This document shows, in pieces, positions 1 through 64,000 of a DNA stretch of 64,000 nucleotides. The DNA is from Phycisphaeraceae bacterium (GTDB lineage: Bacteria; Planctomycetota; Phycisphaerae; Phycisphaerales; Phycisphaeraceae). Position 1 is the stretch's first letter; each line of letters opens with the position of its first letter. The stretch is from positions 672,001-736,000 of the forward strand of contig OY771506.1 of NCBI GenBank assembly GCA_963674705.1, in the 5' to 3' direction. Both the position numbers and the translations under genes were made by a program. The notes under the pieces are model-generated. The model was not told where the DNA came from, ran no database searches, and was given only the letters and a program-made list of their open reading frames with translations.

Positions 1-1
1 C

Positions 2-967
2 ACCCGGGGGCACGCTCTGGTTCCAGTTTGCGAGGATGATGTCCAGATCGTCCAGGCCGACGAAGTCGTCACCGTCCAGATCACCGTTTACCTGACCGAA
101 AAAAAAAGCGTAGGCCTGGTCGAGGAAGTTGTTGGCTCTGCCGGCGAACATATCGGTGGAGTAAACGTTGGCCGTGACATTGGGATGGCTGTTGGTTGTT
201 TCCCCGCCGTACTCGGCCTTGAGTCGGTTGGGCATGGTTGCCGCATCATCGGGATTCGCCAGGACGTCAAACCAATCGAATACCGCGACGTTGTTCAGGC
301 CCGTGCGCTGCTTGTACTCAACCTGCCATTCGTCAGTGAGCCAGGTGTTGAATACGCGTGCGCGGTGAGCGTTGGCGTCATTGGTGCTGGTGTTGCACAG
401 GGGCGGTGCGGTCACGGGGATGAAAAGGATATCCGGATTAGCCGCGAATATATCTTCAAGCGCCAGGTACTCGGCACCATTGCTGGTATAAGTATTACCC
501 GTGCCATCGGGATGCTGATAGACCGCTTTGTAGTTGGTCAGCGTCTGCGAGCTACTGAATGGATCGCCGGGCGTTGATCCGTCAGAAGTGACATTGCTGA
601 TCGGATAGCAACTCTTGAACATGATGATCTTGTTGTAGCCGTTACCGCCGGGAAACGATTGCACGCCTTCCAGATAATCATTAAACCAGTAAACCCAATG
701 GTTCATGTTGGTCTTGTCGCCCGGCGTAGCTGCCAACGAGTCCGGCCGCCCCGAATCCGGCGTCAGGTCGTCACCATACGTGATGTCGTTGACAGTATCG
801 ATGTAATCTTTCGCAGCCAGGGCAGTGGACAGGCCGCCGTTACTGGCACTGAGCCAATTGCTGCCACAGGAATGATGGATGAAAAGGATGTCGCTTTGGG
901 TTTGAGCCTGCAACGAAAGGCAAGTACATGCGATGCACAGTGACACGATAGCGATAACACGGTTCAT
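2..967 (-). CDS. Secreted protein with C-terminal dockerin-like (GDLDGDDFVGLDDLDIILANWNQ) module, probably PEP-CTERM; 3' end runs off the window
   Basis: Not in ORF track (no stop in window). Manual translation from ATG at 967: MNRVIAIVSLCIACTCLSLQAQTQSDILFIHHSCGSNWL...GDLDGDDFVGLDDLDIILANWNQSVPPG; signal peptide; tail matches those of the other PEP-CTERM proteins here. Confidence 0.85.
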   Translation of the reverse strand, partial: MNRVIAIVSLCIACTCLSLQAQTQSDILFIHHSCGSNWLSASNGGLSTALAAKDYIDTVNDITYGDDLTPDSGRPDSLAATPGDKTNMNHWVYWFNDYLEGVQSFPGGNGYNKIIMFKSCYPISNVTSDGSTPGDPFSSSQTLTNYKAVYQHPDGTGNTYTSNGAEYLALEDIFAANPDILFIPVTAPPLCNTSTNDANAHRARVFNTWLTDEWQVEYKQRTGLNNVAVFDWFDVLANPDDAATMPNRLKAEYGGETTNSHPNVTANVYSTDMFAGRANNFLDQAYAFFFGQVNGDLDGDDFVGLDDLDIILANWNQSVPPG

Positions 968-1156
968 GATATTCTCCATTCATAAGATCGAAATATCTGA
1001 ACTTTTATCCTATCAAGCCTGCTCCGTTAATAAAAGGGAAAGCCAATCAACTTTCGCAAAACGCTAGCGTTCTTTGAGTTTTAGCAGGCTGAAAATAGAC
1101 ACAATGACAGCGATGAGGTGGTATGTATATCATCCATTCGCCCACCCGCTTTGGGT

Positions 1157-3043
1157 CTACGCAGATTCCGGCTCCGGCTCGCTATCGCCAAAAATCGATC
1201 GTTTGAGCACCCACCGCAACACAAGGCCTGCCACAACAGCGATCGATACACATACCGCAACGCCGGTCCAGCGCGAGAAGATCGCAGAACCGATCCCCAG
1301 TAACAGCGAGTAGATAAATGCGATCGACGCCAGCCAGCCGATCGTGCTGCGTCCGAACTCGCCGGACTCCTTGGGGATACCATGCTCTTCCCGTACGCGC
1401 GCCCACCCCGGACCGGACGGTCGTACATCTCTGCAGAATTGGATCGCGCTCTGCGATGGCTTTTTACACGTCAAGACAGATACCAAGATCCAGACAAACA
1501 TCGCACCAAAGGTGGTTATCAATACCCGGTAGGCGAAGTAGTCGATCGGACGGCCGACCGCGTCCAACATAGCTTCACCCGCTGCATCTTTGGGATTGGC
1601 CAGATAAACTTCGCATGCGATTCCCAGCGCAAGCGCAGCGATGATCGCCGCGATTTCCGACCACGCCGTGACACGCCACCAGTACCACCGCAGGATTAAG
1701 ACGGTCCCCACGCCGCCGACGAACACGCCCAGCATCTTATAAGCGTCGATGATGCCCGAGAGTTTGGTCGATACGATCAGCGCGAGGATAGTCAATACTA
1801 ACATCGTGATACGCGACGCTCTGACTAACTCTTTCTGTTTGGCTTCCGGCCGAATGAAAGGCTGATACATGTCGTTAACAAGGTAAGATGCCCCCCAGTT
1901 CAGGTGCGTATCAAGCGTACTCATATACGCCGCCAGCATCGCCGCGACCATCACGCCCTTGATGCCCGTATGCATCAGTTCATCGATCATCATCGGGAAC
2001 GCCCGCTCAGCATCGGATCCCGTCAACTCGGGGAAGTAGACCATCGACGCCAATCCCACAACGATCCACGGCCAGGGACGCAGCACGTAATGGCAGAAGT
2101 TGTACCAGAGGAATGCAAGCAGCGAGTCCTTCTCGCTCTTGGTCGCGAGCATCCGCTGCACAAGATAGCCATTACCCGGCGCGGTCTGCCATGAAACCAC
2201 AAAGATATATGTCAGGAACGTGAACACCACCAGGTCAAACGATGAGAGGTCGGGGAAAAATCCGAGCAGGTTCTTATCCGGATTGTACGCAACGGTGGTT
2301 TCAATACGCTGGGCGAAACTCATCCCTTCGGTGGCAACGCCGTTGATCTCCGGCTCCGCCATCACGCTGTTGAACGACATGACCGCCAACCAGATCGTGC
2401 CAACCATGGCCAGCACAAACTGAACAAGGTCGGTATAAACCACGCCGTATAAACCCGAGGCCATGGAATACACCATCGCACACAAACCCAGGATCATCAG
2501 AACCAAGCCCGTCTCGGTCACCGTGAACAAAGGCTCAGCCGAACCAAACAAATGCGGAGCAAAGACCGGGTCGGCATCCAAACCCATCACCGCCTGCACG
2601 ACCTTGGTCGCCGCGATCGTAACGGATGCCATAATGACACAGTTGACGAACACGCCATCGAACAGCACCTTGAACACACGAAGGATCGAACGCTGCGGCG
2701 AAGCGTCGTAGCGGACCTGGATCAATTCAACATCCGTCAACACTTTCGTGCGTCGCCAGAGCTTGGCAAAATAAAAGATAGTCGCCGTCTGCCCGATCGC
2801 TGCGGCCCACCAGAACCAGTTACCATGGATCCCGTCGTTACGCGCTAAACCGGCAACGAATAATGGCGTGTCCGTTGAGAATGTCGTGGCGACAAGAGAC
2901 GTACCCGCGATCCACCAAGGCAAACTTCGACCGGCGACGAAGAAGTCCGTCGTATCGTGCGACGCTTTCTTTACGAATATGAAACCCAGTACTAATGCAA
3001 TCAGGACATAAGCAGCAACGACGCACCAGTCTATAGGAGTCAT
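1157..3043 (-). CDS. Sodium:solute symporter (SSS family)
   Basis: DFFVAGRSLPWW..GTSLVATTFSTDTP, YLVQRMLATKSEKD and AAYMSTLDTHLNWGASY motifs; many TM helices. Confidence 0.93.
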   Translation of the reverse strand: MTPIDWCVVAAYVLIALVLGFIFVKKASHDTTDFFVAGRSLPWWIAGTSLVATTFSTDTPLFVAGLARNDGIHGNWFWWAAAIGQTATIFYFAKLWRRTKVLTDVELIQVRYDASPQRSILRVFKVLFDGVFVNCVIMASVTIAATKVVQAVMGLDADPVFAPHLFGSAEPLFTVTETGLVLMILGLCAMVYSMASGLYGVVYTDLVQFVLAMVGTIWLAVMSFNSVMAEPEINGVATEGMSFAQRIETTVAYNPDKNLLGFFPDLSSFDLVVFTFLTYIFVVSWQTAPGNGYLVQRMLATKSEKDSLLAFLWYNFCHYVLRPWPWIVVGLASMVYFPELTGSDAERAFPMMIDELMHTGIKGVMVAAMLAAYMSTLDTHLNWGASYLVNDMYQPFIRPEAKQKELVRASRITMLVLTILALIVSTKLSGIIDAYKMLGVFVGGVGTVLILRWYWWRVTAWSEIAAIIAALALGIACEVYLANPKDAAGEAMLDAVGRPIDYFAYRVLITTFGAMFVWILVSVLTCKKPSQSAIQFCRDVRPSGPGWARVREEHGIPKESGEFGRSTIGWLASIAFIYSLLLGIGSAIFSRWTGVAVCVSIAVVAGLVLRWVLKRSIFGDSEPEPESA

Positions 3044-3169
3044 ATCACGTGTCCGTTTCTTACCCTTAAGAGGAATCCCATCAACGGGCTAAAGATAGCA
3101 AATCACACAGATTGAACTGATTGCCGATCTAATGACGACGATTTAGAATCCCGAAGTTAGCAGGAATAT

Positions 3170-3280
3170 TTGTATTGTCAAGTATGTTATTGTGAACAAG
3201 TGTTTTCTTGTAATATCTGTTAAAATAGGGGTTGACGAATGATTGCCACAGCGTGTATGCTGCTCTAGTTGTATTTACAA
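3170..3280. promoter_or_regulatory. Divergent promoter region with candidate GntR/AraR-type operators TTGTATTGTCAA (3170-3181) and TTGTATTTACAA (3269-3280)
   Basis: The 3170 12-mer is the exact reverse complement of TTGACAATACAA at 13007-13018, upstream of the GntR/LacI regulator; AT-rich gap between divergent genes. Confidence 0.55.
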
Positions 3281-3335
3281 GTTGTGCCTAAAGAAGATCG
3301 CTTTCCGCCCGCCTATCCTTGCCTGGGAGTAACGC

Positions 3336-4703
3336 ATGACATCTGCACACCGCCGCATCCGCCCGTTACTGATCCTGTTCGGTTACCTGATGTGTTTGGC
3401 CGCGTGCTTCAGCTGCGCATCGCTGCACGCCGCGGAACAAACGTACACGCCGGATGACAATCGCGACATCGCCAACCCCGAGCGCGGCTTGTACATCCAG
3501 TTCACCAGCCAGGCAGAACAGAACCCGCTCGAACTCGATGCGGTCAAGCAACTGCACGACCAAAACATGACGCTCATCTTGAGGATGTACTACCTCAAGA
3601 CTTTTCTCGATCGGCGGCTGAGCGATAAGCAACTGGAGATGATCCGCAACGACTTTGCGATCATGCGCGAAGCGGGCGTGAAGTGCGTCTTGCGTTTTGC
3701 CTATAGCCAGGAGATCGGCAAACCCGATGCGCCGATCGATGTCGTGCTTGAGCACATGGAACAACTCAAGCCCATCATCAAAGACAACGCCGATGTGATC
3801 CTCACCGCTCAGGGTGGATTCGTCGGCGCGTGGGGCGAATGGCACGCTTCCACAAACGATCTGGCTGAACCACCCAACGCAAAGAAAATCGTTCACAAGT
3901 GGCTCGATATCCTGCCGCCGAACCGAACCGTGCAGTTACGCACGCCCAGACAAAAGTGGATGATCCTCGACAGCAAAGAACCGATCACAGCCGGCCAGGC
4001 GTTCACCAACACACCGATCGCACGCATCGGCCACCACAACGACTGCTTCATCTCCAGCAACACCGATGTGGGCACATACGAAGACATCGAAAACGAAAAG
4101 CGATACCTCGGCGTCGAAACACAGTTTGTCCCGATGGGCGGCGAAACCTGCGCGCTTTCCAAGTTCTCCGATACCGAGAATGCACGCAATGAAATGGAAA
4201 ACCTGCACTTCACCTACCTGAACCTCGGTTACCACCCGGAGGTGATCAAGAAGTGGAAAAATGACGGCTTCTTCCAGGAAGTCAAACGTAGATTAGGCTA
4301 TCGCCTGTCGCTGCAATCATTCGAATACCCCCCAAGCGCCAGGCCATACGGAAAAATCAAGGTCGGTTTGATGCTGGAAAACACGGGATTTGCACCGCCC
4401 GTCAACCCACGCGATGTCGTGCTGATTTTTGTCAACCAGCAAGACAAAAAAGAATTCATCCTGAAAATCCCCTGCGAGCCACGCCGATGGCTGCCCGGCA
4501 AACCCATCCGTATCGAAGAGGAGTTACAACTGCCTCGCGATATGCCATCCGGCATCTACAAACTCTACCTGACGCTGCCAGACCCCGAGCCCGCACTGGC
4601 GGACAACCCCGCGTACATGATCCAACTCGCAAACCCCGGCATATATGATGCAATGACCGGGCGACACGATCTCAATGCAACGATCAAAACGGTGTTGAGA
4701 TAA
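3336..4703 (+). CDS. Secreted DUF4874/DUF4832-type putative glycoside hydrolase
   Basis: Signal peptide; ANPERGLY, LRFAY, QGGFVGAWGEWH, RIGHHNDCF, MGGETC, RLGYR motifs; paralogue of 17811..19424. Confidence 0.8.
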   Translation: MTSAHRRIRPLLILFGYLMCLAACFSCASLHAAEQTYTPDDNRDIANPERGLYIQFTSQAEQNPLELDAVKQLHDQNMTLILRMYYLKTFLDRRLSDKQLEMIRNDFAIMREAGVKCVLRFAYSQEIGKPDAPIDVVLEHMEQLKPIIKDNADVILTAQGGFVGAWGEWHASTNDLAEPPNAKKIVHKWLDILPPNRTVQLRTPRQKWMILDSKEPITAGQAFTNTPIARIGHHNDCFISSNTDVGTYEDIENEKRYLGVETQFVPMGGETCALSKFSDTENARNEMENLHFTYLNLGYHPEVIKKWKNDGFFQEVKRRLGYRLSLQSFEYPPSARPYGKIKVGLMLENTGFAPPVNPRDVVLIFVNQQDKKEFILKIPCEPRRWLPGKPIRIEEELQLPRDMPSGIYKLYLTLPDPEPALADNPAYMIQLANPGIYDAMTGRHDLNATIKTVLR

Positions 4704-4736
4704 GAAGTAGGCCCGGCCTACACGATGCTGTGTAGG

Positions 4737-5513
4737 CTAGCATTCTTCAGAGCGCATGCGGATCAGTTTCGCGGGCACACCACCGACGATGGCATAGTCG
4801 GGGACGTCTTGCGTCACAACAGCGCCGGCCGCGACAATCGCTCCCTTACCGACTGTCACGCCGTCGAGCACGCTGGCGCGTTCTCCGATCCAACTGTCCG
4901 GCCCGATCACCGCCCCACCCTTCAGGTCCTTTTCCTGGTAAGCGATGGGAGCATCGAGCCGGTCAAACTTGTAAGAGGTGTTGCCGATGCATGCGTAAGG
5001 CCCGATGGCTGCATCGCGACCGATCCGCACCACGTTGCCGCTCAAGGAGTAGATCGCTGAATAGGCGCCCGTTACGACACCGTCATCGATATGGATGTTA
5101 CCGTCTTTGCAGATAACCAGGCCGCGTTGACCGATCAAGGCATCGTCACCGATTTCGATGCCGTGGTTGTCTTTGCCGCGTGCATCGAGGATAGCACCAT
5201 CAGCGATTACAACACGGTGCCCGAGCTTGATCTTTCGCGGGTGGCGCAGCGTGATACCCGGGCCGAACACCGTTGACTTGCCACACGCGCCTAGCAGCCA
5301 AGGTAAAAGCTTCTTTCTAGAAACCAGTCCCATCGCGCCAGGAAAGCCGGCAAATAACGACATAATCAATTCGTACTTGATCGTGTAAGAAAGGCTGTTG
5401 GAACCCACAATGATCGACTGATACTTACGCAGGCCCGACTGGCTGGCGTCGGTAATTCGGCCATGCAGCTTGGCGTTCTTCGTATTAATCAGTGATTCAT
5501 CGAGTTCGGGCAT
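4737..5513 (-). CDS. Hexapeptide-repeat acyltransferase (LbetaH; CysE/LacA-like)
   Basis: [52 protein letters not shown]. Confidence 0.9.
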
Positions 5514-5598
5514 GCAAGGCCTTTCAAGACAAAGTCGACAAGATGACGATCGCGTAATGCCATGACGACGTCAACTCGGTCTGTCTCACACACAAGCA

Positions 5599-6627
5599 TC
5601 ATGACAGATAACCGTTCGATTTATACCACGCCGCAGTCGCAGCAAGGCCCTCTTCGATCCCCACCCGTGGTTGATACCCCAGTTCCTCTTTGGCCTTATC
5701 GATCTTAAATGCACGGTTCTGGCAGAACCAGTCAACGCGCCGGCGGAACAACGGAGGCGTAATCCGGAGCGGATAACAGATGACTTCGCAAGCCACCGCC
5801 ATCGCATACAGCGGCCAGAAAGGATAGTGCTTGATCTTGACGTCCTTGCCCATGGACTTGCCGACATGCATGATCAGATCGTTGAGCGTCTGGAAGTGCT
5901 CATCCGCAGCAAGATACGCCTCGCCCTTACGGCCCTTCTTAGCCGCAAGAATCAGGCAATCCACAAGGTTGTCGATGTACACCGGATGATACGTCGTGTT
6001 ACCACTGCCAAACATCATGAACGAGCCGTTCTTGCAGTGCTTGTACATGAGCAGAAACCGTGCGGGATCACCCGGGCCGTAGATCGCGGCCGGGCGCACG
6101 GTCGTCGCGTCATAGCCGGTCTGTGCGACGATTTCGTTGATGACCCGCTCGCCTTCATACTTGGTGTACTGGTAGTAATCCGCGGGCTGGATAGGCGCAT
6201 CTTCTCCGCCGGGCGGGTCCTCGACGTTGCCATGCACGCCACAGGTAGAGCAATAGACGAACTTACTTGCGCCGACATTCCGCGCCGCTTCACACATATA
6301 GCGTGTGCCTTCAACATTCGTCTGCCAATACACCTCTTTAGGCACATTGATCTGGCGGAATGCCGCGGCAAGGTGGTAGACGACCTGGGGCTTTGACCAT
6401 GCCAGCACCTCATCGCAAAACACGCGATCAGCCACGCTGCCCAGCCGAAGATGCGCCCCCAGTTCTTCAAGCTCGTCGTAGAACAGCCCCTTGGCGTTAT
6501 CGATCGCATAAACCTCGAATCCATCCTTCAACAATCGGCGCACGAGATGGCTGCCGGTAAAGCCGGTTCCACCGGTCACAAGAACTCTGTTGGAATTTGC
6601 CGTGTTGTGGTCGTTGTCGGATGACAT
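5599..6627 (-). CDS. NAD-dependent epimerase/dehydratase (extended SDR)
   Basis: VLVTGGTGFTG Rossmann motif, YHLAA, YQYTK catalytic YxxxK, RPAAIYGPGD. Confidence 0.92.
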   Translation of the reverse strand: MSSDNDHNTANSNRVLVTGGTGFTGSHLVRRLLKDGFEVYAIDNAKGLFYDELEELGAHLRLGSVADRVFCDEVLAWSKPQVVYHLAAAFRQINVPKEVYWQTNVEGTRYMCEAARNVGASKFVYCSTCGVHGNVEDPPGGEDAPIQPADYYQYTKYEGERVINEIVAQTGYDATTVRPAAIYGPGDPARFLLMYKHCKNGSFMMFGSGNTTYHPVYIDNLVDCLILAAKKGRKGEAYLAADEHFQTLNDLIMHVGKSMGKDVKIKHYPFWPLYAMAVACEVICYPLRITPPLFRRRVDWFCQNRAFKIDKAKEELGYQPRVGIEEGLAATAAWYKSNGYLS

Positions 6628-6889
6628 GCCAGCTCCTGGTTCCGAATAACCTTTATCAGAGGACGCATCCAGCTATACAACAGGTATATGCCGGACCCTG
6701 TTAAGTGGAACCCTAAACTCTTAAATGGTTTATCGGCTTGCCGGAAGGTACGGAACACTTCTCATACCTCAACATGCCCGGAATCTGGTGCGCCGTTTAT
6801 CAACCACCGGCTAAGCAGTGTTCCGCGGACCATGGCCGGGCTCTGAAGAAGGCAGATAACCAAACGGGACGCTGCTGATCTCCGGGCTG

Positions 6890-8017
6890 CTACCAACCCT
6901 CATAATACAGATTCGCCAGCGCCAACCACCCCGCGGTCTCGGCCGGATTGCCGACCGGTTGATCCCACAGATCAAAACGCACACGGTCAACCAACTCGCG
7001 CAACAACCGTGACCGTATCGAGCGCGTCAGCAGGTTGCAGACATCGGGATAGCGCGTCAGCTCGCTGACAATGACCAACCGGTGCGGGCGAATGAAGTTG
7101 ACGACGTTGACGATCCCGTTCGCCAGGTAGCCGTAGAGTGTTTCCAGCGCCTCGTCGCCGGGCTCGTAGTCGGCAGATCGACGCATCAAGATCTTTATGG
7201 CTGCATCAGAATCAGCCAACTCATCGCCCTCAAGCTTGCGCAGGTATTCACTGCTGAAGATGCACTCCAGGCAACCGGTCTGCCCACAGTAGCATCGGGA
7301 CGTATCCGCGAGATAGCGCATGTGCCCCAGTTCGTTTGCGCTACTGACACACCCCCGGCTGGGTCTGCCCTGATTCAATACCGCGGCACCCAGTGTGCCA
7401 TCACCAATATGTACTAACAATACATCATGCGCCGCTTCAGCACGGTGCGTCAGCAACCAGCGCGCGCCTAAGGCATGCATATCGTTTTCAACGATGAGTG
7501 ACAGGTCATCCGCTTCATCAAAGAGCGGGCTGAGGCTGACAGGCTTTTCATCCGTCGCCATCAAACCCGCCAGCGCCCGGCGCGTCGCCGCGTCATAAAA
7601 GCCCGGCATACTCACACCCACGCCGACCGCCTGATCGCTTCGTACCTTTGCCAGCAACTCAGCAGCAACGGCAACGAGTTTGTCTGTCCCGCCGCGGACA
7701 TACCGGCCGACCGGTTTGCCGATCAATGCCCCCTGAAGGTTGAGCTTCGCGGCACTGACCATGCCCGGCCAGATCGTCAGCCCGATGACATGGCGTTGAG
7801 CCGGATCGATCTCCAAAGGCACCCTCGGCCGACCACCGCTGCTGGGCCTGGCCTGACACTCCCGGACCAGCCCCTGCTCCATCAGACCCGCCGCAGCCGC
7901 CCCGACACGGTTGGGCGCTACGCCGGTCAGTTCATGCAGCCCGGATCGACTCTGAGCCCCCGCCCGCCAGAGCTGATGCAAGACCGAACGCTGTTCCAAA
8001 GTAAGTATCACAGCCAC
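6890..8017 (-). CDS. ROK family transcriptional regulator
   Basis: N-terminal HTH (SRSGL...SGGRPR); GVGVSMPG, VENDMHA, ELGH and CYCGQTGCLE ROK signature. Confidence 0.92.
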   Translation of the reverse strand: MAVILTLEQRSVLHQLWRAGAQSRSGLHELTGVAPNRVGAAAAGLMEQGLVRECQARPSSGGRPRVPLEIDPAQRHVIGLTIWPGMVSAAKLNLQGALIGKPVGRYVRGGTDKLVAVAAELLAKVRSDQAVGVGVSMPGFYDAATRRALAGLMATDEKPVSLSPLFDEADDLSLIVENDMHALGARWLLTHRAEAAHDVLLVHIGDGTLGAAVLNQGRPSRGCVSSANELGHMRYLADTSRCYCGQTGCLECIFSSEYLRKLEGDELADSDAAIKILMRRSADYEPGDEALETLYGYLANGIVNVVNFIRPHRLVIVSELTRYPDVCNLLTRSIRSRLLRELVDRVRFDLWDQPVGNPAETAGWLALANLYYEGW

Positions 8018-8086
8018 TTTTTATCAAATCTATATTAAATATTCAAGCTATTAGACGTATTTTCAGGGCATAAGAGTTGAATATTG

Positions 8087-8115
8087 ATACTTTTTTCTGT
8101 ATAAGAAAAAAGTAT
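8087..8115. promoter_or_regulatory. Candidate ROK operator, perfect inverted repeat ATACTTTTTTCT-N5-AGAAAAAAGTAT
   Basis: 12-bp perfect arms in the AT-rich gap between the divergent ROK gene and the nucleotidyltransferase-kinase operon. Confidence 0.7.
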
Positions 8116-8140
8116 ATTCCACTCCAAGGAGCTATTCGCG

Positions 8141-8950
8141 ATGGACAAGGTAGTGATTCTGGCCGGTGGTCTGGGCACCCGCATGCGTAAGCAGGACGAG
8201 GCCGCGGCCCTGACCGCCGCACAGGCCGAGGTCGCCGGGACCGGGGTCAAAGCCATGATCCCGATCGATCGGCCGTTCCTCGACTACGTCATCACCGTGC
8301 TCGCCGATGCGGGCTACAAAAAAGTCTGCCTGGTCATCGGGCCCGACCACGACAACGTCCGGCAGTACTACAACGTCACCAGCCCACCGAGTCGGCTAAG
8401 CATCGAGTACGCGGTCCAGCCTAAACCGCTGGGTACAGCCAACGCCTTGGCGGCCGCAGAAGCGTTCGTCGGCGACGACCACTTTCTCATGCTCAACAGT
8501 GACAACCACTACCCCCTTGATGCAGTAAGTGCGATGCGAGAACTGGACGGCCCGGGCCTTGTCGGGTTTGCACAACAGGCTCTGATCGAAGCCAGCAACA
8601 TCCCCGCCGACCGCATCCCCAAGATGGCGGTCGCCGAGATCGGGCCGGATGGCAACCTCGTGCGCGTGCTTGAAAAACCGAGCGAGCAGCAGATCGCCGC
8701 GTTCGGCGGCAAAGCCTACCTGAGCATGAACTGCTGGCGCTTCACGCCCAACATCTTCGAAGCATGTAAAAACATCAAGGTATCGTCGAGAGGTGAGTAC
8801 GAAGTGCCCGACGCGGCACAGTACTGCATCGACAAACTCGGTGAACAATTCAAGGTTCTCACTTCCGAATCGCCGGTGCTCGATCTGTCTTCACGGCAGG
8901 ACGTAGCGCCAGTTACCGAACTACTTGCCGGGCATAAGGTTTCTTACTGA
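8141..8950 (+). CDS. Sugar-1-phosphate nucleotidyltransferase (RmlA/GalU/GlmU-N-like)
   Basis: VILAGGLGTRM, QPKPLGTANA, LEKP, SSRGEYEVPDA. Confidence 0.9.
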   Translation: MDKVVILAGGLGTRMRKQDEAAALTAAQAEVAGTGVKAMIPIDRPFLDYVITVLADAGYKKVCLVIGPDHDNVRQYYNVTSPPSRLSIEYAVQPKPLGTANALAAAEAFVGDDHFLMLNSDNHYPLDAVSAMRELDGPGLVGFAQQALIEASNIPADRIPKMAVAEIGPDGNLVRVLEKPSEQQIAAFGGKAYLSMNCWRFTPNIFEACKNIKVSSRGEYEVPDAAQYCIDKLGEQFKVLTSESPVLDLSSRQDVAPVTELLAGHKVSY

Positions 8951-10377
8951 TGCCAACCACGACAAACAATCTCGACGCCGCGGTAAACACACTGACTGAA
9001 TCCGGACTGCACCAGGATGCGGTAGAAACCAAGACAAAAACACTTGCCCGGCTGTACCAGACTCTTGCCAAGGTTAACGACAACCCGGCACGAGCGTACT
9101 TTGTGCCCGGTCGTATTGAAGTGCTGGGCAAGCACGTCGACTACGCCGGCGGCCAGAGCCTGACCTGCGCAACAGAACAAGGCTTCTGCTTCGTCGTCGC
9201 GCCGCGTGATGACTGGCGTGTGCGACTGATCGAACCCGTTCAAATATTAGAAGCCTCATTCCCTTTGGACCCGGAGCTCGAGCCTTTCACCGGAGACTGG
9301 ACGAATTACCCGATGACCGTTGCGAGAAGGGTAGCACGCAACTTTCTACCCAACCATAAAGGCAGGCACGCCGGCTGCGATATCGTATTCAACAGCGATC
9401 TGCCGCAAGCCGCAGGCCTGAGCAGTTCCAGCGCGATGATCATCGGCCTGTTCCTCGCGGTCGCGGAAGTCAATCGGCTTGGGCAGTTGCCCGAATTCAA
9501 GCAGGAAATCCACTCCGATCTCGATATAGCGGGCTATCTCGGTTGCGTCGAGAACGGCTCAAGCTTCGGCGATCTTGCTGGCGATCGCGGCGTCGGCACA
9601 AAGGGCGGCAGCCAGGACCACACCGCCATCCTCTGCGCCCGCGCCAACATGATCGGCCGATTCAATTATCGACCCGTCGAGCTTGTTCAGCGCACCGCTC
9701 TGCCCGAAGGCTACATCTTTGCGATAGGTGTCAGCGGCGTTCACTCACAGAAAACCGCCAACACGCGCGAACAGTACAACCGCGCGTCCGAGCTTGCCGC
9801 GGAAGCCGCACGCATCTGGCGCGAACATACCGGCCGAAACGATGAGCATCTCGCCGCGGCCGCAACATCTTCACCCGACGCCCAGGACCAATTGCGCAAA
9901 CTCATCGTTGATGCCGACAAACCGCTGCGCCAACGCGTCGAGCAGTTCCTCGATGAAAACTATCGCATCGTGCCCGGTGCATGCGAAGCGCTGGAAGCCG
10001 GTGATATGCAAACGTTCGGCTCGCTGACGGACGATTCGCAACGTGGAGCCGAATTAAAACTCGGCAACCAGGTCCCACAGACCGTGTACCTTGCCGACAG
10101 CGCGCGCAAACACGGGGCCGTGGCCGCGAGCGCCTTCGGCGCAGGCTTCGGCGGCAGTGTCTGGGCATTGATCCACGAAGATCAGACCGATGCTTTCTTA
10201 AGCGACTGGTCCGCGGATTACCGGAAGGCCTTCCCTGTTGAATCTGAAAACGCCAGCTTCATCACAACCCGCCCCGCCCCCCCCGCCATGCGGCTGGGGA
10301 TAAATCGACTCCAAGTAAAAAACAAACACCTTGCCTTACACGACGTAAGCCTTCCGACCCAACCGGGTCTGGACTAA
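8950..10377 (+). CDS. GHMP sugar kinase, galactokinase/N-acetylgalactosamine kinase-like
   Basis: PGRIEVLGKHVDYAGG, DLPQAAGLSSSSA, GAGFGGS; start overlaps the upstream stop. Confidence 0.9.
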   Translation: MPTTTNNLDAAVNTLTESGLHQDAVETKTKTLARLYQTLAKVNDNPARAYFVPGRIEVLGKHVDYAGGQSLTCATEQGFCFVVAPRDDWRVRLIEPVQILEASFPLDPELEPFTGDWTNYPMTVARRVARNFLPNHKGRHAGCDIVFNSDLPQAAGLSSSSAMIIGLFLAVAEVNRLGQLPEFKQEIHSDLDIAGYLGCVENGSSFGDLAGDRGVGTKGGSQDHTAILCARANMIGRFNYRPVELVQRTALPEGYIFAIGVSGVHSQKTANTREQYNRASELAAEAARIWREHTGRNDEHLAAAATSSPDAQDQLRKLIVDADKPLRQRVEQFLDENYRIVPGACEALEAGDMQTFGSLTDDSQRGAELKLGNQVPQTVYLADSARKHGAVAASAFGAGFGGSVWALIHEDQTDAFLSDWSADYRKAFPVESENASFITTRPAPPAMRLGINRLQVKNKHLALHDVSLPTQPGLD

Positions 10378-10409
10378 GACATCTAATATAACTTATATTA
10401 GATGTCTTA
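10375..10409. repeat. Perfect 35-bp palindrome, copy 1 (TAAGACATCTAATATAA-C-TTATATTAGATGTCTTA)
   Basis: Read directly; same core at 24807 and 50995. Confidence 0.95.
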
Positions 10410-10692
10410 TGATGGGCCCTTCATGACCCAGGAGGACCGGGCTGATGTGTTTCAAGGGTTGGCGGACCCGATCAGGTCAGAGGTGCCGACCTTACTGAGA
10501 AACAAGCCCCGGACCGCGTCCGGGCTTTTGAACGTTCTCAATCCAACTGGAGTTAGCGCCCCACTTTGACCGTTCCGCTTGATGCCATCTCCACACAGGT
10601 GGTGATTCATGCAGATAGATACATTGTGCGCAGGAATAACGGTTCAAAAACGGCTGGACCGCAAGACCCTCGCCGGGCGAAGTGAAGTCTTA
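10409..10692 (+). pseudogene. Decayed ArsR/SmtB-family HTH regulator remnant
   Basis: Translates ADVFQGLADPIRSEVPTLLRNKPRTASGLL, like the ArsR helix 1-2 consensus DVFxALADPxRxxILxLL; no intact ORF; 3' boundary approximate. Confidence 0.55.
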
Positions 10693-10712
10693 ATTTAGTG
10701 TTGAAAACCAAC

Positions 10713-11918
10713 CTACAACGAATTCACGATCGTGCCTGTCGGCTTGGGCGTACCGGAGCCCGGCACACGTATCTGCTGCATCCTTCCAGTCGACGCCGAT
10801 TCACGTGCGGCCAGGCACATCGCGGCGCTGAGAAGGCCGTCCTTGAGTGTGGATTTGGATTCGGCCTGGCCACGGATCACGTGCAGGAAGTTCTTGACCA
10901 GCACGTGGTCGCCGCCGTGGTGCCCTTCCGCGACGGGCACGTGGATGTCGTCGACCGCCTGGCCGTGATGCTCGGTGACACGGATCTTCTCGGTGAACCA
11001 GTCGAAGTCGAGCGTGGCATAATAGCCGGTGATTCGCGCGCCACGCCGGCCGGCGCTTCGGCGAGAGACGAAGTTCTGCGTGTAGCTCAATTGCGTGGCG
11101 TCGTCATAAAGAACCATCGCGGCCCCGGCGTCCTGATTCTCGATCGAGCTGGAGAACGCGCAGGCATGATCCTTCTTACCCATCCCGCCGTCGTCGCCGC
11201 GCTTGAGAATGTTGGCCGGGCTCTCCGGACACAATTCGGTCTTTGGACATTGTGAGCACATCAGGTTGGCCGGCTCGTTGCCGCCATAAACCTTACGCGT
11301 GCTGGTCGCTGAGATCGCCAGTGGCGTCGCATCCAGCAGGTGGTTGATGTAGTCGAAGTCGTGCGTCGCCTTCTGAAGCCAGAGCCCACCGGTGGTCTGG
11401 TGATCCCGATACCACTGCCCGAAGTACACGCCGCCGTAAGGAACATCATTAAACGCAACAACCTGGTTGATGGTGCCCAACCGCCCGGACTGTACGATCT
11501 CGTTGACGCGCTGGCACAACGGCGTCATACGCAGCGGGAAAGACACCACGACATTCTTATCCCGTCCGTCAAAAGCCTCCGCCAGTTCCGCCAATTGTTT
11601 CGTGGTGATCGAGACGGGTTTTTCCAGAAACAGCGGCTTGCCCAGCGGCGCCAGTTTCACTGCGATCGGTGTGTGCAAATCACAACGTGTCCCAAGCATC
11701 AACGCATCAAAGTCATCCGCGTGTTCGATCAACTCGTCCGTCGAATCGTAGAAGATCGTCTCGTCAAACGGCACGCCCTCTTCTTTGAGATGCGACCGCG
11801 CGTTATCACCATCCGGGTCGGCCACCGCGACCAGCTTGACCTGCGGGTCCATATCCTGCGCGAGCTTGACTAATGATGCGGCTCGTAAACCGGAACCGAT
11901 GACTGCTAAACGGATCAT
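10713..11918 (-). CDS. Gfo/Idh/MocA family oxidoreductase
   Basis: RLAVIGSG, HTPIA..LFLEKPV, GGLWLQKATHDFD, GHHGGD. Confidence 0.9.
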   Translation of the reverse strand: MIRLAVIGSGLRAASLVKLAQDMDPQVKLVAVADPDGDNARSHLKEEGVPFDETIFYDSTDELIEHADDFDALMLGTRCDLHTPIAVKLAPLGKPLFLEKPVSITTKQLAELAEAFDGRDKNVVVSFPLRMTPLCQRVNEIVQSGRLGTINQVVAFNDVPYGGVYFGQWYRDHQTTGGLWLQKATHDFDYINHLLDATPLAISATSTRKVYGGNEPANLMCSQCPKTELCPESPANILKRGDDGGMGKKDHACAFSSSIENQDAGAAMVLYDDATQLSYTQNFVSRRSAGRRGARITGYYATLDFDWFTEKIRVTEHHGQAVDDIHVPVAEGHHGGDHVLVKNFLHVIRGQAESKSTLKDGLLSAAMCLAARESASTGRMQQIRVPGSGTPKPTGTIVNSL

Positions 11919-11997
11919 TGCGTGATTAATCCTGGTAATGGTGAGGCCGGCAAAGCCGTCCGTTCTGCTGCATATCTATCCAAATCGACCGATACGT

Positions 11998-12858
11998 TTA
12001 CCTGTCATTCGCCGGGTTGGTATGACGCGGCCAGAACAGACGCTTGGCCCGTTCGAAGTCAGCCATGGTCATACTCTGCGCTTCGCCGGTGCCTATGATA
12101 TCGGTGGTACGCGCGGCAGGCACTGCGTGCCCATCGGCATAGAGTATATTGATCTTGCCGTTCTGATCGTCAAGCTCGCCGCTGTGTCGACCCCATTCTG
12201 GATAATTCCAAAGTAGCGTTGTCTGCTCAACGTCGCTATTGATTTTGGTTAGTTTGTTCGCCGGGATCCTGTAGTTAGGACTGCGTGTTTCAAACAGGTG
12301 GCCGAAGTAAATCTCACCGGTCAGCAGCAGCTCGGTAGGTGTGAGCATGTTATCGATCGGATGCCAGAGTTGGCCCGGCGTATAAGCGTCGATGCCGTCC
12401 AAGGGTCCGGGGACAGCCGAGTGATTCAAGCCATCCGCAATCGACAGGAACTGGTTCATGCCGTAGCTGCAGGCGACGTTGTTGTTCGGGTCGGTGGATG
12501 GCGCCCCGGTATTCACGACGTAGGGGTATTCGTCAGACGGGCAGACGAGGTTGCTGGTCGCCCCTTCTTCCACACTGCCCACAGCCGCCCCATCCAGGAT
12601 CAGCCGGTGCCACCAGCGGGTTTCAACACCATTCTCCTGGTAGATCGTGTAGGGCAGCAGCCCCTTGTTATTTGTGGCATACGACATCATGGCCACACCG
12701 ATCTGCCGCTGGTTGGATAAACACACAGCCCGCTGAGCGGTTTTCCGTGCCGCGCCCAAGGCCGGCAGCAGGATCCCCACCAGCAGAGCGATGATCGAAA
12801 TGACCACGAGCAACTCGATGAGGGTGAAAGCAAGTGTTCTTGGCCGTGCATGCTTCAT
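11998..12858 (-). CDS. Prepilin-type N-terminal cleavage/methylation protein with H-X9-DG-like C-terminus (DUF1559-like)
   Basis: [29 protein letters not shown]...[11 protein letters not shown]...NILYADGHA. Confidence 0.92.
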
Positions 12859-12928
12859 GACTTGTTATCCTAGTCGTATCGATTAGATGTTACGAATTGA
12901 GGCCCAAAAGCGATGGAATACTGACAAC

Positions 12929-13034
12929 TTGTTAATACGACTTCATATGATAACACCTTGTCAACCCTATTTAAAGCCTATTTTGGTGATTTTGTGAATT
13001 TTCTAGTTGACAATACAAGCTACTCTGATAGATT
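12929..13034. promoter_or_regulatory. Divergent promoter with operator-like boxes TTGTTAATACGA (12929-12940) and TTGACAATACAA (13007-13018); TTGACA-N16-TAGATT sigma70-like promoter just before the regulator ATG
   Basis: Sequence inspection; boxes resemble those at 3170 and 3269. Confidence 0.5.
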
Positions 13035-13040
13035 GGGGGC

Positions 13041-14111
13041 ATGTCCGTGACAGACGTACCAAAATATGAGCAGGTCAAGCGCAGCCTGGTGAAAGAGATC
13101 CAGACTGGGCGCTGGTCACCGGGCAGCCCCTTCCCCTCCGAGAGCCAGTTGCTCCAACGGTACAAGGTCAGCAGGCCGACGCTGATCCGCTCGCTTCAGG
13201 AAATGGTGAGAGACGGCTATCTCTATAGAGAGCAAGGCCGAGGCACGTTCGTTGCCGACCCGAGCAAGAAGCCGGGCACGGATACCGTCGCGGTCTTCAT
13301 CTCCAATGATGTCGCAGCACTCAGCGGCGATGCCCGCGAAGTACAGCTCCGCATTATCAACGGCGTGCAATCCGCGCTAGGCCAAGGCCACCAGGCCATG
13401 ACCGTCCGTCAGGCCGGCCCCAACGTGATTGATCAGGACACTAAATGGTTTCTGGAACAGACTCGCCCCGGCACCGCGCTGGTCATCGAGCCATCGTTTA
13501 ACCCAACATTGATCCGCGATCTTCAAGACCGTGGCTGGAACACATGGGCGCTGAACGAGCCGTGCCCCGGTTGCCACAGCGTCTACATCGATCAGGATTC
13601 GGCAGGCTACCTGGCCGCGAAGTACCTGATCGACCACGGCTGCAAGCGCATCGCCCTGCTCAACGGCCCACAGAATACGTACTGGGGCTTTGAAGCCAGG
13701 CAACAGGGTTATGAACGTGCGTTGCATGAAGCCGGGCTGCAGGTCAATAAAGATCTGATCCGCAACGGCAAGCACGCGATCGACAGTGAAGCCGGCCGAT
13801 CGATGTTTAGAGATTTATTGGATGCGAACACGGAGCCGGACGGTGTGGTCGGCGCCAGTGACGCCAAGGCCATGGGCGCGATCGCCGCCGCCCTGGAAGC
13901 GGGTTTGGCCATCCCGACGGATATTCGGTTTGTGAGTATTGACAACACGTTGGCGGACCGTTCGGACCCGCCGTTATCAGCAGTAGCGCTGCCGTTCACG
14001 CAGTTAGGTGAGCAGGCCGTGATCCAGGCGGGCCAGGCCCGGCAGGGGTCCAAGGGCGCGGTCGCAATGAATATGCAGGTCTGTTTGCAACCTAAACTTA
14101 TCGAGCGCTGA
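13041..14111 (+). CDS. GntR-HTH / LacI-type sugar-binding domain regulator (AraR-like)
   Basis: PKYEQVK...PSESQL..VSRPT..GYLYREQGRGTFV, then periplasmic-binding-protein-like domain (IPTDIRFVSIDN...PPLSAV). Confidence 0.92.
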   Translation: MSVTDVPKYEQVKRSLVKEIQTGRWSPGSPFPSESQLLQRYKVSRPTLIRSLQEMVRDGYLYREQGRGTFVADPSKKPGTDTVAVFISNDVAALSGDAREVQLRIINGVQSALGQGHQAMTVRQAGPNVIDQDTKWFLEQTRPGTALVIEPSFNPTLIRDLQDRGWNTWALNEPCPGCHSVYIDQDSAGYLAAKYLIDHGCKRIALLNGPQNTYWGFEARQQGYERALHEAGLQVNKDLIRNGKHAIDSEAGRSMFRDLLDANTEPDGVVGASDAKAMGAIAAALEAGLAIPTDIRFVSIDNTLADRSDPPLSAVALPFTQLGEQAVIQAGQARQGSKGAVAMNMQVCLQPKLIER

Positions 14112-14161
14112 AACAACGCCGGCGTCGGCGGAGGAATCGCGCAAGTTCTCTGAGGAGGAGA

Positions 14162-14836
14162 GTGATGATGCAACAAGTTCCCAAGTTTATGGCGGGGGCG
14201 TCTCTTGCCCTCGCCCTCGCGGCGGCCGGCACGGCGCAGGCCGGAACGTGGGCCACGATCACCATCGATGACGACTACAGCGATTGGGTAGGCGTCCCTG
14301 TCGTCGACAGTGATCCAGCGGATAACGTCGGCGGCGTCGACTTCTTCGAGGTCCAGATCGCCAACGACGCGGATTACCTCTATGTCCGCAATACGTACCA
14401 CACCGCCAACGCCATCAGCACATTCATGGGCATCGACATCGATGAAGACACCGCAACCGGTTTCAACATCTTCGGCCTGGACCTGATCGGCCAGGATGCC
14501 GGCTGGCAGAACGACTACCCGTTCACCTCCGGTGATGACGTCTTCAATGACGGCTACGGCATGTCCGGCGACTTCTTCGGCATCGGCGCCGGTCTGCTCG
14601 CTCCCTATGGCGACTTCGTTACCCGTGAAATGGCGATCCCGTTGAATGTCACACTCAACGAAGACGGCTCCCCGCTGTTCCCCGACGACACGATCCGGAT
14701 CCTCTTCTGGACCGATAGCGCCGGTGCTGCGGGTGGCGATGTCAGCGCAGTGATTGATTACCAGTTAGCGGTTCCCGAGCCGGCAAGCCTCGCGCTGCTG
14801 GGATTGGGCGGCCTGGCGATGCTTCGGCGTCGCTGA
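14162..14836 (+). CDS. PEP-CTERM surface protein with a single beta-sandwich (DOMON/CBM9-like) domain
   Basis: Signal peptide, RBS GAGGAG, C-terminal VPEPASLALLGLGGLAMLRRR; fold assignment is inference. Confidence 0.88.
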   Translation: MMMQQVPKFMAGASLALALAAAGTAQAGTWATITIDDDYSDWVGVPVVDSDPADNVGGVDFFEVQIANDADYLYVRNTYHTANAISTFMGIDIDEDTATGFNIFGLDLIGQDAGWQNDYPFTSGDDVFNDGYGMSGDFFGIGAGLLAPYGDFVTREMAIPLNVTLNEDGSPLFPDDTIRILFWTDSAGAAGGDVSAVIDYQLAVPEPASLALLGLGGLAMLRRR

Positions 14837-15019
14837 ACAATTTGGCCCGACATGACACCCGTTCATGGGCACGACCGCTGATCGTCGGCCCAAAAGGTAT
14901 CTAGTGGCCAAAACAACATTCAAACAAGTGAGTCTTTTCGTTAACGCGAATCGACTCACCTTCGACGGAAACGTACTTCAGGATTCATGTCATTGAGAAC
15001 CGTACAAGGACACACAACC

Positions 15020-16009
15020 ATGCATACCCGAAATGCACTCTTGTTGACCACCGCTGTCTTGACCTGCCTGCCGACTTCCAGCGCCTATGCCGGCTCGCTC
15101 GAAACCCAGAACAACCTCGTCGCCAATGGAGCGATCTACGTCGAGGCACTGGACTCCGACCGAACCGATTGGGACAGCATCACACCTTATCAGGCCGATG
15201 TGGACGCGGTGATCCCCGTGCTGAGCTACGGCACGATCAGCATCGCACACGACGACAACAACTTCTACTTCCGTCTGCAGATGGATCATTACGAAGAAGG
15301 AAACGCTGACCAATCCTGGTTCGGTGCTCACCACCAGATCCTCATCGATATCGACCAGAACCGCAGCACCGGCTGGATCGGCGGTGACGGCGACACAGGC
15401 ACCGATGATGACTACTTCGGCATCGGTGCCGATATTCTTATCGAGGGCCCGGCCGTGCATAAATACGGCAACCTCTCGAATCCCGGCGGCGCCAACCAGG
15501 AACTGTGGACATGGGCCAACCTCGTCCCGTGGGGCTTCGTAACCTATGACGACAGCCCGCCAAGCGACATCGAGATCATGATCCCCCGCTCGGACCTGCA
15601 GAACGCCACAGCGTTTAACTTCATCTGCGTAACTACCGACGCCACTTTCGTCACCACCGATGTCTACCCGACTACCGGTGTCTTCGATCCTCTGACACAG
15701 ACCGAAGCCGACGCTCAGTACTTTACCTACGACATGAGCTATGTCGATCCGGGCGTCGATGGCGACCTCAACGGCGACGGCTTCGTCGGCCTCGATGACC
15801 TGGACATCATCCTCACCAACTGGAACCAGAATGTGACCGTGGGCGATCAAGCCGATCCGAGCGGTGACGGTTACGTCGGCTTGGATGACCTGGACTTCGT
15901 TTTGAATAACTGGAACGCCGGGACACCCCCCGCTTCCGTCGTGCCCGAACCGGCAACACTCGCACTACTGGGCTTCGGTGGGATGGCCCTGCTGAGAAAA
16001 CGCCGGTAA
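15020..16009 (+). CDS. PEP-CTERM protein with shared beta-sandwich domain and dockerin-like module
   Basis: Signal peptide; IAHDDNNFYFR..IDIDQNRSTGW; duplicated GDGFVGLDDLD; VPEPATLALLGFGGMALLRKRR; alternative start 14987. Confidence 0.88.
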   Translation: MHTRNALLLTTAVLTCLPTSSAYAGSLETQNNLVANGAIYVEALDSDRTDWDSITPYQADVDAVIPVLSYGTISIAHDDNNFYFRLQMDHYEEGNADQSWFGAHHQILIDIDQNRSTGWIGGDGDTGTDDDYFGIGADILIEGPAVHKYGNLSNPGGANQELWTWANLVPWGFVTYDDSPPSDIEIMIPRSDLQNATAFNFICVTTDATFVTTDVYPTTGVFDPLTQTEADAQYFTYDMSYVDPGVDGDLNGDGFVGLDDLDIILTNWNQNVTVGDQADPSGDGYVGLDDLDFVLNNWNAGTPPASVVPEPATLALLGFGGMALLRKRR

Positions 16010-16031
16010 TACTCCCTCCGTGGTGAGGCGC

Positions 16032-16067
16032 ATGCGCGGGCGCCCGTTCAACGACGGACGCCCGCAT
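16032..16067 (+). terminator. GC-rich hairpin after PEP-CTERM gene
   Basis: GCGGGCGCCCGT...ACGGACGCCCGC stem; no clear U-tract. Confidence 0.35.
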
Positions 16068-16168
16068 TCATCTGGGGGATGAATGACAACGAATGAAGTG
16101 CGTTGCCGGAAATGGTCGGCGAACAATCGCCAACGAAGATACTTAATACCACAGACAAGGAGCCCTAC

Positions 16169-17776
16169 GTGCGGTTACCCCTTGCCATCCGATTCGCTTG
16201 CCCGCTGCTTGCCGTCGTGCTGTTAGGCCAGGCCAAAGCCAGCGCCGACCTCACCGCGATCGTGCCGGCCTACTTCTACCCCACCACCAACAGCCCGTGG
16301 GATGACCTCACCACCGCCGCCTCACGCATCCCCGTCACCGCGATCATGAATCCCGGCAGCGGCCCCGGCTCATCACAAGACTCGAACTACGTCAACGCCG
16401 TCGACACCTTCCGCACTGCAGGCGGAAAAGTGATCGCCTACGTTTACACCTCCTACGGCTCACGATCATCCGCACAAGTCAAGGCCGACATCGACAAGTA
16501 CGTCAACTGGTACAACATCGATGGCATCTTCTTCGATGAGTTCTCCAACGCCTCGTCCACCAGCACCCTGAATTACTACCAAGACCTCTACGACTACGTC
16601 AAAGGGATCAATTCGACGTGGGAAGTCATGGGCAACCCGGGCACGAACACCGTCGAGTCTTATTTGACGAGACCCGCTGCCGACAGCTTGCTTGTTTTTG
16701 AAAACTACGGCAGCAGTTACACCAGCTACACCCCCTCCGCGTGGAACTACAACTACGATTCCTCACAGATCGGCCACCTGATTCATACCACCAGCAGTGA
16801 AGCAGACATGCTCACTTACCTCGACCTTGCTGTATCTCGTAACGCGGGTCAGGTCTACATCACCGATGATGTGATGAATAACCCCTGGGACACGCTGCCT
16901 TCCTATTGGGACGCGGAAGTCGACCGCATCGAGCAGATCAATAACGGCAATATCGATCCCCCACCGACCGGTGGTACGACGTTAAGTAACCCGGTCGCTA
17001 ACGGCTCGATCGTCGTCACTACCACCGATCGTTCCGACTGGGCCGACATCCCCGCATACGATGCGGACGGCTCAGAAACCGGCGGCGTCGAAGTCGATTA
17101 CGAAACCATCCAGATCGCGCACGACGACACCAACTTCTACTTCCGCATGCTGCTCAACAGCTCTGTTTCGCTCAGCTATAAGCACAACGTCCTGATCGAT
17201 GTCGACTTCGACCGCGATACAGGCTTCATCGGCGGGGCCGGGCAGTTCGCTGTCGGCGCGGAGTATCTGCTGCAAGGCTCAAACGTCTACGAATTCACCG
17301 GCAGTTCACAAGGCGCGTGGAGTTGGAACTACCTGGGCACGATGTCTGTCAACGCCACGCCTAATACCGATATCGAAACGCTGATCCCCCGATCACTGAT
17401 CGGCAATCCTGACGGCTTTGACTTCGTCCTGTTTGCTGACAACGCCACCGTGGATATCGATTACTACCCGAACGTTGATCTTGACGCGTTCCGCTACCTG
17501 ATCGATATGCCTCTGGTCGGCGATCTGGATGGTGACGGCTTCGTCGGATTAAGCGACCTGGACATCGTCCTTAGCGCGTGGAACCAGACCGTCACTGCGG
17601 GCGACCTAGCCGCCGGCGACCCCTCCGGCGACGGCTTCGTCGGCCTCGACGACCTGGACCTGATCCTCAGCAACTGGAACGCGGGCACAGCGCCGACCAA
17701 TTCCAACAACATCCCCGAGCCTTCGACCTTGCTGCTTTTAAGCGCCGCCGGTGTTGCTACACTCTGCCGACGATAA
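16169..17776 (+). CDS. Spherulin-4 (GH135-like) glycoside hydrolase + beta-sandwich + dockerin-like + PEP-CTERM
   Basis: IVPAYFYP, AIMNPGSGPG, KVIAYVYTSYG, IDGIFFDE, NPGT, NPWDTLPSYW typical of spherulation-specific family 4; GTG start after AAGGAG; IPEP tail. Confidence 0.85.
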   Translation: MRLPLAIRFACPLLAVVLLGQAKASADLTAIVPAYFYPTTNSPWDDLTTAASRIPVTAIMNPGSGPGSSQDSNYVNAVDTFRTAGGKVIAYVYTSYGSRSSAQVKADIDKYVNWYNIDGIFFDEFSNASSTSTLNYYQDLYDYVKGINSTWEVMGNPGTNTVESYLTRPAADSLLVFENYGSSYTSYTPSAWNYNYDSSQIGHLIHTTSSEADMLTYLDLAVSRNAGQVYITDDVMNNPWDTLPSYWDAEVDRIEQINNGNIDPPPTGGTTLSNPVANGSIVVTTTDRSDWADIPAYDADGSETGGVEVDYETIQIAHDDTNFYFRMLLNSSVSLSYKHNVLIDVDFDRDTGFIGGAGQFAVGAEYLLQGSNVYEFTGSSQGAWSWNYLGTMSVNATPNTDIETLIPRSLIGNPDGFDFVLFADNATVDIDYYPNVDLDAFRYLIDMPLVGDLDGDGFVGLSDLDIVLSAWNQTVTAGDLAAGDPSGDGFVGLDDLDLILSNWNAGTAPTNSNNIPEPSTLLLLSAAGVATLCRR

Positions 17777-17810
17777 ACTGTTGAGCAAATAATTAGCGCG
17801 TATCCTCATC

Positions 17811-19424
17811 ATGAAAAACATTTGCCTGTTGTTCACCGCCCTGACCGTACTCGCTGGGTCGACCGTGTCTACTTCCGCTGCCATACAGACATTCACGCCC
17901 GATGACGGACGCCTGTTCGCCAATCCCGAGCGCGGGATGTACTACCACGTCGGCTCAACCTCAGAGCAGGATGTGATCCAGCCGTGGATGTTCAATGTCA
18001 TGGAAAACAGCAACATGACCTTGATGCTCCGGCTGTACTATCTCGAAGACTTCAAGAACCAGCCGTTAAGCCAGACACAACTGGACATCATCAGCAACGA
18101 CTTCGCACAGATGCGCCAGGCGGGCGTCAAGACGATCCTGCGCTTCGCCTATAGCAACGACATCGGCGTATCGGATGCGCCCTTGAGCGTCGTACTCAAC
18201 CACATGGACCAGCTCGCACCGATCATTCAGGCTAATGCCGATGTCATCGCGACCGCGCAGGCGGGCTTCATCGGCGCATGGGGTGAATGGCATTCCTCAA
18301 CCAACAACCTCACCGACCCCGCCAACGCACGACAGATCACGGATAAATGGCTTGATATCCTCCCGCCGGAAAGAACCATCCAGATCCGCACACCCGCGTT
18401 AAAACAAATGATTACGCAGAACACCGCCGCTCTGACCTCCGGCGAAGCGTTCACCGATACCGCCAAAGCCCGCATCGGCCACCACAACGACTGCTTCCTG
18501 GCAAGCGAAACCGACTTCGGCACGTATACCAACCCCGTAGCCGACAAGGCTTGGCTCAACCTCGAAACACAGTTCCTCCCGATGGGCGGCGAAACCTGCG
18601 CCACCAGCTCCCGTTCCGGCTGCGACATCGCACGCGTCGAAATGGCGCAGCTTCACTTCAGCTACCTCAATAGCGGCTACCACCCGGACGTCCTCGCCGA
18701 CTGGGAATCGGACGGCTTCCTCGACGAGGTAAAACAAAAACTCGGCTACCGGTTCGAGCTTGTCTTGGCTGAATACGAACCGGCCGCAACAACAGGCTCG
18801 CAATTGCCCATCTCGCTCGACCTTGTGAACACCGGCTGGGCATCCCCCTACAACCCGCGCGACGTCGTCCTCACGCTCCAATCGCTCGACGGCCTGACCG
18901 AATACGCATTCTCGCTCGATGAAGACCCACGCACATGGCTGCCCGACAGCACCATCAACATCAACGCCATGCTCGACCTGCCCGCCGACATGCCCGAAGG
19001 AAACTACCACCTGCTGTTCTCTTTACCCGACCCCATGGCGGCTATCAATCACCGCCCCGAATACGCGATCCAACTGGCAAACCCCGGCCTGTGGGACGCA
19101 GCCACCGGCAAACACGACCTCGGCATCACCATCGCCATCACAACCGCTCTCCAAGGCGACCTCAACGCCGACGGCTTCGTCGGACTCGATGACCTGGACA
19201 TCATCCTCAGCGCATGGAACCAGAACGTCACTGCCGGCGACACGGCCGCAGGCGATCCTTCCGGCGACGGCTTCGTCGGCCTCGACGATCTGGATGTCGT
19301 CTTGAACAACTGGAACGCCGGCAACCCACCGGGCAGCAGCGTGCCTGAGCCGGGCGCAATCCTGATCGCGGGTTCACTTGTATCGGTCTTGATTCAACGA
19401 AGACCGTCGTCTGCATGCGGATAA
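17811..19424 (+). CDS. DUF4874/DUF4832-type protein with dockerin-like module and PEP-CTERM
   Basis: ANPERGMY, GFIGAWGEWH, RIGHHNDCF, MGGETC; VPEPG tail; paralogue of 3336..4703. Confidence 0.85.
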   Translation: MKNICLLFTALTVLAGSTVSTSAAIQTFTPDDGRLFANPERGMYYHVGSTSEQDVIQPWMFNVMENSNMTLMLRLYYLEDFKNQPLSQTQLDIISNDFAQMRQAGVKTILRFAYSNDIGVSDAPLSVVLNHMDQLAPIIQANADVIATAQAGFIGAWGEWHSSTNNLTDPANARQITDKWLDILPPERTIQIRTPALKQMITQNTAALTSGEAFTDTAKARIGHHNDCFLASETDFGTYTNPVADKAWLNLETQFLPMGGETCATSSRSGCDIARVEMAQLHFSYLNSGYHPDVLADWESDGFLDEVKQKLGYRFELVLAEYEPAATTGSQLPISLDLVNTGWASPYNPRDVVLTLQSLDGLTEYAFSLDEDPRTWLPDSTININAMLDLPADMPEGNYHLLFSLPDPMAAINHRPEYAIQLANPGLWDAATGKHDLGITIAITTALQGDLNADGFVGLDDLDIILSAWNQNVTAGDTAAGDPSGDGFVGLDDLDVVLNNWNAGNPPGSSVPEPGAILIAGSLVSVLIQRRPSSACG

Positions 19425-19615
19425 GCTCGCACATACTGTATTAACGAAGCAACTTAAGACAATTCAATCCGGGCGGTATCACATCAACAAGTCGCAACAA
19501 AGTTGTGCAAAAAGCCCACAAACATCCTCGACTGGCCCTCGGTCGCCGGGTATCCTCTTACGATAGTCGGCTTCATCTATCTCGCCGGCAAGGGCAATCG
19601 ATCAGGAGGCTCAAC

Positions 19616-20266
19616 ATGAAGGATCAGCGGGATACACCTGTTACCCCCGCAGGCGGCGGATTCTCAAGGCGTGGTTTTATCAAAGGCGTCGGCGGCGCAG
19701 TCGGTGTCGCAGCGCTCGGCACAGTCGCGCGCGGCCAGGATGAAAAAGAACCCACTGGCCCCATCAAACGCGGCGGACTCACCATCTACCCCGCCAAGGA
19801 CGTCGACATCACACTCAATATCAACGGCCAAGACACCAAGCTGCACGTGCTGCCATCCGCAACACTGCTTGAAGTCATCCGCGAACAAGCCGACCTCACC
19901 GGCAGCAAGGAAGTCTGCAGCCGAGGTGCTTGCGGCGCGTGTACCGTCCTGCTTGATGGCAAAAGCATCAATAGCTGCCTGACGCTCGCCGTCGACGCAG
20001 TCGGCAAAAAGATCAAGACCGTCGAAGGCCTTAGCGACGGCGACAAGCTCGATCCGGTGCAGCAGGCCTTCATCGACCACGACGCGTGCCAATGCGGTTA
20101 TTGCATCCCTGGCTTCGTCGTGCGTTCCCGTGCGTTGCTCGATGAATTCCCGAACGCCGATAGCCAGCAAATCCGCGAAGGCTTAAGCGGCAACATCTGC
20201 CGATGCGCTGCATACGTCCGCATCTTCGAAGCGGTTGGATCGGCCGCGAAGGGAGGTGGCGCATGA
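19616..20266 (+). CDS. XDH/aldehyde oxidoreductase 2Fe-2S subunit with Tat signal (PaoA/YagT-like)
   Basis: SRRGFIK twin-arginine motif; CSRGACGACTV, CQCGYC, GNICRC; RBS AGGAGG before ATG 19616. Confidence 0.92.
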   Translation: MKDQRDTPVTPAGGGFSRRGFIKGVGGAVGVAALGTVARGQDEKEPTGPIKRGGLTIYPAKDVDITLNINGQDTKLHVLPSATLLEVIREQADLTGSKEVCSRGACGACTVLLDGKSINSCLTLAVDAVGKKIKTVEGLSDGDKLDPVQQAFIDHDACQCGYCIPGFVVRSRALLDEFPNADSQQIREGLSGNICRCAAYVRIFEAVGSAAKGGGA

Positions 20267-22338
20267 GCTACCGCGAAGACAATCACGTCGCCTACGAAAA
20301 CGAAGCCGTCCGCCTGGACATCCGTGAGAAAGTCACGGGTAAGGCGAAGTACACCACGGACTACTACCCTAAAGATATGCTCTGGGCCGGCTACATCCGC
20401 TGCCCGTACGGCGTGGGGCAGTTGCGATCCTTCGACAAAGACGCAGCACTCAAAGTGCCGGGCGTGCTTGAAGTCGAAATAACGAAGCGAGAAGGCGCCT
20501 ATGCAGGCGACCGCATGGGTCACATCTGCGCCGAATCCCGACAAGCCTACGAAGCGGGCTTAGCGGCGCTGAACGCACAATTCCGCTCGGGTTTTGCCAA
20601 GACAGACCCGAAGATGGAAATGACCCCGCTCGATCAAATCCAGCAACCCGACAATCTGCCGCAAGCAAACAAGGTCCTCGAAGACGCCGCCGTCGTCGTC
20701 GAAGCAACCTACCAGACGCAGGTGCAGACCCACTGCTGCCTCGAGCCGCACATCGGCATGGTCGACTTCAAGGGCGATCACGCCACCGCATGGGGCTCGA
20801 CGCAAGGCACGTTCTCGTTCCGCAACGATCTTGCAGGCACGCTCGGGCTGAACAACAGCGATGTCGAGTTCCACTGCGAATACATCGGCGGCGGGTTCGG
20901 CAGCAAGTTTGGCGCAGGCGCTGAAGGCACACTCGCCGCACAGATGAGCAAAAAGTACAAACGACCCTGCCGCGTCGGGCTATCACGCAAAGAAGAGCAA
21001 CTCGACTCCGGCAACCGCCCCGGCAGCATCCAGATGGCAAAGATCGGTGCAACCAAGGACGGCAAACTCCTCGGCGGCCGCGTTCACATCGCGGGTGTCG
21101 TCGGCCCTACGGGCGGCGGCGGCGGCGCACGCAACCCATCGCGGTACAACTTCGGCACCGTCGCCACGACCCATGAGGATGTGCACCTCAACGCCGGCTA
21201 CCCACGAGCCATGCGCGCACCGGGCCACCCGCAAGGCGTGTTCGGCGTCGAAATGATGATGGAAGAGCTGGCCGCCAAACTCGGTATGGACCCCCTCGAA
21301 TTCCGACTCAAAAACGATCCACACGAAAACCGCCGAGAGATGCTAAAGGTCGGCGCGGAAATGATCGGCTGGAACCGTCGCAAACCGAATGGTTCAAGCG
21401 AAGGCCCGATCAAGCGCGGGCTCGGCGTCGCCGTCGCGGACTGGGGCAACGGGCCCGGTGGCGCAACCGTCACTGTCGAAGTCTACCCGGATGGCACAGT
21501 CGTCGCCCTCTCCGGCAGCCAGGACATCGGCACCGGCTTCCGCACCATGCTCGGCGACTGCGTGCTGCATCAGATGGGCCTGCCTCGCAAATTCCTGAAA
21601 GTCAAAGTCGGCAACAGCACACTCCCGCCCGGCCCCGCAAGCGGCGGCTCCGTCACCAGCCGATTCGTCGCGCCAAAAGCGCTCGGCGCAGCCGACCAGG
21701 CCAGACAGGCAATCCTCAAACTCGTCGCACAGGAATGGCAGACCGATGCGGCCGGCCTCTCCATCGCCGACGGCGTTATCCGTAACGGCTCGCGCGAAAT
21801 GGCTTGGCAACAAGCATGCCGACTCATCACCGATGATCGCTTGACTTTCAGTTCATCCGAAGATGGCGCGTTCCGCACCCGCCCGACGGATAGCGACGCC
21901 GTCCAATTCGTTGAAGTCGAGGTCGATACCGAAACCGGCATCGTCCGCGTGATCAAGGTCGTCGCCCTTCAGGATGTGGGCCAGCCGGTCAATCGACACA
22001 CGGTCGAAAACCAGATCACCGGCGCGGTCATCCAAGGCCTGAGCTTCGCACTTTTTGAAGACCGCACGCTCGACCCAACGCTCGGCGCGATGGTGAACGC
22101 GGATATGGAGTACTACAAGATCGCCGGACCCGCCGATGTGCCCAAGATCGTGCCCGTGTTGTGGATCTCGCGTGATGATGTCTCGGTCAACAGCCTGGGC
22201 GAACCGCCTGTCATCCCGACGCCCGGCGCAATCGGTTGTGCGGTGTTTAACGCGATCGGCGCACCGGTGCGTCAGATGCCGATCACGCCGGCCCGTGTGC
22301 TTGAAGCAATCGCCGGTATGGAAGGAGGCCGGGCATGA
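20263..22338 (+). CDS. XDH-family molybdopterin-binding subunit (PaoC/YagR-like)
   Basis: EKVTGKAKY, IGGGFGSK, AMRAPGHPQG, QDIGTG, LGEPPVIP; ATGA overlap with upstream gene. Confidence 0.92.
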   Translation: MSYREDNHVAYENEAVRLDIREKVTGKAKYTTDYYPKDMLWAGYIRCPYGVGQLRSFDKDAALKVPGVLEVEITKREGAYAGDRMGHICAESRQAYEAGLAALNAQFRSGFAKTDPKMEMTPLDQIQQPDNLPQANKVLEDAAVVVEATYQTQVQTHCCLEPHIGMVDFKGDHATAWGSTQGTFSFRNDLAGTLGLNNSDVEFHCEYIGGGFGSKFGAGAEGTLAAQMSKKYKRPCRVGLSRKEEQLDSGNRPGSIQMAKIGATKDGKLLGGRVHIAGVVGPTGGGGGARNPSRYNFGTVATTHEDVHLNAGYPRAMRAPGHPQGVFGVEMMMEELAAKLGMDPLEFRLKNDPHENRREMLKVGAEMIGWNRRKPNGSSEGPIKRGLGVAVADWGNGPGGATVTVEVYPDGTVVALSGSQDIGTGFRTMLGDCVLHQMGLPRKFLKVKVGNSTLPPGPASGGSVTSRFVAPKALGAADQARQAILKLVAQEWQTDAAGLSIADGVIRNGSREMAWQQACRLITDDRLTFSSSEDGAFRTRPTDSDAVQFVEVEVDTETGIVRVIKVVALQDVGQPVNRHTVENQITGAVIQGLSFALFEDRTLDPTLGAMVNADMEYYKIAGPADVPKIVPVLWISRDDVSVNSLGEPPVIPTPGAIGCAVFNAIGAPVRQMPITPARVLEAIAGMEGGRA

Positions 22339-23291
22339 AACCATTTACTTACGAAGTCGCAGACGATCTGGATAGCGCTCTGACCGTCCTCAACAACCAG
22401 CGCACGCTCAAGGCAGGCGGGCTCGACCTGGTCGACCGCATGAAAGAACGTATCGAACTGCCCGACACGATCGTCTCGATCGGTGGCATCGATGCGCTTC
22501 GCTACATCAAGGAAGATGGCAACACGATCCGCATCGGTTGCCTTTCAACGCTCGCCGACATCGGGCGCAGCAAGATGCTGGCCGAACGCTTCCCCGCGTT
22601 TCACGAATCCGCCGGCGGCGCAGCTACGCCGCAGGTACGCGAGCAAGCCACGCTCGGCGGCAACCTCTGCCAGCGCCCGCGCTGCTGGTACTTCCGCAGC
22701 ATCGACTTCGATTGCCTGAAAAAAGGCGGCGGCACGTGCTACGCCATCGAAGGGGAAAACCGTTACCACGCCGTGATCGGCGGCGGCCCTTGTCACATCG
22801 TTCACCCGTCCAACTGCGCCCCGCCGTTGGTCGCGGCCGATGCCGAATTTGTTATTAAAAGCGCCAAGGGCGAACGCACCGTCAAAGCTGCCGACTTCTT
22901 CAAGCTCCCGCGCGAATCCATGTACGCGGAGAACCAGCTCGAAGAAGGCGAAGTCCTTGCCGAAGTCGTCATCCCCAACGTGCCGACGCATAGCGCAAGC
23001 GTGGAGCTGCGCGAAAAACAATCATTCGACTGGCCCATGGCGATGGCGTCCGCCGCAAAAGTCAACGGCCAATGGCGCATCTGCCTCGGCGCCGTCGCGC
23101 CGATCCCCTGGCTCAGTCAGCCCGCTATGAACGTGGTCGGCTCATCCGACATCACGTCCGAGCTTGCGGCCAAAGCAGGCGAAGCTGCCGCTGAAGAAGC
23201 TGAGCCGATGGCGCAAAATGCATACAAAGTCCAACTGATTAAGGTTGCGGTAAAACGTGCGCTGCTCATCGCATCAGGTAAACAAGTGTAA
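22335..23291 (+). CDS. XDH-family FAD-binding subunit with 4Fe-4S insert (PaoB/YagS-like)
   Basis: AGGLDLVD, ATPQVREQATLGGNLCQRPRCWYFR...CLKKGGGTC, HPS. Confidence 0.92.
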   Translation: MKPFTYEVADDLDSALTVLNNQRTLKAGGLDLVDRMKERIELPDTIVSIGGIDALRYIKEDGNTIRIGCLSTLADIGRSKMLAERFPAFHESAGGAATPQVREQATLGGNLCQRPRCWYFRSIDFDCLKKGGGTCYAIEGENRYHAVIGGGPCHIVHPSNCAPPLVAADAEFVIKSAKGERTVKAADFFKLPRESMYAENQLEEGEVLAEVVIPNVPTHSASVELREKQSFDWPMAMASAAKVNGQWRICLGAVAPIPWLSQPAMNVVGSSDITSELAAKAGEAAAEEAEPMAQNAYKVQLIKVAVKRALLIASGKQV

Positions 23292-23305
23292 GAAGAAGAA
23301 GAACG

Positions 23306-23404
23306 TTCACCGCGGAGGACGCAGAGATCGCAGAGATGAATTAAAGCAGATTAATCTCGATTCATTTGTTTTAACTCTGCGTCCTCTGCGCTCTCTGCGG
23401 TGAA
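23306..23404. repeat. Intergenic inverted repeat of CGCAGAG-type units
   Basis: TTCACCGCGGAGGACGCAGAGATCGCAGAG ... CTCTGCGTCCTCTGCGCTCTCTGCGGTGAA. Confidence 0.8.
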
Positions 23405-23427
23405 TCCAAGTTTCAGGAGGCATCTAT

Positions 23428-23685
23428 ATGAAAATCATCCCAGGCGGCGTCGACATCTCCCCCGGCAATGACCCACTGAACCCCAGCAGCACCTCCCCTC
23501 TGCCCTGCTGCGCCAAGCTGTGCTGCAAAACCATGTACTACCGACCCGACGAAAGGCCCGGCAAACTCCACGAGTCCGACACCGCTATCCACTGGTGCAG
23601 CCTGACCCAACAACCCGTCGGCCCGGACAACCAGGAAGCCAAACCAAGCCTGTGCCAGGCCGGGCGCGGGTGTTTTTGCTTATAA
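23428..23685 (+). CDS. Small Cys-rich hypothetical protein downstream of the molybdoenzyme operon
   Basis: Strong RBS CAGGAGG; 85 aa with 8 Cys; codon usage typical of the window. Confidence 0.75.
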   Translation: MKIIPGGVDISPGNDPLNPSSTSPLPCCAKLCCKTMYYRPDERPGKLHESDTAIHWCSLTQQPVGPDNQEAKPSLCQAGRGCFCL

Positions 23686-23739
23686 AAAGCATTTGATAAC
23701 CGCGAAGGCGCGAAGCGATTGCGAAGTTATGATAGGTTG

Positions 23740-24750
23740 ATGGTTAGACAAAACGTACATGGGTTCCTGCTAATCGTATTGTTCTTGGTGTCGGCAAACG
23801 TCATGGCTGAAAACGATAACGCTTTGACCTTCACCAATCCCATCGCCGCGCGCGGGCAGGACCCGTGGGTTGTCCAGCATGACGGTTTGTTCTACTACTG
23901 CTACTCCGCCGGCGGGAAAATCGGCATCCGTGTTTCCGATCGGCTCGAGAAGATCGGTGACGGCGAAGAACACATCGCGTGGCGTCCTCCAGAAGATAAA
24001 CCTTATTCAAAAGAGATCTGGGCGCCGGAGTTGCATCACATCGACAGCCGATGGTACATCTACTTCGCGGCCGACGACGGCAAAAACCACAATCACCGTA
24101 TGTACGTCCTGCAAAGCGAGGCCGACGACCCGCTCGGGCCTTATGTGTTCGTCGGCAAGGTCTCGGACGACACCAACAAATGGGCGATCGACGGCACGGT
24201 GCTGCAACTCAACGGCAAGCTGTACTTCATCTGGTCCGGTTGGCCCGGTGATGTGAATGTCGTGCAGAACCTTTACATCGCACCGATGAGCGACCCCGCC
24301 ACCATCTCCGGCAAGCGCGCACTCATCAGTGAACCAACACACGACTGGGAACGCATCGGCGATCCGAAAGTCAACGAGGGCCCCGAGGTCTTAACACGCG
24401 GCGACAAGGTCCACATCATTTATTCAGCAAGTGGAAGCTGGACCGACGACTACTGCCTTGGTCGAATTACTCTTACCGGCAACGATGACCCGATGGACCC
24501 GGCCTCATGGGTCAAGCACGACCAACCGGTTTTCAAACGCACCGCACACGTCTTTGGCCCCGGCCACGCCAGTTTCGTGCATCTCGAAAACGCCACGGGC
24601 CCAAAGGATTGGATCATCTACCACGCCGCACAGCACCAAGGCGCCGGCTGGAAACGTGATGTACGCTTGCAGCCCTTTACATGGGACGCCCATGATAACC
24701 CCCTCTTCGGCGAACCAGTAAAACCCGGCATGCCGATCGTTCTGCCGTAA
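23740..24750 (+). CDS. Glycoside hydrolase family 43 (arabinofuranosidase/xylosidase-like), secreted
   Basis: QDPWV, IWAPELH, WAIDGT, VNEGP, FGPGHASF motifs. Confidence 0.92.
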   Translation: MVRQNVHGFLLIVLFLVSANVMAENDNALTFTNPIAARGQDPWVVQHDGLFYYCYSAGGKIGIRVSDRLEKIGDGEEHIAWRPPEDKPYSKEIWAPELHHIDSRWYIYFAADDGKNHNHRMYVLQSEADDPLGPYVFVGKVSDDTNKWAIDGTVLQLNGKLYFIWSGWPGDVNVVQNLYIAPMSDPATISGKRALISEPTHDWERIGDPKVNEGPEVLTRGDKVHIIYSASGSWTDDYCLGRITLTGNDDPMDPASWVKHDQPVFKRTAHVFGPGHASFVHLENATGPKDWIIYHAAQHQGAGWKRDVRLQPFTWDAHDNPLFGEPVKPGMPIVLP

Positions 24751-24806
24751 AACGTCGTGTCCGCCTCACGCCCGGTGCAGACCCGAAGCCCTGTCGATTC
24801 CCGCTA

Positions 24807-24839
24807 AAGACATCTAATATAAGTTATATTAGATGTCTT
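24807..24839. repeat. Perfect 33-bp palindrome, copy 2 (AAGACATCTAATATAA-G-TTATATTAGATGTCTT)
   Basis: Read directly. Confidence 0.95.
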
Positions 24840-25020
24840 ATGGCTAGGTGCCTCACAACTGATGAGGCCGGGCTGATGCGTTTCGAGGGTTGACGAACCC
24901 GATCAGGCGGAAGGGTTAACGCTGCCGTACTCGGCACGTGTCTGCCGATCCCGCCGTGGTAGCGGGCCAAAGGTCTCCGGGATTTGATGCCCACGCCGAG
25001 TGAAGTGCACGAATCCCGGC
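24840..25020 (+). pseudogene. Decayed ArsR-family regulator remnant
   Basis: ATG GCT AGG directly after the palindrome; frameshifted ADAFRGLTNPIRRK and later LMPTPSEVHE; 36/40 nt identical to 10437-10476. Confidence 0.55.
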
Positions 25021-25161
25021 GGCGACCTTGTCACTGCGCGATCAAGATGTGGCAACCATCATATAATGCGATTGAATCAGGTCCGCGCTAGCTGCTAGCG
25101 TCCAGTTTCGCAAGCGCTTCTTTCGCTTTACCACAGCATTCCTCGGCAGACTCGTACTCGG

Positions 25162-26295
25162 TTAATATTCTCTCGTAAGTTGCTCTCGCCTGATCGGATT
25201 GCCCGCGGCCTCATAATTTTGCGCCAGCGACAACAGTGCCTTCGCTTCGCTCTCGGCTTGAGCCACACGGATCTCAAGCATCTTCTGTTCGTCGCTTTCA
25301 AGCGCGGCGATGCGCAGCGCAGCGGTGTGGCCCGCCTCGGTCTCGGGAACGCGATCCAGCAACCAGTCGTAGAGCGTGTAGGCTTGGTAATACTTGCCCG
25401 CTTCTTCCATCTGCTGGGCCTGGGCGAGTTTGGACTCAACCAACCTGGGATGCACAGCCGCGCGCTGCGGGTCGGCGGCTACCGGCCCCTCGTTTTCAAC
25501 CGCCTCCGCCAAGGCCGCAAATCGTTCAGCCGCTTCGGGATTCGCCGCCTTTGCAGCCTCGATCGCCTCGACGGTTTCACCCTTCAATTCAAGCATCGCA
25601 AACAACACACGCGCGTTCGCCAGCACGCGCTTATCCGTCAGTAACTCCTCGGGCACCTCGCCGATCAATGTGAGCAACTGTTCGCCGTCGGCCTTATCGA
25701 GCATCGCCCGGGCTCGACGCAGCGACGTAACGACCTGGTCACGCAACTCATTCATGGATGGTGAATTGTCCGCTTCCTGCGGGGGCGAAGGCGGGTGATT
25801 CTTCAAGGCGTCCTGGAATGCTGAATCCATATTCGCAGGATGTCCTGCCCACAGCACTTCACCTTCAGGCGAGAGGATGAAGATGCGCGGGATGCCCTTA
25901 ACCCCCCAGGCCTTGGCCATGGTGTTGTTCCAGCCCTTGCCGTCAAAGTACTGCGGCCAAGGCATGTTCCGCTGTTTGATAAAGCTTTCCATCGATCGGC
26001 GGTTGGAGTCCAGGCTGACGCCGAGCACCTGCACGCCCTGCGACGCATACTCCTGGTTCAGCTTGATCATGTGCGGCATCGACTGAACACACGGCCCGCA
26101 CCACGTCGCCCAGAAGTCGATGATGACGATCCGGCCGCGCAACGCTTCGGAAGTCACGCGTGTGCCATCGGTCGCGGTGAAGTCGATGTTTGGCCGATCG
26201 CCGACAGAGACACCCGCCAGAGCCTGCGACACAAATACAAACAGACAAGCCACCCCGCCAAAATTGGCGGTCAATCTTTTCAGCGCGTAAATCAT
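25162..26295 (-). CDS. TlpA/ResA-type thiol:disulfide oxidoreductase with helical C-terminal extension
   Basis: IIDFWATWCGPC, GVSLD, WGVKGIPRIFI; signal peptide. Confidence 0.9.
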   Translation of the reverse strand: MIYALKRLTANFGGVACLFVFVSQALAGVSVGDRPNIDFTATDGTRVTSEALRGRIVIIDFWATWCGPCVQSMPHMIKLNQEYASQGVQVLGVSLDSNRRSMESFIKQRNMPWPQYFDGKGWNNTMAKAWGVKGIPRIFILSPEGEVLWAGHPANMDSAFQDALKNHPPSPPQEADNSPSMNELRDQVVTSLRRARAMLDKADGEQLLTLIGEVPEELLTDKRVLANARVLFAMLELKGETVEAIEAAKAANPEAAERFAALAEAVENEGPVAADPQRAAVHPRLVESKLAQAQQMEEAGKYYQAYTLYDWLLDRVPETEAGHTAALRIAALESDEQKMLEIRVAQAESEAKALLSLAQNYEAAGNPIRREQLTREY

Positions 26296-26323
26296 CACGA
26301 TTCCCCTTGGCGTTTGGACCCAA

Positions 26324-26869
26324 TTATTGAGCAACCGGCTCCGCTTCTTGCACATCATCCTCTGCTTCGCTCTTGCTGAGCATGTCGGTGACGGCTTTCT
26401 GCATCGCTTGTGCGGTTACGACTTCTTCAACGATCACACAATCCGCGCCGGCCTGCGAGCAGAGCATCCCCTTGCTGACGAAGTTCGTGCGGGCGGCGAT
26501 GAAGATATCCGGGTTGAGGCTGCGCGCGACCTTGCACGCCTGCACCGCGTCCTCCTCGTTGGGGACCGCTAAGATCAATACGTCCGCCCGATCGATGCCC
26601 GCACGCTTGAGCGTCTCCACCTCAAGCACGTTGCCGTAGATGACATTCTTGTTCAGGCCGAGTTGTTTCTCGATGGTGTCGAGATTGAGTTCGACGATTG
26701 TGACGTCAAGCCCCTGCCGTTCCAGCTCCAACGCCACCATCCGCCCCACCACGCCGAAGCCGACGACGATGGCGCGGTGATGGTTGGGTGTGATCCGTTC
26801 GTGATGTTGTCGTGATGTGTTACTCACGCTGGACCTCTCCGCCTGTCCCCGATGGATATCGAACGCCAC
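26324..26869 (-). CDS. Stand-alone TrkA-N (RCK) NAD-binding domain protein
   Basis: AIVVGFGVVGR, YGNV..ETLKRAGIDRAD, ARSLNPDIFIAAR. Confidence 0.85.
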   Translation of the reverse strand: MAFDIHRGQAERSSVSNTSRQHHERITPNHHRAIVVGFGVVGRMVALELERQGLDVTIVELNLDTIEKQLGLNKNVIYGNVLEVETLKRAGIDRADVLILAVPNEEDAVQACKVARSLNPDIFIAARTNFVSKGMLCSQAGADCVIVEEVVTAQAMQKAVTDMLSKSEAEDDVQEAEPVAQ

Positions 26870-27013
26870 GAGCTTATGGTAGGTATTCTAGCAGCCGTAA
26901 TACACCGTCGCCCGCTCTCAGTATAAGGGATGGCGGCATCCCCTGTTACTAAGTGTTCGGCCGGACACGGCACCCCCAACCGTTCAGCGGATTACGCATC
27001 GATACAGGCAAAT

Positions 27014-27044
27014 AAAAAACCGGCGGGATTAGCCGCCGGCTTTT
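27014..27044 (-). terminator. Rho-independent terminator
   Basis: AAAAAACCGGCGG-GATTAG-CCGCCGGCTTTT downstream of the minus-strand PEP-CTERM gene. Confidence 0.7.
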
Positions 27045-27071
27045 GTGCGTTTGGTTTTTTGAACCGTAAAC

Positions 27072-27914
27072 TCAGCGTCGCCGGATCAGGACACCGCCCA
27101 GGCCCAACGAGATCAGGCCGAGTGTCGCAGGTTCGGGCACGACGGCCGAGGTCGCTTCGTCTTGGCTGGCGCTCGCGGGTGTGATCGGCGTGAAGATCGG
27201 ATCAAGCGGCTCAAAGCCGTCGTTATCATCAATCAGATCGCCCGGGACAACCGGATCGCCATCTAACGGGATGTACCCGCCGCCATTGATGAAGTCGTAC
27301 TTGTGGACAATATCATATGCATATCCTTCCAGATCGCTTAGAAGTTTGAAATAATGATCATAAGGATTTTCGTTGGGATAATAGTACGAGAAGTATGAAA
27401 AACCATACTGCAGGTAGCCGTCATAATCCTGGATAGCTTCGACGTAATCATTGTAAAGATTGATGTCATACGTCATGTTCACAAGATCGTTATATGCGTA
27501 GAAAAGCGGATTCCCCGTGTTCAATGTATAGGCGTTCTGCCCGGTGAACATGTTCTTGTACAGTTCAACATCTGATAAATGGTAAGCGGATGCGATTAAC
27601 TTCTCGTATTCTTCATACGACATTTCAGAAAAGTCAAAACCACTTCCGCTCAAATCCGGCATCGGGAAAGAAAACGGGTTCGGCGCCTCATACACCGCGT
27701 AAGAATCCGCATCACCAAACAAACCGAGTGTGCTGAACGTCAGGTAGGTTTGGATGCCGGCGTCGAGTTGGATCTTGCTGCGTTTCAGATCACCGATCGT
27801 GCGGATCTTCGTGTTACCACTGCCTCGGTACTGCTGAGCCTGAACCGGATAAGCAGCGACCAAGGAAAGAACCGTGACGGCGAGACAGATTTTGGTCAAT
27901 AATGATTGATGCAT
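27072..27914 (-). CDS. PEP-CTERM protein, Tyr-rich, unknown function
   Basis: Signal peptide; VPEPATLGLISLGLGGVLIRRR; lower-GC core. Confidence 0.85.
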   Translation of the reverse strand: MHQSLLTKICLAVTVLSLVAAYPVQAQQYRGSGNTKIRTIGDLKRSKIQLDAGIQTYLTFSTLGLFGDADSYAVYEAPNPFSFPMPDLSGSGFDFSEMSYEEYEKLIASAYHLSDVELYKNMFTGQNAYTLNTGNPLFYAYNDLVNMTYDINLYNDYVEAIQDYDGYLQYGFSYFSYYYPNENPYDHYFKLLSDLEGYAYDIVHKYDFINGGGYIPLDGDPVVPGDLIDDNDGFEPLDPIFTPITPASASQDEATSAVVPEPATLGLISLGLGGVLIRRR

Positions 27915-28055
27915 GATGAACCCCGGGACGCTTTACGCCCCAACATAAAATGGACCCACAAAGTAAACCCCACTGATGCCTAAAGTGTATTCGCAAAGTG
28001 GTTTGGGGGCAAGGAAAAACCACCAGGACCTGCCGTTCTGTAGCGATATTAACGG

Positions 28056-29714
28056 CTAATTGCGGGGATTATCAGCCCGGCCGGTATTATCGGACGGCGA
28101 CTGATACGCCCCGATATCCACCGGCAACCCCGCAGAAACGGGATTCGCCCAGAAGTCGAACCGCCCGTGGCTGGAAAGGCGGATGCCCGCCCCTCTAAGT
28201 GGAGAATTGGACTGGGTTTGGTAGCCATTGAGACCCAGCTCCATGCTCTGGCCCATCCCCGGATCAATAAACAGCGGGTCTGCCGTCACCGGATTCAGCT
28301 CATCGGCCGGCCTCTGGCAGTCACCAAAATAGGCGTTGTGCTGGAACCGGATCGCAGGTGCTTGCCCCTCTTTGACCGGGACTTCCCCCATCTCCAGGAC
28401 CGCAGAACCCTTTGTGAAAAATGCGTTATTCGCCAGTAGTGCACTCGGTTGCCCAGCCCCCGCACCGCTGACTTGCAGCATGACGCTCTGCTTCTCGGGA
28501 CCACAATAGACCGTGTTGTTGTAAAGCATCGCCTCCCGGACCGGGCCCGTTACCAGGAACGCCGTCTGATCGTTCTGGCTGATGTTGTAGCGGACAGCCG
28601 TCTGATCGTTGCCGACATCACCTCGATTCGCAACGGCCTTGACCGGGTTGCTAGCAACAACCGCCATCGCGCCGCTGTTGTCGTGTGAGAAGTTGAACTG
28701 AAGTGTGTTCTCTCGACTGTTGGCTCCACAACGAAGCGCTGCACTTTTCTGCCCAGCAGTAAGACTCACCTCGTTGAACTGCACCAGCGAGTTATCGCAT
28801 GCCTCAAGCACAACGCCGGCCGCTTCGCCCGACTCGGCTTTGCCCGCGCTTTCAATCTTGTTGTATTCAATGATCGCGTTCTGGCAGCCCGTGAGTCGGA
28901 TGCCGTCGCCCGCAATGTCTTTGATGCTGTTCTCCCGGATGTTGACGTCGACATTTGCCAGCCAGCGGGCGCGATCGGTATGACCGCTGATGATGCAAAT
29001 GCCGTTGCGAGCCGCATCCTGAATCATACATTTTTCGATGAGCACGCCTTCAAAACGCGTCGGATTATTCATCCCGCGATTACGGAAGACAATCGCCGCC
29101 CCCTCGCCCAGGCCCGGCTCATCCTCGCCGTTGACATCATGCACAAACAGGTTGACCAGCTCGAAGTCCCCCACCGCCCCGAGGTCTTCAGCAAGCACAC
29201 TGATGCCGAAACGAAACGCTTCCGGCTTATCCCCCTTGTTCGTCAGCTCAAGATTCCTGACATGCCAGGCGCTGGTGTTCTCCAGCATAAGCGCCGCATC
29301 GTAGTCGCCCTCGGCATGGATCGCCGGCCGATCCCCATCCCCGTAAGAATCGATCGTCACCGGCCGGCCGGGTATCCCCGATCCCTTGGGGAACAATTGC
29401 CCGTGATACACCGTCCCCGCCTTGATGTAGATCGTGTCGCCCGGCGCGAACTGCGTCGAGTTGACCCGGCTAAGTGTCTTCCACGCCGACGTCGGCCGGG
29501 TGCCACGCGCCTCGTCATTGCCCGATTCGGCGTCCAGGTAATACGTCGTGTTCCCCGGCGACTTAAACGCGATCAACTGCCCGAACTGCGCCTGAGAACT
29601 GCTCGGCACAAAGCTCGGCAACAGACACAACATCCCCACCAGCAGCGCAGCAACCACAAACGCCCTTGGGCGAGCTAAGGCAACAGAATATCGGACAGTT
29701 CTAAACCTCAACAT
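28056..29714 (-). CDS. Secreted right-handed parallel beta-helix (pectin-lyase-like) protein
   Basis: TTYYLDAESGND..G..AWKTL, PGDTIYIKAG, Asn-ladder repeats, DPLF, DIGAYQ. Confidence 0.85.
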   Translation of the reverse strand: MLRFRTVRYSVALARPRAFVVAALLVGMLCLLPSFVPSSSQAQFGQLIAFKSPGNTTYYLDAESGNDEARGTRPTSAWKTLSRVNSTQFAPGDTIYIKAGTVYHGQLFPKGSGIPGRPVTIDSYGDGDRPAIHAEGDYDAALMLENTSAWHVRNLELTNKGDKPEAFRFGISVLAEDLGAVGDFELVNLFVHDVNGEDEPGLGEGAAIVFRNRGMNNPTRFEGVLIEKCMIQDAARNGICIISGHTDRARWLANVDVNIRENSIKDIAGDGIRLTGCQNAIIEYNKIESAGKAESGEAAGVVLEACDNSLVQFNEVSLTAGQKSAALRCGANSRENTLQFNFSHDNSGAMAVVASNPVKAVANRGDVGNDQTAVRYNISQNDQTAFLVTGPVREAMLYNNTVYCGPEKQSVMLQVSGAGAGQPSALLANNAFFTKGSAVLEMGEVPVKEGQAPAIRFQHNAYFGDCQRPADELNPVTADPLFIDPGMGQSMELGLNGYQTQSNSPLRGAGIRLSSHGRFDFWANPVSAGLPVDIGAYQSPSDNTGRADNPRN

Positions 29715-29850
29715 GAACCTGCCATTTAACCCTATCGTCGGAGATATGACACCAATAGGTTAACGCTTATCGGCAGCTTTTGCAGGGATCGCGCGGAGAC
29801 AGACACAGAACACACCAGAGCGTTCCCATACCAAACGATGCGTTCAACCA

Positions 29851-29876
29851 GTAGCCCCACGCGGGAGCGTGGGGCT
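29851..29876. repeat. GTAG-type REP-like hairpin after thrS
   Basis: GTAGCCCCACGC-GGGA-GCGTGGGGCT. Confidence 0.6.
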
Positions 29877-29907
29877 GAACCGTGGGCTTAAACGTGACCA
29901 CCACGCC

Positions 29908-32007
29908 TTAGAGTGATCGGCTGTCACGCTCCTTCGTCACCTTCTTGACAAACTCATCCAACGGCACCGCACCCTGGTCGCCTTCACTGCGGTGGCGCAC
30001 ACTCACCGTGCCGGCCTCCGCGTCCTTGCCGCCGACGACGAGCATGTAAGGCACCTTATCTTCCTGCGCAACCTTGATCTTCGAGTTCAGCCGTTCGTTG
30101 CCGTCATCGATCCCGACACGGAACCCCGCATCCTTGAGCGTGGCTTCAACCTGCTCCGCATAATCAACGAACTTGTCGCTGATCGGCAACACACGCACCT
30201 GCTGCGGGGAAAGCCACAGCGGGAACGCGCCGTTGAAGTGCTCGATCAGCACGCCGATGAAACGCTCCATGCTGCCGAACGGCGCGCGGTGGATCATCAC
30301 CGGCCGGTGCGGCTGATTGTCCGCGCCCGTGTAGCTTAGGTCGAATCGGATCGGCAGTTGGTAATCCACCTGCACCGTACCGAGCTGCCATTCACGGCCG
30401 ATCACATCCTTCACGACAAAGTCGATCTTCGGCCCATAGAACGCGGCCTCGCCCGATTCCTGGCTGAACTCAACGCCTAGGCTCTTCGCCGCCTTGAGAC
30501 ACGCGGCCTCGGCCTTGTCCCACTGCGACGGCTCGCCGACATACTTCTCGCTGTCCGGGTCACGCAGACCAACACGCACGCGGTAATCGCTCATCCCCAG
30601 CGTGTTGAAGACGATCTTCACCAGTTCAAGACAGCCTTGCAGTTCGTCCGCGAGTTGCGTCTCCGTGCAGAACAGGTGTGCATCGTCCTGCGTGAAACCG
30701 CGCACGCGCGTCATCCCGCCAAGCTCCCCTGACTGCTCCCAGCGATACACCGTGCCGAACTCCGCGATGCGGATCGGCAGGTCGCGGTAACTGTGCTTAT
30801 CGCTGTCAAAGATGCGGATGTGGTGCGGGCAGTTCATCGGCTTAAGCAGGTAGCCGTCGATCTCGCCCGCTTCCATCTGGTTCGACAACTGCGCACAGCT
30901 ACACCCTTCATCCGCAAGCTGTTTCACCTGCTCGCGACTGACAAGCGGCGGGTACTGGCTGTCCTGGTAGTACGGGTAGTGACCGCTCGTTTTGTACAGA
31001 TCAAGCTTACCGATGTGCGGCGTGAAGACCTGGTAGTACCCCTGCCGCGTCAGGTGTTCGAGGATGAAGTTCTGCAATTCCTGCCGCACGATCGAGCCGT
31101 TCGGCTTCCAGAGGACAAGCCCCTGCCCGACCTTTTCGTCGATCGTAAAGAGTCCCAGGCGGGGCCCGATCACGCGGTGGTCGCGCTGCCGTGCCTGTTC
31201 GAGGTTTTCCATGTATTCATCAAGATCAGCCTGCGTGAAGAACGCCGTGCCGTAGATGCGCTGGAACCGGTCGGACTCGATGTCGCCGTGCCAGTGCGAG
31301 CTTGCAACGCTCATCACCTTGAACGCACCAATCACACCCGTGCTCGGGACGTGCGGCCCCATGCACAGGTCTTCAAACTGACTCACCTTCGGCGGCTTGG
31401 CCGGCATCGACCAGGGCTTGACGCCATCCGCGCCGCCCGTGATGTACCACGACAACGTCGTCGCGCCGCCTTCACACGCACGCATCGCGTTATCGACCTT
31501 GTACTTGTTGCCCTCGGCCTTGAGCTTCGGGAAGCCCGTATCAACATCCAACTCGTACCGCGTGAACGGCCGATCCTCTTCAATGATTTTTTTCATCTCC
31601 GCTTCGATCTTGCCGAAGTCGTCGCTGCTGATCGAATCGTCGAGCTTGATGTCGTAATAGAATCCGTTATCCAAAGGCGGGCCGTACGCAAGCTGCGTGT
31701 TGGGCCAGAGCCGGCAGATCGCCTCCGCCATCACGTGGGCGCACGAGTGCCGCAGCAGGTACAACGCATCGGCGTCCGGCTTGCCGTCACGCCACTTGCT
31801 CTTGCCCTGCTTGTCCTCACGCGGCTTGGTGATGATCGCGAGCTTGCTGTCCTTCTCGATCGGCCGATTCAGATCAACCAGCTTCCCGTCCACCTTCGCA
31901 CCGATCGCGGCCTTGGCCAAACCCGCACCGATATCCGCCGCCACATCCGCAGCCGAAACTGACCCTTCAAACACCTTCTGACTGCCGTCCGGCAGAGTAA
32001 TTTTCAT
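29908..32007 (-). CDS. thrS: Threonine--tRNA ligase
   Basis: MKITLPDGS TGS domain, RHSCAHVMA, DLCMGPHV, RDHR, LKPMNCPHH, RVRGFTQDDAH, AFYGPKID, HRAPFGSMERF. Confidence 0.98.
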   Translation of the reverse strand: MKITLPDGSQKVFEGSVSAADVAADIGAGLAKAAIGAKVDGKLVDLNRPIEKDSKLAIITKPREDKQGKSKWRDGKPDADALYLLRHSCAHVMAEAICRLWPNTQLAYGPPLDNGFYYDIKLDDSISSDDFGKIEAEMKKIIEEDRPFTRYELDVDTGFPKLKAEGNKYKVDNAMRACEGGATTLSWYITGGADGVKPWSMPAKPPKVSQFEDLCMGPHVPSTGVIGAFKVMSVASSHWHGDIESDRFQRIYGTAFFTQADLDEYMENLEQARQRDHRVIGPRLGLFTIDEKVGQGLVLWKPNGSIVRQELQNFILEHLTRQGYYQVFTPHIGKLDLYKTSGHYPYYQDSQYPPLVSREQVKQLADEGCSCAQLSNQMEAGEIDGYLLKPMNCPHHIRIFDSDKHSYRDLPIRIAEFGTVYRWEQSGELGGMTRVRGFTQDDAHLFCTETQLADELQGCLELVKIVFNTLGMSDYRVRVGLRDPDSEKYVGEPSQWDKAEAACLKAAKSLGVEFSQESGEAAFYGPKIDFVVKDVIGREWQLGTVQVDYQLPIRFDLSYTGADNQPHRPVMIHRAPFGSMERFIGVLIEHFNGAFPLWLSPQQVRVLPISDKFVDYAEQVEATLKDAGFRVGIDDGNERLNSKIKVAQEDKVPYMLVVGGKDAEAGTVSVRHRSEGDQGAVPLDEFVKKVTKERDSRSL

Positions 32008-32047
32008 CGTATTTCCATCCTGACTGAATGCTGACTCATGGATTCTT

Positions 32048-32114
32048 GTAGGTCCGGGCCTGCCCGGACGCCGTCGATATTGTTTGCCATTTGTCCGGGC
32101 GGGCCCGGACCTAC
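32048..32114. repeat. GTAG-type REP doublet (inverted pair)
   Basis: GTAGGTCCGGGCCTGCCCGGAC ... GTCCGGGCGGGCCCGGACCTAC, 1 mismatch in 22. Confidence 0.8.
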
Positions 32115-32158
32115 GCTTGGTTACTAATGGCTAAAGGCTAACAGCTAATGGCTATCTA

Positions 32159-32188
32159 ATAAAAAAGCCGCCCGGTGAGGGACGGCCG
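32159..32188 (-). terminator. Attenuator terminator of the thrS leader
   Basis: Minus strand GCCGTCC-CTCACC-GGGCGGC-TTTTTTATT. Confidence 0.8.
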
Positions 32189-32216
32189 CGTTTTTCTGCA
32201 AGGGTTCTTACCCCAC

Positions 32217-32291
32217 CTAGCAGACCACGGCCCTCCCGCCGGTAGTGGCGGTGGTCGTCGTAGTCGCGGTGGTGGTGCTGATCCGGTTCAT
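32217..32291 (-). CDS. Thr-rich attenuation leader peptide MNRISTTTATTTTTATTGGRAVVC (thrL-like)
   Basis: 24-aa ORF with 10 Thr codons within 12 positions, upstream of thrS and followed by a terminator; N-terminus resembles E. coli ThrL (MKRISTT...). Confidence 0.88.
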   Translation of the reverse strand: MNRISTTTATTTTTATTGGRAVVC

Positions 32292-32300
32292 AGCCTGTAA

Positions 32301-32328
32301 AGGGTACATCGGATATCCGAGCCGTCAA
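32301..32328 (-). promoter_or_regulatory. Candidate sigma70 promoter of the thrS leader (TTGACG-N16-TACCCT)
   Basis: Minus strand ttgacg gctcggatatccgatg taccct, 9 nt before the leader ATG. Confidence 0.45.
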
Positions 32329-32403
32329 GGTGAACCATTTTGCCCGTTGAGATCGGCTCGCACATCTCGGTACGGCCCCATATACCCACCCTCCCGGGAT
32401 TCT

Positions 32404-33108
32404 TCAGCCCTTACACATCCTCCTTTTCTCTACCTCCAGCAGAGCCAACTCCCGGATGTGCATCGGCGCATCTTCCGTCCATCGACCTATCTTCGAATGA
32501 AAGTGATTGATGTGGCTGTCTATCGCATCTTGCGATCGCTCATGAACTTTAATCTCTACCAACGCGGCTTTGAAGTACTGCTCATGAATACACAGCTCCA
32601 ACCATACCTGCTCAGCATCAGTCGGGTCTAGCTCATAAAGCATATACCTGACCAGTTCCTCATCTTCCATCCAGTCCCACATCAGCCAGCCGAGCAAGGT
32701 TTTCATCCAATGCTCGTCGGTATCCGGCGTAGGCACCATCTGGTTGATCCACTGCAGAAACGCCCACGGCTCCATCACCGTGCGCGCAATCCGTATCATC
32801 TGCCCGCCGATCTCACCGTCACCATTCTTGTAATGATGTTGTATGGCCTCGGACGCTTGATTCAGCCAGAGATACCCCGTCTTGTCCAAACGAACGATCG
32901 CTTTGAATGCCTCAACCGCTACGTAATGACCACAATCCCAATCGATCGGGTCGTATAACAGCTCCAATAGCCGCGATATCAGTTTCTTCTCGCGTCCCGT
33001 CCCGGGTTGAATGGCTTGGCAGGTATGCCACCGCTGCACCGGATTGTCATCGCTAAGACCTTCCAGCCAATAGTCCGGATGCAGCAAATCCCGCTTCTTC
33101 TTAGCCAC
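32404..33108 (-). CDS. Hypothetical protein, N-terminal HEAT-like helical repeat
   Basis: GTG after AAGGGGG; LEGLSDDNPVQRW...LLELLYDP pattern. Confidence 0.65.
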   Translation of the reverse strand: MAKKKRDLLHPDYWLEGLSDDNPVQRWHTCQAIQPGTGREKKLISRLLELLYDPIDWDCGHYVAVEAFKAIVRLDKTGYLWLNQASEAIQHHYKNGDGEIGGQMIRIARTVMEPWAFLQWINQMVPTPDTDEHWMKTLLGWLMWDWMEDEELVRYMLYELDPTDAEQVWLELCIHEQYFKAALVEIKVHERSQDAIDSHINHFHSKIGRWTEDAPMHIRELALLEVEKRRMCKG

Positions 33109-33205
33109 GGCGTCCCCCTTTTCCCGAATACAACATACACCACATGTTCTATCCATCACAAGATAGTAAATATGATATCAACGGTGTAAGAAAAAGAAGG
33201 AAGTA

Positions 33206-33242
33206 GGTATCGGATGCCAAGAATTACATGGTATACGACACT
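33206..33242. repeat. REP-like imperfect hairpin (GTGTCGGATACC family)
   Basis: GGTATCGGATGCCA...TGGTATACGACACT; related to 36987-37030. Confidence 0.65.
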
Positions 33243-33254
33243 GTTTCCAAACCC

Positions 33255-33890
33255 TTACTGCTCAGGACTCCAGTCTGTTACGCTGCGCCACTTCGATCCC
33301 TGGCCATCCCGCTCGAACACCGCGCCAACAGGTTGCTTCAGTGGTTCAAGCAAAGAAGGGTCCCTGTCCAATAGCCAACCGACATTCACGATTCTGACGT
33401 TCTGCGCATCATTGGCATATTCATCCGTTTCGTGGCCGGTGAACATACGCCACCCGCTATCCTCTTCCCGGTCCGCAGACTCTCGGTATACAAACCGTAT
33501 GCATTCCCCATCATCAAAACACATGCTCGATACAAGTGCCTTCTGCTGAGCAGAATCAATCCAACGCGGATCGCCCTTCTTGATCACGGTTCGTGCGATG
33601 TGGCAGGGCTTGAACGTCACCTCGTCCCCGGCTTTCAAATCACTGATGTACAGGGGATTACTCTCCAGTTTCCCCCGGTACGGCCGAAGCAGGCCAAGTG
33701 CCCGCGTTACGATAACCCACATCCTCTCCGCCCGCGGCTCATCTTCCGACGGATTGTCCAGAAGAAAATGCAGGCGTACCGAGTCGCCCACAGCTTGGCT
33801 TCGCCTTTCCTGAAGAGGCGGGATAAAGAAAGATTCCGGATGCTCGTCTGCAGCAGCTTCGACATCCTCAAGCTTCAAGAGCTTGGCCAT
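33255..33890 (-). CDS. DUF2185 (Imm33-like) domain protein
   Basis: ERMWVIVT N-domain; YRESADREEDSGWRMFTGHETDEY..DRDPS C-domain. Confidence 0.8.
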   Translation of the reverse strand: MAKLLKLEDVEAAADEHPESFFIPPLQERRSQAVGDSVRLHFLLDNPSEDEPRAERMWVIVTRALGLLRPYRGKLESNPLYISDLKAGDEVTFKPCHIARTVIKKGDPRWIDSAQQKALVSSMCFDDGECIRFVYRESADREEDSGWRMFTGHETDEYANDAQNVRIVNVGWLLDRDPSLLEPLKQPVGAVFERDGQGSKWRSVTDWSPEQ

Positions 33891-33943
33891 GGGTACACCT
33901 CCATTATGGTGTACTTCATAGCGTCGGAAAAGAAATCAAGCAA

Positions 33944-33982
33944 TAAGTAGTGCCGGATACAGGTAGTATCCGGTGTCACTTA
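33944..33982. repeat. REP-like hairpin
   Basis: TAAGTAGTGCCGGATAC-AGGTA-GTATCCGGTGTCACTTA. Confidence 0.6.
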
Positions 33983-34015
33983 CTATCGCTTCGTCACCCC
34001 CAACCACATGTCGTT

Positions 34016-35770
34016 TCAAGCAGCGCGTAGCCGGCGGCATGTCAGCACCAACCCACCAACCCCCAGTAGCACCAGCGCCGCAGGTTCCGGGATGTTGGCT
34101 GTAACACTTGGTGGCGTGCCCGCGTTCCAGTTGTTCAGCACGATGTCCAGATCGTCTAAGCCCACATAACCATCACCCGAGGGATCGCCCTGCAGCCAGT
34201 CGTTGGCGGTTACATTCTGGTTCCAGTGGTTCAGCACGATGTCCAGATCATCCAGGCCGACGAAGCCGTCGCCGTTCAGATCGCCCGCCTGTACGGGGAC
34301 CGTGCTCAGCGATGTCAACCGCAGCGTGTTCCCGTTCACCACATCCAGCGAATACCGCCAGTCCCCGTTCCACGGGTCCAGGCCGAAAACGTACACCGCA
34401 CTGAACGGATTGCCCGTTGATAAGAAGAACGAATCAGACACGATCAGGTCAAAGGTCTGCCCGAGTTCGGGGATGAAACCATCTTCAAACCAGAGCATCA
34501 TCCCGCCATCCAGCGACACGTTACCGCTGACATCGATCGCGGAATAGCTGACGCCGCGCTCCGTTCCGGCGATGTGGAACTCGACAAAACCCTCGTAAAG
34601 CTGCGTGTACTCACCCTGGATCGAGAGCAAGCGGTCCGAGTCGCCGGGGCCGACCAATCCGTGTTCATTGATAACCTCAACCGCATCCACGCTGCCCGTA
34701 CCGCGCAACTGTCCGCCCGCTCCCATGAACACGGTGCCGTCATAGATGGATTCGGTTTCGGCCTCGGTTTCACCGAGGATGACCCTGCCGTCACCGACGA
34801 TCAACTCACCCGAACCCGCGCCACCTACGTATAACTGCTCCGCGCGCAGGACCGAGCCGTAACCAATGAGTTCCACCACACCGAGACCGCCGGCCTCCGT
34901 ACCGATCTCCACGCCGATGCATTGCATCGAGCCGCCGTCTACGATGCTGAGATAACCCTCGCCATATCCGCCGACAACCGACAGGTAGACGCTGTTGCTG
35001 ACGTAGGACGCATCCTCTCCATAAATAAGGACGCTCCCGCTGCCCGACGCAGAATAATTACCGATGAATAACTCGCCGTCAGAGATCACGCTGCTGTACT
35101 CGTAGATCTCCATTTCGCCGTGGCCGTTATCCCCGATGTTGATCGGCGCCGCCTCCGCTTCGAGCACGCCGCCGCCCTGCACATAGATGTAACCCTCCGA
35201 ACCGGCATTTTCCCCGGCAGTGATCCACCCCGAACCATCGATCGTACGAACATCCGCACCGTCAACCGTCAGCACGCCGACACCATAATGACCGACAACA
35301 ATGTTGGTGTCCGAAACAATATTGGCAGAGGCATCAACAATAAGATCGCCTGTCCCACCCCAGAAGCCCAGATCGATCCGATGGGTTTCGATACTGCCGT
35401 TGTAAAGGATCAGCGAACCGAAGTCGCCGCCGTTCTCCCCAACAATCAGGGGATGGAAGCCGTCAGGCGTCAGCGTGTAGGTGTTGCCCGACAGGTCGAA
35501 CTCGACCAGGTCCGTGCGGACGATCATCTGTTTGTTTGTGACCGAGCCGCCGGAGAAGTCGACGACGTAAGAGATCCACGAATCCAGATCAAAGATCGCC
35601 ACATCATCCGTGCCCGGCACCTGAATCGGGTCCCAATTCACATCATCGTTAAACAAACCCCCGCCCTCGCTATCCCAATACACGTCGTCCGCAGACGCCA
35701 CCGAAATGATGCACGCATTAATTAAAAGCGCACAGACCGCACGCCAGACCATTCGATGTTTCAACAACAT
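34016..35770 (-). CDS. PEP-CTERM protein with Gly-rich beta-strand (T5SS/PEP-CTERM-associated) repeats and dockerin-like module
   Basis: Signal peptide; repeated IG..G.G.L.I..GG units; duplicated GDGFVGLDDLD; IPEPAALVLLGVGG; RBS AAGGAG. Confidence 0.88.
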   Translation of the reverse strand: MLLKHRMVWRAVCALLINACIISVASADDVYWDSEGGGLFNDDVNWDPIQVPGTDDVAIFDLDSWISYVVDFSGGSVTNKQMIVRTDLVEFDLSGNTYTLTPDGFHPLIVGENGGDFGSLILYNGSIETHRIDLGFWGGTGDLIVDASANIVSDTNIVVGHYGVGVLTVDGADVRTIDGSGWITAGENAGSEGYIYVQGGGVLEAEAAPINIGDNGHGEMEIYEYSSVISDGELFIGNYSASGSGSVLIYGEDASYVSNSVYLSVVGGYGEGYLSIVDGGSMQCIGVEIGTEAGGLGVVELIGYGSVLRAEQLYVGGAGSGELIVGDGRVILGETEAETESIYDGTVFMGAGGQLRGTGSVDAVEVINEHGLVGPGDSDRLLSIQGEYTQLYEGFVEFHIAGTERGVSYSAIDVSGNVSLDGGMMLWFEDGFIPELGQTFDLIVSDSFFLSTGNPFSAVYVFGLDPWNGDWRYSLDVVNGNTLRLTSLSTVPVQAGDLNGDGFVGLDDLDIVLNHWNQNVTANDWLQGDPSGDGYVGLDDLDIVLNNWNAGTPPSVTANIPEPAALVLLGVGGLVLTCRRLRAA

Positions 35771-36073
35771 GAGCCCCTCCTTCAATACGAGCACGTACGT
35801 TAGATGTGACGATATTGCTTATACCCTTTGCCCGGCTATACAGCCGGATTTCCCCCGCACAAGTTTAGTAAAACACCCCGCGAAACACAAGACAAATGTT
35901 CTTTTTATCGGCGTTTTGGCAGGAAATAACACGGTAACGCCTGTTCAGGCCACGGCTTTCCGCACGCAGCTTATCCAGGTTTACATCAGCCCCGTCCATT
36001 ACCCAGCAATGGAACATTGTGAATACAGGTTGCATTAAAGCCCAGCCATTGCATGGCTGGGTTGCCCTACCTA

Positions 36074-36970
36074 TCACTTCCCCAGACTTCTCATCACCGA
36101 CGCCGCAAGCTTCTCCCCAGCCAAACGATTAAATCGGAACAGCAACTCCGGCTCAAACAACTCAACCTCCATCACCGTCGGCTTATGGTCCGCGCTATAC
36201 AAAACATCCACACGCGCATAATGCAGTTTCCCCGGGCAAACTTTCACAACATCTTCGGCAAATCGCTTCTCTGGTTCGCTGGCGGTATGTGCCACCGCAT
36301 ACCCACCATGATCGTCCTGCACACGGAACTCACCCGCTTTTGCCAGCTTCCTGACCGCGTGCGTGAACCGCCCATCGATCACGATCAACGACAACTCCCC
36401 CTGCTCAACAATCGCCGGCAGGAACGGCTGCACCATCATCGTCTTGGCCGCTATCAACGACTGGAACTTCGGCTCGAACGCTTTGGCGCCCGCTTTGGAT
36501 ACCCTGAACGTATCCACCCCTCCCGCCGACATCGCGGGCTTGATGACTAACTCATCACATGCCAATTCCGAAAACAACCGCCCCAGCTCTGCTTGTGTCG
36601 ACCGTTCAACAAACAACGTAGGAACCGTCATCACCCCCTTCTCCGCCAACTCCAACAGGTAACGCTTCTCCTGGTTCCACTTGATCACCTCATACGGATT
36701 CACCAACGGCAGCTTGTCACGCACATACTCAAGCCATTCATTGAACGGCCCGGGCTTCTCAAGGTAATCCCACGTGCTGCGAAACACCCCGCACCCGATC
36801 TTCGACCAGTCTACGTTTGTATCCGACCAACTGATCCGCTCTGCCTTCACACCATGCCGCTTGAAGTAGTCCAGCATGATGCTCTCTTCATAAATCACCT
36901 GCGCGTTATAAAAACTGTGCGGATCAGGATGCAACAGTGCATCACAAGTTAATACAGCAATGTCCAGCAT
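36074..36970 (-). CDS. ATP-grasp ligase, RimK/glutathione-synthetase-like
   Basis: RSTWDY, WNQEKRYL, VIKPAMSAGG, MVQPFL, FRVQDDHGG, YARVD, MEVELFEPEL. Confidence 0.88.
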   Translation of the reverse strand: MLDIAVLTCDALLHPDPHSFYNAQVIYEESIMLDYFKRHGVKAERISWSDTNVDWSKIGCGVFRSTWDYLEKPGPFNEWLEYVRDKLPLVNPYEVIKWNQEKRYLLELAEKGVMTVPTLFVERSTQAELGRLFSELACDELVIKPAMSAGGVDTFRVSKAGAKAFEPKFQSLIAAKTMMVQPFLPAIVEQGELSLIVIDGRFTHAVRKLAKAGEFRVQDDHGGYAVAHTASEPEKRFAEDVVKVCPGKLHYARVDVLYSADHKPTVMEVELFEPELLFRFNRLAGEKLAASVMRSLGK

Positions 36971-36986
36971 GCTTATCTCAAGAAAA

Positions 36987-37030
36987 AAGTGTCGGATACC
37001 ATTAATGATCGCTAATGGTATACGACACTT
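36987..37030. repeat. REP-like hairpin (GTGTCGGATACC family)
   Basis: AAGTGTCGGATACCATTA...TAATGGTATACGACACTT, one mismatch in 18. Confidence 0.75.
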
Positions 37031-37094
37031 ATAGTAAGGTCATTTTTGTGTAAGCGAATCAGCCGGTGCAAGAACCGTGGGGTCGGGCCATTAT

Positions 37095-37754
37095 TCAGCC
37101 ACGTCGGCGCAGTATCACCCATCCGGCCGCCACCAGGATGCAGGCAGACGCAGGCTCGGGAACGTCCATGTCCGACAAGGGCATCATCGTCTTGAAGACA
37201 TAAACCAGATTGTCCGGATCGCCCGTGAACGGCGAAAGGTCGTACCCGAGCAGCAACGTCGGCAGATCACCCACCGTCGAGACAAACGAACTGTGTGGAG
37301 CGTACTCGATGCCACTGGCGCCGATCATCCGCTCCTCCTCAACACCCATCGCCTCATCCGGCGCGATCCCCATGATGCTCAATGTGTCCGGCGACGCAGG
37401 GTTCGGATCCAGGCCGTAGATCGTCGTGATCTCCGCCATGCCCGTTCTGCTGTCGTCCGACCAGGTCTGGTACGCCAGACCGATCACGTCCTTGGAAGGT
37501 AAAACCACGCCAAAAGAAAAATCGTACTCAATCCAGAACCTCGTCCGGTCTTTGACAATCCGGTTGATCTTCGGATTGTAGTTGTAGGTGTCCTGCGGGA
37601 AGTGGAAGATGATAATGATGCCGTTCTGCGGGTTCGGTGGCGGATCGAGCGTGGCTTTCAGATCCAGGAAAGGCCCGTCGATCACCGAGCCGTGCGCCGC
37701 CGATGCTATCAGAGTCAAACATACCGTAAGTACAAGTAATAAACGTGAAACCAT
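37095..37754 (-). CDS. PEP-CTERM protein, unknown function
   Basis: Signal peptide; VPEPASACILVAAGWVILRRRG. Confidence 0.85.
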   Translation of the reverse strand: MVSRLLLVLTVCLTLIASAAHGSVIDGPFLDLKATLDPPPNPQNGIIIIFHFPQDTYNYNPKINRIVKDRTRFWIEYDFSFGVVLPSKDVIGLAYQTWSDDSRTGMAEITTIYGLDPNPASPDTLSIMGIAPDEAMGVEEERMIGASGIEYAPHSSFVSTVGDLPTLLLGYDLSPFTGDPDNLVYVFKTMMPLSDMDVPEPASACILVAAGWVILRRRG

Positions 37755-38128
37755 GCGCTTTCTCCTCTCTTAGAGATGGGACTGGACGACCACGTAAACC
37801 ACACACCGCGTTCCGCCCGATGCCGCAACGAGTCGTCCGTTTGAATTGGTTGAGTTTTCCAGAGGGCAGAAGTGAAGTCCCGACCCGCCCCGAGTCGGCC
37901 AAGCACGCCTTGGGATGTTCTGTTCACTACGCTCCGACAGACCGCAAGAACCCTAAGACGCTCCTCGGGTATGTCCGCATTTTACCGACACGCCTGCCGA
38001 AAAAAAGACCGACACAAACACAAAAAAGCAAAATAACAACATAAGCTCAACCGAGCGTAAGGTCGGATGATGATGGCCGTGGCAACGATCGGTTTCCCGC
38101 GCCCATATCTGGACAATCCTTTGTCAGA

Positions 38129-39079
38129 TTACTCTTGCACCGCTGATTCCGCCGGCGTGTAGCTAAATCCCGTAATCACCACCTCCGCAGGCTTACCGTC
38201 CGTCGGCGGGTCGGCGACCTTGTCGCGGTTGGCATCAACAAGCCACAGGTTCAGGCGGATCGTCGTAGTGGCGTGCGGCTTGGGGATGAGGATCGGGTCG
38301 GACGTCTTGCCATCCCCATCACCGACCACGCGCGGCGGGTTGTTGCTATCGAACCGCCATTTGCAGATCAGCTTATCCGGGTCCGGCCCATCGCCACCGA
38401 CATACGCGGCACACTCAACGTAGTCCGGCATCCACGTAATGACGTGCGTGCTCGCCTGCCCCTTCAGATCGATCGTCTCAGCGTTGTACCGTTCAGGGTG
38501 CTTGCCATCCGGGCCCCACGCGGGGTGCACCGAGTAGTGCAGGTTCGGCGCATCGGCCTCGCACCAGCGGGTCAGCTCGATATCGATCTCGCTGTTGGCA
38601 TCCGTCTGCCAGGATTCGTTATCCCACGTAAACAACCCCAGCACGATATTCGGATCAAGCTGGTCCGGCCCTCCCCCGCCCCCGGAAGTTTCCCCGGAGG
38701 TTTCCCCGGAAGTTTTGCCCCCAGCCCCGTAAGCTTCTGACGCTCCCGCATCTGTACCTGCCAACCGAAACTCATACGTCCCGTACCCCGCCGGCTGATC
38801 GCAGACCACCTCCGTACTCAGCCATCGCCCGTCCCGTTTGTGGACCGTCAGGTGCAGGTTTCCATCCTCATCCACCCAGACATCGCGCGGATCGGCGGAG
38901 AAGTAGTTGGGTCCGGGGCCCACCAGTTCATCGCTCTGCTTGATCTGCCAGCGCTGGCCGGCAAACGCCAGGCTGTCCCGGCTCGATTCCGCTTCAACTT
39001 CAGCCACCGCACACCCTTCATTTAGCAATAGAACCAGCATTAGCAAGGATATACCAACAATTATCGCTCGGTTATTCAT
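38129..39079 (-). CDS. Secreted GH16-like (ConA-fold) protein
   Basis: EIDIE catalytic-type motif, GPGPNYFS, GYGTYEF, LGLFTWD. Confidence 0.75.
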   Translation of the reverse strand: MNNRAIIVGISLLMLVLLLNEGCAVAEVEAESSRDSLAFAGQRWQIKQSDELVGPGPNYFSADPRDVWVDEDGNLHLTVHKRDGRWLSTEVVCDQPAGYGTYEFRLAGTDAGASEAYGAGGKTSGETSGETSGGGGGPDQLDPNIVLGLFTWDNESWQTDANSEIDIELTRWCEADAPNLHYSVHPAWGPDGKHPERYNAETIDLKGQASTHVITWMPDYVECAAYVGGDGPDPDKLICKWRFDSNNPPRVVGDGDGKTSDPILIPKPHATTTIRLNLWLVDANRDKVADPPTDGKPAEVVITGFSYTPAESAVQE

Positions 39080-39237
39080 AATCAGGCCCTTATTTTCATT
39101 GCGTGAAGAATTAACAGCATACTTCCACCGCCCTCGCCCCGCAAACTCTTTTGTTTGAACTTAAAACGTGTACAATGAGGGGCCGTCCTTGCCATGTGCG
39201 CATCGGCGCGGCTTTCACATAGGCGAAGGATTGAACA

Positions 39238-40539
39238 ATGGTTAGCAGCACATCAACGCAATTGGCGTTTGGGTTCTCCGCTCGAGCACGCAATGCCGTG
39301 GACCAGCCGATCAGCTACCTCATGGAGGTGGCACTGGCCCGACCGGACCTGATCTCGCTCGCCGCGGGGTTCGTCGACTACCAGACGCTGCCCGGCGTCG
39401 AGGCAGACAAGATGCTGCACGCTATCCTCAGCGATCCCAAGGCCGCGCAGGCCGCTCTCCAATACGGCAAGACCCAGGGCATCAACGAGCTGCGTGAAGA
39501 AGCCTACAAGCACCTCGCCGAGTGTGACGGCATCGCCCCGGAAGAGTTCCCCGGCAACCCGGACTGCGTCGCACTGACCACCGGCAGCCAACAGATGCTG
39601 CACATGCTCGCCGACCTGCTCGTCGACCCCGGCGACATCGTCATCACATGCTGGCCCAGCTACTTCGTCTACACCGGCGCGCTGTCCGTCTTCGGCGCAA
39701 AGGTCCGCAGCGTCGACCTCGACCAGAACGGGATGATCCCCGAAAGCCTCGAAGCCGTACTCACCGACATCCAGAAATCGGGCGAGCTGCACCGCGTGAA
39801 GATGGTTTACACCTGCACGCACCACCAGAATCCGACCGGCATCACACTCAGCGCCGAGCGCCGGCCTCAACTGCTCGACATCGTCAAGAAGTTCTCCACC
39901 GAAAACCGCATCCTCCTGCTCGAAGACAACGCCTACCGCGAACTGACCTACGAAGGCGACCCGCCCGTCTCGATCAAGAGCTTCGATACGGATAACGAAT
40001 ACGTTGCGTTATTGCACACGTATAGCAAGCCGTTCGCGCCCGGTCTGAAGACAGGCTACGGCCTGCTGCCCGCCGACCTTTGCGAAAAGGCCATGATGCT
40101 CAAGGACGGCCGTGACTTCGGCTCCGCGAACCTCAGCCAGCACTTATTATTGCGGGCCGTGCGCAGCGGCGCGTTCGACAAGCAGGTCAAGATCCTCTGC
40201 GAAGCCTACGCCCAAAAACGCGACGCCATGCTCGAAGCGCTCGACGAATACCTTGGCGACTTCATGCCCGAACAGACCAGTTGGACCAAACCGACCGGCG
40301 GGCTCTACGTCTGGCTCACCCTGCCCGAATCCATCGACACCGGCAGGCACGGCCCACTGTTCGCACGCGCCATCGAACGCGGCATGTTCTACGTCCCCGG
40401 CGCTTACTGCTACCCCGCCGACCCCACACGCAAAGTCCCCAACAACCAGATCCGCCTCAGCTTCGGCGTCCCCACCGTCGAACAAAACCGCGAAGGCATC
40501 AGGTTGCTGGCGCTCGCGATTAAGGATGTAGCCAAGTAA
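39238..40539 (+). CDS. PLP-dependent aminotransferase class I/II (2-aminoadipate transaminase/MocR-like)
   Basis: LISLAAGF, ALQYG, TTGSQQ, QNPTG, EDNAYREL, YSKPFAPGLKTG, PTGGLYVW. Confidence 0.92.
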   Translation: MVSSTSTQLAFGFSARARNAVDQPISYLMEVALARPDLISLAAGFVDYQTLPGVEADKMLHAILSDPKAAQAALQYGKTQGINELREEAYKHLAECDGIAPEEFPGNPDCVALTTGSQQMLHMLADLLVDPGDIVITCWPSYFVYTGALSVFGAKVRSVDLDQNGMIPESLEAVLTDIQKSGELHRVKMVYTCTHHQNPTGITLSAERRPQLLDIVKKFSTENRILLLEDNAYRELTYEGDPPVSIKSFDTDNEYVALLHTYSKPFAPGLKTGYGLLPADLCEKAMMLKDGRDFGSANLSQHLLLRAVRSGAFDKQVKILCEAYAQKRDAMLEALDEYLGDFMPEQTSWTKPTGGLYVWLTLPESIDTGRHGPLFARAIERGMFYVPGAYCYPADPTRKVPNNQIRLSFGVPTVEQNREGIRLLALAIKDVAK

Positions 40540-40542
40540 GAA

Positions 40543-40617
40543 TCGCTGATTGCTAATTGTTAATCGTTAATGTGAAAAAACAATAAATCAGCGATTAACG
40601 ATTAGCGATTAGCAATC
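40543..40617. repeat. Degenerate heptamer tandem repeats in inverted arrangement
   Basis: TCGCTGA TTGCTAA TTGTTAA TCGTTAA ... TCAGCGA TTAACGA TTAGCGA TTAGCAA. Confidence 0.75.
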
Positions 40618-40664
40618 AAGTTATCTGTAACCCAACCAAACTAACACCCCCGCGCCCCTTCCCT

Positions 40665-41366
40665 ATGTCCCTCTCCCTCTCACACGGCAAAACGCTTAAC
40701 GTCGATCGCTTCGGCATCGCGCAGGAAGACCTGCCATCCATGGACGAAGGCAAGATCGATCTGCGCACCTGGTTTAAAGACGCGGACGGTAATCTTCCGG
40801 ACACTAATAGGCCGTTGGAACTGGAGATCGGCTCGGGTAAAGGCACGTTCCTTGTCCAGCACGCGAAGCTGTACCCGAACGTCGACTACCTCGGCATCGA
40901 ATGGGCCAAGGCGTTCTGGAAGTTCGCCGCGGACCGCGCTCGACGCCATGGCCTGGATAACGTGCGCCTGCTCCGCTGCGATGCAGACATGTTCGTCAAG
41001 CACTACGTGCCCGACCAGACGTTCAGGCAGGTGCACATCTACTTCCCCGACCCCTGGCCGAAGAAACGCCATCACAAACGCCGCCTGATCCAGGAAGGTT
41101 TCCTGCGCGAACTGCACCGCGTGCTGATCCCCGCGAACCAGGAAGTGGCCAGCGAAACCGCTTGCGTGCGTATCGCCACCGACCATGGCGATTACTTCGA
41201 GTGGATGGGCGAACACGCCGCGAAAGTGACGGACCTTTTCGACCGCGAACCCTTTGAACGCCCCGCCTCGGCCGGCGAAGGCGAACTGGTCGGCACGAAC
41301 TTCGAACGCAAGTACCGAGAAGAGGGCCGCGTCTTCCAAGGCATGATCCTGCGCAAGCGGCCGTGA
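40665..41366 (+). CDS. trmB: tRNA (guanine-N7)-methyltransferase
   Basis: LEIGSGKG, YLGIE, YFPDPWPKKRHHKRRL, ATD, TNFERKY. Confidence 0.96.
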   Translation: MSLSLSHGKTLNVDRFGIAQEDLPSMDEGKIDLRTWFKDADGNLPDTNRPLELEIGSGKGTFLVQHAKLYPNVDYLGIEWAKAFWKFAADRARRHGLDNVRLLRCDADMFVKHYVPDQTFRQVHIYFPDPWPKKRHHKRRLIQEGFLRELHRVLIPANQEVASETACVRIATDHGDYFEWMGEHAAKVTDLFDREPFERPASAGEGELVGTNFERKYREEGRVFQGMILRKRP

Positions 41367-41452
41367 CCGACGGGCCTTGTTCAGTTATAGTGAAGATAGA
41401 TAAGCTCGGACGGCACGATTGACCGCCCTTCTCGTGATACGGAGATCTACCC

Positions 41453-41950
41453 ATGCGATCCATACTGACTGCTTCAGCATCCATACTCATCGCCGCCAGC
41501 CTGCTGGTTGCCCCCGGCTGCGAAACCGCGCCCGAAGAAATGCCCTACCAGACCATGGACCTGGCAGAGCCTGTGCCCATGACTTACAAAGCGATCGGCG
41601 GACACCCGGCCCTTTCCGAGCCCGGCGTGCAACTGATCAGCTCGCAAGCACAGCTCGATGCACTCGGTGTCAACGACCTGCTCGGTCGAACGATCAACTT
41701 CAACAACGACGAAGTCATCCTCGCTACCCTCGGCGAAATGCCCACCGCCGGCTACTGGATCAACATCACCGCCGTCAACCAGGAAGGCGACCTCCTCCAG
41801 GTCTACGGCCAAGCCAACCGCCCCACCGAAGACATGGCCGTCGGCCAAATGATCACCTACCCCTACTGCGCCGTCGTCATCCCCAAAACCGGCGCTACAC
41901 AAGTCCGCGACCAGATCGAATCCGTCGAAGGCATGGAACCACCGATGTAA
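41453..41950 (+). CDS. Lipoprotein with PrcB C-terminal-like domain
   Basis: Lipobox-like APGC; LGEMPTAGYWINI...QMITYPYCAVVIP. Confidence 0.78.
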   Translation: MRSILTASASILIAASLLVAPGCETAPEEMPYQTMDLAEPVPMTYKAIGGHPALSEPGVQLISSQAQLDALGVNDLLGRTINFNNDEVILATLGEMPTAGYWINITAVNQEGDLLQVYGQANRPTEDMAVGQMITYPYCAVVIPKTGATQVRDQIESVEGMEPPM

Positions 41951-41990
41951 GCCACATCGCGCACTTCGACATCGACCAACCCTATAAACC

Positions 41991-42026
41991 AAAAGCCCGG
42001 TCATAGCCTGCAAGGCTTTGGCCGGG
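41991..42026 (+). repeat. 36-bp direct repeat copy A (hairpin, terminator-like)
   Basis: AAAAGCCCGGTCATAGCCTGCAAGGCTTTGGCCGGG identical to 43638-43673. Confidence 0.92.
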
Positions 42027-42062
42027 TTGTTTTACTTTCACACACCCCAAACAAACTTCGAC

Positions 42063-43517
42063 CTACTCACCCCCCGCTTCATCGCGCCGATACGAATTAA
42101 TCAACGCCGCGATCTCCCTCTGTTTACTTTCCAGCGCTCGGTCGCCCGGTGTGAATCCGATCGCGTCCGGCGCTGCCGGGTCGGCGCCGGCTTCCAGCAG
42201 GATCTTTACGCATTCTTCTTCATAACATATGACCGCTAAATGCAGGGCCGTGAATCCCGGACTGTACTGTTGGTCCGCACCTGCTTTGGCTTCCATGTCA
42301 AAACCGTAGTCGATCAGGAACCGGACGATGTCGGGCCGACCTTTTTCAACCGCCTTATGAAGTAGCGTCCCGGTCGCCGGGTAATCGCACCACGTCTTGC
42401 AGTCGCCTGTCGCATCCAGCTTCTGCCGAAGTTCTTCCCATTCACCGGAGTCGGCGAGCGGCGTGATGACGTGTTCCCACCAGAGATCGGTAATCGTGTA
42501 GCCAAAGACATCTTTATACTCAAACGATTCGCCGGGCCGGTGCCCCTGACCGTCTTTTGCATAAAGATCGCCGCCCGCTTCCAGCAACGGCGGCATCATC
42601 TTGTAGTGCAGGTATTCTCTTGCCAGCCAGTGAACGGGTGTTCTGCCATGCTTATCTTTCTGATGCACATCCGCCCCCGCGTCGATCAGCATCGTCACGA
42701 GCGTCGGGTCGGTCGAGCTGATGTAGCCGAGATAATGAAGCGCCGCTAGGCCATCCTTATCGGTGGCGTTCGGGTCGGCGCCGTGCTTTAGCAGGAATTG
42801 CACCGTGGCGTGCGGCGGCTTGCTCTGCCGAAGCGCCAGCTCAAGGAGCGTCTCGTCACTCATGCCCCCCTTGCCCAGGTTGGGATCGGCGCCGAGCGCG
42901 ACAAGCCGCTGCATCAGCGGGAGGTTATTCCTTACGACCGCATAGCCAAGCATTGTTTGACCCTGCATCGTCTCATCGACGGCATTGATATCGATCGGCT
43001 CCTGCATGATCCGGTCAAACACCGCATTAGGTCCGCCAACAAAAAGAGCGAGCATCGCCGGCGGGCATGCTTGATTGTAGATCGGATACCGCCCCCTGCC
43101 CCAATCAATCGCCAATAGCGGGTCGACCGTCAGCAGGTAATCGACCTCCGCCAGGTTCCCCTGCATGATCGCTTGCACAAACTGTGTCGGCCTGGTCGCT
43201 ATCTGGTTGTAAAGCCGATCAAACCCCCACAATCCCGCCCACGCACACGCCACCAACACCACGGCCGTCACCAGCATGGGCTTGTGCCGGGCGCGGTGAC
43301 CCACCTTCGCGTTAAAGATGTCGTTGTACTTGCCGCATTCAGGACAATCCAGCGGCAACTCCAGACCGTTTAGGTCATACCCGCATTGCCGACACAGCCG
43401 GTGCCGATCCAGATACTTCGCTCGCCCCCCCTTTTTCCAAAGATACAGCGCCACCGGTATCAGCAACAGCGCCACCCACCAGCCAACATGCCACAGATAG
43501 ATGTAGTTATGCGTCAT
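42063..43517 (-). CDS. Membrane-anchored ankyrin-repeat protein with zinc ribbon
   Basis: TM - CRQCGYDL..CPECG - TM, then multiple GADPN / TALHLA ankyrin repeats. Confidence 0.9.
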   Translation of the reverse strand: MTHNYIYLWHVGWWVALLLIPVALYLWKKGGRAKYLDRHRLCRQCGYDLNGLELPLDCPECGKYNDIFNAKVGHRARHKPMLVTAVVLVACAWAGLWGFDRLYNQIATRPTQFVQAIMQGNLAEVDYLLTVDPLLAIDWGRGRYPIYNQACPPAMLALFVGGPNAVFDRIMQEPIDINAVDETMQGQTMLGYAVVRNNLPLMQRLVALGADPNLGKGGMSDETLLELALRQSKPPHATVQFLLKHGADPNATDKDGLAALHYLGYISSTDPTLVTMLIDAGADVHQKDKHGRTPVHWLAREYLHYKMMPPLLEAGGDLYAKDGQGHRPGESFEYKDVFGYTITDLWWEHVITPLADSGEWEELRQKLDATGDCKTWCDYPATGTLLHKAVEKGRPDIVRFLIDYGFDMEAKAGADQQYSPGFTALHLAVICYEEECVKILLEAGADPAAPDAIGFTPGDRALESKQREIAALINSYRRDEAGGE

Positions 43518-43637
43518 CCAAACCCCACAACGAACCGGACCAGCCCCATCATATATAAGGACGTTGCCGATCAGACAACGATGACATGCTAACCTATGAA
43601 TCCCCGCAAAAATGCCGTTCGGCCCGAATACAAACAA

Positions 43638-43673
43638 AAAAGCCCGGTCATAGCCTGCAAGGCTTTGGCCGGG
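43638..43673 (+). repeat. 36-bp direct repeat copy B
   Basis: Identical to 41991-42026. Confidence 0.92.
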
Positions 43674-43783
43674 ATTCTTTTTCCCAGAACCAATGCCCCC
43701 AACTCAATCCCACCAGCCCCCGCTATTACCGGACCGCACCCGACTAACCGATCTAACCCTCATAAACAGCCGATGTACTTCGC

Positions 43784-45076
43784 ATGGAATTAAACGGCCT
43801 GACAACCGCGCGATCGACGCGGCGGGTGTTGATGTTAGCCCACCGCGTCCCCTTCCCGCCCGACCGGGGCGACCGCATCCGCGCCTATCACATGCTCAAA
43901 CTCCTATCGCGCCACTTCGAGGTCGGCCTCGCGTGCGTCAGCGATGAAGAAGTCAGCATCGAACAGCAGCGGGTCCTTAGCCAACTCGCCGGACGGCTCG
44001 CCATCCAGAAGACCAACCCCCTTGTCGGCAAGGCACGCGGCGTGTCGGGCCTCATGCGCGGCGAAGCCGTCACGCCCAACCTTTTCTACGATCCGAAACT
44101 CGCAAGGAAGATCATCAACTGGCACGCCAAGCGCCCGTTCGACGCGGTACTCACCTTCTGCACCGGCATGATCCGCTACGCACGCATGCTGACGCACCCC
44201 GCGCATCGCCCGCCGCAGTTCGCTCGCACGCGCCCGATCCATGTGCTCGACCTGGTCGACGTCGATTCACAGAAGTGGGCCGCCTACGCCAAGAACGCGC
44301 ACGGCCCGATGAAGTGGATCTACACCAAGGAAGCCGAACGCATCGCACGCATCGAATCAGGCATCGAAGACCGCTTCGACCGCATCAGCGTCATCAGCCA
44401 GCCCGAAGCAAACACCTATCGGCAATACCTCCGCGACCACCCGGGCCTCGCCGTCGTCGAGAACGGTGTCGACCTGAAGTATTTCGCGCCGCGCCCCGAT
44501 GTCAGCAGCGAAACAATCGTCTTCGTCGGCGTGCTCAACTACAAACCCAACATCGAAGCGGTGCAGTGGTTTGTCAAGAAAGTCCTACCGTACGTGCATC
44601 GCAAGCATCCAAACGCGGTGTTCAAAATCGTCGGCAAAAACCCGGGCCCGAAGGTCAAAGCGCTGCGTCACCACAAGGGCGTTGAAGTCGTCGGCACGGT
44701 TCCCGATGTCAGGCCATACCTCGAACAGGCCGCCGCCGTCGTCGCGCCGCTTAAGGTCGCGCGTGGCGTGCAGAATAAAGTCCTCGAAGCCATGGCCTGC
44801 CGGCGCGCCGTCGTCTGCTCACCCGAAGCCGCCAACGGCATCCGCGCTTTGCCCGGCCGCCATCTTTTGGTAGCGGATCACCCCAAGCTCTTCGCGCGTT
44901 ACGTGCGTGGTCTTATCCGTGACGATCACTACCGCCAGCAGGTCGCCGCCGCAGCACGGCGTTGCGTCGAGCGCCGTTACGCCTGGCCGCAGGCACTCGG
45001 CCCGATGATCGAATTACTCGGTGGTTCGCGCAGCGAATGGGGATCGGTCACGCCGCCGCTCGCGATTGCAGCGTAA
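43784..45076 (+). CDS. GT4 glycosyltransferase, PEP-CTERM/XrtA-system type
   Basis: AHRVPFPPDRGDRIR, DLVDVDSQKW, ARGVQNKVLEAMA. Confidence 0.88.
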   Translation: MELNGLTTARSTRRVLMLAHRVPFPPDRGDRIRAYHMLKLLSRHFEVGLACVSDEEVSIEQQRVLSQLAGRLAIQKTNPLVGKARGVSGLMRGEAVTPNLFYDPKLARKIINWHAKRPFDAVLTFCTGMIRYARMLTHPAHRPPQFARTRPIHVLDLVDVDSQKWAAYAKNAHGPMKWIYTKEAERIARIESGIEDRFDRISVISQPEANTYRQYLRDHPGLAVVENGVDLKYFAPRPDVSSETIVFVGVLNYKPNIEAVQWFVKKVLPYVHRKHPNAVFKIVGKNPGPKVKALRHHKGVEVVGTVPDVRPYLEQAAAVVAPLKVARGVQNKVLEAMACRRAVVCSPEAANGIRALPGRHLLVADHPKLFARYVRGLIRDDHYRQQVAAAARRCVERRYAWPQALGPMIELLGGSRSEWGSVTPPLAIAA

Positions 45077-46025
45077 AAACCCCTGCGTTTTCAGCTATAT
45101 CCTCAAACGTCTCAAGATGCTCGGCGATCGGCCGCCAGGTGCTTTGCGCCCCCGATTCATCAAACGCCTGGATCACATGCTCGAGCTTTTTCGCCGCGCT
45201 CTTAAGCCCCGTATACGTCCGCAGTCGACCCGTCGCGCTCAATGGCATCTTCGGCATACCGGGATCAAACTCCCAAGGATGGAAGTACAACACCGCCGGC
45301 CGCTTCTCAACAGCCGCCTGACGCAAACCGCGCTTCATCAATGACAACGGCAACAACCGGAAGTACCCGCCGCCCGCGACCGCAAGATTCTTCCCGCCCA
45401 CGCGCCACGTCAACGGCGGCAACTCAAGCAGCCGCTTACCCGTTGCACTCGAACGAATAAAGTATGGCCGATCCGGCGCATCCGGCACGCCGTAACTCGG
45501 ATGACTCACCGGGAATACCGAAGCATCGTAACGCAGCCCCGCCTCGGCCAGCACATCCACCGCCCAGCTCGTCTGCCTCGTCACCGACCACGTCGGCGCG
45601 CGATACCCAAGCACGGGCCTGCCCGTCTGATCTTCAAGCACCCGCTTGCTCTCACAGACATCGCACAACATCGACTCCGCCGTCAACCGGTGCAGCCGAT
45701 CGTGCATCGAACCATGCGAGCCCACCTCGTGCCCAAGCTGGACACACCTGCGCGCCAGCTTCGGATGCCGCTTCGCGATGCTGCCCAGAAAGAAGAACGT
45801 CGCCCGACACCCCGTGCGATCGAACAGATCAAACAGCAAATCCATGTTCCGCTCGACGCGCGAGGGCCAATCATCCCACCGCCCGGGCCCGACCGCATCG
45901 TACGCCGCCTCGATCTGAAAGTACTCCTCCACATCGATGCTGATGCAGCGGATCGGCGCAGCACTTGCCTGCCCGGCAGCCCCGCGCTCAAAAGCTTCAA
46001 ATAAGTTGCCTTGTTCTTGAGCCAT
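45048..46025 (-). CDS. Polysaccharide deacetylase, XrtA/PEP-CTERM-system type (DUF3473)
   Basis: SIDVEEYFQ, ATFFFLG, GHEVGSHG, GYRAPTWS, GGGYFRLLP, YFHPWEFDP. Confidence 0.9.
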   Translation of the reverse strand: MAQEQGNLFEAFERGAAGQASAAPIRCISIDVEEYFQIEAAYDAVGPGRWDDWPSRVERNMDLLFDLFDRTGCRATFFFLGSIAKRHPKLARRCVQLGHEVGSHGSMHDRLHRLTAESMLCDVCESKRVLEDQTGRPVLGYRAPTWSVTRQTSWAVDVLAEAGLRYDASVFPVSHPSYGVPDAPDRPYFIRSSATGKRLLELPPLTWRVGGKNLAVAGGGYFRLLPLSLMKRGLRQAAVEKRPAVLYFHPWEFDPGMPKMPLSATGRLRTYTGLKSAAKKLEHVIQAFDESGAQSTWRPIAEHLETFEDIAENAGVFTLQSRAAA

Positions 46026-46398
46026 ACCGATCCTGGCGGTTTTCACGAATCCCGCTACGAACATCGACCACCGCCGACCGATCGGTTGTGATTTTGGCCT
46101 TTAAAGCCATTTGAGGCCGGTAAAAAAAGGAAAACCGTTGACCAGCCGGCAGTTATTATGATATTATCAGCCTGGCTTGTGTGGTTCGGATCTAACCTGA
46201 TAAGGGAACCCCCAAGGGCCGATAATCGGATCCGCCACATCATCATTGTGCGACATGTAATTATCACCGGGATGGACCGTTGTGCATCTCAGCCCGGCTT
46301 GGCGGATTGAAATCAACAAACGCGTTTGCATACAAACAGGGCGGCCGCGCGTTTGATATCAGCCCATTTCGAAGATCATGTACATAAGGGCATGCATC

Positions 46399-47250
46399 AT
46401 GAACAAGCGAAGTAACAGCCTTCCGGGATTCACCCTCATCGAACTGCTCGTCGTCATCTCCATCATCGCGCTGCTCGTCGGCATCCTGCTCCCGGCCCTC
46501 GGCGCCGCACGCAAGAGCGCCCAACGCATCAAGTGCCTCAGCAACGCTCGACAGGTCGCTCTCGCCGAGGTGTCCTACAGCACCGACAACGGCGAGTTCA
46601 TCATCAACTACAAAAGCAACCTCAAGTCCCGGCCCGACGGCGACATCGCCAATGATGACAAGTGGTGGTGGTCCTCCAAGCTCGTGCTCGACGGCTACCT
46701 GCCCGGTATCGAGTCCTTCACCTGCCCAAGCTTTGAAATCTCCGGCGGTGAAGGCACGGCCAGACCCGTCACCGACTACTATGAAGCCGAAGTGGAATCT
46801 GCCTTAGGCCCAAGACTGTACTGGTGGGGCCGTGTGCACTACGGCGTCAACGTCTACTTCCTCAACACACGCATCGGCCACCCCCTCGAGTCCGACCCTG
46901 CGACCGAGCCCGAACGACGAAACCAGTCCGCACGTGAATCCGAGGTCCGAAACCCCTCCGCGACCAACATGCTCATGGACTCGATCTACGAACGCGACAT
47001 CCAGGAGAAGAACCGCTACTGGGGCATGGCCTACATCTTCCCGTCGTGGGACCCGCCTCACCTTCAGGTCGGCCACGCCGACGCTCGCCACCAGAACTCC
47101 ATCAACGTCGGATACGCCGACGGCCACGGCGAAAACGTACAGGTCTCCGATAAGGAAAACCCCTTCCACGAAGATGAGTTGACGGACATCCGCAACACCG
47201 GAGGCCGAACGTGGGGCGATCCCGACAATAACAAGTGGGACCTCAAGTAA
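46399..47250 (+). CDS. Prepilin-type N-terminal cleavage/methylation protein with H-X9-DG motif
   Basis: [40 protein letters not shown]. Confidence 0.92.
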
Positions 47251-47274
47251 TCCAACACACTTGGATATCCCTGC

Positions 47275-47300
47275 AAACCGGCCCAACGGGTCGGTTTTTT
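47275..47300 (+). terminator. Rho-independent terminator
   Basis: AAACCGGCCC-AAC-GGGTCGGTTTTTT. Confidence 0.7.
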
Positions 47301-47355
47301 ACAGGCCCGCAAAGGCCGCCTTGCATACTCACCCAATCACAGGCATATTGTCCCC

Positions 47356-48594
47356 ATGCTTAACTACATCTGGGCCGGTCTGATCATCATCAGTGTCATC
47401 TTCGCCCTCTGGCAGGATGGCTCTGACTTCGTTAACCACCGATATCGCAACGGCGACGCCTTGAGCGTCGAGATACAAGGGCTGCCCCCGGACTATGAAG
47501 CGCAGGACTCGCTTAAAAATGTCGAGGTAACGGTCCAAATCGATCCCGATGAATACCTGGCGTTCTTCGACCCCATCGGGCAGATGGGATACGCCGACGA
47601 TTCACCTGAAGCAGCAAAACTCCGCAAACAGGTTGTGGACTTCTTCAATAAACCTCTGCCCGCGACCTTGAAAACCTCCGACAAGGGTCGGGAGTTGTAT
47701 ATCACTAAGCCTACATCCCTGCCGGTACCTTTAGATGCTATTTACGGCATCCACAAAAGCGATACCGATGATCTACCCGCGCTCATCACCTCATGGGATT
47801 CATTTGAAGTTACCAAGCCCGAAATTAAAGCCGACGAAACATCCCCGACAACCGAAGCATCGTCAGAACAACGCGAAGCGGTTGCCGAGGTAACGGCAGA
47901 GACCACCGAGTCAACCGAAGTATCTACCGAAGTGACAACCGAACCTGCCGAGGAGCTGGAGCCCGCATCTGCTACCGCAACCGCAACTGCATATATCACG
48001 TTCGGGCATACCGGCTTCGTCAAGATGCACACTATCGGTGAGGTCATGTTCAAGAAAGCCAAAGGCGCTGTTACGCTGGCACTCGAACTGATCGGTGTGA
48101 TTGCATTGTGGATGGGCATGATGAAGATCGCGGAAAACTCGGGCCTGATCGATATCTTTGTCAAGATCGTCCGGCCCGTGCTCAGCCCCCTGTTTCCGCA
48201 ACTGCCCAAGGACCACCCCGCGCTGGGTTTGATCGCGCTGAACCTCGCCGCCAACATGCTCGGGCTGGGTAACGCGGCCACACCGTTTGGGATAAAGGCC
48301 ATGGAGTCTCTGCAGGAGCTTAATCCCGAGAAAGACACCGCCACCAACAGCATGATCATGCTGTTGGCTATCAATACCGCTGGCGTCCAACTCATCCCGC
48401 CCGTCACTCTGATCGCTATCCTTGGCATCGCCGCCGGTGATGTGTTTGTACCCATCCTGATCGTAACCGGTCTATCCATGGTCATCGCGATCGTCACGAC
48501 GATACTGCTTAGCCGGATGAAAATGTTCAAAAAATCAGACCCCATGCGTAACGGCCCCGTGAAGCCTCAAACCGTTGAAGGAGGGGCCGCCTGA
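47356..48594 (+). CDS. spmA: Spore maturation protein A-like (nucleoside recognition gate) membrane protein with large extracytoplasmic insert
   Basis: MLNYIWAGLI; LWMGMMKIAE, ANMLGLGNAATPFGIKAMESLQELNP, INTAGVQLIP. Confidence 0.85.
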   Translation: MLNYIWAGLIIISVIFALWQDGSDFVNHRYRNGDALSVEIQGLPPDYEAQDSLKNVEVTVQIDPDEYLAFFDPIGQMGYADDSPEAAKLRKQVVDFFNKPLPATLKTSDKGRELYITKPTSLPVPLDAIYGIHKSDTDDLPALITSWDSFEVTKPEIKADETSPTTEASSEQREAVAEVTAETTESTEVSTEVTTEPAEELEPASATATATAYITFGHTGFVKMHTIGEVMFKKAKGAVTLALELIGVIALWMGMMKIAENSGLIDIFVKIVRPVLSPLFPQLPKDHPALGLIALNLAANMLGLGNAATPFGIKAMESLQELNPEKDTATNSMIMLLAINTAGVQLIPPVTLIAILGIAAGDVFVPILIVTGLSMVIAIVTTILLSRMKMFKKSDPMRNGPVKPQTVEGGAA

Positions 48595-49136
48595 TGGAAG
48601 TTTTCCAAACTTATTCCAGTTACTTTGCCACCATCATCATGCCGCTACTGGTCTGCCTCATCCCTTTGTACGGCATGATCAAGGGCGTGAAGGTTTATGA
48701 ATCATTCGTCGAAGGCGCCAAGGAAGGCTTCAAGATCGGCGTCATGATCATCCCCTACCTGGTCGCGATCTTCGTGGCGATCAATATGTTCAAAGAATCC
48801 GGCGCGATGGAGATGATGCAAAACGCGCTACGTCCCGTGCTCAGCTTTGTCGGCTTCCCGCCCGAACTTGTGCCTATGGCAATCATCCGACCGCTTACAG
48901 GCAGCGGTTCGTCCGCCGTCGTCGCCGACATGGCGCAACAGTACGGCACAGACTCTCCCCTCACGCGCATGGCAGGAACCATGTTCGGCTCAACCGAAAC
49001 AACCCTCTATGTCCTGGCGGTCTACTTTGGTGCAGTTAATGTGAAAAAGACACGCTTCGCCCTTGCCGCAGGCCTCATCGCCGACGCCGCCGCGATCTTT
49101 TTAAGTGTTTATGTGATCCGGCTGATGTTCGGTTGA
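48594..49136 (+). CDS. spmB: Spore maturation protein B-like membrane protein
   Basis: VYESFVEGAKEG, RPLTGSGS, GSTETTLYVLAVYFGAV. Confidence 0.88.
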   Translation: MEVFQTYSSYFATIIMPLLVCLIPLYGMIKGVKVYESFVEGAKEGFKIGVMIIPYLVAIFVAINMFKESGAMEMMQNALRPVLSFVGFPPELVPMAIIRPLTGSGSSAVVADMAQQYGTDSPLTRMAGTMFGSTETTLYVLAVYFGAVNVKKTRFALAAGLIADAAAIFLSVYVIRLMFG

Positions 49137-49192
49137 GCAAAGAATAATTACTTCACGCCACACGTTTCTTTTCCCTCGGATTGAGTACATTC

Positions 49193-50704
49193 ATGCCATA
49201 TACATTTTTAAAACGTAACCACTCGTTTGCTTCTGCTCTTCTGTTCAGCGTCTTAGCGTTGACGCTCTCCGGCTGCCTCGGCCGAGGCACCGTCGATGAG
49301 CCGACCCAACTTTCACTCGCCGAAAAACTCGACACAATCCTGCACAGCAAGGCAGACACCGGCGCGATCGTCTCCGCTCGCTTCGTCGAAGTACCCAGCG
49401 GCAACGTCATCTACGAAACCGAAAACACCGACTATCCGTTCAAGCCCGCGAGCAACATGAAACTCACCGTCACGTCCGCCGGCCTGGACTTCTACGGCTC
49501 GGACCACACCTTCAAAACCTACCTCGCGCTCGACGGTAAAGACCTCTGGATCATCGGGACAGGCGACCCCGCGACCGGTGACCCGAGACTCGCCAAAGCA
49601 GCCGGTGGCGACCCGACCACCATGCTCGGTGATTGGGCCAAAGCCCTCAAAGATCGCGGCATCACGCAGATCGACGGCGACATCGTCTACGACGATCTCA
49701 TCTTCGATAAGTTCTACATCCACCCGTCGTGGTGGCCCAGCAACCTCCTGCACTGGTACGCGGCCCCGGTCTCCGGCCTCGCGTTCAACGATAACTGCGT
49801 CGACATCACAGTCACCCCGGCAGAAGAAGGCGAGCCCGCCAACTACACCGTCATGCCCCCGGTCGAGAACATCGAGGTCATCAACAACACGATCTGCGGC
49901 GGTGAAGAAAACAACCCTTCAATCGTCAAGAAAACCGGCGGCAACATCTACGTCATCTCGGGCCCGGTCACCAAAGAAACCGAACTGAAAAGTAAACCCG
50001 TCGAAGACCCCGGCGCGTTCTTCGCCGATGCACTGAAAACAAAACTGAAAGCCGAAGGCATCGAAGTGACGGGCAAAATCCGCCGCGCCGAAGCGCACCT
50101 CGATGGCAGCCTGGTCCCCTCCGATGACAAGATCGTCGCGGTCCACGAATCCACGATCGCGGATGTGCTCTCGCGCATCAACAAGCAGAGCCAGAACCTG
50201 TTCGCCGAAATGCTCTGTAAGTCGATGGGACATGACTATCAACTTAAGCGTGGTAAAAACGAGCCCGGCTCCTGGCTAAACGGCAGCTTCGTGATCGAAA
50301 AGTTCTTCGCAGAACACGGCATCAACGCGCACCCGCTCGTCGTCACCGACGGCTCGGGACTCAGCGATAACAACCGCGTCACCACCAAGATGATCAGCGA
50401 AATATTCCTTGTGATGCACGACCACAAGGACGCCAAGGTCTTCTGGGACAGCCTCACCATCGGCGGCATCGACGGCACGATCGGTAGCCGATTCAAAGAG
50501 GTAAAAGGTAGAGTACGTGGCAAGACCGGCTTCATCGACGGCGTCCGCTCACTCTCCGGCTACGTCGAAACCGACGCCGGCCCCACCGTCATCTTCTCCA
50601 TCATCTATAACCAGATCCCCGATTCCGTCAAACCCTTCGAGCAACTGCAAGACGAAGCCGTCATGCTCATCATGCACGAATACAAACCCACCGATACGCA
50701 ATAA
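49193..50704 (+). CDS. dacB: D-Ala-D-Ala carboxypeptidase/endopeptidase, PBP4 (peptidase S13), lipoprotein
   Basis: PASNMK (SxxK), GTGDP, SQN, DGSGLS, GKTG; lipobox LSGC. Confidence 0.92.
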   Translation: MPYTFLKRNHSFASALLFSVLALTLSGCLGRGTVDEPTQLSLAEKLDTILHSKADTGAIVSARFVEVPSGNVIYETENTDYPFKPASNMKLTVTSAGLDFYGSDHTFKTYLALDGKDLWIIGTGDPATGDPRLAKAAGGDPTTMLGDWAKALKDRGITQIDGDIVYDDLIFDKFYIHPSWWPSNLLHWYAAPVSGLAFNDNCVDITVTPAEEGEPANYTVMPPVENIEVINNTICGGEENNPSIVKKTGGNIYVISGPVTKETELKSKPVEDPGAFFADALKTKLKAEGIEVTGKIRRAEAHLDGSLVPSDDKIVAVHESTIADVLSRINKQSQNLFAEMLCKSMGHDYQLKRGKNEPGSWLNGSFVIEKFFAEHGINAHPLVVTDGSGLSDNNRVTTKMISEIFLVMHDHKDAKVFWDSLTIGGIDGTIGSRFKEVKGRVRGKTGFIDGVRSLSGYVETDAGPTVIFSIIYNQIPDSVKPFEQLQDEAVMLIMHEYKPTDTQ

Positions 50705-50766
50705 CGTGCCCTTTCAATAGCCGCGAGCTGCCAGCTCGCGCGCCAATGAACAGCCCCCACATATAG

Positions 50767-50790
50767 CCCGACCACCGCGGTCGGGTTTTT
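50767..50790 (+). terminator. Rho-independent terminator
   Basis: GCCCGACC-ACCGC-GGTCGGG-TTTTT. Confidence 0.65.
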
Positions 50791-50994
50791 CTTTTACCCC
50801 TATTTTTCCCGATAAAAACGCTCGCTCGGCGCGGGCCTCCCGACCCCGCCGCCCCCTTAGCCCCCGGCTTGCCGGGGGTACCCAACCCGCACTTCATTCA
50901 ACAACAAACAACACACCCCATCAGCCGGGACCAAAGGTCTAGCTATAGCACGAACCAAAAGCCCGAATCCCATCCCCTCACCAACCCCGCTCAA

Positions 50995-51023
50995 GACATC
51001 TAATATAAGTTATATTAGATGTC
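50995..51023. repeat. Perfect 29-bp palindrome, copy 3 (GACATCTAATATAA-G-TTATATTAGATGTC)
   Basis: Read directly. Confidence 0.95.
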
Positions 51024-51051
51024 GTAAAGCAAACCCACCGCACAACCGCCC

Positions 51052-52131
51052 TTACCCCAACCAATCCCACTCCACCAGACCGAGCGCCCCGTCTGCCGTC
51101 AATTCGTATTCCGCATTCAACGGCAGCGGCGCGTACTGCGGCCCATGCCCGACCGGTAACTGATACGCAACCGGGAAACCATACCGCTCCGCCTGCGTAA
51201 CGAATATCCCCTTGATCGCTTCAAAGTTTTCGTAAACCGGACGCAGCGGGATACGCTCGTGCTTGGATTTATCCGACATCACCATCGCCGCCTGCTCCGG
51301 CGAAGGTTTATGCTTGAGCACCTGGTACGCATCGTCCACACAATCCGTAAATTCACCCAGCACCACCGCCGCGATCCCATCCAGCCCGCCCGCCTGCGCG
51401 ATCTGGTTGAACAATGAATCCAATCGGTAATACCCTTCGCCAAGGTCTTCAAAGAACAGGATCTTCCCGGCCATGTCCTTCTCTTCCCAGGGCGTACCCG
51501 TCAGGTAATTCCACACCGCGAGGTTCCCGCCGATGAGTTTGCCGCGGATCGTTTGCTTCGGCGCGTTGGCCAGGTAGCGCATCCGTTCGTTGTGCCAGGA
51601 CATCGCGATCTTCTGCTGACGAACCAGCGCGAGTGTATCGTCGAAGTGCGCGTTACTGATGCTGTAAAAGTCGCTGGCAGGCATCGAGGCGTGCAGCGTC
51701 GACCAGCCCCAGCGCGAGTGTACGTAGTGATGCAGCGCAGTCACATCCGAATAACCAACCAGCAGCTTCTTCTTCGGCACGCCACGCAACGCGGTCAACT
51801 CATCCAATATCGGTAGCAACCTCGGCCCGCCCGAACCACCTCGGCCCGACCAGATCACGTCGATCTGCGGATCATGGGCAAACTCAAACAGCGCCTCGGC
51901 GCGCTCACGGTCCGTGCCGGCAAACCAGTAGTGCTGCTTGGCGCATTGCTCGTGCACTCGGACGTTGAACCCCGCGTTTCTCAGCTTATCAACGCCGAGC
52001 GACAGCTCGACCTGGGGCGTGGCGGAACAGGGACAGACGATGCCGATGTTGGTAATCATGATGTTTGGGTCTTGAGTCTGGGGCCTGGTCGGATTCTTCA
52101 ATACACTTTGGATCCGCAAGGATATCGACAT
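51052..52131 (-). CDS. LD-carboxypeptidase (peptidase S66)
   Basis: FAGTDRERA, RGGSG, VGYSDVTAL, GGNL, ILFFED, PVGHG; start may be 52059. Confidence 0.92.
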   Translation of the reverse strand: MSISLRIQSVLKNPTRPQTQDPNIMITNIGIVCPCSATPQVELSLGVDKLRNAGFNVRVHEQCAKQHYWFAGTDRERAEALFEFAHDPQIDVIWSGRGGSGGPRLLPILDELTALRGVPKKKLLVGYSDVTALHHYVHSRWGWSTLHASMPASDFYSISNAHFDDTLALVRQQKIAMSWHNERMRYLANAPKQTIRGKLIGGNLAVWNYLTGTPWEEKDMAGKILFFEDLGEGYYRLDSLFNQIAQAGGLDGIAAVVLGEFTDCVDDAYQVLKHKPSPEQAAMVMSDKSKHERIPLRPVYENFEAIKGIFVTQAERYGFPVAYQLPVGHGPQYAPLPLNAEYELTADGALGLVEWDWLG

Positions 52132-52176
52132 ACCATAGCGGATAGTAGACGCATGATACCCAAGGAGAACGATCGC

Positions 52177-53223
52177 GTGTCAGACAACAGAACCATCAAG
52201 CTCGGCCTGATCCAGCACGCCTGCCCCGTCGGCTCGACCCCGCAGCAGAACCTGGATAAAGCGATACAAATGATCCGCGACGCCGCCGGCCAAGGCGCTC
52301 ATCTCGTCGCGACGCAGGAACTCTTCACCGGGCCCTACTTCCCGCAGATCGAGGATGATGCCCGCTTCGACCTCGCCGAGCCCATCCCCGGCCCGAGCAG
52401 TAGCGCCCTGTGCAAACTCGCCGATGAACTCGGCATCGAGATCACCGCCAGCCTCTTCGAGAAACGCGCGCCAGGCCTCTACCACAACACCTCCATCATG
52501 ATCGATCAACATGGCAAGATCGTCGGCCAGTACCGCAAGATGCACATCCCCGACGACCCACGCTTCTACGAAAAATACTACTTCACCCCCGGCGACGCAC
52601 CCCCAACAACAATACAACCATCCAATCCTTCCGGGGCCAACGCCGGTGCATGTTGCCCTCCCCCCAACGCCGGTCCCGAGCGCAGCGAAGGTCCGGGTAC
52701 TTCTTCACAAAAAACGGGGTCTGACCCCGTTTATCAATCATCATACTCTTCCCTCCCCAACCCACACGGCTTCACCACCCAGCACATGTCACGCGCCACC
52801 ACCGGCATGCTCGTCTGCTGGGACCAATGGTTCCCCGAGGCCGCACGCATCACCGCGCTCAAGGGCGCCCAGGTCCTCTTCTACCCGACCGCGATCGGCT
52901 GGTACCACGGCGAAACCGACGAGGAGAAACCGCGCCAACGCGAAGCCTGGCAGATCATGCAGCGCTCGCACGCCATCGCCAACGGCGTGTTCGTCGCCGC
53001 GATCAACCGCGTCGGCACCGAGGACGACCTCACCTTCTGGGGCCACTCCTTTATCGCCGACCCCGGCGGCCGCATCATCGCCCAGGCGTCCGGCGACAAG
53101 GAAGAAGTCATCGTCGCCGAGTGCGACTTGTCCAAAATCGAAGCCGTCCGCCGAGGCTGGCCCTTCCTGCGCGACCGCCGCGTCGACGCCTACCAAGGCC
53201 TGCTCAGCCGGATGCTCGACTGA
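52177..53223 (+). CDS. Carbon-nitrogen hydrolase, N-carbamoylputrescine amidase-like, with ~56-aa in-frame insertion
   Basis: QELF, YRKMHIPDDP..YEKYYFTPGD, VCWDQWFPEAAR, YPTAIGW, WPFLRDRR; GTG start after AAGGAG. Confidence 0.92.
   Translation: MSDNRTIKLGLIQHACPVGSTPQQNLDKAIQMIRDAAGQGAHLVATQELFTGPYFPQIEDDARFDLAEPIPGPSSSALCKLADELGIEITASLFEKRAPGLYHNTSIMIDQHGKIVGQYRKMHIPDDPRFYEKYYFTPGDAPPTTIQPSNPSGANAGACCPPPNAGPERSEGPGTSSQKTGSDPVYQSSYSSLPNPHGFTTQHMSRATTGMLVCWDQWFPEAARITALKGAQVLFYPTAIGWYHGETDEEKPRQREAWQIMQRSHAIANGVFVAAINRVGTEDDLTFWGHSFIADPGGRIIAQASGDKEEVIVAECDLSKIEAVRRGWPFLRDRRVDAYQGLLSRMLD
52658..52732. repeat. Two repeat elements inside the amidase coding sequence
   Basis: 52658-52697 matches the reverse complement of intergenic 57171-57210 at 36/40; 52712-52732 is the palindrome AAACGGGGTC-T-GACCCCGTTT. 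Confidence 0.85.
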
Positions 53224-53912
53224 CCAATCTCCCATTTTTCGACACTTTCCCGCGTTCGTGCGCTCAAACGGTCAAACGGCCGGATAATCAACGCGTTTAC
53301 GACAGCCTTGTGCGCATACCCACCAATCACGACAAACCCGTGCGCCCGTTCTGTGGTGGATAAGTCGCGCACGGTGAGCGCGCGATTTGCATTTGACGTT
53401 AATATGGTTCAAGTATGATTTGCGGTGTCGGGGTTCGCCGCGCAGAACCCATTTTGACACCTCCGACATCACCGGGAGCGCTCTCATACCAGCTTCCAAA
53501 TATCATGCCAGGATGTACGAGCAGTCCTCGACTTCGCCCGCAAACAAAACATCGACTTTCTTCAACAGCGCAAGATCGAATGTTCAGAACAAGACACATG
53601 GGACTACGGCACGTTGGCCACCCTGCTCTTCAACCGCCAAGGCGCCTACCGCGGCCCGTCCGATTCGACTTTTGTGTTGATGACGTTTGGTGAAGTTACG
53701 ATCAGGAAGAAGGCGGAGTAGTTGAAGCAGCATACTTTGTCACTTCTTGATTAAAGTGCGACACTCGGCAATCATGTATATTGAATTCGTCACTGACTAT
53801 CGAAGGAGGTGTGACATCATGCAGGCAAGAACAACGACTGGATTTGCATTCAATTTGATGAATACACCTGATCCATGCGCTTCTGGGAAGAGACTGAAAG
53901 GATACCTTCGAT

Positions 53913-54719
53913 ATGTCAATCGAAAGCAAGAACAGTTATTCTGCTGATCCGCACCTTGCGGAAGTTTACGATCAATTCGAGACACAAACAGAAGACGTCG
54001 ACCTGATACGTCGACTCATCGGGACTGAACCTGACCGGTCTATTTTTGAGCCATTTACAGGGACGGGTCGGATCGCTATTCCCATTGCTCGGGACGGGCA
54101 TCGTGTGATCGCACTCGATGATTCGCGGGTGATGCTGGATCGTTTACGACAGAAACTGTCGGATGAATCTCAAGCGGTTCGTGACCGTATCAAGATCGTT
54201 CATGCGAACGTGTTCGCGGCAAGCTGGCCGGACGATCAGGACGTCGTGCTGCTGGGTGGGAATTGCTTCTATGAGGTCAGTTCGTCGGATGAACAGCGAG
54301 CGTTAGTGTTTCGCGCGGCGGCTGCGCTTCGGCCGGGTGGGCATGTTTACATCGGACACGACAACCACCCGAGCGACCTGCTGGATGAGAGCTGGCGGCG
54401 TCCGCCGAACGATCCGCGTCCGGCTTATCCAAGAGGTGAGTGTGCAGACGGGACGCGCCTGGAGGCCACGAGCGAGACTGCGTGGTACGACGTGCACGGC
54501 CGGTTCGTGCACTACAAACGTCGGCTGAACGTGACCTCACCGGACGGAACGGTGACACAACATCTTTGGGAATCCACATGCCATCCAGCCATCATGGCCG
54601 ATACGCTGGCATGGACGGAACAGGCCGGACTGGTTGTCGAGCAGACGTTCGGCGATGTACACGGCATGCCTTATAAACCCGAAAGTAGTCGGGCTATCGT
54701 ATGGGCGCGACGGGATTGA
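53913..54719 (+). CDS. Class I SAM-dependent methyltransferase
   Basis: IFEPFTGTGRIAIPIA..VIALDDSRVML, AAALRPGG. Confidence 0.88.
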   Translation: MSIESKNSYSADPHLAEVYDQFETQTEDVDLIRRLIGTEPDRSIFEPFTGTGRIAIPIARDGHRVIALDDSRVMLDRLRQKLSDESQAVRDRIKIVHANVFAASWPDDQDVVLLGGNCFYEVSSSDEQRALVFRAAAALRPGGHVYIGHDNHPSDLLDESWRRPPNDPRPAYPRGECADGTRLEATSETAWYDVHGRFVHYKRRLNVTSPDGTVTQHLWESTCHPAIMADTLAWTEQAGLVVEQTFGDVHGMPYKPESSRAIVWARRD

Positions 54720-54741
54720 TATGGGTTGCATCAGTGGGAAC

Positions 54742-54770
54742 AAACGGGGCGGCGGTTTGCGTCCCGTTTT
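54742..54770. terminator. Bidirectional terminator-like hairpin between convergent genes
   Basis: AAACGGGGCG...CGTCCCGTTTT. Confidence 0.55.
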
Positions 54771-54850
54771 GTTTATGGGTAAGTCGTAGATCCAGTGTAT
54801 TGCGGCGCGACCGGTGGTCGCGGCTTTACATTATTGGCGTTAATTCAAAC

Positions 54851-55966
54851 TCACGCCTGCGCGAACTTTTTGCCGACGGCGAAGTGTTGGTATTCTTCTT
54901 CGCTGGGTCGGCCCCAGAGCGCCCACAATTCTCTTGTCGATGGGCTCATGATGCAGGCGCCGGCGGTTTCTACGTCGTAGCCGGGGATGGGGGATTGGCA
55001 GACGGAGAAGCCTTCTTCGGTGCGGATGCGGGTGAGTTCCATGAGTTTTTCGACGGTGAGTCGGCCGTGGTTCACGGTCAGGTAGGCGTGGGCCTGGTCG
55101 AGCCGGGTTTCGGTGCTCTGTCGCGCTTGCGGGGTTCGCGGGCGTTCGAGACTGATCATGGGTTGTTCGAGGCAGTGGTTGGAATGTGCGAAACTCTTTT
55201 CGAGCTTGGTGACGCAGCGCAGGGTGGGACCTGCTTCGACGTTGTAGCCTTCACCATCCGGTCCCATGACCATGTAGTTGTGGGCGCCGGCGAGGTCTGC
55301 CTCGGCGAGGATGTTCATGGCGGCATCGAGATCGGTTTGGGCGAGCATCTTGCGGACGACGAAGGGCCAGGTAACGCCGCGCTTGCCTTCGCGCGTGTAG
55401 AGGTTGCTGATGCCGACGCTGATGCCGACTTCGTTCATGCCGATCATGCCGACGCAGCCGTTGACGGTGAACGTGAGTGCGGCGGGCACGCCGTAGGGGT
55501 GGACCTCGAGCATTAAGACGTAGGGCTTGACGCCGACGTGCATATCCCAGGTCTGCGCGAGGTACGGGCGGTTGTCTTTGGCTTCGCCGGCCGAGATGAG
55601 GACGCCTGTGCAGCCGCCGGGGTCGTCGACGATGTGCTGATGCAGGACGTCGGCGAAGTCTGTGAAGCCGTTCATGATGAGCAGCTCATTCATAGGCACG
55701 CCCGAGCCGTCGGAGATGCCTTCGAGTTCGGCGCAGAGGTTGTCGTCGAAGCGGTGGTGATACGGCATACAGCGGTCGGCGAGGTCGTGGATGACGTGCA
55801 GGTGGATGCCGCCACCGGTCCAATCTTTGGACGAACAGAGTTGAAGTCGTTGCTGGGTGAGTTCGCCGATCTCTTTAGCAAAAGCCTGGCCGTGCTTATG
55901 GCCCATGCTGTAGGGATCGCCGCTAACGGAAAGTGTACGGATCGCTGGCAAAGCAGACACCTCCAA
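54851..55966 (-). CDS. C45 family autoproteolytic acyltransferase/peptidase
   Basis: GDPYSMGHKHG, GGCT (autocleavage Cys), AQTWD, GMNEVGI, HSNH. Confidence 0.88.
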   Translation of the reverse strand: MEVSALPAIRTLSVSGDPYSMGHKHGQAFAKEIGELTQQRLQLCSSKDWTGGGIHLHVIHDLADRCMPYHHRFDDNLCAELEGISDGSGVPMNELLIMNGFTDFADVLHQHIVDDPGGCTGVLISAGEAKDNRPYLAQTWDMHVGVKPYVLMLEVHPYGVPAALTFTVNGCVGMIGMNEVGISVGISNLYTREGKRGVTWPFVVRKMLAQTDLDAAMNILAEADLAGAHNYMVMGPDGEGYNVEAGPTLRCVTKLEKSFAHSNHCLEQPMISLERPRTPQARQSTETRLDQAHAYLTVNHGRLTVEKLMELTRIRTEEGFSVCQSPIPGYDVETAGACIMSPSTRELWALWGRPSEEEYQHFAVGKKFAQA

Positions 55967-56252
55967 GTGTGGTACGCGATGTGTTTGTTAATTATACGTG
56001 ATGTGGGGCTGGGGGCCAGTGGAATTTGGGGATTAGGGATTGGGGGTTGGGGATTCGTAATTGAGTATTTGAATTAATTCGGTTGATGCGGATTGACTGA
56101 CGCGGCGATCTGCGATCACCCGCTAAACAGTGGGGAATGGTCAGAAGCTGATCGCATGAGTAAGCAAATAACGTCACGGTCGTGATATTGATCGCCGGGG
56201 AAAACACTTGTTGCGACTAGACCCTGGGCCCTGGACCCTATACCCCAATTCC

Positions 56253-56966
56253 TCAATGTGTCAGCGCGTAGGCGAGGATGTTGACGTTTAGTTTCTTAGC
56301 GCTTTTGACTTCATTTCCGCCGCAGCAGCAGCAGTTGGGGCCGGCGTTGCCGGTGTCGTTGAGGCCGTCGGGCGACCAGATCATGACGACGCGGCCGTCG
56401 ATTTCGAGGGCTTCGAGGTAAGGCAGCCTGGGGCCGCCGGACTTGTAGCGGGACTGGGTGATGTCGTAGACACTGTGGTAGATGGGGTGGTCCGCGGTGA
56501 GTTTGGTGAGTTCGAAGTCGGGGAAGGCTTCGCTCATCATCTTCTTGAAGCTTCGGTTCCACGGCTGGGAGCTGCAGCCGGCGGAGGCGACGAGGAAGCC
56601 GCCGCCATAGAGATAATCCTGAAGGTTGGACAACTGCTGCTCGGTGAGGTCGAAGGTGCCTTCACCGGACATGACCGCGAAGGGGTAGTCGAAGAGTTCC
56701 GCTGAATCGAGGTGGACCTCGTCGAAGCCGGGGTGGGTTTTGATGTGCGTTTCCTCGGCAGCGGTTTTCAGGAAGCCATCGGAGAAGCAGACGGCTGTCT
56801 TGCCGTTATCGTAAACGAGCTTCGCACAATAGACGGCCGCTTCCTTGGGTTCGTTATCGACATCGTCCTCGGCACGGTCGGATTGTTGAGCGGAGAGCGA
56901 GGGGACGATGAGCGTGATGATTGCGAGCAAGGCAAGGAGACGGGATTTGTGGGTGATGGATTTCAT
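56253..56966 (-). CDS. DUF4159 domain protein
   Basis: ELFDYPFAVMSGEG, YLYGGGFL, DHPIY, NILAYALTH. Confidence 0.85.
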   Translation of the reverse strand: MKSITHKSRLLALLAIITLIVPSLSAQQSDRAEDDVDNEPKEAAVYCAKLVYDNGKTAVCFSDGFLKTAAEETHIKTHPGFDEVHLDSAELFDYPFAVMSGEGTFDLTEQQLSNLQDYLYGGGFLVASAGCSSQPWNRSFKKMMSEAFPDFELTKLTADHPIYHSVYDITQSRYKSGGPRLPYLEALEIDGRVVMIWSPDGLNDTGNAGPNCCCCGGNEVKSAKKLNVNILAYALTH

Positions 56967-57019
56967 CGGGGTGCCTTGGAGGTATTTTAAGGTAATCGAT
57001 GAGTAGTATTCAATATTTA

Positions 57020-57280
57020 ATCTGTAATTGCTGATGTTTAATCGCTAATTGGGGGAGAGAAGAGTCGTTCACGGTTTGTGGCTAGGGTGGTGTGTCGATT
57101 GAGGGTGAAGATTGAATGTTAGCGAGTGAATATTAGCGTTTAACGATTAAAGATTAGAGATTAAATGCGGCCCGGCCCTTCGCTTCGCTCAGAACCGGCG
57201 TTGGGGGGAGTAAAGCCATTAGCCCTTAGCTGTTAGCCATTAGCACAAATCATAAATTATCAATCCTAAATCATAAATTT
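57020..57280. repeat. Intergenic cluster of heptamer repeats and a GAGCGAAGCGA-type element (57171-57210)
   Basis: TTAGCCA/TTAGCTG units (inverse of 32124-32154), AAATCAT units, TTAACGA/TTAAAGA units. Confidence 0.7.
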
Positions 57281-57289
57281 TTCCAGACC

Positions 57290-60178
57290 CTAATTCTCCT
57301 CTGCGATGCGTTTGAAGTAGGCTTCGGCTTGCTCGCGGTATTGGGTGGGTAGGGTTTGCAGTTGGACGGCCTGGAGGTTGTCGATGGTGGAGGGTTCGGC
57401 GTTGATGACTTCGGCGTATTGGTCGGGGTCGAGGTCGCTGTCGATGGATCGGCCTTGAGCACGGCGGGCGTTATTGCGGGCGCGGCGTGATTCGCTGTCG
57501 CTGTTGGGTTGGCCGGGCATTTGTGGGCCGATCATGGAAAGGCGCGCCATGTTGCCGGCCATGCCGTAGCCTGAACCGCCTTGAAGACCTGAACCCGGCG
57601 CGCGTTGGCCGGCGGCCATCTGTTGTAAGAGGCTCTGCATGTTCTGGCGGGGCAGGTTGAAGCAACCGTCGAGGTCGCTGCTTGCTTGTGCCTGGGCTTG
57701 ATCGACATCGGTCAGTAGCGAATCGAGTTGGTCGGCGGCTTCACGCGCGGCCTGATGTGCGAGCGGTCCGTTGCCTGCGTTGGCGGCTTTTTCGGCGGCG
57801 GATTGCGTGGAGACGATGCCCAGGCTGTCGATCCGGTCAGCGATGTCCAGCGCGCCGTTACTCATGCGCGGCAGCGTCTGGCTTGCATCTTCGGCCGCTT
57901 CACGCAGGGCCTGGGCTGCATCTTCCAATTCATCTCGCAGTTCGGCCTGTTCTTGGGCAAGCTTCTCAGCACGGGCCTGGTCTTGCGGCGAAAGCGGATT
58001 CGACTCGGCCAGGCTCGATAGACGCACCGCCAACTCATCCTGCGCCAGCGCGACCCGGCGGATGCGCTCGCCCTGCTGCATCAAGTCGTCGGCATGCCGG
58101 AGTTTTTCAAGCTCCGCTTGTGTGTATTCGGTTTGCTGCCGGGTTTCTTCGGAGAACGGTTCGTTCATCAATGCGAATTCGTCGGCAAGCTCTTGCATCT
58201 GCGATGGCTGGGACTGGCTGGAGTCGCTGTTTAGATGTTCGAGCGCATCATTGAGTGCTTGAGCGAGTTGCTGCTGGTTTTCCAAGTCGTCGGCGAGCTG
58301 CTCGAGCATCTGCTTGTAGTTTTCTTCAAACTCATACAGCGAGGATTGATCGGTGCGTTGATTCAGCTCCTCCGCCAGCTCAGAGCTTTGTTCGGCATAA
58401 TCGGTGAGGGCCTGCTGCAACTGCTGCATGGCTTGTTGTTGCTCATCGGTGAGCGCTTCGCCTGCGTTGAGCTGGTTCTGCAACTCGGCTAGTTCGTGGA
58501 GTAGTTCATCGCGCTGAGCTTCGAGATCACCTAAGCGATCGAGTATCACTTCGTACTCCGCGGCAAGGTCATCGATGCGGTACTGCGTGCGGGCGAGGTC
58601 CATGTACTGCTGCATGGTGATGATGTGGATCGCGTGGACGGGGGACTCGGTGGACTGCGGGGCGTCCGGATGATTGTCCTGCGCGCTGGCGAAGTATTTG
58701 AGCGTATCGCCTGCTCTTGCGTTGAACAGGTGCGGCTGGATGGTGTAGGCGGACCGGGCGACGGTGTGTGATGATTTTTCGAAAACGAGTTCGAGGTCGA
58801 TCGGCTGTGTAGGTTGATCGTTGATGCCGAGGTGTAGCGTGGTTTGATTGATGGCGATGTCGTCACCGGCTACGAATGTTGTATCGATCGGCCAACCTTC
58901 GGGGACGACGGCCTGACGGTCGGGCTCGAGGATATCGATCTTCGGCGGACGATCGGGAAGCGCGGTGAGTTTGCCTTGCAGTGTGTCGACGCCGGGCTTG
59001 TTGTCTGAGCCGGAGAGGGTGAGTTTGAATTCGCCTGAATATTGCAGGGGGAAAGTGACGGCTGCGATGCGCGCGTCGGTCGGGTTGGGCGTGAGTTGAT
59101 AGGTTTGGTCGGTGGGGGTTTGGTTGTTGGATGGTGTTGATGTAGTAAGTTCGAGCGAGCCGCCTGCGAGTGTGGTGTTGCTTTCGATGTGCAGCGTGAT
59201 GCTGGAGCCGGTAAGTGCACGGATGCCTGTGGAGGTCAGGCGGTAGTGTGCATCGGGCCAGTTGGTGTAGTCGGGGTAGTCGTATGTGATGGTTGCGCGT
59301 TCGATTAAGGGGGAGGTGTCGGGGGTGAGTGTGTAGAGCTTGCTTCGGCCGCGCTGTGTGGTGATGTAGAAACGGCGTGGGGTTTCGACGCGCTCTAGGC
59401 GGAGGGCGTAGTGGTAGGTTGTGTCCTCTTGCTGAACCGTTTGGTCTGGCGCGAACGTGCGATACATCGGCAAAGGTTGGGACTTGACATCGTCATCGAC
59501 GAAGACGATATGCGCCGGGCCGAGTTCGCCGGGGGCGGAGAGGTTGGCACGGATGGTGGCCGGTTTGCCGAGGTAGACGGGTTCGGGATCGATGCGGACA
59601 TGGAACTGAACGAGCGTGAAAGGCGGCAGGTCGGCAAGGGGCAGGACCAGGCGGGGGATCACGGCGTGGAAGATGGACGGGATAAGCAGGTAGATGATGA
59701 GTAAGCCGACGACGACTGCTGCGGCGGGTTTGAAAGCTTCCTTGACGGGGCGGCGGTCGATGATGGAATCAGGCGCGATGTCTTTGGCCGTCGCTTCGGC
59801 TTGCTCGATCGCTTCAGCTCGCAGCGAGGCGCTTGTGTGTGGATCGTTTTGCGATGCGAGGTCGATCGCGTTGATGAGCTGGTTATCCTTAATATCCAGG
59901 CGTTTTTCGATGTAGAGTGCGGCAGTGCGGATATCCGATTGGCCACGCAACATCGAACGCAGCAGCGGGCGCAGCGCCCAGACGGCAGCGGCGATGATCG
60001 CAAGATCAAGCAGCAACAGACCCGCGCCGGACAGAGCGTACCCCGCGTCGATCAAAACAGCGCCGGCGATGGATAACACGATGACTAATACCGCGCGCAG
60101 CGCATGACTTATCTGTTCGACGAGGTGCGTGGAACTTGCGACGTGATTCGTCAGGCGGTTGATGTGCGGGGTGTTCAT
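57290..60178 (-). CDS. Large membrane-anchored coiled-coil protein (DUF4175-like)
   Basis: N-terminal TMs, Ig-like region, Gln-rich coiled coil, C-terminal LPTQYREQAEAYFKRI; ATGA coupling. Confidence 0.8.
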   Translation of the reverse strand: MNTPHINRLTNHVASSTHLVEQISHALRAVLVIVLSIAGAVLIDAGYALSGAGLLLLDLAIIAAAVWALRPLLRSMLRGQSDIRTAALYIEKRLDIKDNQLINAIDLASQNDPHTSASLRAEAIEQAEATAKDIAPDSIIDRRPVKEAFKPAAAVVVGLLIIYLLIPSIFHAVIPRLVLPLADLPPFTLVQFHVRIDPEPVYLGKPATIRANLSAPGELGPAHIVFVDDDVKSQPLPMYRTFAPDQTVQQEDTTYHYALRLERVETPRRFYITTQRGRSKLYTLTPDTSPLIERATITYDYPDYTNWPDAHYRLTSTGIRALTGSSITLHIESNTTLAGGSLELTTSTPSNNQTPTDQTYQLTPNPTDARIAAVTFPLQYSGEFKLTLSGSDNKPGVDTLQGKLTALPDRPPKIDILEPDRQAVVPEGWPIDTTFVAGDDIAINQTTLHLGINDQPTQPIDLELVFEKSSHTVARSAYTIQPHLFNARAGDTLKYFASAQDNHPDAPQSTESPVHAIHIITMQQYMDLARTQYRIDDLAAEYEVILDRLGDLEAQRDELLHELAELQNQLNAGEALTDEQQQAMQQLQQALTDYAEQSSELAEELNQRTDQSSLYEFEENYKQMLEQLADDLENQQQLAQALNDALEHLNSDSSQSQPSQMQELADEFALMNEPFSEETRQQTEYTQAELEKLRHADDLMQQGERIRRVALAQDELAVRLSSLAESNPLSPQDQARAEKLAQEQAELRDELEDAAQALREAAEDASQTLPRMSNGALDIADRIDSLGIVSTQSAAEKAANAGNGPLAHQAAREAADQLDSLLTDVDQAQAQASSDLDGCFNLPRQNMQSLLQQMAAGQRAPGSGLQGGSGYGMAGNMARLSMIGPQMPGQPNSDSESRRARNNARRAQGRSIDSDLDPDQYAEVINAEPSTIDNLQAVQLQTLPTQYREQAEAYFKRIAEEN

Positions 60179-62397
60179 AGCAGCCCCCCTGCTCTTCGGA
60201 GGATCCACTCGACGCCCGCCCATGAAAGGATCAATGACATGATCCAGCCGTGGTTCCATGCGTAGACGGGTTTAGGCGGCGTTTGCATCGCTTGCTGCTG
60301 TTTATCGAGCAGTTTGAAAAACTCATCGGGATCGTCTGCATTCAGGCATCGGCCGCCGCTGGTTTCGGAGAGGGTGCGCAGTGCGCTGCGGTTGGCGCTG
60401 GTGTGCATGCGTTCGATGTCGATGTGGTAGCAGTTGAACTGGGCGCGCATGCTCTGGCCGGGCGCATCGGGCGCGTGAGCGGTGACGGTGTAGACGCCGG
60501 GCATATCGGGGTGCAGCTCAGCGCGTCGGCGTGTGGTGACGCCGGGGACGGGGGCGAGTTCAACCGTAGAGCGCGAACCATCGGGCGCTTCGACGACGAC
60601 GAGCGGATCGATCGAATCGAAGCCGCTTCGGCTGATCAGATCGAGTTGGATCGGATCGCCGATCTGTACGCCGAGGCGAGACAGGCGCAGGCTGATAGGG
60701 ACGCCGGGCTTGAAGTCGCTGCCGAGCGCGAGCCAGCGGACGCTATCCATCCAGAAGCGGTCGAATGTGTCGTTGGTCTGGTCGCTTCTTCGTGGTCGCA
60801 GCGCCCAGCGCCAGAGGCCTTCACCCAAGATGGACACGACCATGCCGCGGCCATAGGGCATGGTGACGATAGCGGGTTGGCCTTGGGTTTGATTGTGTGC
60901 AATACCTTTGGGACGTGTGCGTGCGAGCACGCGCGCGGCGGCTTTTTCACGGATGACGACGGGGATGTTGATGAGTGTGGGCGAATCGATTGATTGGTCA
61001 TGACTGGGCGGCGGCTGCAACATGCCGATCGGTTCGAGGTCGAGTTGCTGGTTGTGCAGCGAGCCTTGGCCGAAGATGACGGGTTCGACGCTCGATAGCA
61101 CAGACGCTGTTTGCTGGTCTTCATCAAGCTCGGGGTCGTATGCTCTGCCGCGTGCGAAGACGAGTCGGCCGCCGTGCTGGGAAACGTAATCGGGCAATAG
61201 CGCGATGGTATCTTCGCTAAGCACGTTCGCGATGCTTTGGCCGAGGATGATGATGTCGTATCGGCCCAGGTCTTCGAGTGTCTGGGGCAACTCGGCGGAT
61301 GTGCCATAAAGCGAGACGATGGCTTCGCGTTTGTCGGGGGTGATCTGCGTGATCTGCGTCAGTTCGATGCGTGCATCTTTGCGCAGCGCGTGGGCGAGGA
61401 ACTTGGTGTCCCAGTAGGGTTGGCCTTCCAGTAACAGGACGCGCAAACGTTTGGCTGTGACTTCGACGAAGACGGGCTGCGTGTTGTTGTTGTCGTCGAC
61501 TTCGCCGGGGATGGGGTCGGCCCAGACGCGGTAATCGTACGTGCCCGGTTCGTTGTGCACGATCGGGACGTCGATGGCGGCGGTGTCTTTGCCGTTGAAC
61601 GTAATGGGCAGCGTCTGGAGGTTATCGCCCTGCTGCACGTGCACGAACATATTTTCCTGGCCGATGTTGGATCGCATGACGCTGACGGTGATCGAGCCGG
61701 GCTCTTCAGCGAAGAGGTATGGCTGTCGCGGCACGGCAACGACGGCGAGGTCGCGCGCCATGCCCGGGCCACCGAGCGGGACGGTATAGATCGGGCAAGC
61801 GCGTGAGCGTGCGAGTTGGCCGACCGGGTGCATGGGCGCGTTGAGCGTGTCCCGACCGTCGGAGAAGATGAGCATAACCGAGCCGGGCGGGACGGTTTCG
61901 ATCAGGCTGTCTGAGACAGATTGGGCGATGTTGGATACATCAGCGGTTGAAACGGTTTCGCCCGGCTGTTGCAACACATCATCGGTGATCGAGCGCAGCG
62001 ACCTGTCGAATGTGAAGAGCTGCACGTCGTAGTCCTCGCGGAGTTGCTCAAGCCAATCGGGGGTCAGCCAGTGCGTGCGAGCGAAGTCGTAGCGCGGCTG
62101 CTGCTCGACATCGGCGGTCTGCATCGAGGCGGAGCTATCCAGCAGGATGCGCAGCACAGGCCGGTTCATATACGCGCTGCCGGCCTGCATGATGCTCGGG
62201 CCCATGAGCAGGGTTGTGACGGCCGCGATCAGGATGATGCGCATGGTGAGTGTGAATGCGCCGAGCGTCGGTTTTTGCAGTGTGGAGCGTGAGTATGACC
62301 AGACGGATAAACCGATCAGCACGGCTGTGGCGGCGAGCGTGAGGGTCGGCGGGAAGTACGGCCGCCAGAACATGGCTAGTGGCAACGTGCAGATCAT
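60175..62397 (-). CDS. vWA / glutamine-amidotransferase-like domain membrane protein
   Basis: LLDSSASM, FSDGRDT, VLLLEGQPYWD, LWRW, EWILRRAGGLL; ATGA coupling. Confidence 0.82.
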   Translation of the reverse strand: MICTLPLAMFWRPYFPPTLTLAATAVLIGLSVWSYSRSTLQKPTLGAFTLTMRIILIAAVTTLLMGPSIMQAGSAYMNRPVLRILLDSSASMQTADVEQQPRYDFARTHWLTPDWLEQLREDYDVQLFTFDRSLRSITDDVLQQPGETVSTADVSNIAQSVSDSLIETVPPGSVMLIFSDGRDTLNAPMHPVGQLARSRACPIYTVPLGGPGMARDLAVVAVPRQPYLFAEEPGSITVSVMRSNIGQENMFVHVQQGDNLQTLPITFNGKDTAAIDVPIVHNEPGTYDYRVWADPIPGEVDDNNNTQPVFVEVTAKRLRVLLLEGQPYWDTKFLAHALRKDARIELTQITQITPDKREAIVSLYGTSAELPQTLEDLGRYDIIILGQSIANVLSEDTIALLPDYVSQHGGRLVFARGRAYDPELDEDQQTASVLSSVEPVIFGQGSLHNQQLDLEPIGMLQPPPSHDQSIDSPTLINIPVVIREKAAARVLARTRPKGIAHNQTQGQPAIVTMPYGRGMVVSILGEGLWRWALRPRRSDQTNDTFDRFWMDSVRWLALGSDFKPGVPISLRLSRLGVQIGDPIQLDLISRSGFDSIDPLVVVEAPDGSRSTVELAPVPGVTTRRRAELHPDMPGVYTVTAHAPDAPGQSMRAQFNCYHIDIERMHTSANRSALRTLSETSGGRCLNADDPDEFFKLLDKQQQAMQTPPKPVYAWNHGWIMSLILSWAGVEWILRRAGGLL

Positions 62398-63998
62398 CGT
62401 CTCCAGTGTCCGAGTAAAAACATCTCCGCTGCCAGCAACACACACGCCACCAGCAACGGCCAACCCCACAGTCCCTTGTGTTCGTCCGCTTGTGCCTGTG
62501 ATGCCTGAGCGGTCGTGCTGACCTGTGCGACACGGTCGGTCAGGACGGCTGTGATCTCGTCTGCATTGATCAGCTGCAGGTCGCCTTCGCGCGGATCGAT
62601 ATTGACCGCCACTGTGCCGAGCAAGGTATCGCCCTGGCGTGCGGTGTAGAAGCCGGGCGAATCAGGTGAGGTGATGATGATGTCGGAGGTTGGTTCGCCG
62701 AGGACGAGCGAGGCATCAGTTGGCGTTCGGCCGTCAGGCAGGTAGGCGGTTGGCGCGGAGGCGCTTCGGTCGATAGGGACATCGGTCGAGAGTGTGGCGG
62801 ATCGGCCGACGTGGTTTTCGATCGGTCTTGCGTTTGTGTTTTGCAGGTAGTCGGCGGTGCATTGCATGAGCGCGACAAAGAGGCTGTGTTTGCCGAGGTC
62901 GCTTTGCTTAGCGTCGGGGCTGAAGTTGGCGATCATGATCCGACCTGCGCCGCTATTGCGCGAAAGCAGCGCGGGGGTATCGTCTTGGTAGCGCAAGAGG
63001 ATGCTTGCATTCGGATCGGCGTGCCCCCCTACCCATGCGTGATTGATTTGCATCTGTTGAAAAGCATGCTGGGCGGTTTCGCTGAATCCTGAGAGCAAAG
63101 GCGAACGCCAGTCGCCGTGCGTGATGGTAAGCGGCTTCTGCGCAGGCTCGATAATGCGCAGCGCTTCAGGTTGCCAGAGCGGATCGACATCCGGCTTGAG
63201 CGATTCGAGCGCGGAGAGGTTGGCGACAGCGTTGATATCGGTCGCGAAGAATATCACGCCCCCACCGCTTTCGATGTATTGATGCAGAGCGCTTAGTTGG
63301 GTATCCGAGAATATTTGCGTTTGGCCGATGAAGACAGCGGCGGCGGAGTTGATGTCGGGCGAGAATGGTTCGGAGCTGTGCTTGTGGTTGACGATGAAGC
63401 GGTCGAGGTTGCTGCCGTGCGGAGCGAGCGCGCGGGAGATGAAGTAGCTTGCGCCCCCCCCGGAAGCGCCGGAAGTATCAGCATTATCGTCGCTGATAAG
63501 CAAGATGGGGGTTTGCTCGACGCCGTAGAGTACCTGGTAGCAGGTGTTGTCGATCGCAAGCGCATCGGTGGACAGCTTGAACTCTGCGCGGTGTTCGCCC
63601 GGCCGATTGAGTGTAGCGGTGAAGACGACCTCACGGCTTTGTCGCGGCTCGATCGTGATCGGTCTGGGCTGCAGTGCTTGCTCACCGATGGATGCATGAA
63701 CCGTAACGGATTGCATCTGCTCGCTGTGGTTCGCGACGGTGACATGCAGGTTGAACGGCTGGCCGACGCGCGGGTTTGTCGGCTGCGAAACCGGCGAATG
63801 GATGGAGAGGTTTGTCGGGGAGCGAGCGGGCGGCGTGTAGATGGCGACGTTCACATCGTCGGGCAGTGTCATGTGTTGATCGAGTTGTGTAAGCGTGTCG
63901 GTCCAGTTGGTTTGCTGGAGGTCGGAGAGGATGAACAGGCGTGTCTGGCCGTCGTGTTCGGCGAGCATGCGACCGGCCAGCGAAAGCGCGGCGTTGAG
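62394..63998 (-). CDS. BatA/vWA-type membrane protein, 5' end outside the window
   Basis: LFILSDLQ vWA strand, DALAIDN, AVNIDPREGDL, C-terminal TM; frame stays open to the window edge. Confidence 0.78.
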   Translation of the reverse strand, partial: LNAALSLAGRMLAEHDGQTRLFILSDLQQTNWTDTLTQLDQHMTLPDDVNVAIYTPPARSPTNLSIHSPVSQPTNPRVGQPFNLHVTVANHSEQMQSVTVHASIGEQALQPRPITIEPRQSREVVFTATLNRPGEHRAEFKLSTDALAIDNTCYQVLYGVEQTPILLISDDNADTSGASGGGASYFISRALAPHGSNLDRFIVNHKHSSEPFSPDINSAAAVFIGQTQIFSDTQLSALHQYIESGGGVIFFATDINAVANLSALESLKPDVDPLWQPEALRIIEPAQKPLTITHGDWRSPLLSGFSETAQHAFQQMQINHAWVGGHADPNASILLRYQDDTPALLSRNSGAGRIMIANFSPDAKQSDLGKHSLFVALMQCTADYLQNTNARPIENHVGRSATLSTDVPIDRSASAPTAYLPDGRTPTDASLVLGEPTSDIIITSPDSPGFYTARQGDTLLGTVAVNIDPREGDLQLINADEITAVLTDRVAQVSTTAQASQAQADEHKGLWGWPLLVACVLLAAEMFLLGHWRR

Positions 63999-64000
63999 AT

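Follow-up and report, generated by a model that had tools for sequence, protein, structure and literature searches.

Long perfect palindromes that are AT-rich and lie between genes raise the question of where they come from and what keeps them. Three of them occur in the window analysed here, a 64,000-nt stretch of a Phycisphaeraceae bacterium chromosome. An earlier note had read them as a selected protein-binding or recombination site, offering as options a chromosome-organisation site, a tyrosine-recombinase site or a titration site for an ArsR-like factor. To answer the question, we examined the window, the whole genome (G000), its sister genome (G004) and further relatives.

Results

Three palindromes and two decayed arsR starts in the window

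The three perfect palindromes with identical 14-nt arms were confirmed exactly at their coordinates (Table 1). The arm common to them has six exact matches in the window, against a chance expectation of 1.6 even at three mismatches, and the first three bases of copy 1 form the stop codon of the galactokinase gene. The flanks had been described as diverged around an unchanged palindrome. This divergence is real, but the flanks are related, since copies 1 and 2 both run on into remnants of an arsR-type gene (74–78% identity over ~100 nt); behind copy 3 a remnant was looked for and none was detectable. Contigs of four sequencing runs, which drop rare variants, were compared with window positions 8,500–27,000, and no joint between copies 1 and 2 was found among the joints listed. 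None of the runs listed as carrying this DNA was an RNA run.

Table 1 Operator copies, neighbouring repeats and genes in the window
Feature	Position	Strand	Details
Galactokinase-type gene, ends at copy 1	8950..10377	+	Pfam match
Operator copy 1	10375..10409	none	35-bp perfect palindrome, 17-nt arms, 1-nt centre; 29-bp core 10378-10406
arsR-type gene remnant (5' end, decayed) behind copy 1	10407..10530	+	About residues 4-45 of intact protein, 60% identity; no intact gene
Separate short intergenic repeat, at end of copy-1 arsR remnant	10531..10544	+	18 matches genome-wide at ≤1 mismatch
Gfo/Idh/MocA oxidoreductase gene, converges on copy 1	10713..11918	-	Pfam match
GH43 glycoside hydrolase gene, end 58 bp ahead of copy-2 core	23719..24750	+	Pfam match
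Operator copy 2	24807..24839	none	33-bp perfect palindrome, 16-nt arms, 1-nt centre; core 24809-24837
arsR-type gene remnant (5' end, decayed, frameshifted) behind copy 2	24838..24925	+	
Thioredoxin-like gene, converges on copy 2	25162..26358	-	Pfam match
Peptidase S13 gene, converges on copy 3	49181..50704	+	Pfam match
REP-like repeat (REP-A), ~170 bp left of copy 3	50823..50846	+	Co-occurs with operator copies in G000
Operator copy 3	50995..51023	none	29-bp perfect palindrome, 14-nt arms, 1-nt centre
Peptidase S66 (LD-carboxypeptidase) gene, end 28 bp past copy 3	51052..52131	-	Pfam match

The palindromes are copies of the site over an arsR-type promoter

A whole-genome scan of G000 recovered 22 copies of the palindrome, 15 of them perfect, and no half-decayed copies at 5–7 mismatches. 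The search suggested earlier, for a copy ahead of an intact ArsR gene, was successful: an intact solo ArsR-type gene carries the palindrome on its promoter at G000:2166020-2166338, with the site conserved in place. Here a four-mismatch copy sits between TTGACA and the ATG of a 95-aa ArsR-type protein (G000:2166051). The promoter reads TTGACA-18-TATATT, so that the palindrome, lying between the −35 box and the ATG, covers the −10 box; it was the sole promoter match (11/12) in a 1.9-kb stretch with four copies. Remnants of arsR were found behind 4 of 21 copies in G000 and 6 of 28 in G004. Every dispersed arm has kept the TATATT hexamer, and a −35 box at four or more of six positions was present in just 2 of 42. 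Because an imperfect copy lies on the intact arsR promoter and decayed arsR starts lie behind copies 1 and 2, the palindrome derives from the arsR operator. Judged from sequence, the palindromes are thus dispersed, symmetrised copies of the site over the promoter of a solo ArsR-type gene. The promoter position and the conservation of the site in place point to a selected protein-binding site and favour the ArsR option of the earlier note.

Other searches around the copies gave little. The 27-bp palindrome core had no exact match in viral contigs, Rfam models came nowhere near gathering score on four loci, and the flanks gave no general sign that the palindrome runs on into them in a long, degenerate form (mean z 0.1–0.6). 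A common terminal inverted repeat around all copies was rejected, as the candidate motif has 18 matches and is near only four sites. No description of the palindrome element was found in the mainly open-access literature searched.

Each clade member is matched to its own operator variant

The ArsR-type protein matches Pfam HTH_5 and HTH_20 and scores above the cut-off of NCBIfam NF033788. Its structural model (pLDDT 90) is a winged helix with a Foldseek match to SrnR (E 1e-6), and the closest solved folds are SrnR (7p6f) and the RHA1 proteins 3f6o and 2oqg (TM 0.8). Metal sensing of the ArsR/SmtB kind is not supported: no Cys is invariant or nearly invariant among 25 aligned clade members, and no resistance gene is linked, the clade arsR genes being solo and at unrelated junctions. 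When the profile was run against 1.8 billion representatives, the hits were for the most part generic ArsR proteins that come without context.

In related Phycisphaerales, all 33 clade genes have a related palindrome 14–19 bp ahead of the start, and each member has a specific operator variant matching its recognition helix (33/33). Where the recognition helix begins with Gln, the operator has A at −4 (11/11; absent otherwise, 22/22), and where a second residue pattern occurs, it has G at −1 (11/11; absent otherwise, 22/22). This match rests on about four changes, two of them on well-supported branches, with the traits picked after seeing the data. The dispersed copies in each genome match that genome's own arsR paralogues. 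With the position of the sites on the promoters, these matches make it highly probable that the ArsR dimer binds the dispersed sites, and that it would repress its own promoter only after those sites are filled.

The clade is like the ArsR/SmtB autorepressors (e.g. Rv2034; PMC3338718) in its winged-helix fold and in carrying a palindrome where its own gene has the −10 box. Unlike them, it has neither a conserved metal-binding Cys nor a co-transcribed partner gene, combines a leaderless-like start with an odd-centred 14-1-14 site, and has 5–60 orphan copies of that site per genome, far from promoters.

The operator variants also bear on the tyrosine-recombinase option, which started from a likeness of the right arm to the XerD arm of dif. 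The arm agrees at 9 of 11 positions (10/11 in the promoter copy), but this likeness is limited to one operator variant, sister variants having unlike right arms. Closer dif-like matches lie elsewhere in the genome, gene order across the sites is collinear between G000 and G004, and 22 copies are dispersed around the chromosome, versus a single terminus site for dif. A dif-like or other tyrosine-recombinase site was rejected on these grounds, and we give it almost no credence.

Copies turn over in repeat-rich inserts

A scan of relatives for the motif, also proposed earlier, showed that related variants of the site are amplified (6–35 core matches) in 10 of the 12 family genomes that bear the clade and in 0 of the 132 others (0–3 matches; 144 genomes in total). 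The 12 belong to two genera, and 11 of them supplied the sequences for the profile. G161 has a clade gene and just two matches, and G010 has two sites, with no clade gene found. Between the sister genomes, copies have been gained or lost inside repeat-rich inserts, leaving clean empty sites in either genome. Of 17 regions that carry a site in G004, 8 have none in G000; for G000:3318067, no counterpart was recovered among the G004 stretches examined.

The repeat REP-A is co-located with operator copies in both G000 and G004. It was found no more than 300 bp away from 9 of 25 sites (background 1.5%), and one REP-A copy is 436 bp from a Y1 transposase gene. All G000 sites are more than 3 kb from the 14 Y1 transposase matches. 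We infer that the copies travel as cargo of REP-type mobile DNA, with a putative enzyme. The copies resemble REP/REPIN-RAYT systems and TIRtrons (PMC3116915, PMC3733652) in being dispersed extragenic palindromes whose presence varies among close relatives, in having a family for each single-copy gene, and in forming mosaics with other repeats. In contrast to those systems, the matching gene here is a repressor and not a transposase, no GTAG/CGTC tag occurs in the flanks of any of the 22 copies (read directly), and the palindrome is AT-rich, perfect, usually single and conserved in place.

An alternative is that the site, with or without ArsR, is itself the cis element by which a transposase or repair copies the insert, in the manner of REPs and RAYT; copying would then be limited to intact sites, and repeated local resynthesis would bias the flanks. 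The clean empty sites and the nearness of REP-A and of the Y1 transposase gene would fit, as would one dispersed family per paralogue, comparable to REPIN groups per RAYT (PMC3116915), and an excess of A>G and C>T changes along the strand that leads away from the site. Against this, the modelled protein consists of a simple winged helix and leaves no space for a catalytic domain, the site has no fixed place within inserts, copies are conserved in place after insertion, and REP-A was absent at all 58 loci checked in four other site-amplifying genomes. We regard a mobilisation signal as improbable.

Established copies are conserved beyond their flanks

Flanks as conserved as the core would, in the earlier note, have indicated recent simple duplication. 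In the copies shared by G000 and G004, the arms show 3 differences in 224 positions (eight orthologous pairs), or ~1%, rising to ~4.5% if three uncertain tandem pairs are added, against 9.7% in the flanks and 14% at four-fold sites. By this count, conservation of the established copies goes well beyond that of their flanks.

Double sites spaced by exactly 23 bp occur at least 17 times among the G160 places listed, one of them of mixed type. Such fixed spacing, with some 20–60 conserved palindromes per chromosome off promoters and a reader of transcription-factor fold, could suit a protein that bridges or anchors distant loci, as in matS/MatP and SlmA, where tens of conserved palindromic sites per chromosome serve one protein and are not gene operators (PMC3116907). 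Unlike those sites, the copies are neither confined to nor excluded from a region: spacing in G000 does not differ from random (largest gap P = 0.36 vs uniform), with sites near both skew extremes, and G160 sites are spread along the genome. Positions also turn over between sister species, as the G004 regions empty in G000 attest, the system is patchy in the family (12/144 genomes), and the site lies on the protein's own promoter as well. A chromosome-organisation role, one of the options first raised, is accordingly hard to credit.

Sites favour convergent gaps and carry C-rich flanks

That all copies lie in convergent gaps, as first described, is true of the window (3/3) and not of the genome, where 9–10 of 20 site-bearing gaps are convergent vs a background of 12%. 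Elsewhere the count was 22/30 in G160, 11/14 in G007, 12/19 in G004 and, on short contigs, just 2/12 in G002. Other repeat families of G000, the genome that this control covers, are also enriched in convergent gaps (13–41%, REP-A 41%), and therefore the 45–50% for the sites may merely reflect safe landing places.

Copies acting as operators of adjacent genes would be expected at promoters, the usual ArsR targets (PMC3338718), and one arsR2-type site does lie 66 bp from a start codon. In two site sets, however, a start codon within 100 bp was found for just 1 of 25 and 1 of 50 sites, divergent gaps are depleted, and the genes flanking sites have no common function and differ between genomes. 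A conventional regulon is very unlikely.

Over ~80 nt of flank, the incoming transcript has more C than G in 122 of 141 arms, a bias found neither in 1311 control 3' trailers nor around 274 AT-rich control spots. The same bias occurs on 34 of 50 arms without an incoming gene and upstream of 29 of 33 arsR promoters. In G000 it depends as much on replication strand as on the incoming gene, and the incoming-transcript term is +0.21 ± 0.07. In arsR remnants the bias arises from transitions only, which suits a mutational cause, and transversions are not rut-favouring in direction. A bidirectional promoter was also considered and rejected, since 40 of 42 arms are without the −35 box and the compositional bias is not a feature of ordinary promoters or 3' trailers.

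Rho terminators of E. coli are marked by C>G stretches of ~78 nt (PMC6144790), and Rho is encoded in 5 of 5 genomes. The copies would resemble Rho-dependent terminators and protein roadblocks (10.64898/2026.04.06.716678) in that, where genes converge, ~80 nt of C>G on the incoming transcript lead up to what is predicted to be a fixed obstacle. They are unlike them in that the predicted obstacle is a dedicated, autoregulated DNA-binding protein at a symmetric site spread by mobile DNA.

Discussion

Our tentative reading is that these dispersed arsR operator copies, predicted to be ArsR-bound, may act as two-way transcription roadblocks at gene ends and aid Rho termination. On the comparisons above, the site came from the arsR promoter region, with the −35 box and the gene lost in the copies; copies were gained or lost between sister genomes in repeat-rich inserts, presumably carried by REP-type mobile DNA; and those that became established have been conserved far more than their flanks. 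The ArsR dimer then very probably binds them, its own imperfect promoter site being repressed only after the better dispersed sites are filled, so that protein supply would follow site number. Finally, a bound dimer might stall RNA polymerase arriving from either direction, and Rho might then release it by way of the 80 nt of C-rich, G-poor sequence on the incoming transcript, insulating the convergent genes; we advance this step with some reserve.

The copies might instead be bound passengers, ArsR sites spread as cargo into harmless gaps where they merely soak up repressor. They would still be conserved if an AT-rich palindrome that has −10-like boxes on both strands were worse half-mutated and unbound than covered, or if site number sets the repressor level. 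The origin, co-occurrence and conservation data fit equally, as do the TATATT hexamer in every arm and a convergent enrichment in G000 little above that of REP-A, and added decoy sites titrate a bacterial regulator (PMC8599769). However, no target gene besides arsR itself was found, and titration would therefore be without evident output. Nor does this account predict the incoming-transcript term in the flank bias or the 73–79% convergent placement in G160 and G007. Pure titration, as the earlier note proposed, might be all that the sites do, but it leaves convergent placement and flank composition unexplained. We consider the passenger or decoy reading doubtful.

Extended further, the roadblock reading would make the copies portable, protein-made bidirectional terminators: a sensor-less ArsR makes just enough protein to coat tens of its own operators, mobile DNA drops these between converging genes, Rho-loading flanks are acquired on both sides, and each new paralogue alters its recognition helix and seeds its own sites. 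We think it rather unlikely that the picture holds in full.

The clade presents a regulator nearly all of whose predicted binding sites are orphans: they were copied from its own promoter, presumably moved by mobile DNA, and kept by selection. It would be a natural example of spreading binding sites and of titration by decoys, which are usually studied with engineered plasmids, and it gives 33 pairs of protein and operator that match under a simple code of two positions. G160, a cultured strain whose genome is closed and which has three such systems, makes the roadblock reading testable; if true, it would be a new way of ending transcription between convergent genes.

Palindromes in the window and the whole genome

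The three palindromes reported in the earlier note were recovered, each with one central base, and in the window all three lie, as had been described, between convergent genes; these genes have Pfam matches. The galactokinase stop codon is the start of copy 1. The arm common to the copies had six exact matches in the window, against 1.6 by chance at three mismatches. In the whole genome (G000; 5.54 Mb, 56.6% G+C), 22 copies were found within four mismatches: 15 perfect, four with one, two with two and one with four. No copies at five to seven mismatches were found genome-wide, the next match having eight, and thus a tail of copies in decay is missing. Copy spacing showed no departure from a uniform distribution, and both GC-skew extremes have copies nearby. 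Separately, we observed a second, G+C-rich palindrome family and a tRNA array in the genome, and a selenocysteine tRNA call in the window; the last may be spurious, because a second call exists elsewhere.

Coordinates of the features (window positions, or genome:position)
Feature	Position	Remarks
Copy 1	window 10375-10409	35 bp
Copy 2	window 24807-24839	33 bp
Copy 3	window 50995-51023	29 bp
Galactokinase gene, last 60 bp	window 10315-10377	19 positions differ from G004
Thioredoxin-like gene beside copy 2	window 25162-26358	replaced in G004; skipped in contigs of two runs
Selenocysteine tRNA (ARAGORN)	window 36446-36537 (-)	within 298-aa ORF; second call at G000:1821572
arsR1 and promoter copy	G000:2166020-2166338	copy at 2166020
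arsR paralogue	G000:1392044	different operator
Interrupted palindrome	G004 L061 2720-3947	counterpart of G000:4323312
Second palindrome family	G000:408407, 525526, 979662 + 13 more	16 perfect, odd-centred; no outward compositional bias
tRNA array	G000:622407-634804	30 genes, one strand, about 12 kb
dif-like candidates	G000:3098234 (-), 4279316 (-)	
Second Rho-like gene	G000:14571-15737	counterparts in other genomes
Doubles (examples)	G160 L150 566/589; L154 567/590; L178 2494/2517	
Asymmetric sites (examples)	G009:C2 938403, 1907950, 2783324-2786809	about ten dispersed; A/T centre

Origin from an arsR promoter

The four-mismatch copy lies over a TATATT box, downstream of a TTGACA and ahead of the ATG of the intact gene arsR1 (95 residues); there is no other promoter match in this 1.9-kb stretch, which has four copies. 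The arsR1 product is an ArsR/SmtB-type winged helix. Decayed 5' ends of arsR1 continue from window copies 1 and 2; they stand behind 4 of 21 dispersed copies in G000, 6 of 28 in G004, its sister genome, and none of 14 in the related genome G007. In dispersed copies the right arm has been made symmetric with the left, and the -35 box is lost in 40 of 42 arms. Six symmetric double changes among G004 copies suggest arm-to-arm correction. The paralogue has a different operator, with four dispersed copies. From the promoter copy and the decayed gene starts, the palindromes are very probably copies of an ArsR operator with predicted binding, which was one of the options raised earlier.

Conservation in place

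In eight clearly orthologous G000/G004 pairs, 3/224 arm positions differed vs 91/942 flank positions (for comparison, aligned intergenic DNA differed at 5.9% and four-fold sites at 14%; against the lowest rate, Poisson P about 0.001), in line with the selected site that the earlier note proposed. Not counted here were the promoter copy, the gap of copy 2, where the flanks are not orthologous, and three tandem copies whose pairing is uncertain; adding the tandem copies gave about 4.5% for arms and about 15% for flanks. Repair through hairpins would by itself make the arms equal but would not keep the sequence unchanged. Deviations lie nearly all outside the 13-bp core. Among the places listed in the related genome G160, at least 17 doubles stand at exactly 23 bp, one joining two operator types. 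Stacks of operator copies at 13- and 21-bp spacing were observed in G019.

Gain, loss and carriers of sites

G004 shares about 94% identity with G000 in shared DNA. Of 17 site regions taken from G004, eight had no site in G000, and at five of these the junction is cleanly empty (305-1089 bp inserted vs 0-36 bp). In the other direction, G004 lacks the inserts (326-633 bp) that carry three G000 sites, two clusters were replaced by other DNA, and one site counterpart was not recovered in the stretches examined. One G004 palindrome is interrupted at its centre by a 1.2-kb insertion sequence with a 5-bp duplication. Site-bearing inserts are mosaics of other repeats. The REP-like family REP-A lay within 300 bp of 9/25 G000 sites, where random intergenic points gave 1.5% and each of the other 23 repeat seeds 0-2 of 25. 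It was within 400 bp of 14/29 G004 sites, and one REP-A copy is 436 bp away from a Y1 transposase match, of which there are 14. REP-A was absent at all 58 loci checked in four other genomes, and lineages therefore differ in the site carrier. In contigs of two runs, the arsR1 locus kept its site-bearing pieces but had other DNA between them. The fate of the thioredoxin-like gene means that the copy-2 gap also swaps whole genes, and the galactokinase tail may come from an insert, given its differences from G004.

Spread across related genomes

The exact motif was present in 2 of 41 genomes searched, G000 and G004 (25 copies). In relatives, related arsR-type genes stand alone at many unrelated gene junctions, lack a partner gene and have a related palindrome in the corresponding place. 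A 13-bp core pattern taken from clade operators, run on 144 family genomes, matched 6-35 times in 10 genomes and 0-3 times in each of the others (reversed pattern as control, 0-2). A clade protein profile, built from 25 members with 36 candidates scored per genome, exceeded 105 bits in 12 of the 144, all 10 pattern-rich genomes among them, the cut being chosen where scores fall from 109 to 95 bits; 11 of the 12 had contributed to the profile (G091 had not), and the 12 represent two genera only. The two others carry variant copies (G009, 16 vs control 3; G005, 12 vs 4). The pattern reaches another family (G038, 7 vs 2; G033, 8 vs 0) and occurs in G160 (67 vs 20) and G162 (16 vs 2). There were counter-cases: G161 has the clade gene but two matches, and G010 has two sites but no gene was found there. 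Dispersed copies matched their own genome's operators in every genome inspected, G160 having three paralogues and three site types. The asymmetric-core sites of G009 are unlike either listed G009 promoter operator, and three have a Y1 transposase match 1.4-4.9 kb away.

Recognition helix and operator bases

In helix-turn-helix proteins, Gln is a residue that reads adenine. The 33 distinct clade genes show two pairings: Gln where the recognition helix starts with A at -4 (11/11; T in the other 22), and a Pro-Thr helix that has no Gln three residues further on with G at -1 (11/11; 22/22). On a tree built without helix columns, with traits picked after inspection, the Gln/A pair showed four joint changes; just two independent pairs fall on well-supported branches, too few to reach significance. 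The arsR1 of G000 nests among Pro-Thr proteins with both residue and base switched, and the proposed likeness to the XerD arm of dif was therefore dropped as a family trait. Two dif-like candidates fit the XerD pattern better than the palindrome does or lie nearer to the skew maximum, at about 4.07 Mb.

Placement, flanks and a possible roadblock

By gene calls from an in-house dicodon script, 1/25 G000 sites and 1/50 G160 sites lie <100 bp from a start codon, and a role as operators of neighbouring genes was rejected on these counts. Convergent gaps hold 9-10/20 G000 sites vs 12% background, so the all-convergent setting stands for the window copies but not genome-wide. The share was 22-23/30 in G160, 11/14 in G007, 12/19 in G004 and 3/5 in G019, with G002 (2/12) as counter-case. 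Ten other G000 repeat seeds were 13-41% convergent, and the preference is thus partly generic.

On both sides, over about 80 bp and fading further out, the strand that leads away from a site is G+T-rich, and the incoming transcript is therefore C-rich and G-poor: C exceeded G in 122/141 arms facing incoming transcription (five genomes). The bias was absent from controls (1311 trailers, 63 promoter-like sites, 274 AT-rich spots in G000). C>G stretches of about 78 nt are reported to precede Rho termination in E. coli (PMC6144790), DNA-bound proteins are reported to impede RNA polymerase (10.64898/2026.04.06.716678), and Rho was present in 5/5 genomes. Together these point, tentatively and at somewhat below even chances, to sites at which bound ArsR would stall polymerase from both sides and Rho would release the transcript. 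The roadblock is weakened because 34/50 outgoing and 29/33 arsR promoter-upstream arms share the bias, the leading-strand term in G000 (+0.25) equals the incoming-gene term (+0.21; 50 non-independent arms), and the bias in arsR remnants is confined to transitions. In 5/5 genomes tested there was also a second Rho-like gene, a shorter one that fell below the TIGR00767 cut-off.

Relation to known systems

Compared with ArsR autorepressors as outlined in PMC3338718, the protein and promoter unit is ordinary in kind, but without a metal site. Site number resembles that given for matS and SlmA sites (PMC3116907); their regional confinement is missing here. Decoy titration is reported with engineered sites (PMC8599769). 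A literature search, in which other papers were judged by listing entry alone, found no account of the element described here. The palindromes lack the defining features of REPIN/RAYT systems as described in PMC3116915 and PMC3733652, but their population structure is like that of REPIN groups tied to single RAYT genes in these accounts, and the dispersed palindromes are a real feature.

Follow-up and report, generated by a model that had tools for sequence, protein, structure and literature searches.

The window, the whole stretch of 64,000 nucleotides analysed here, carries on its minus strand a single-copy thrS gene (32007-29908) for a threonyl-tRNA synthetase (ThrRS) of 699 amino acids, identified by TIGR00418 (636.6 bits, cut-off 383.65). 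Read along the minus strand, the region consists of a TTGACG hexamer, 16 nt, a TACCCT hexamer, 9 nt, a small thrL-like leader ORF, a GC hairpin with a U6 tract, a spacer and thrS. The leader ORF, MNRISTTTATTTTTATTGGRAVVC (32291-32217), has 24 codons, 10 of which encode Thr, and lacks a Shine-Dalgarno (SD) site. All ten Thr lie within codons 6-17, and the single Ile, at codon 4, stands ahead of the run. The leader is single-copy according to a DNA search in the genus. Contigs from sequencing runs (four of six runs), from which transcript starts or ends are not readable, include one that covers the stretch without any difference, and may represent its source, and two that have the leader with six changes each.

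Three segments of the leader transcript are involved in alternative pairings. Segment 1 (32241-32276) is the run of Thr codons (codons 6-17), which in folds of the untranslated RNA pairs with segment 2 to give a protector hairpin. Folds and pairing within the genus identify segment 2 (32220-32237, codons G19-C24) and segment 3 (32179-32199) as the 5' and 3' arms of an antiterminator, in which GGGAGGGCCGTG (32237-32226) faces CGCGGCCGTCCC (32190-32179) with 11 of 12 positions paired, the helix being extended inwards by TCTGC/GCAGA (32224-32220 with 32199-32195). The last 9 nt of segment 3 double as the 5' arm of an intrinsic terminator (32161-32187, -13.7 kcal/mol) with an 8-bp stem and a 6-nt loop (32187-32166) followed by U6 (32166-32161), and the 3' end of the transcript is predicted to fall near 32161-32158. 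The first-pass annotation had pointed out the Thr-rich ORF with no Ile in its run, the hairpin with U6, the pairing of the leader's 3' segment with the 5' arm of the terminator and the identity of the downstream gene, and all of these are present at the positions given. The spacer from terminator to thrS measures 154 nt (209 nt from the leader stop to the thrS start), and an SD-like AGGA of thrS (32018-32021) lies apart from the attenuator. The spacer also contains repeats. Directly after the terminator lies an array of TTAGCNN heptamers (32124-32154), of which the genome contains 86 with at least three units and other genus members many copies; between terminator and thrS lies a REP-like palindrome (32048-32114, -48.6 kcal/mol), the 13-nt arm of which has 20 exact copies in the genome, and which is missing from G004 and from a contig of run X4.

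Conservation was examined in 61 genomes, the own genome and 60 relatives of the same order, of which 58 have thrS and 57 gave an anchored upstream region, G022 being left out because its N-terminal hit is absent. A Thr-rich ORF was defined as one within 600 nt upstream with no fewer than 6 Thr and a Thr share of 30% or more, a threshold chosen after the first 30 loci had been inspected. The genome has 73293 small ATG-started ORFs, 106 of which reach the same Thr content, so composition alone proves nothing; position and conservation decide. Conservation in relatives, on which the first-pass annotation had made its proposal depend, was found: a Thr-rich ORF precedes thrS in 26 of the 57 genomes, a count which, the genomes being kin, is no statistical test, while 31 relatives are without a leader at this threshold. 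The antisense strand of the same regions gave 0/57, and other amino acids reached at most 8/57 (Arg). The leader occurs in five of the six families of the order (f1 14/34, f2 5/6, f3 0/6, f4 5/5, f5 1/5, f6 1/1), and start codon, frame and stop are maintained in all 26 leaders. Thr accounts for 255 of 555 non-start codons (46%) and every other residue for no more than 9%; Ile is nearly absent (8/555), which supports a sensing of Thr only. At one locus (L078:22-150) a Thr leader with terminator lies about 720 nt from thrS with two small ORFs between, as if genes had been inserted under the attenuator.

Within the genus the leader is found in 10 of 11 members. In the alignment of these ten every gap within the ORF preserves the frame, and third codon positions are the most variable in the Thr run (majority fraction 0.74 versus 0.87 and 0.92). 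The eleventh member, G003, retains the upstream sequence and nests among carriers in the ThrRS tree. At its locus (L007, about 1080-1260) CTG replaces ATG, five Thr codons are scattered, the frame crosses the U tract and a matching terminator stem is missing; this is a decayed copy, by which one genus member has naturally lost the attenuator. In G030 (L049) an Asn/Thr-rich short ORF, MKLNRNKMTNNTNETA, occupies the leader's place about 375 nt before thrS and is perhaps a decayed or re-tuned copy.

The range beyond the order was assessed with an even draw of 121 genomes from the phylum, 115 of which have thrS; eight had already been examined, the best-scoring 62 of the others were read and 45 were left unread. 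One of these 62 was positive (G061, of the same family), and a Thr-rich leader before thrS was found in 0/61 Planctomycetota genomes outside the order. Upstream DNA of 300 nt or more was available for 71 of 80 named thrS loci, and two of the 71 pass the Thr threshold, both titled Phycisphaerales; four Phycisphaerae records and one Anaerolineae record show Thr leaders that are weaker or longer and have U-rich tails. In many non-planctomycete records the match starts 50-85 residues into the query, which leaves less true upstream DNA. An Anaerolineae (Chloroflexota) locus, L129:660-860, has, ahead of thrS, a 34-codon leader containing 9 Thr codons together with a terminator, and also switches in the fold. 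In a quick ThrRS tree of 41 rows (L111 and L129, shorter than 500 residues, were dropped from 43 intended) the enzyme of the window groups with records titled Phycisphaeraceae and Phycisphaerales. The deepest split of this clade has leader carriers on either side, and 9 label changes are seen, of which strong branches force 6 or more. The simplest reading of this distribution would be an old origin of the leader and repeated loss; alternatively, it may have been gained repeatedly.

A promoter-like arrangement is conserved in front of the leaders. In the window a predicted -35 box (TTGACG, 32323-32328) and a predicted -10 box (TACCCT, of the form TAnnnT, 32301-32306) are separated by a 16-nt spacer. 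A TAnnnT box was found within 4-12 nt ahead of the ATG, and ending 5-11 nt from it, in 21 of 25 leaders, compared with 5.0% of 5000 random ATGs, and a -35-like hexamer (at least 4/6) lies 15-18 nt from it in 14 of 25 leaders versus 0.7% of random ATGs; the close TAnnnT box is absent in four leaders. A strict promoter scan returned 0 sites because TACCCT fits TATAAT at only 3/6 positions, and the promoter assignment rests on conservation instead. A 4-nt SD match precedes the ATG in 0 of 25 leaders, and thrS starts, located roughly, have such a match at 18 of 26 loci. In the window, transcription is likely to start around 3 nt ahead of the leader ATG (near 32294), and judging from the sequences leader transcripts in general likely start 0-5 nt before theirs; for leaderless leader peptides of the Actinobacteria type this distance is 0-3 nt. 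With a promoter box so near the ATG and no SD site, the leader is thus likely translated almost leaderless. A longer ORF from a start at 32309 (30 amino acids) was rejected, as such a start would fall within the predicted promoter and ahead of the -10 box. Two loci, L029 (G023) and L045 (G005), have longer 5' regions where, by eye, the TGA of a short frame overlaps the leader ATG, and a ribosome hand-over is possible there.

The effect of ribosome position on the terminator was evaluated by moving a modelled ribosome along the leader one codon at a time and folding the RNA beyond it at equilibrium, the process itself being kinetic; the ribosome cover was set by us at 9 or 12 nt past the A-site codon. 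The window leader without a ribosome has a P(terminator) of 0.918, with segment 1 on segment 2. With the A site at Thr6, Thr10, Thr13 or Thr14 the value is 0.000-0.023 and segment 2 lies on segment 3, while with the ribosome at the stop codon it is 0.916, which is the difference between Thr run and stop that the first-pass annotation had implied. At Thr16-17, P(terminator) is 0.36-0.93, and these codons are predicted to be non-regulatory because a ribosome stalled there covers the antiterminator arm. A regulatory role for the Thr run, also part of the earlier proposal, is consequently retained for Thr6-Thr14, the predicted sensing window, and not for Thr16-17. If a switch is defined as a P(terminator) below 0.5 at the middle Thr and above 0.5 at the stop, 19 of 25 homologous leaders switch in equilibrium folds and six (G016, G034, G037, G044, G045, G057) do not. 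When the intervening RNA was shuffled by dinucleotides (60 shuffles per locus), a mean of 10.6% of the shuffles fell below 0.5. The shuffles of the window leader itself average a P of 0.53, so its terminator is easily disturbed, and 0/60 are as low as the real sequence. A hairpin with a U-rich tail was detected by script in 25 of 26 leaders, and in the folds the untranslated state terminates in 21 of 25. Among five further Phycisphaerales-type leaders one switches, one does so marginally (at two codons only) and three never do.

Pairing was also followed across lineages. In the ten genus members the antiterminator pairs hold in 85.4% of cells, compared with 32-52% in slid controls. The antiterminator shows four two-sided changes in the genus, all from G009, and the terminator stem shows none among genus members, and covariation at the genus level is thin. 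In families f2, f4 and f6 the arms differ in sequence and segment 2 falls on or behind the stop codon, yet most of these leaders switch in the folds; a switch kept despite different arms across families is stronger support than the covariation within the genus. As in classical leader-peptide transcription attenuators, a Thr-rich ORF stands before the ThrRS gene together with an intrinsic terminator; on the evidence of the computed folds only, antiterminator and terminator are mutually exclusive, and a stall at the regulatory codons is needed to free the antiterminator.

A loose genome-wide scan for leaders with terminators gave at least 187 rows, mostly noise. Instead, 25 selected genes, argS, gltX, glyQS and pheT not among them, were inspected. 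The ileS gene is preceded by an Ile-rich leader, MSAELLISIAEIIIDSPVKR (G000:C1:1451174-1451022, minus strand), with a GC hairpin and U6, located 10 nt behind a TATAAT. Of 30 ileS loci retrieved, 25 could be anchored, and 12 of these have an Ile-rich ORF upstream of the gene, compared with 4/25 in antisense at the loose threshold used; in 9 of the 12 loci a hairpin with a T run is seen by eye; the ileS leader of the window genome shows no switch in the equilibrium fold. Small ORFs were also found in the window genome upstream of valS (MMYVTRRTRSVAVI, 3 Val, G000:C1:1465382, plus strand) and of a trpS-like gene (MVLIGSNISANSWRWRCCA, 2 Trp, G000:C1:3988516, minus strand), both 6-7 nt behind a TAnnnT box and both without an obvious U tract downstream. 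The candidates for Thr biosynthesis (hom, three thrC-like genes and five amino-acid kinases) have no Thr-rich ORF within 450 nt upstream. Upstream of one thrC-like gene lies a terminator-bearing sequence (G000:C1:3636600-3636790, plus strand), which presumably resembles a SAM-I riboswitch. The conserved promoter-like TTGACG-16-TAnnnT, the missing SD site, the Ile-rich leader at ileS and the lack of such leaders at the Thr biosynthesis genes are all new relative to the first-pass annotation.

In our reading, to which we assign a probability of about 0.85, a conserved and previously unannotated leader-peptide transcription attenuator that senses Thr only controls thrS. Such a Thr-only stalling attenuation had been put forward in the first-pass annotation and gains support from the presence of the leader in five of six families, from the rarity of Ile and from the ribosome folds. 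ORF, hairpins, gene identity and conservation are its observed basis, to which the three folds are a computed addition, and from these we infer where transcription starts, that the leader is translated, that termination occurs and that it responds to Thr. Transcription would begin about 3 nt before the leader ATG, and the ribosome would load without an SD site. With ample Thr-tRNA it would reach the UAG and cover segment 2, the terminator (3:4) would form and transcription would stop near 32160. A ribosome stalled on Thr6-Thr14 would leave segment 2 free to build the long antiterminator with segment 3, and RNA polymerase would enter thrS, a shortage of charged tRNA-Thr thereby switching the gene on. 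In an untranslated leader, segment 1 would lie on segment 2 and the terminator would form by default.

A Thr-sensing leader might also act on the translation of thrS, by opening of its start site or by ribosome hand-over, rather than on termination, and the weak U tail in some homologues (family f4, G016) would agree with this. However, the distance between leader stop and thrS start is long (209 nt), thrS has its own SD match at most loci (18/26), the accessibility of its AGGA stays at 0.36-0.40 in all three ribosome states, the spacer varies in length and holds a repeat insertion in the window genome, and the window has a full U6 tract. Translational control is therefore unlikely in the window genome, and we regard this explanation as improbable overall. 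The folds bear on a further question, as a stall anywhere at codons 4-15, including Ile4, Ser5, Ala9 and Ala15, abolishes the terminator, and most untranslated leaders (21/25) terminate, both of which would suit a switch that reports ribosomes slowing down in general, or how often leaderless initiation occurs, and not Thr-tRNA specifically. Such unspecific reporting is nevertheless very improbable given the 46% of Thr codons with no other residue above 9%, a target gene that encodes ThrRS itself, and an ileS gene that carries an Ile-rich leader instead.

The absence of an SD match before any of the 25 leader ATGs, and of a promoter in the strict scan, could be taken to mean that the ACN run acts as RNA without being translated, bound by ThrRS, by tRNA or by some other protein, beside a leaky terminator. 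This we consider highly improbable, as all 26 leaders retain their start codon, frame and stop, variation is greatest at third codon positions and T-box models find no match, while the promoter spacing accounts for the missing SD site. A chance trinucleotide repeat next to an ordinary terminator, which the 106 equally Thr-rich small ORFs of the genome by the same threshold might suggest, has a negligible probability and is refuted by the recurrence of the leader at the same position before thrS in 26/57 genomes and in both lineages that part at the deepest split in the order's ThrRS tree.

If the Thr-only attenuator is accepted, termination in the untranslated state (21/25 leaders) has the consequence that read-through would need initiation plus a stall. 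A wider, joint reading would be that Phycisphaerales use SD-less, near-leaderless attenuators on synthetase genes (thrS, ileS, perhaps valS and trpS) and not on the matching biosynthesis genes, and that thrS output needs leaderless initiation on nascent RNA as well as the Thr stall; we offer it tentatively and with rather more doubt than belief. Were it true, thrS would be a natural reporter of transcription-translation coupling on a leaderless mRNA in Planctomycetota. The predicted 5' leader of 0-5 nt would in any case offer a compact test case for attenuation through leaderless initiation, and natural variants exist within the order, where the arms come in two layouts, the leader has apparently been lost repeatedly and one copy (G003) has decayed.

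The E. coli thr leader reads both Thr and Ile. The enterobacterial thrL attenuator (RF00506; TIGR02077, NF007329) has the same order of Thr-rich leader, protector, antiterminator and terminator; it governs thrABC, whereas the window leader would govern thrS, is almost free of Ile and is without an SD site. The best Rfam match is indeed RF00506 (Thr_leader) over all 118 model positions, with 28.4 bits against a gathering threshold of 55 (E 0.0077), and the best NCBIfam match of the leader peptide is TIGR02077 (thr operon leader) with 19.1 bits against a cut-off of 22.95. By these cut-offs the leader is outside both families, which is why it stays unannotated. Since only 1 of 18 homologous loci matches Thr_leader (E up to 5; best 30.9 bits) and the first five leader residues differ among genus members, the likeness to the enterobacterial thrL is likelier to reflect convergence than common descent, and homology was judged unlikely on these grounds. 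In the E. coli pheM-pheST system ribosome-stalling attenuation controls a synthetase gene by its own charged tRNA. The principle is the one proposed for the window leader, for another amino acid and in another phylum.

A literature search, with subscription journals and supplements outside its scope, returned no report of such control of thrS in Planctomycetota. Attenuation before thrS in other phyla was reportedly predicted by Lopatovskaya et al. in 2010. In the portions of a survey of leader genes that were available, those of Planctomycetes are mentioned only statistically and 'thrS' is absent (PMC4833913). The novelty is lower than assumed in the first-pass annotation, as a study of Streptomyces lividans TK24 describes leaderless leader peptides before thrS, leuS and trpS (PMC8079986). 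The S. lividans thrL-thrS arrangement places a leaderless leader peptide before the synthetase gene, as predicted for the window leader. Its thrL has two Thr codons and one hairpin, according to the authors without a U-rich stretch, while leuL2 of leuL2-leuS has a hairpin and a stretch of U downstream (PMC8079986); the Phycisphaerales leaders, by contrast, have 7-14 Thr and a full terminator/antiterminator pair. With a textbook mechanism and such close precedents the surprise is limited.

Other bacteria regulate the same gene by different means. E. coli thrS is described as subject to translational repression by ThrRS (PMC3858243) and Firmicute thrS as being under T-boxes, with the only planctomycete genome surveyed being without a T-box (PMC2494555); the T-box models of Rfam likewise have no match in the window (E up to 10) or in 18 loci (E up to 5). 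Switching of sensing systems at synthetase genes has been described for hisS (PMC2965389). ThrRS repression and T-boxes act on the same target as the leader and respond in effect to the same signal, charged tRNA-Thr or free enzyme. The Phycisphaerales attenuator would then represent, in a phylum with little mapped RNA regulation, a third control of thrS beside the translational repression of E. coli and the T-box of Firmicutes.
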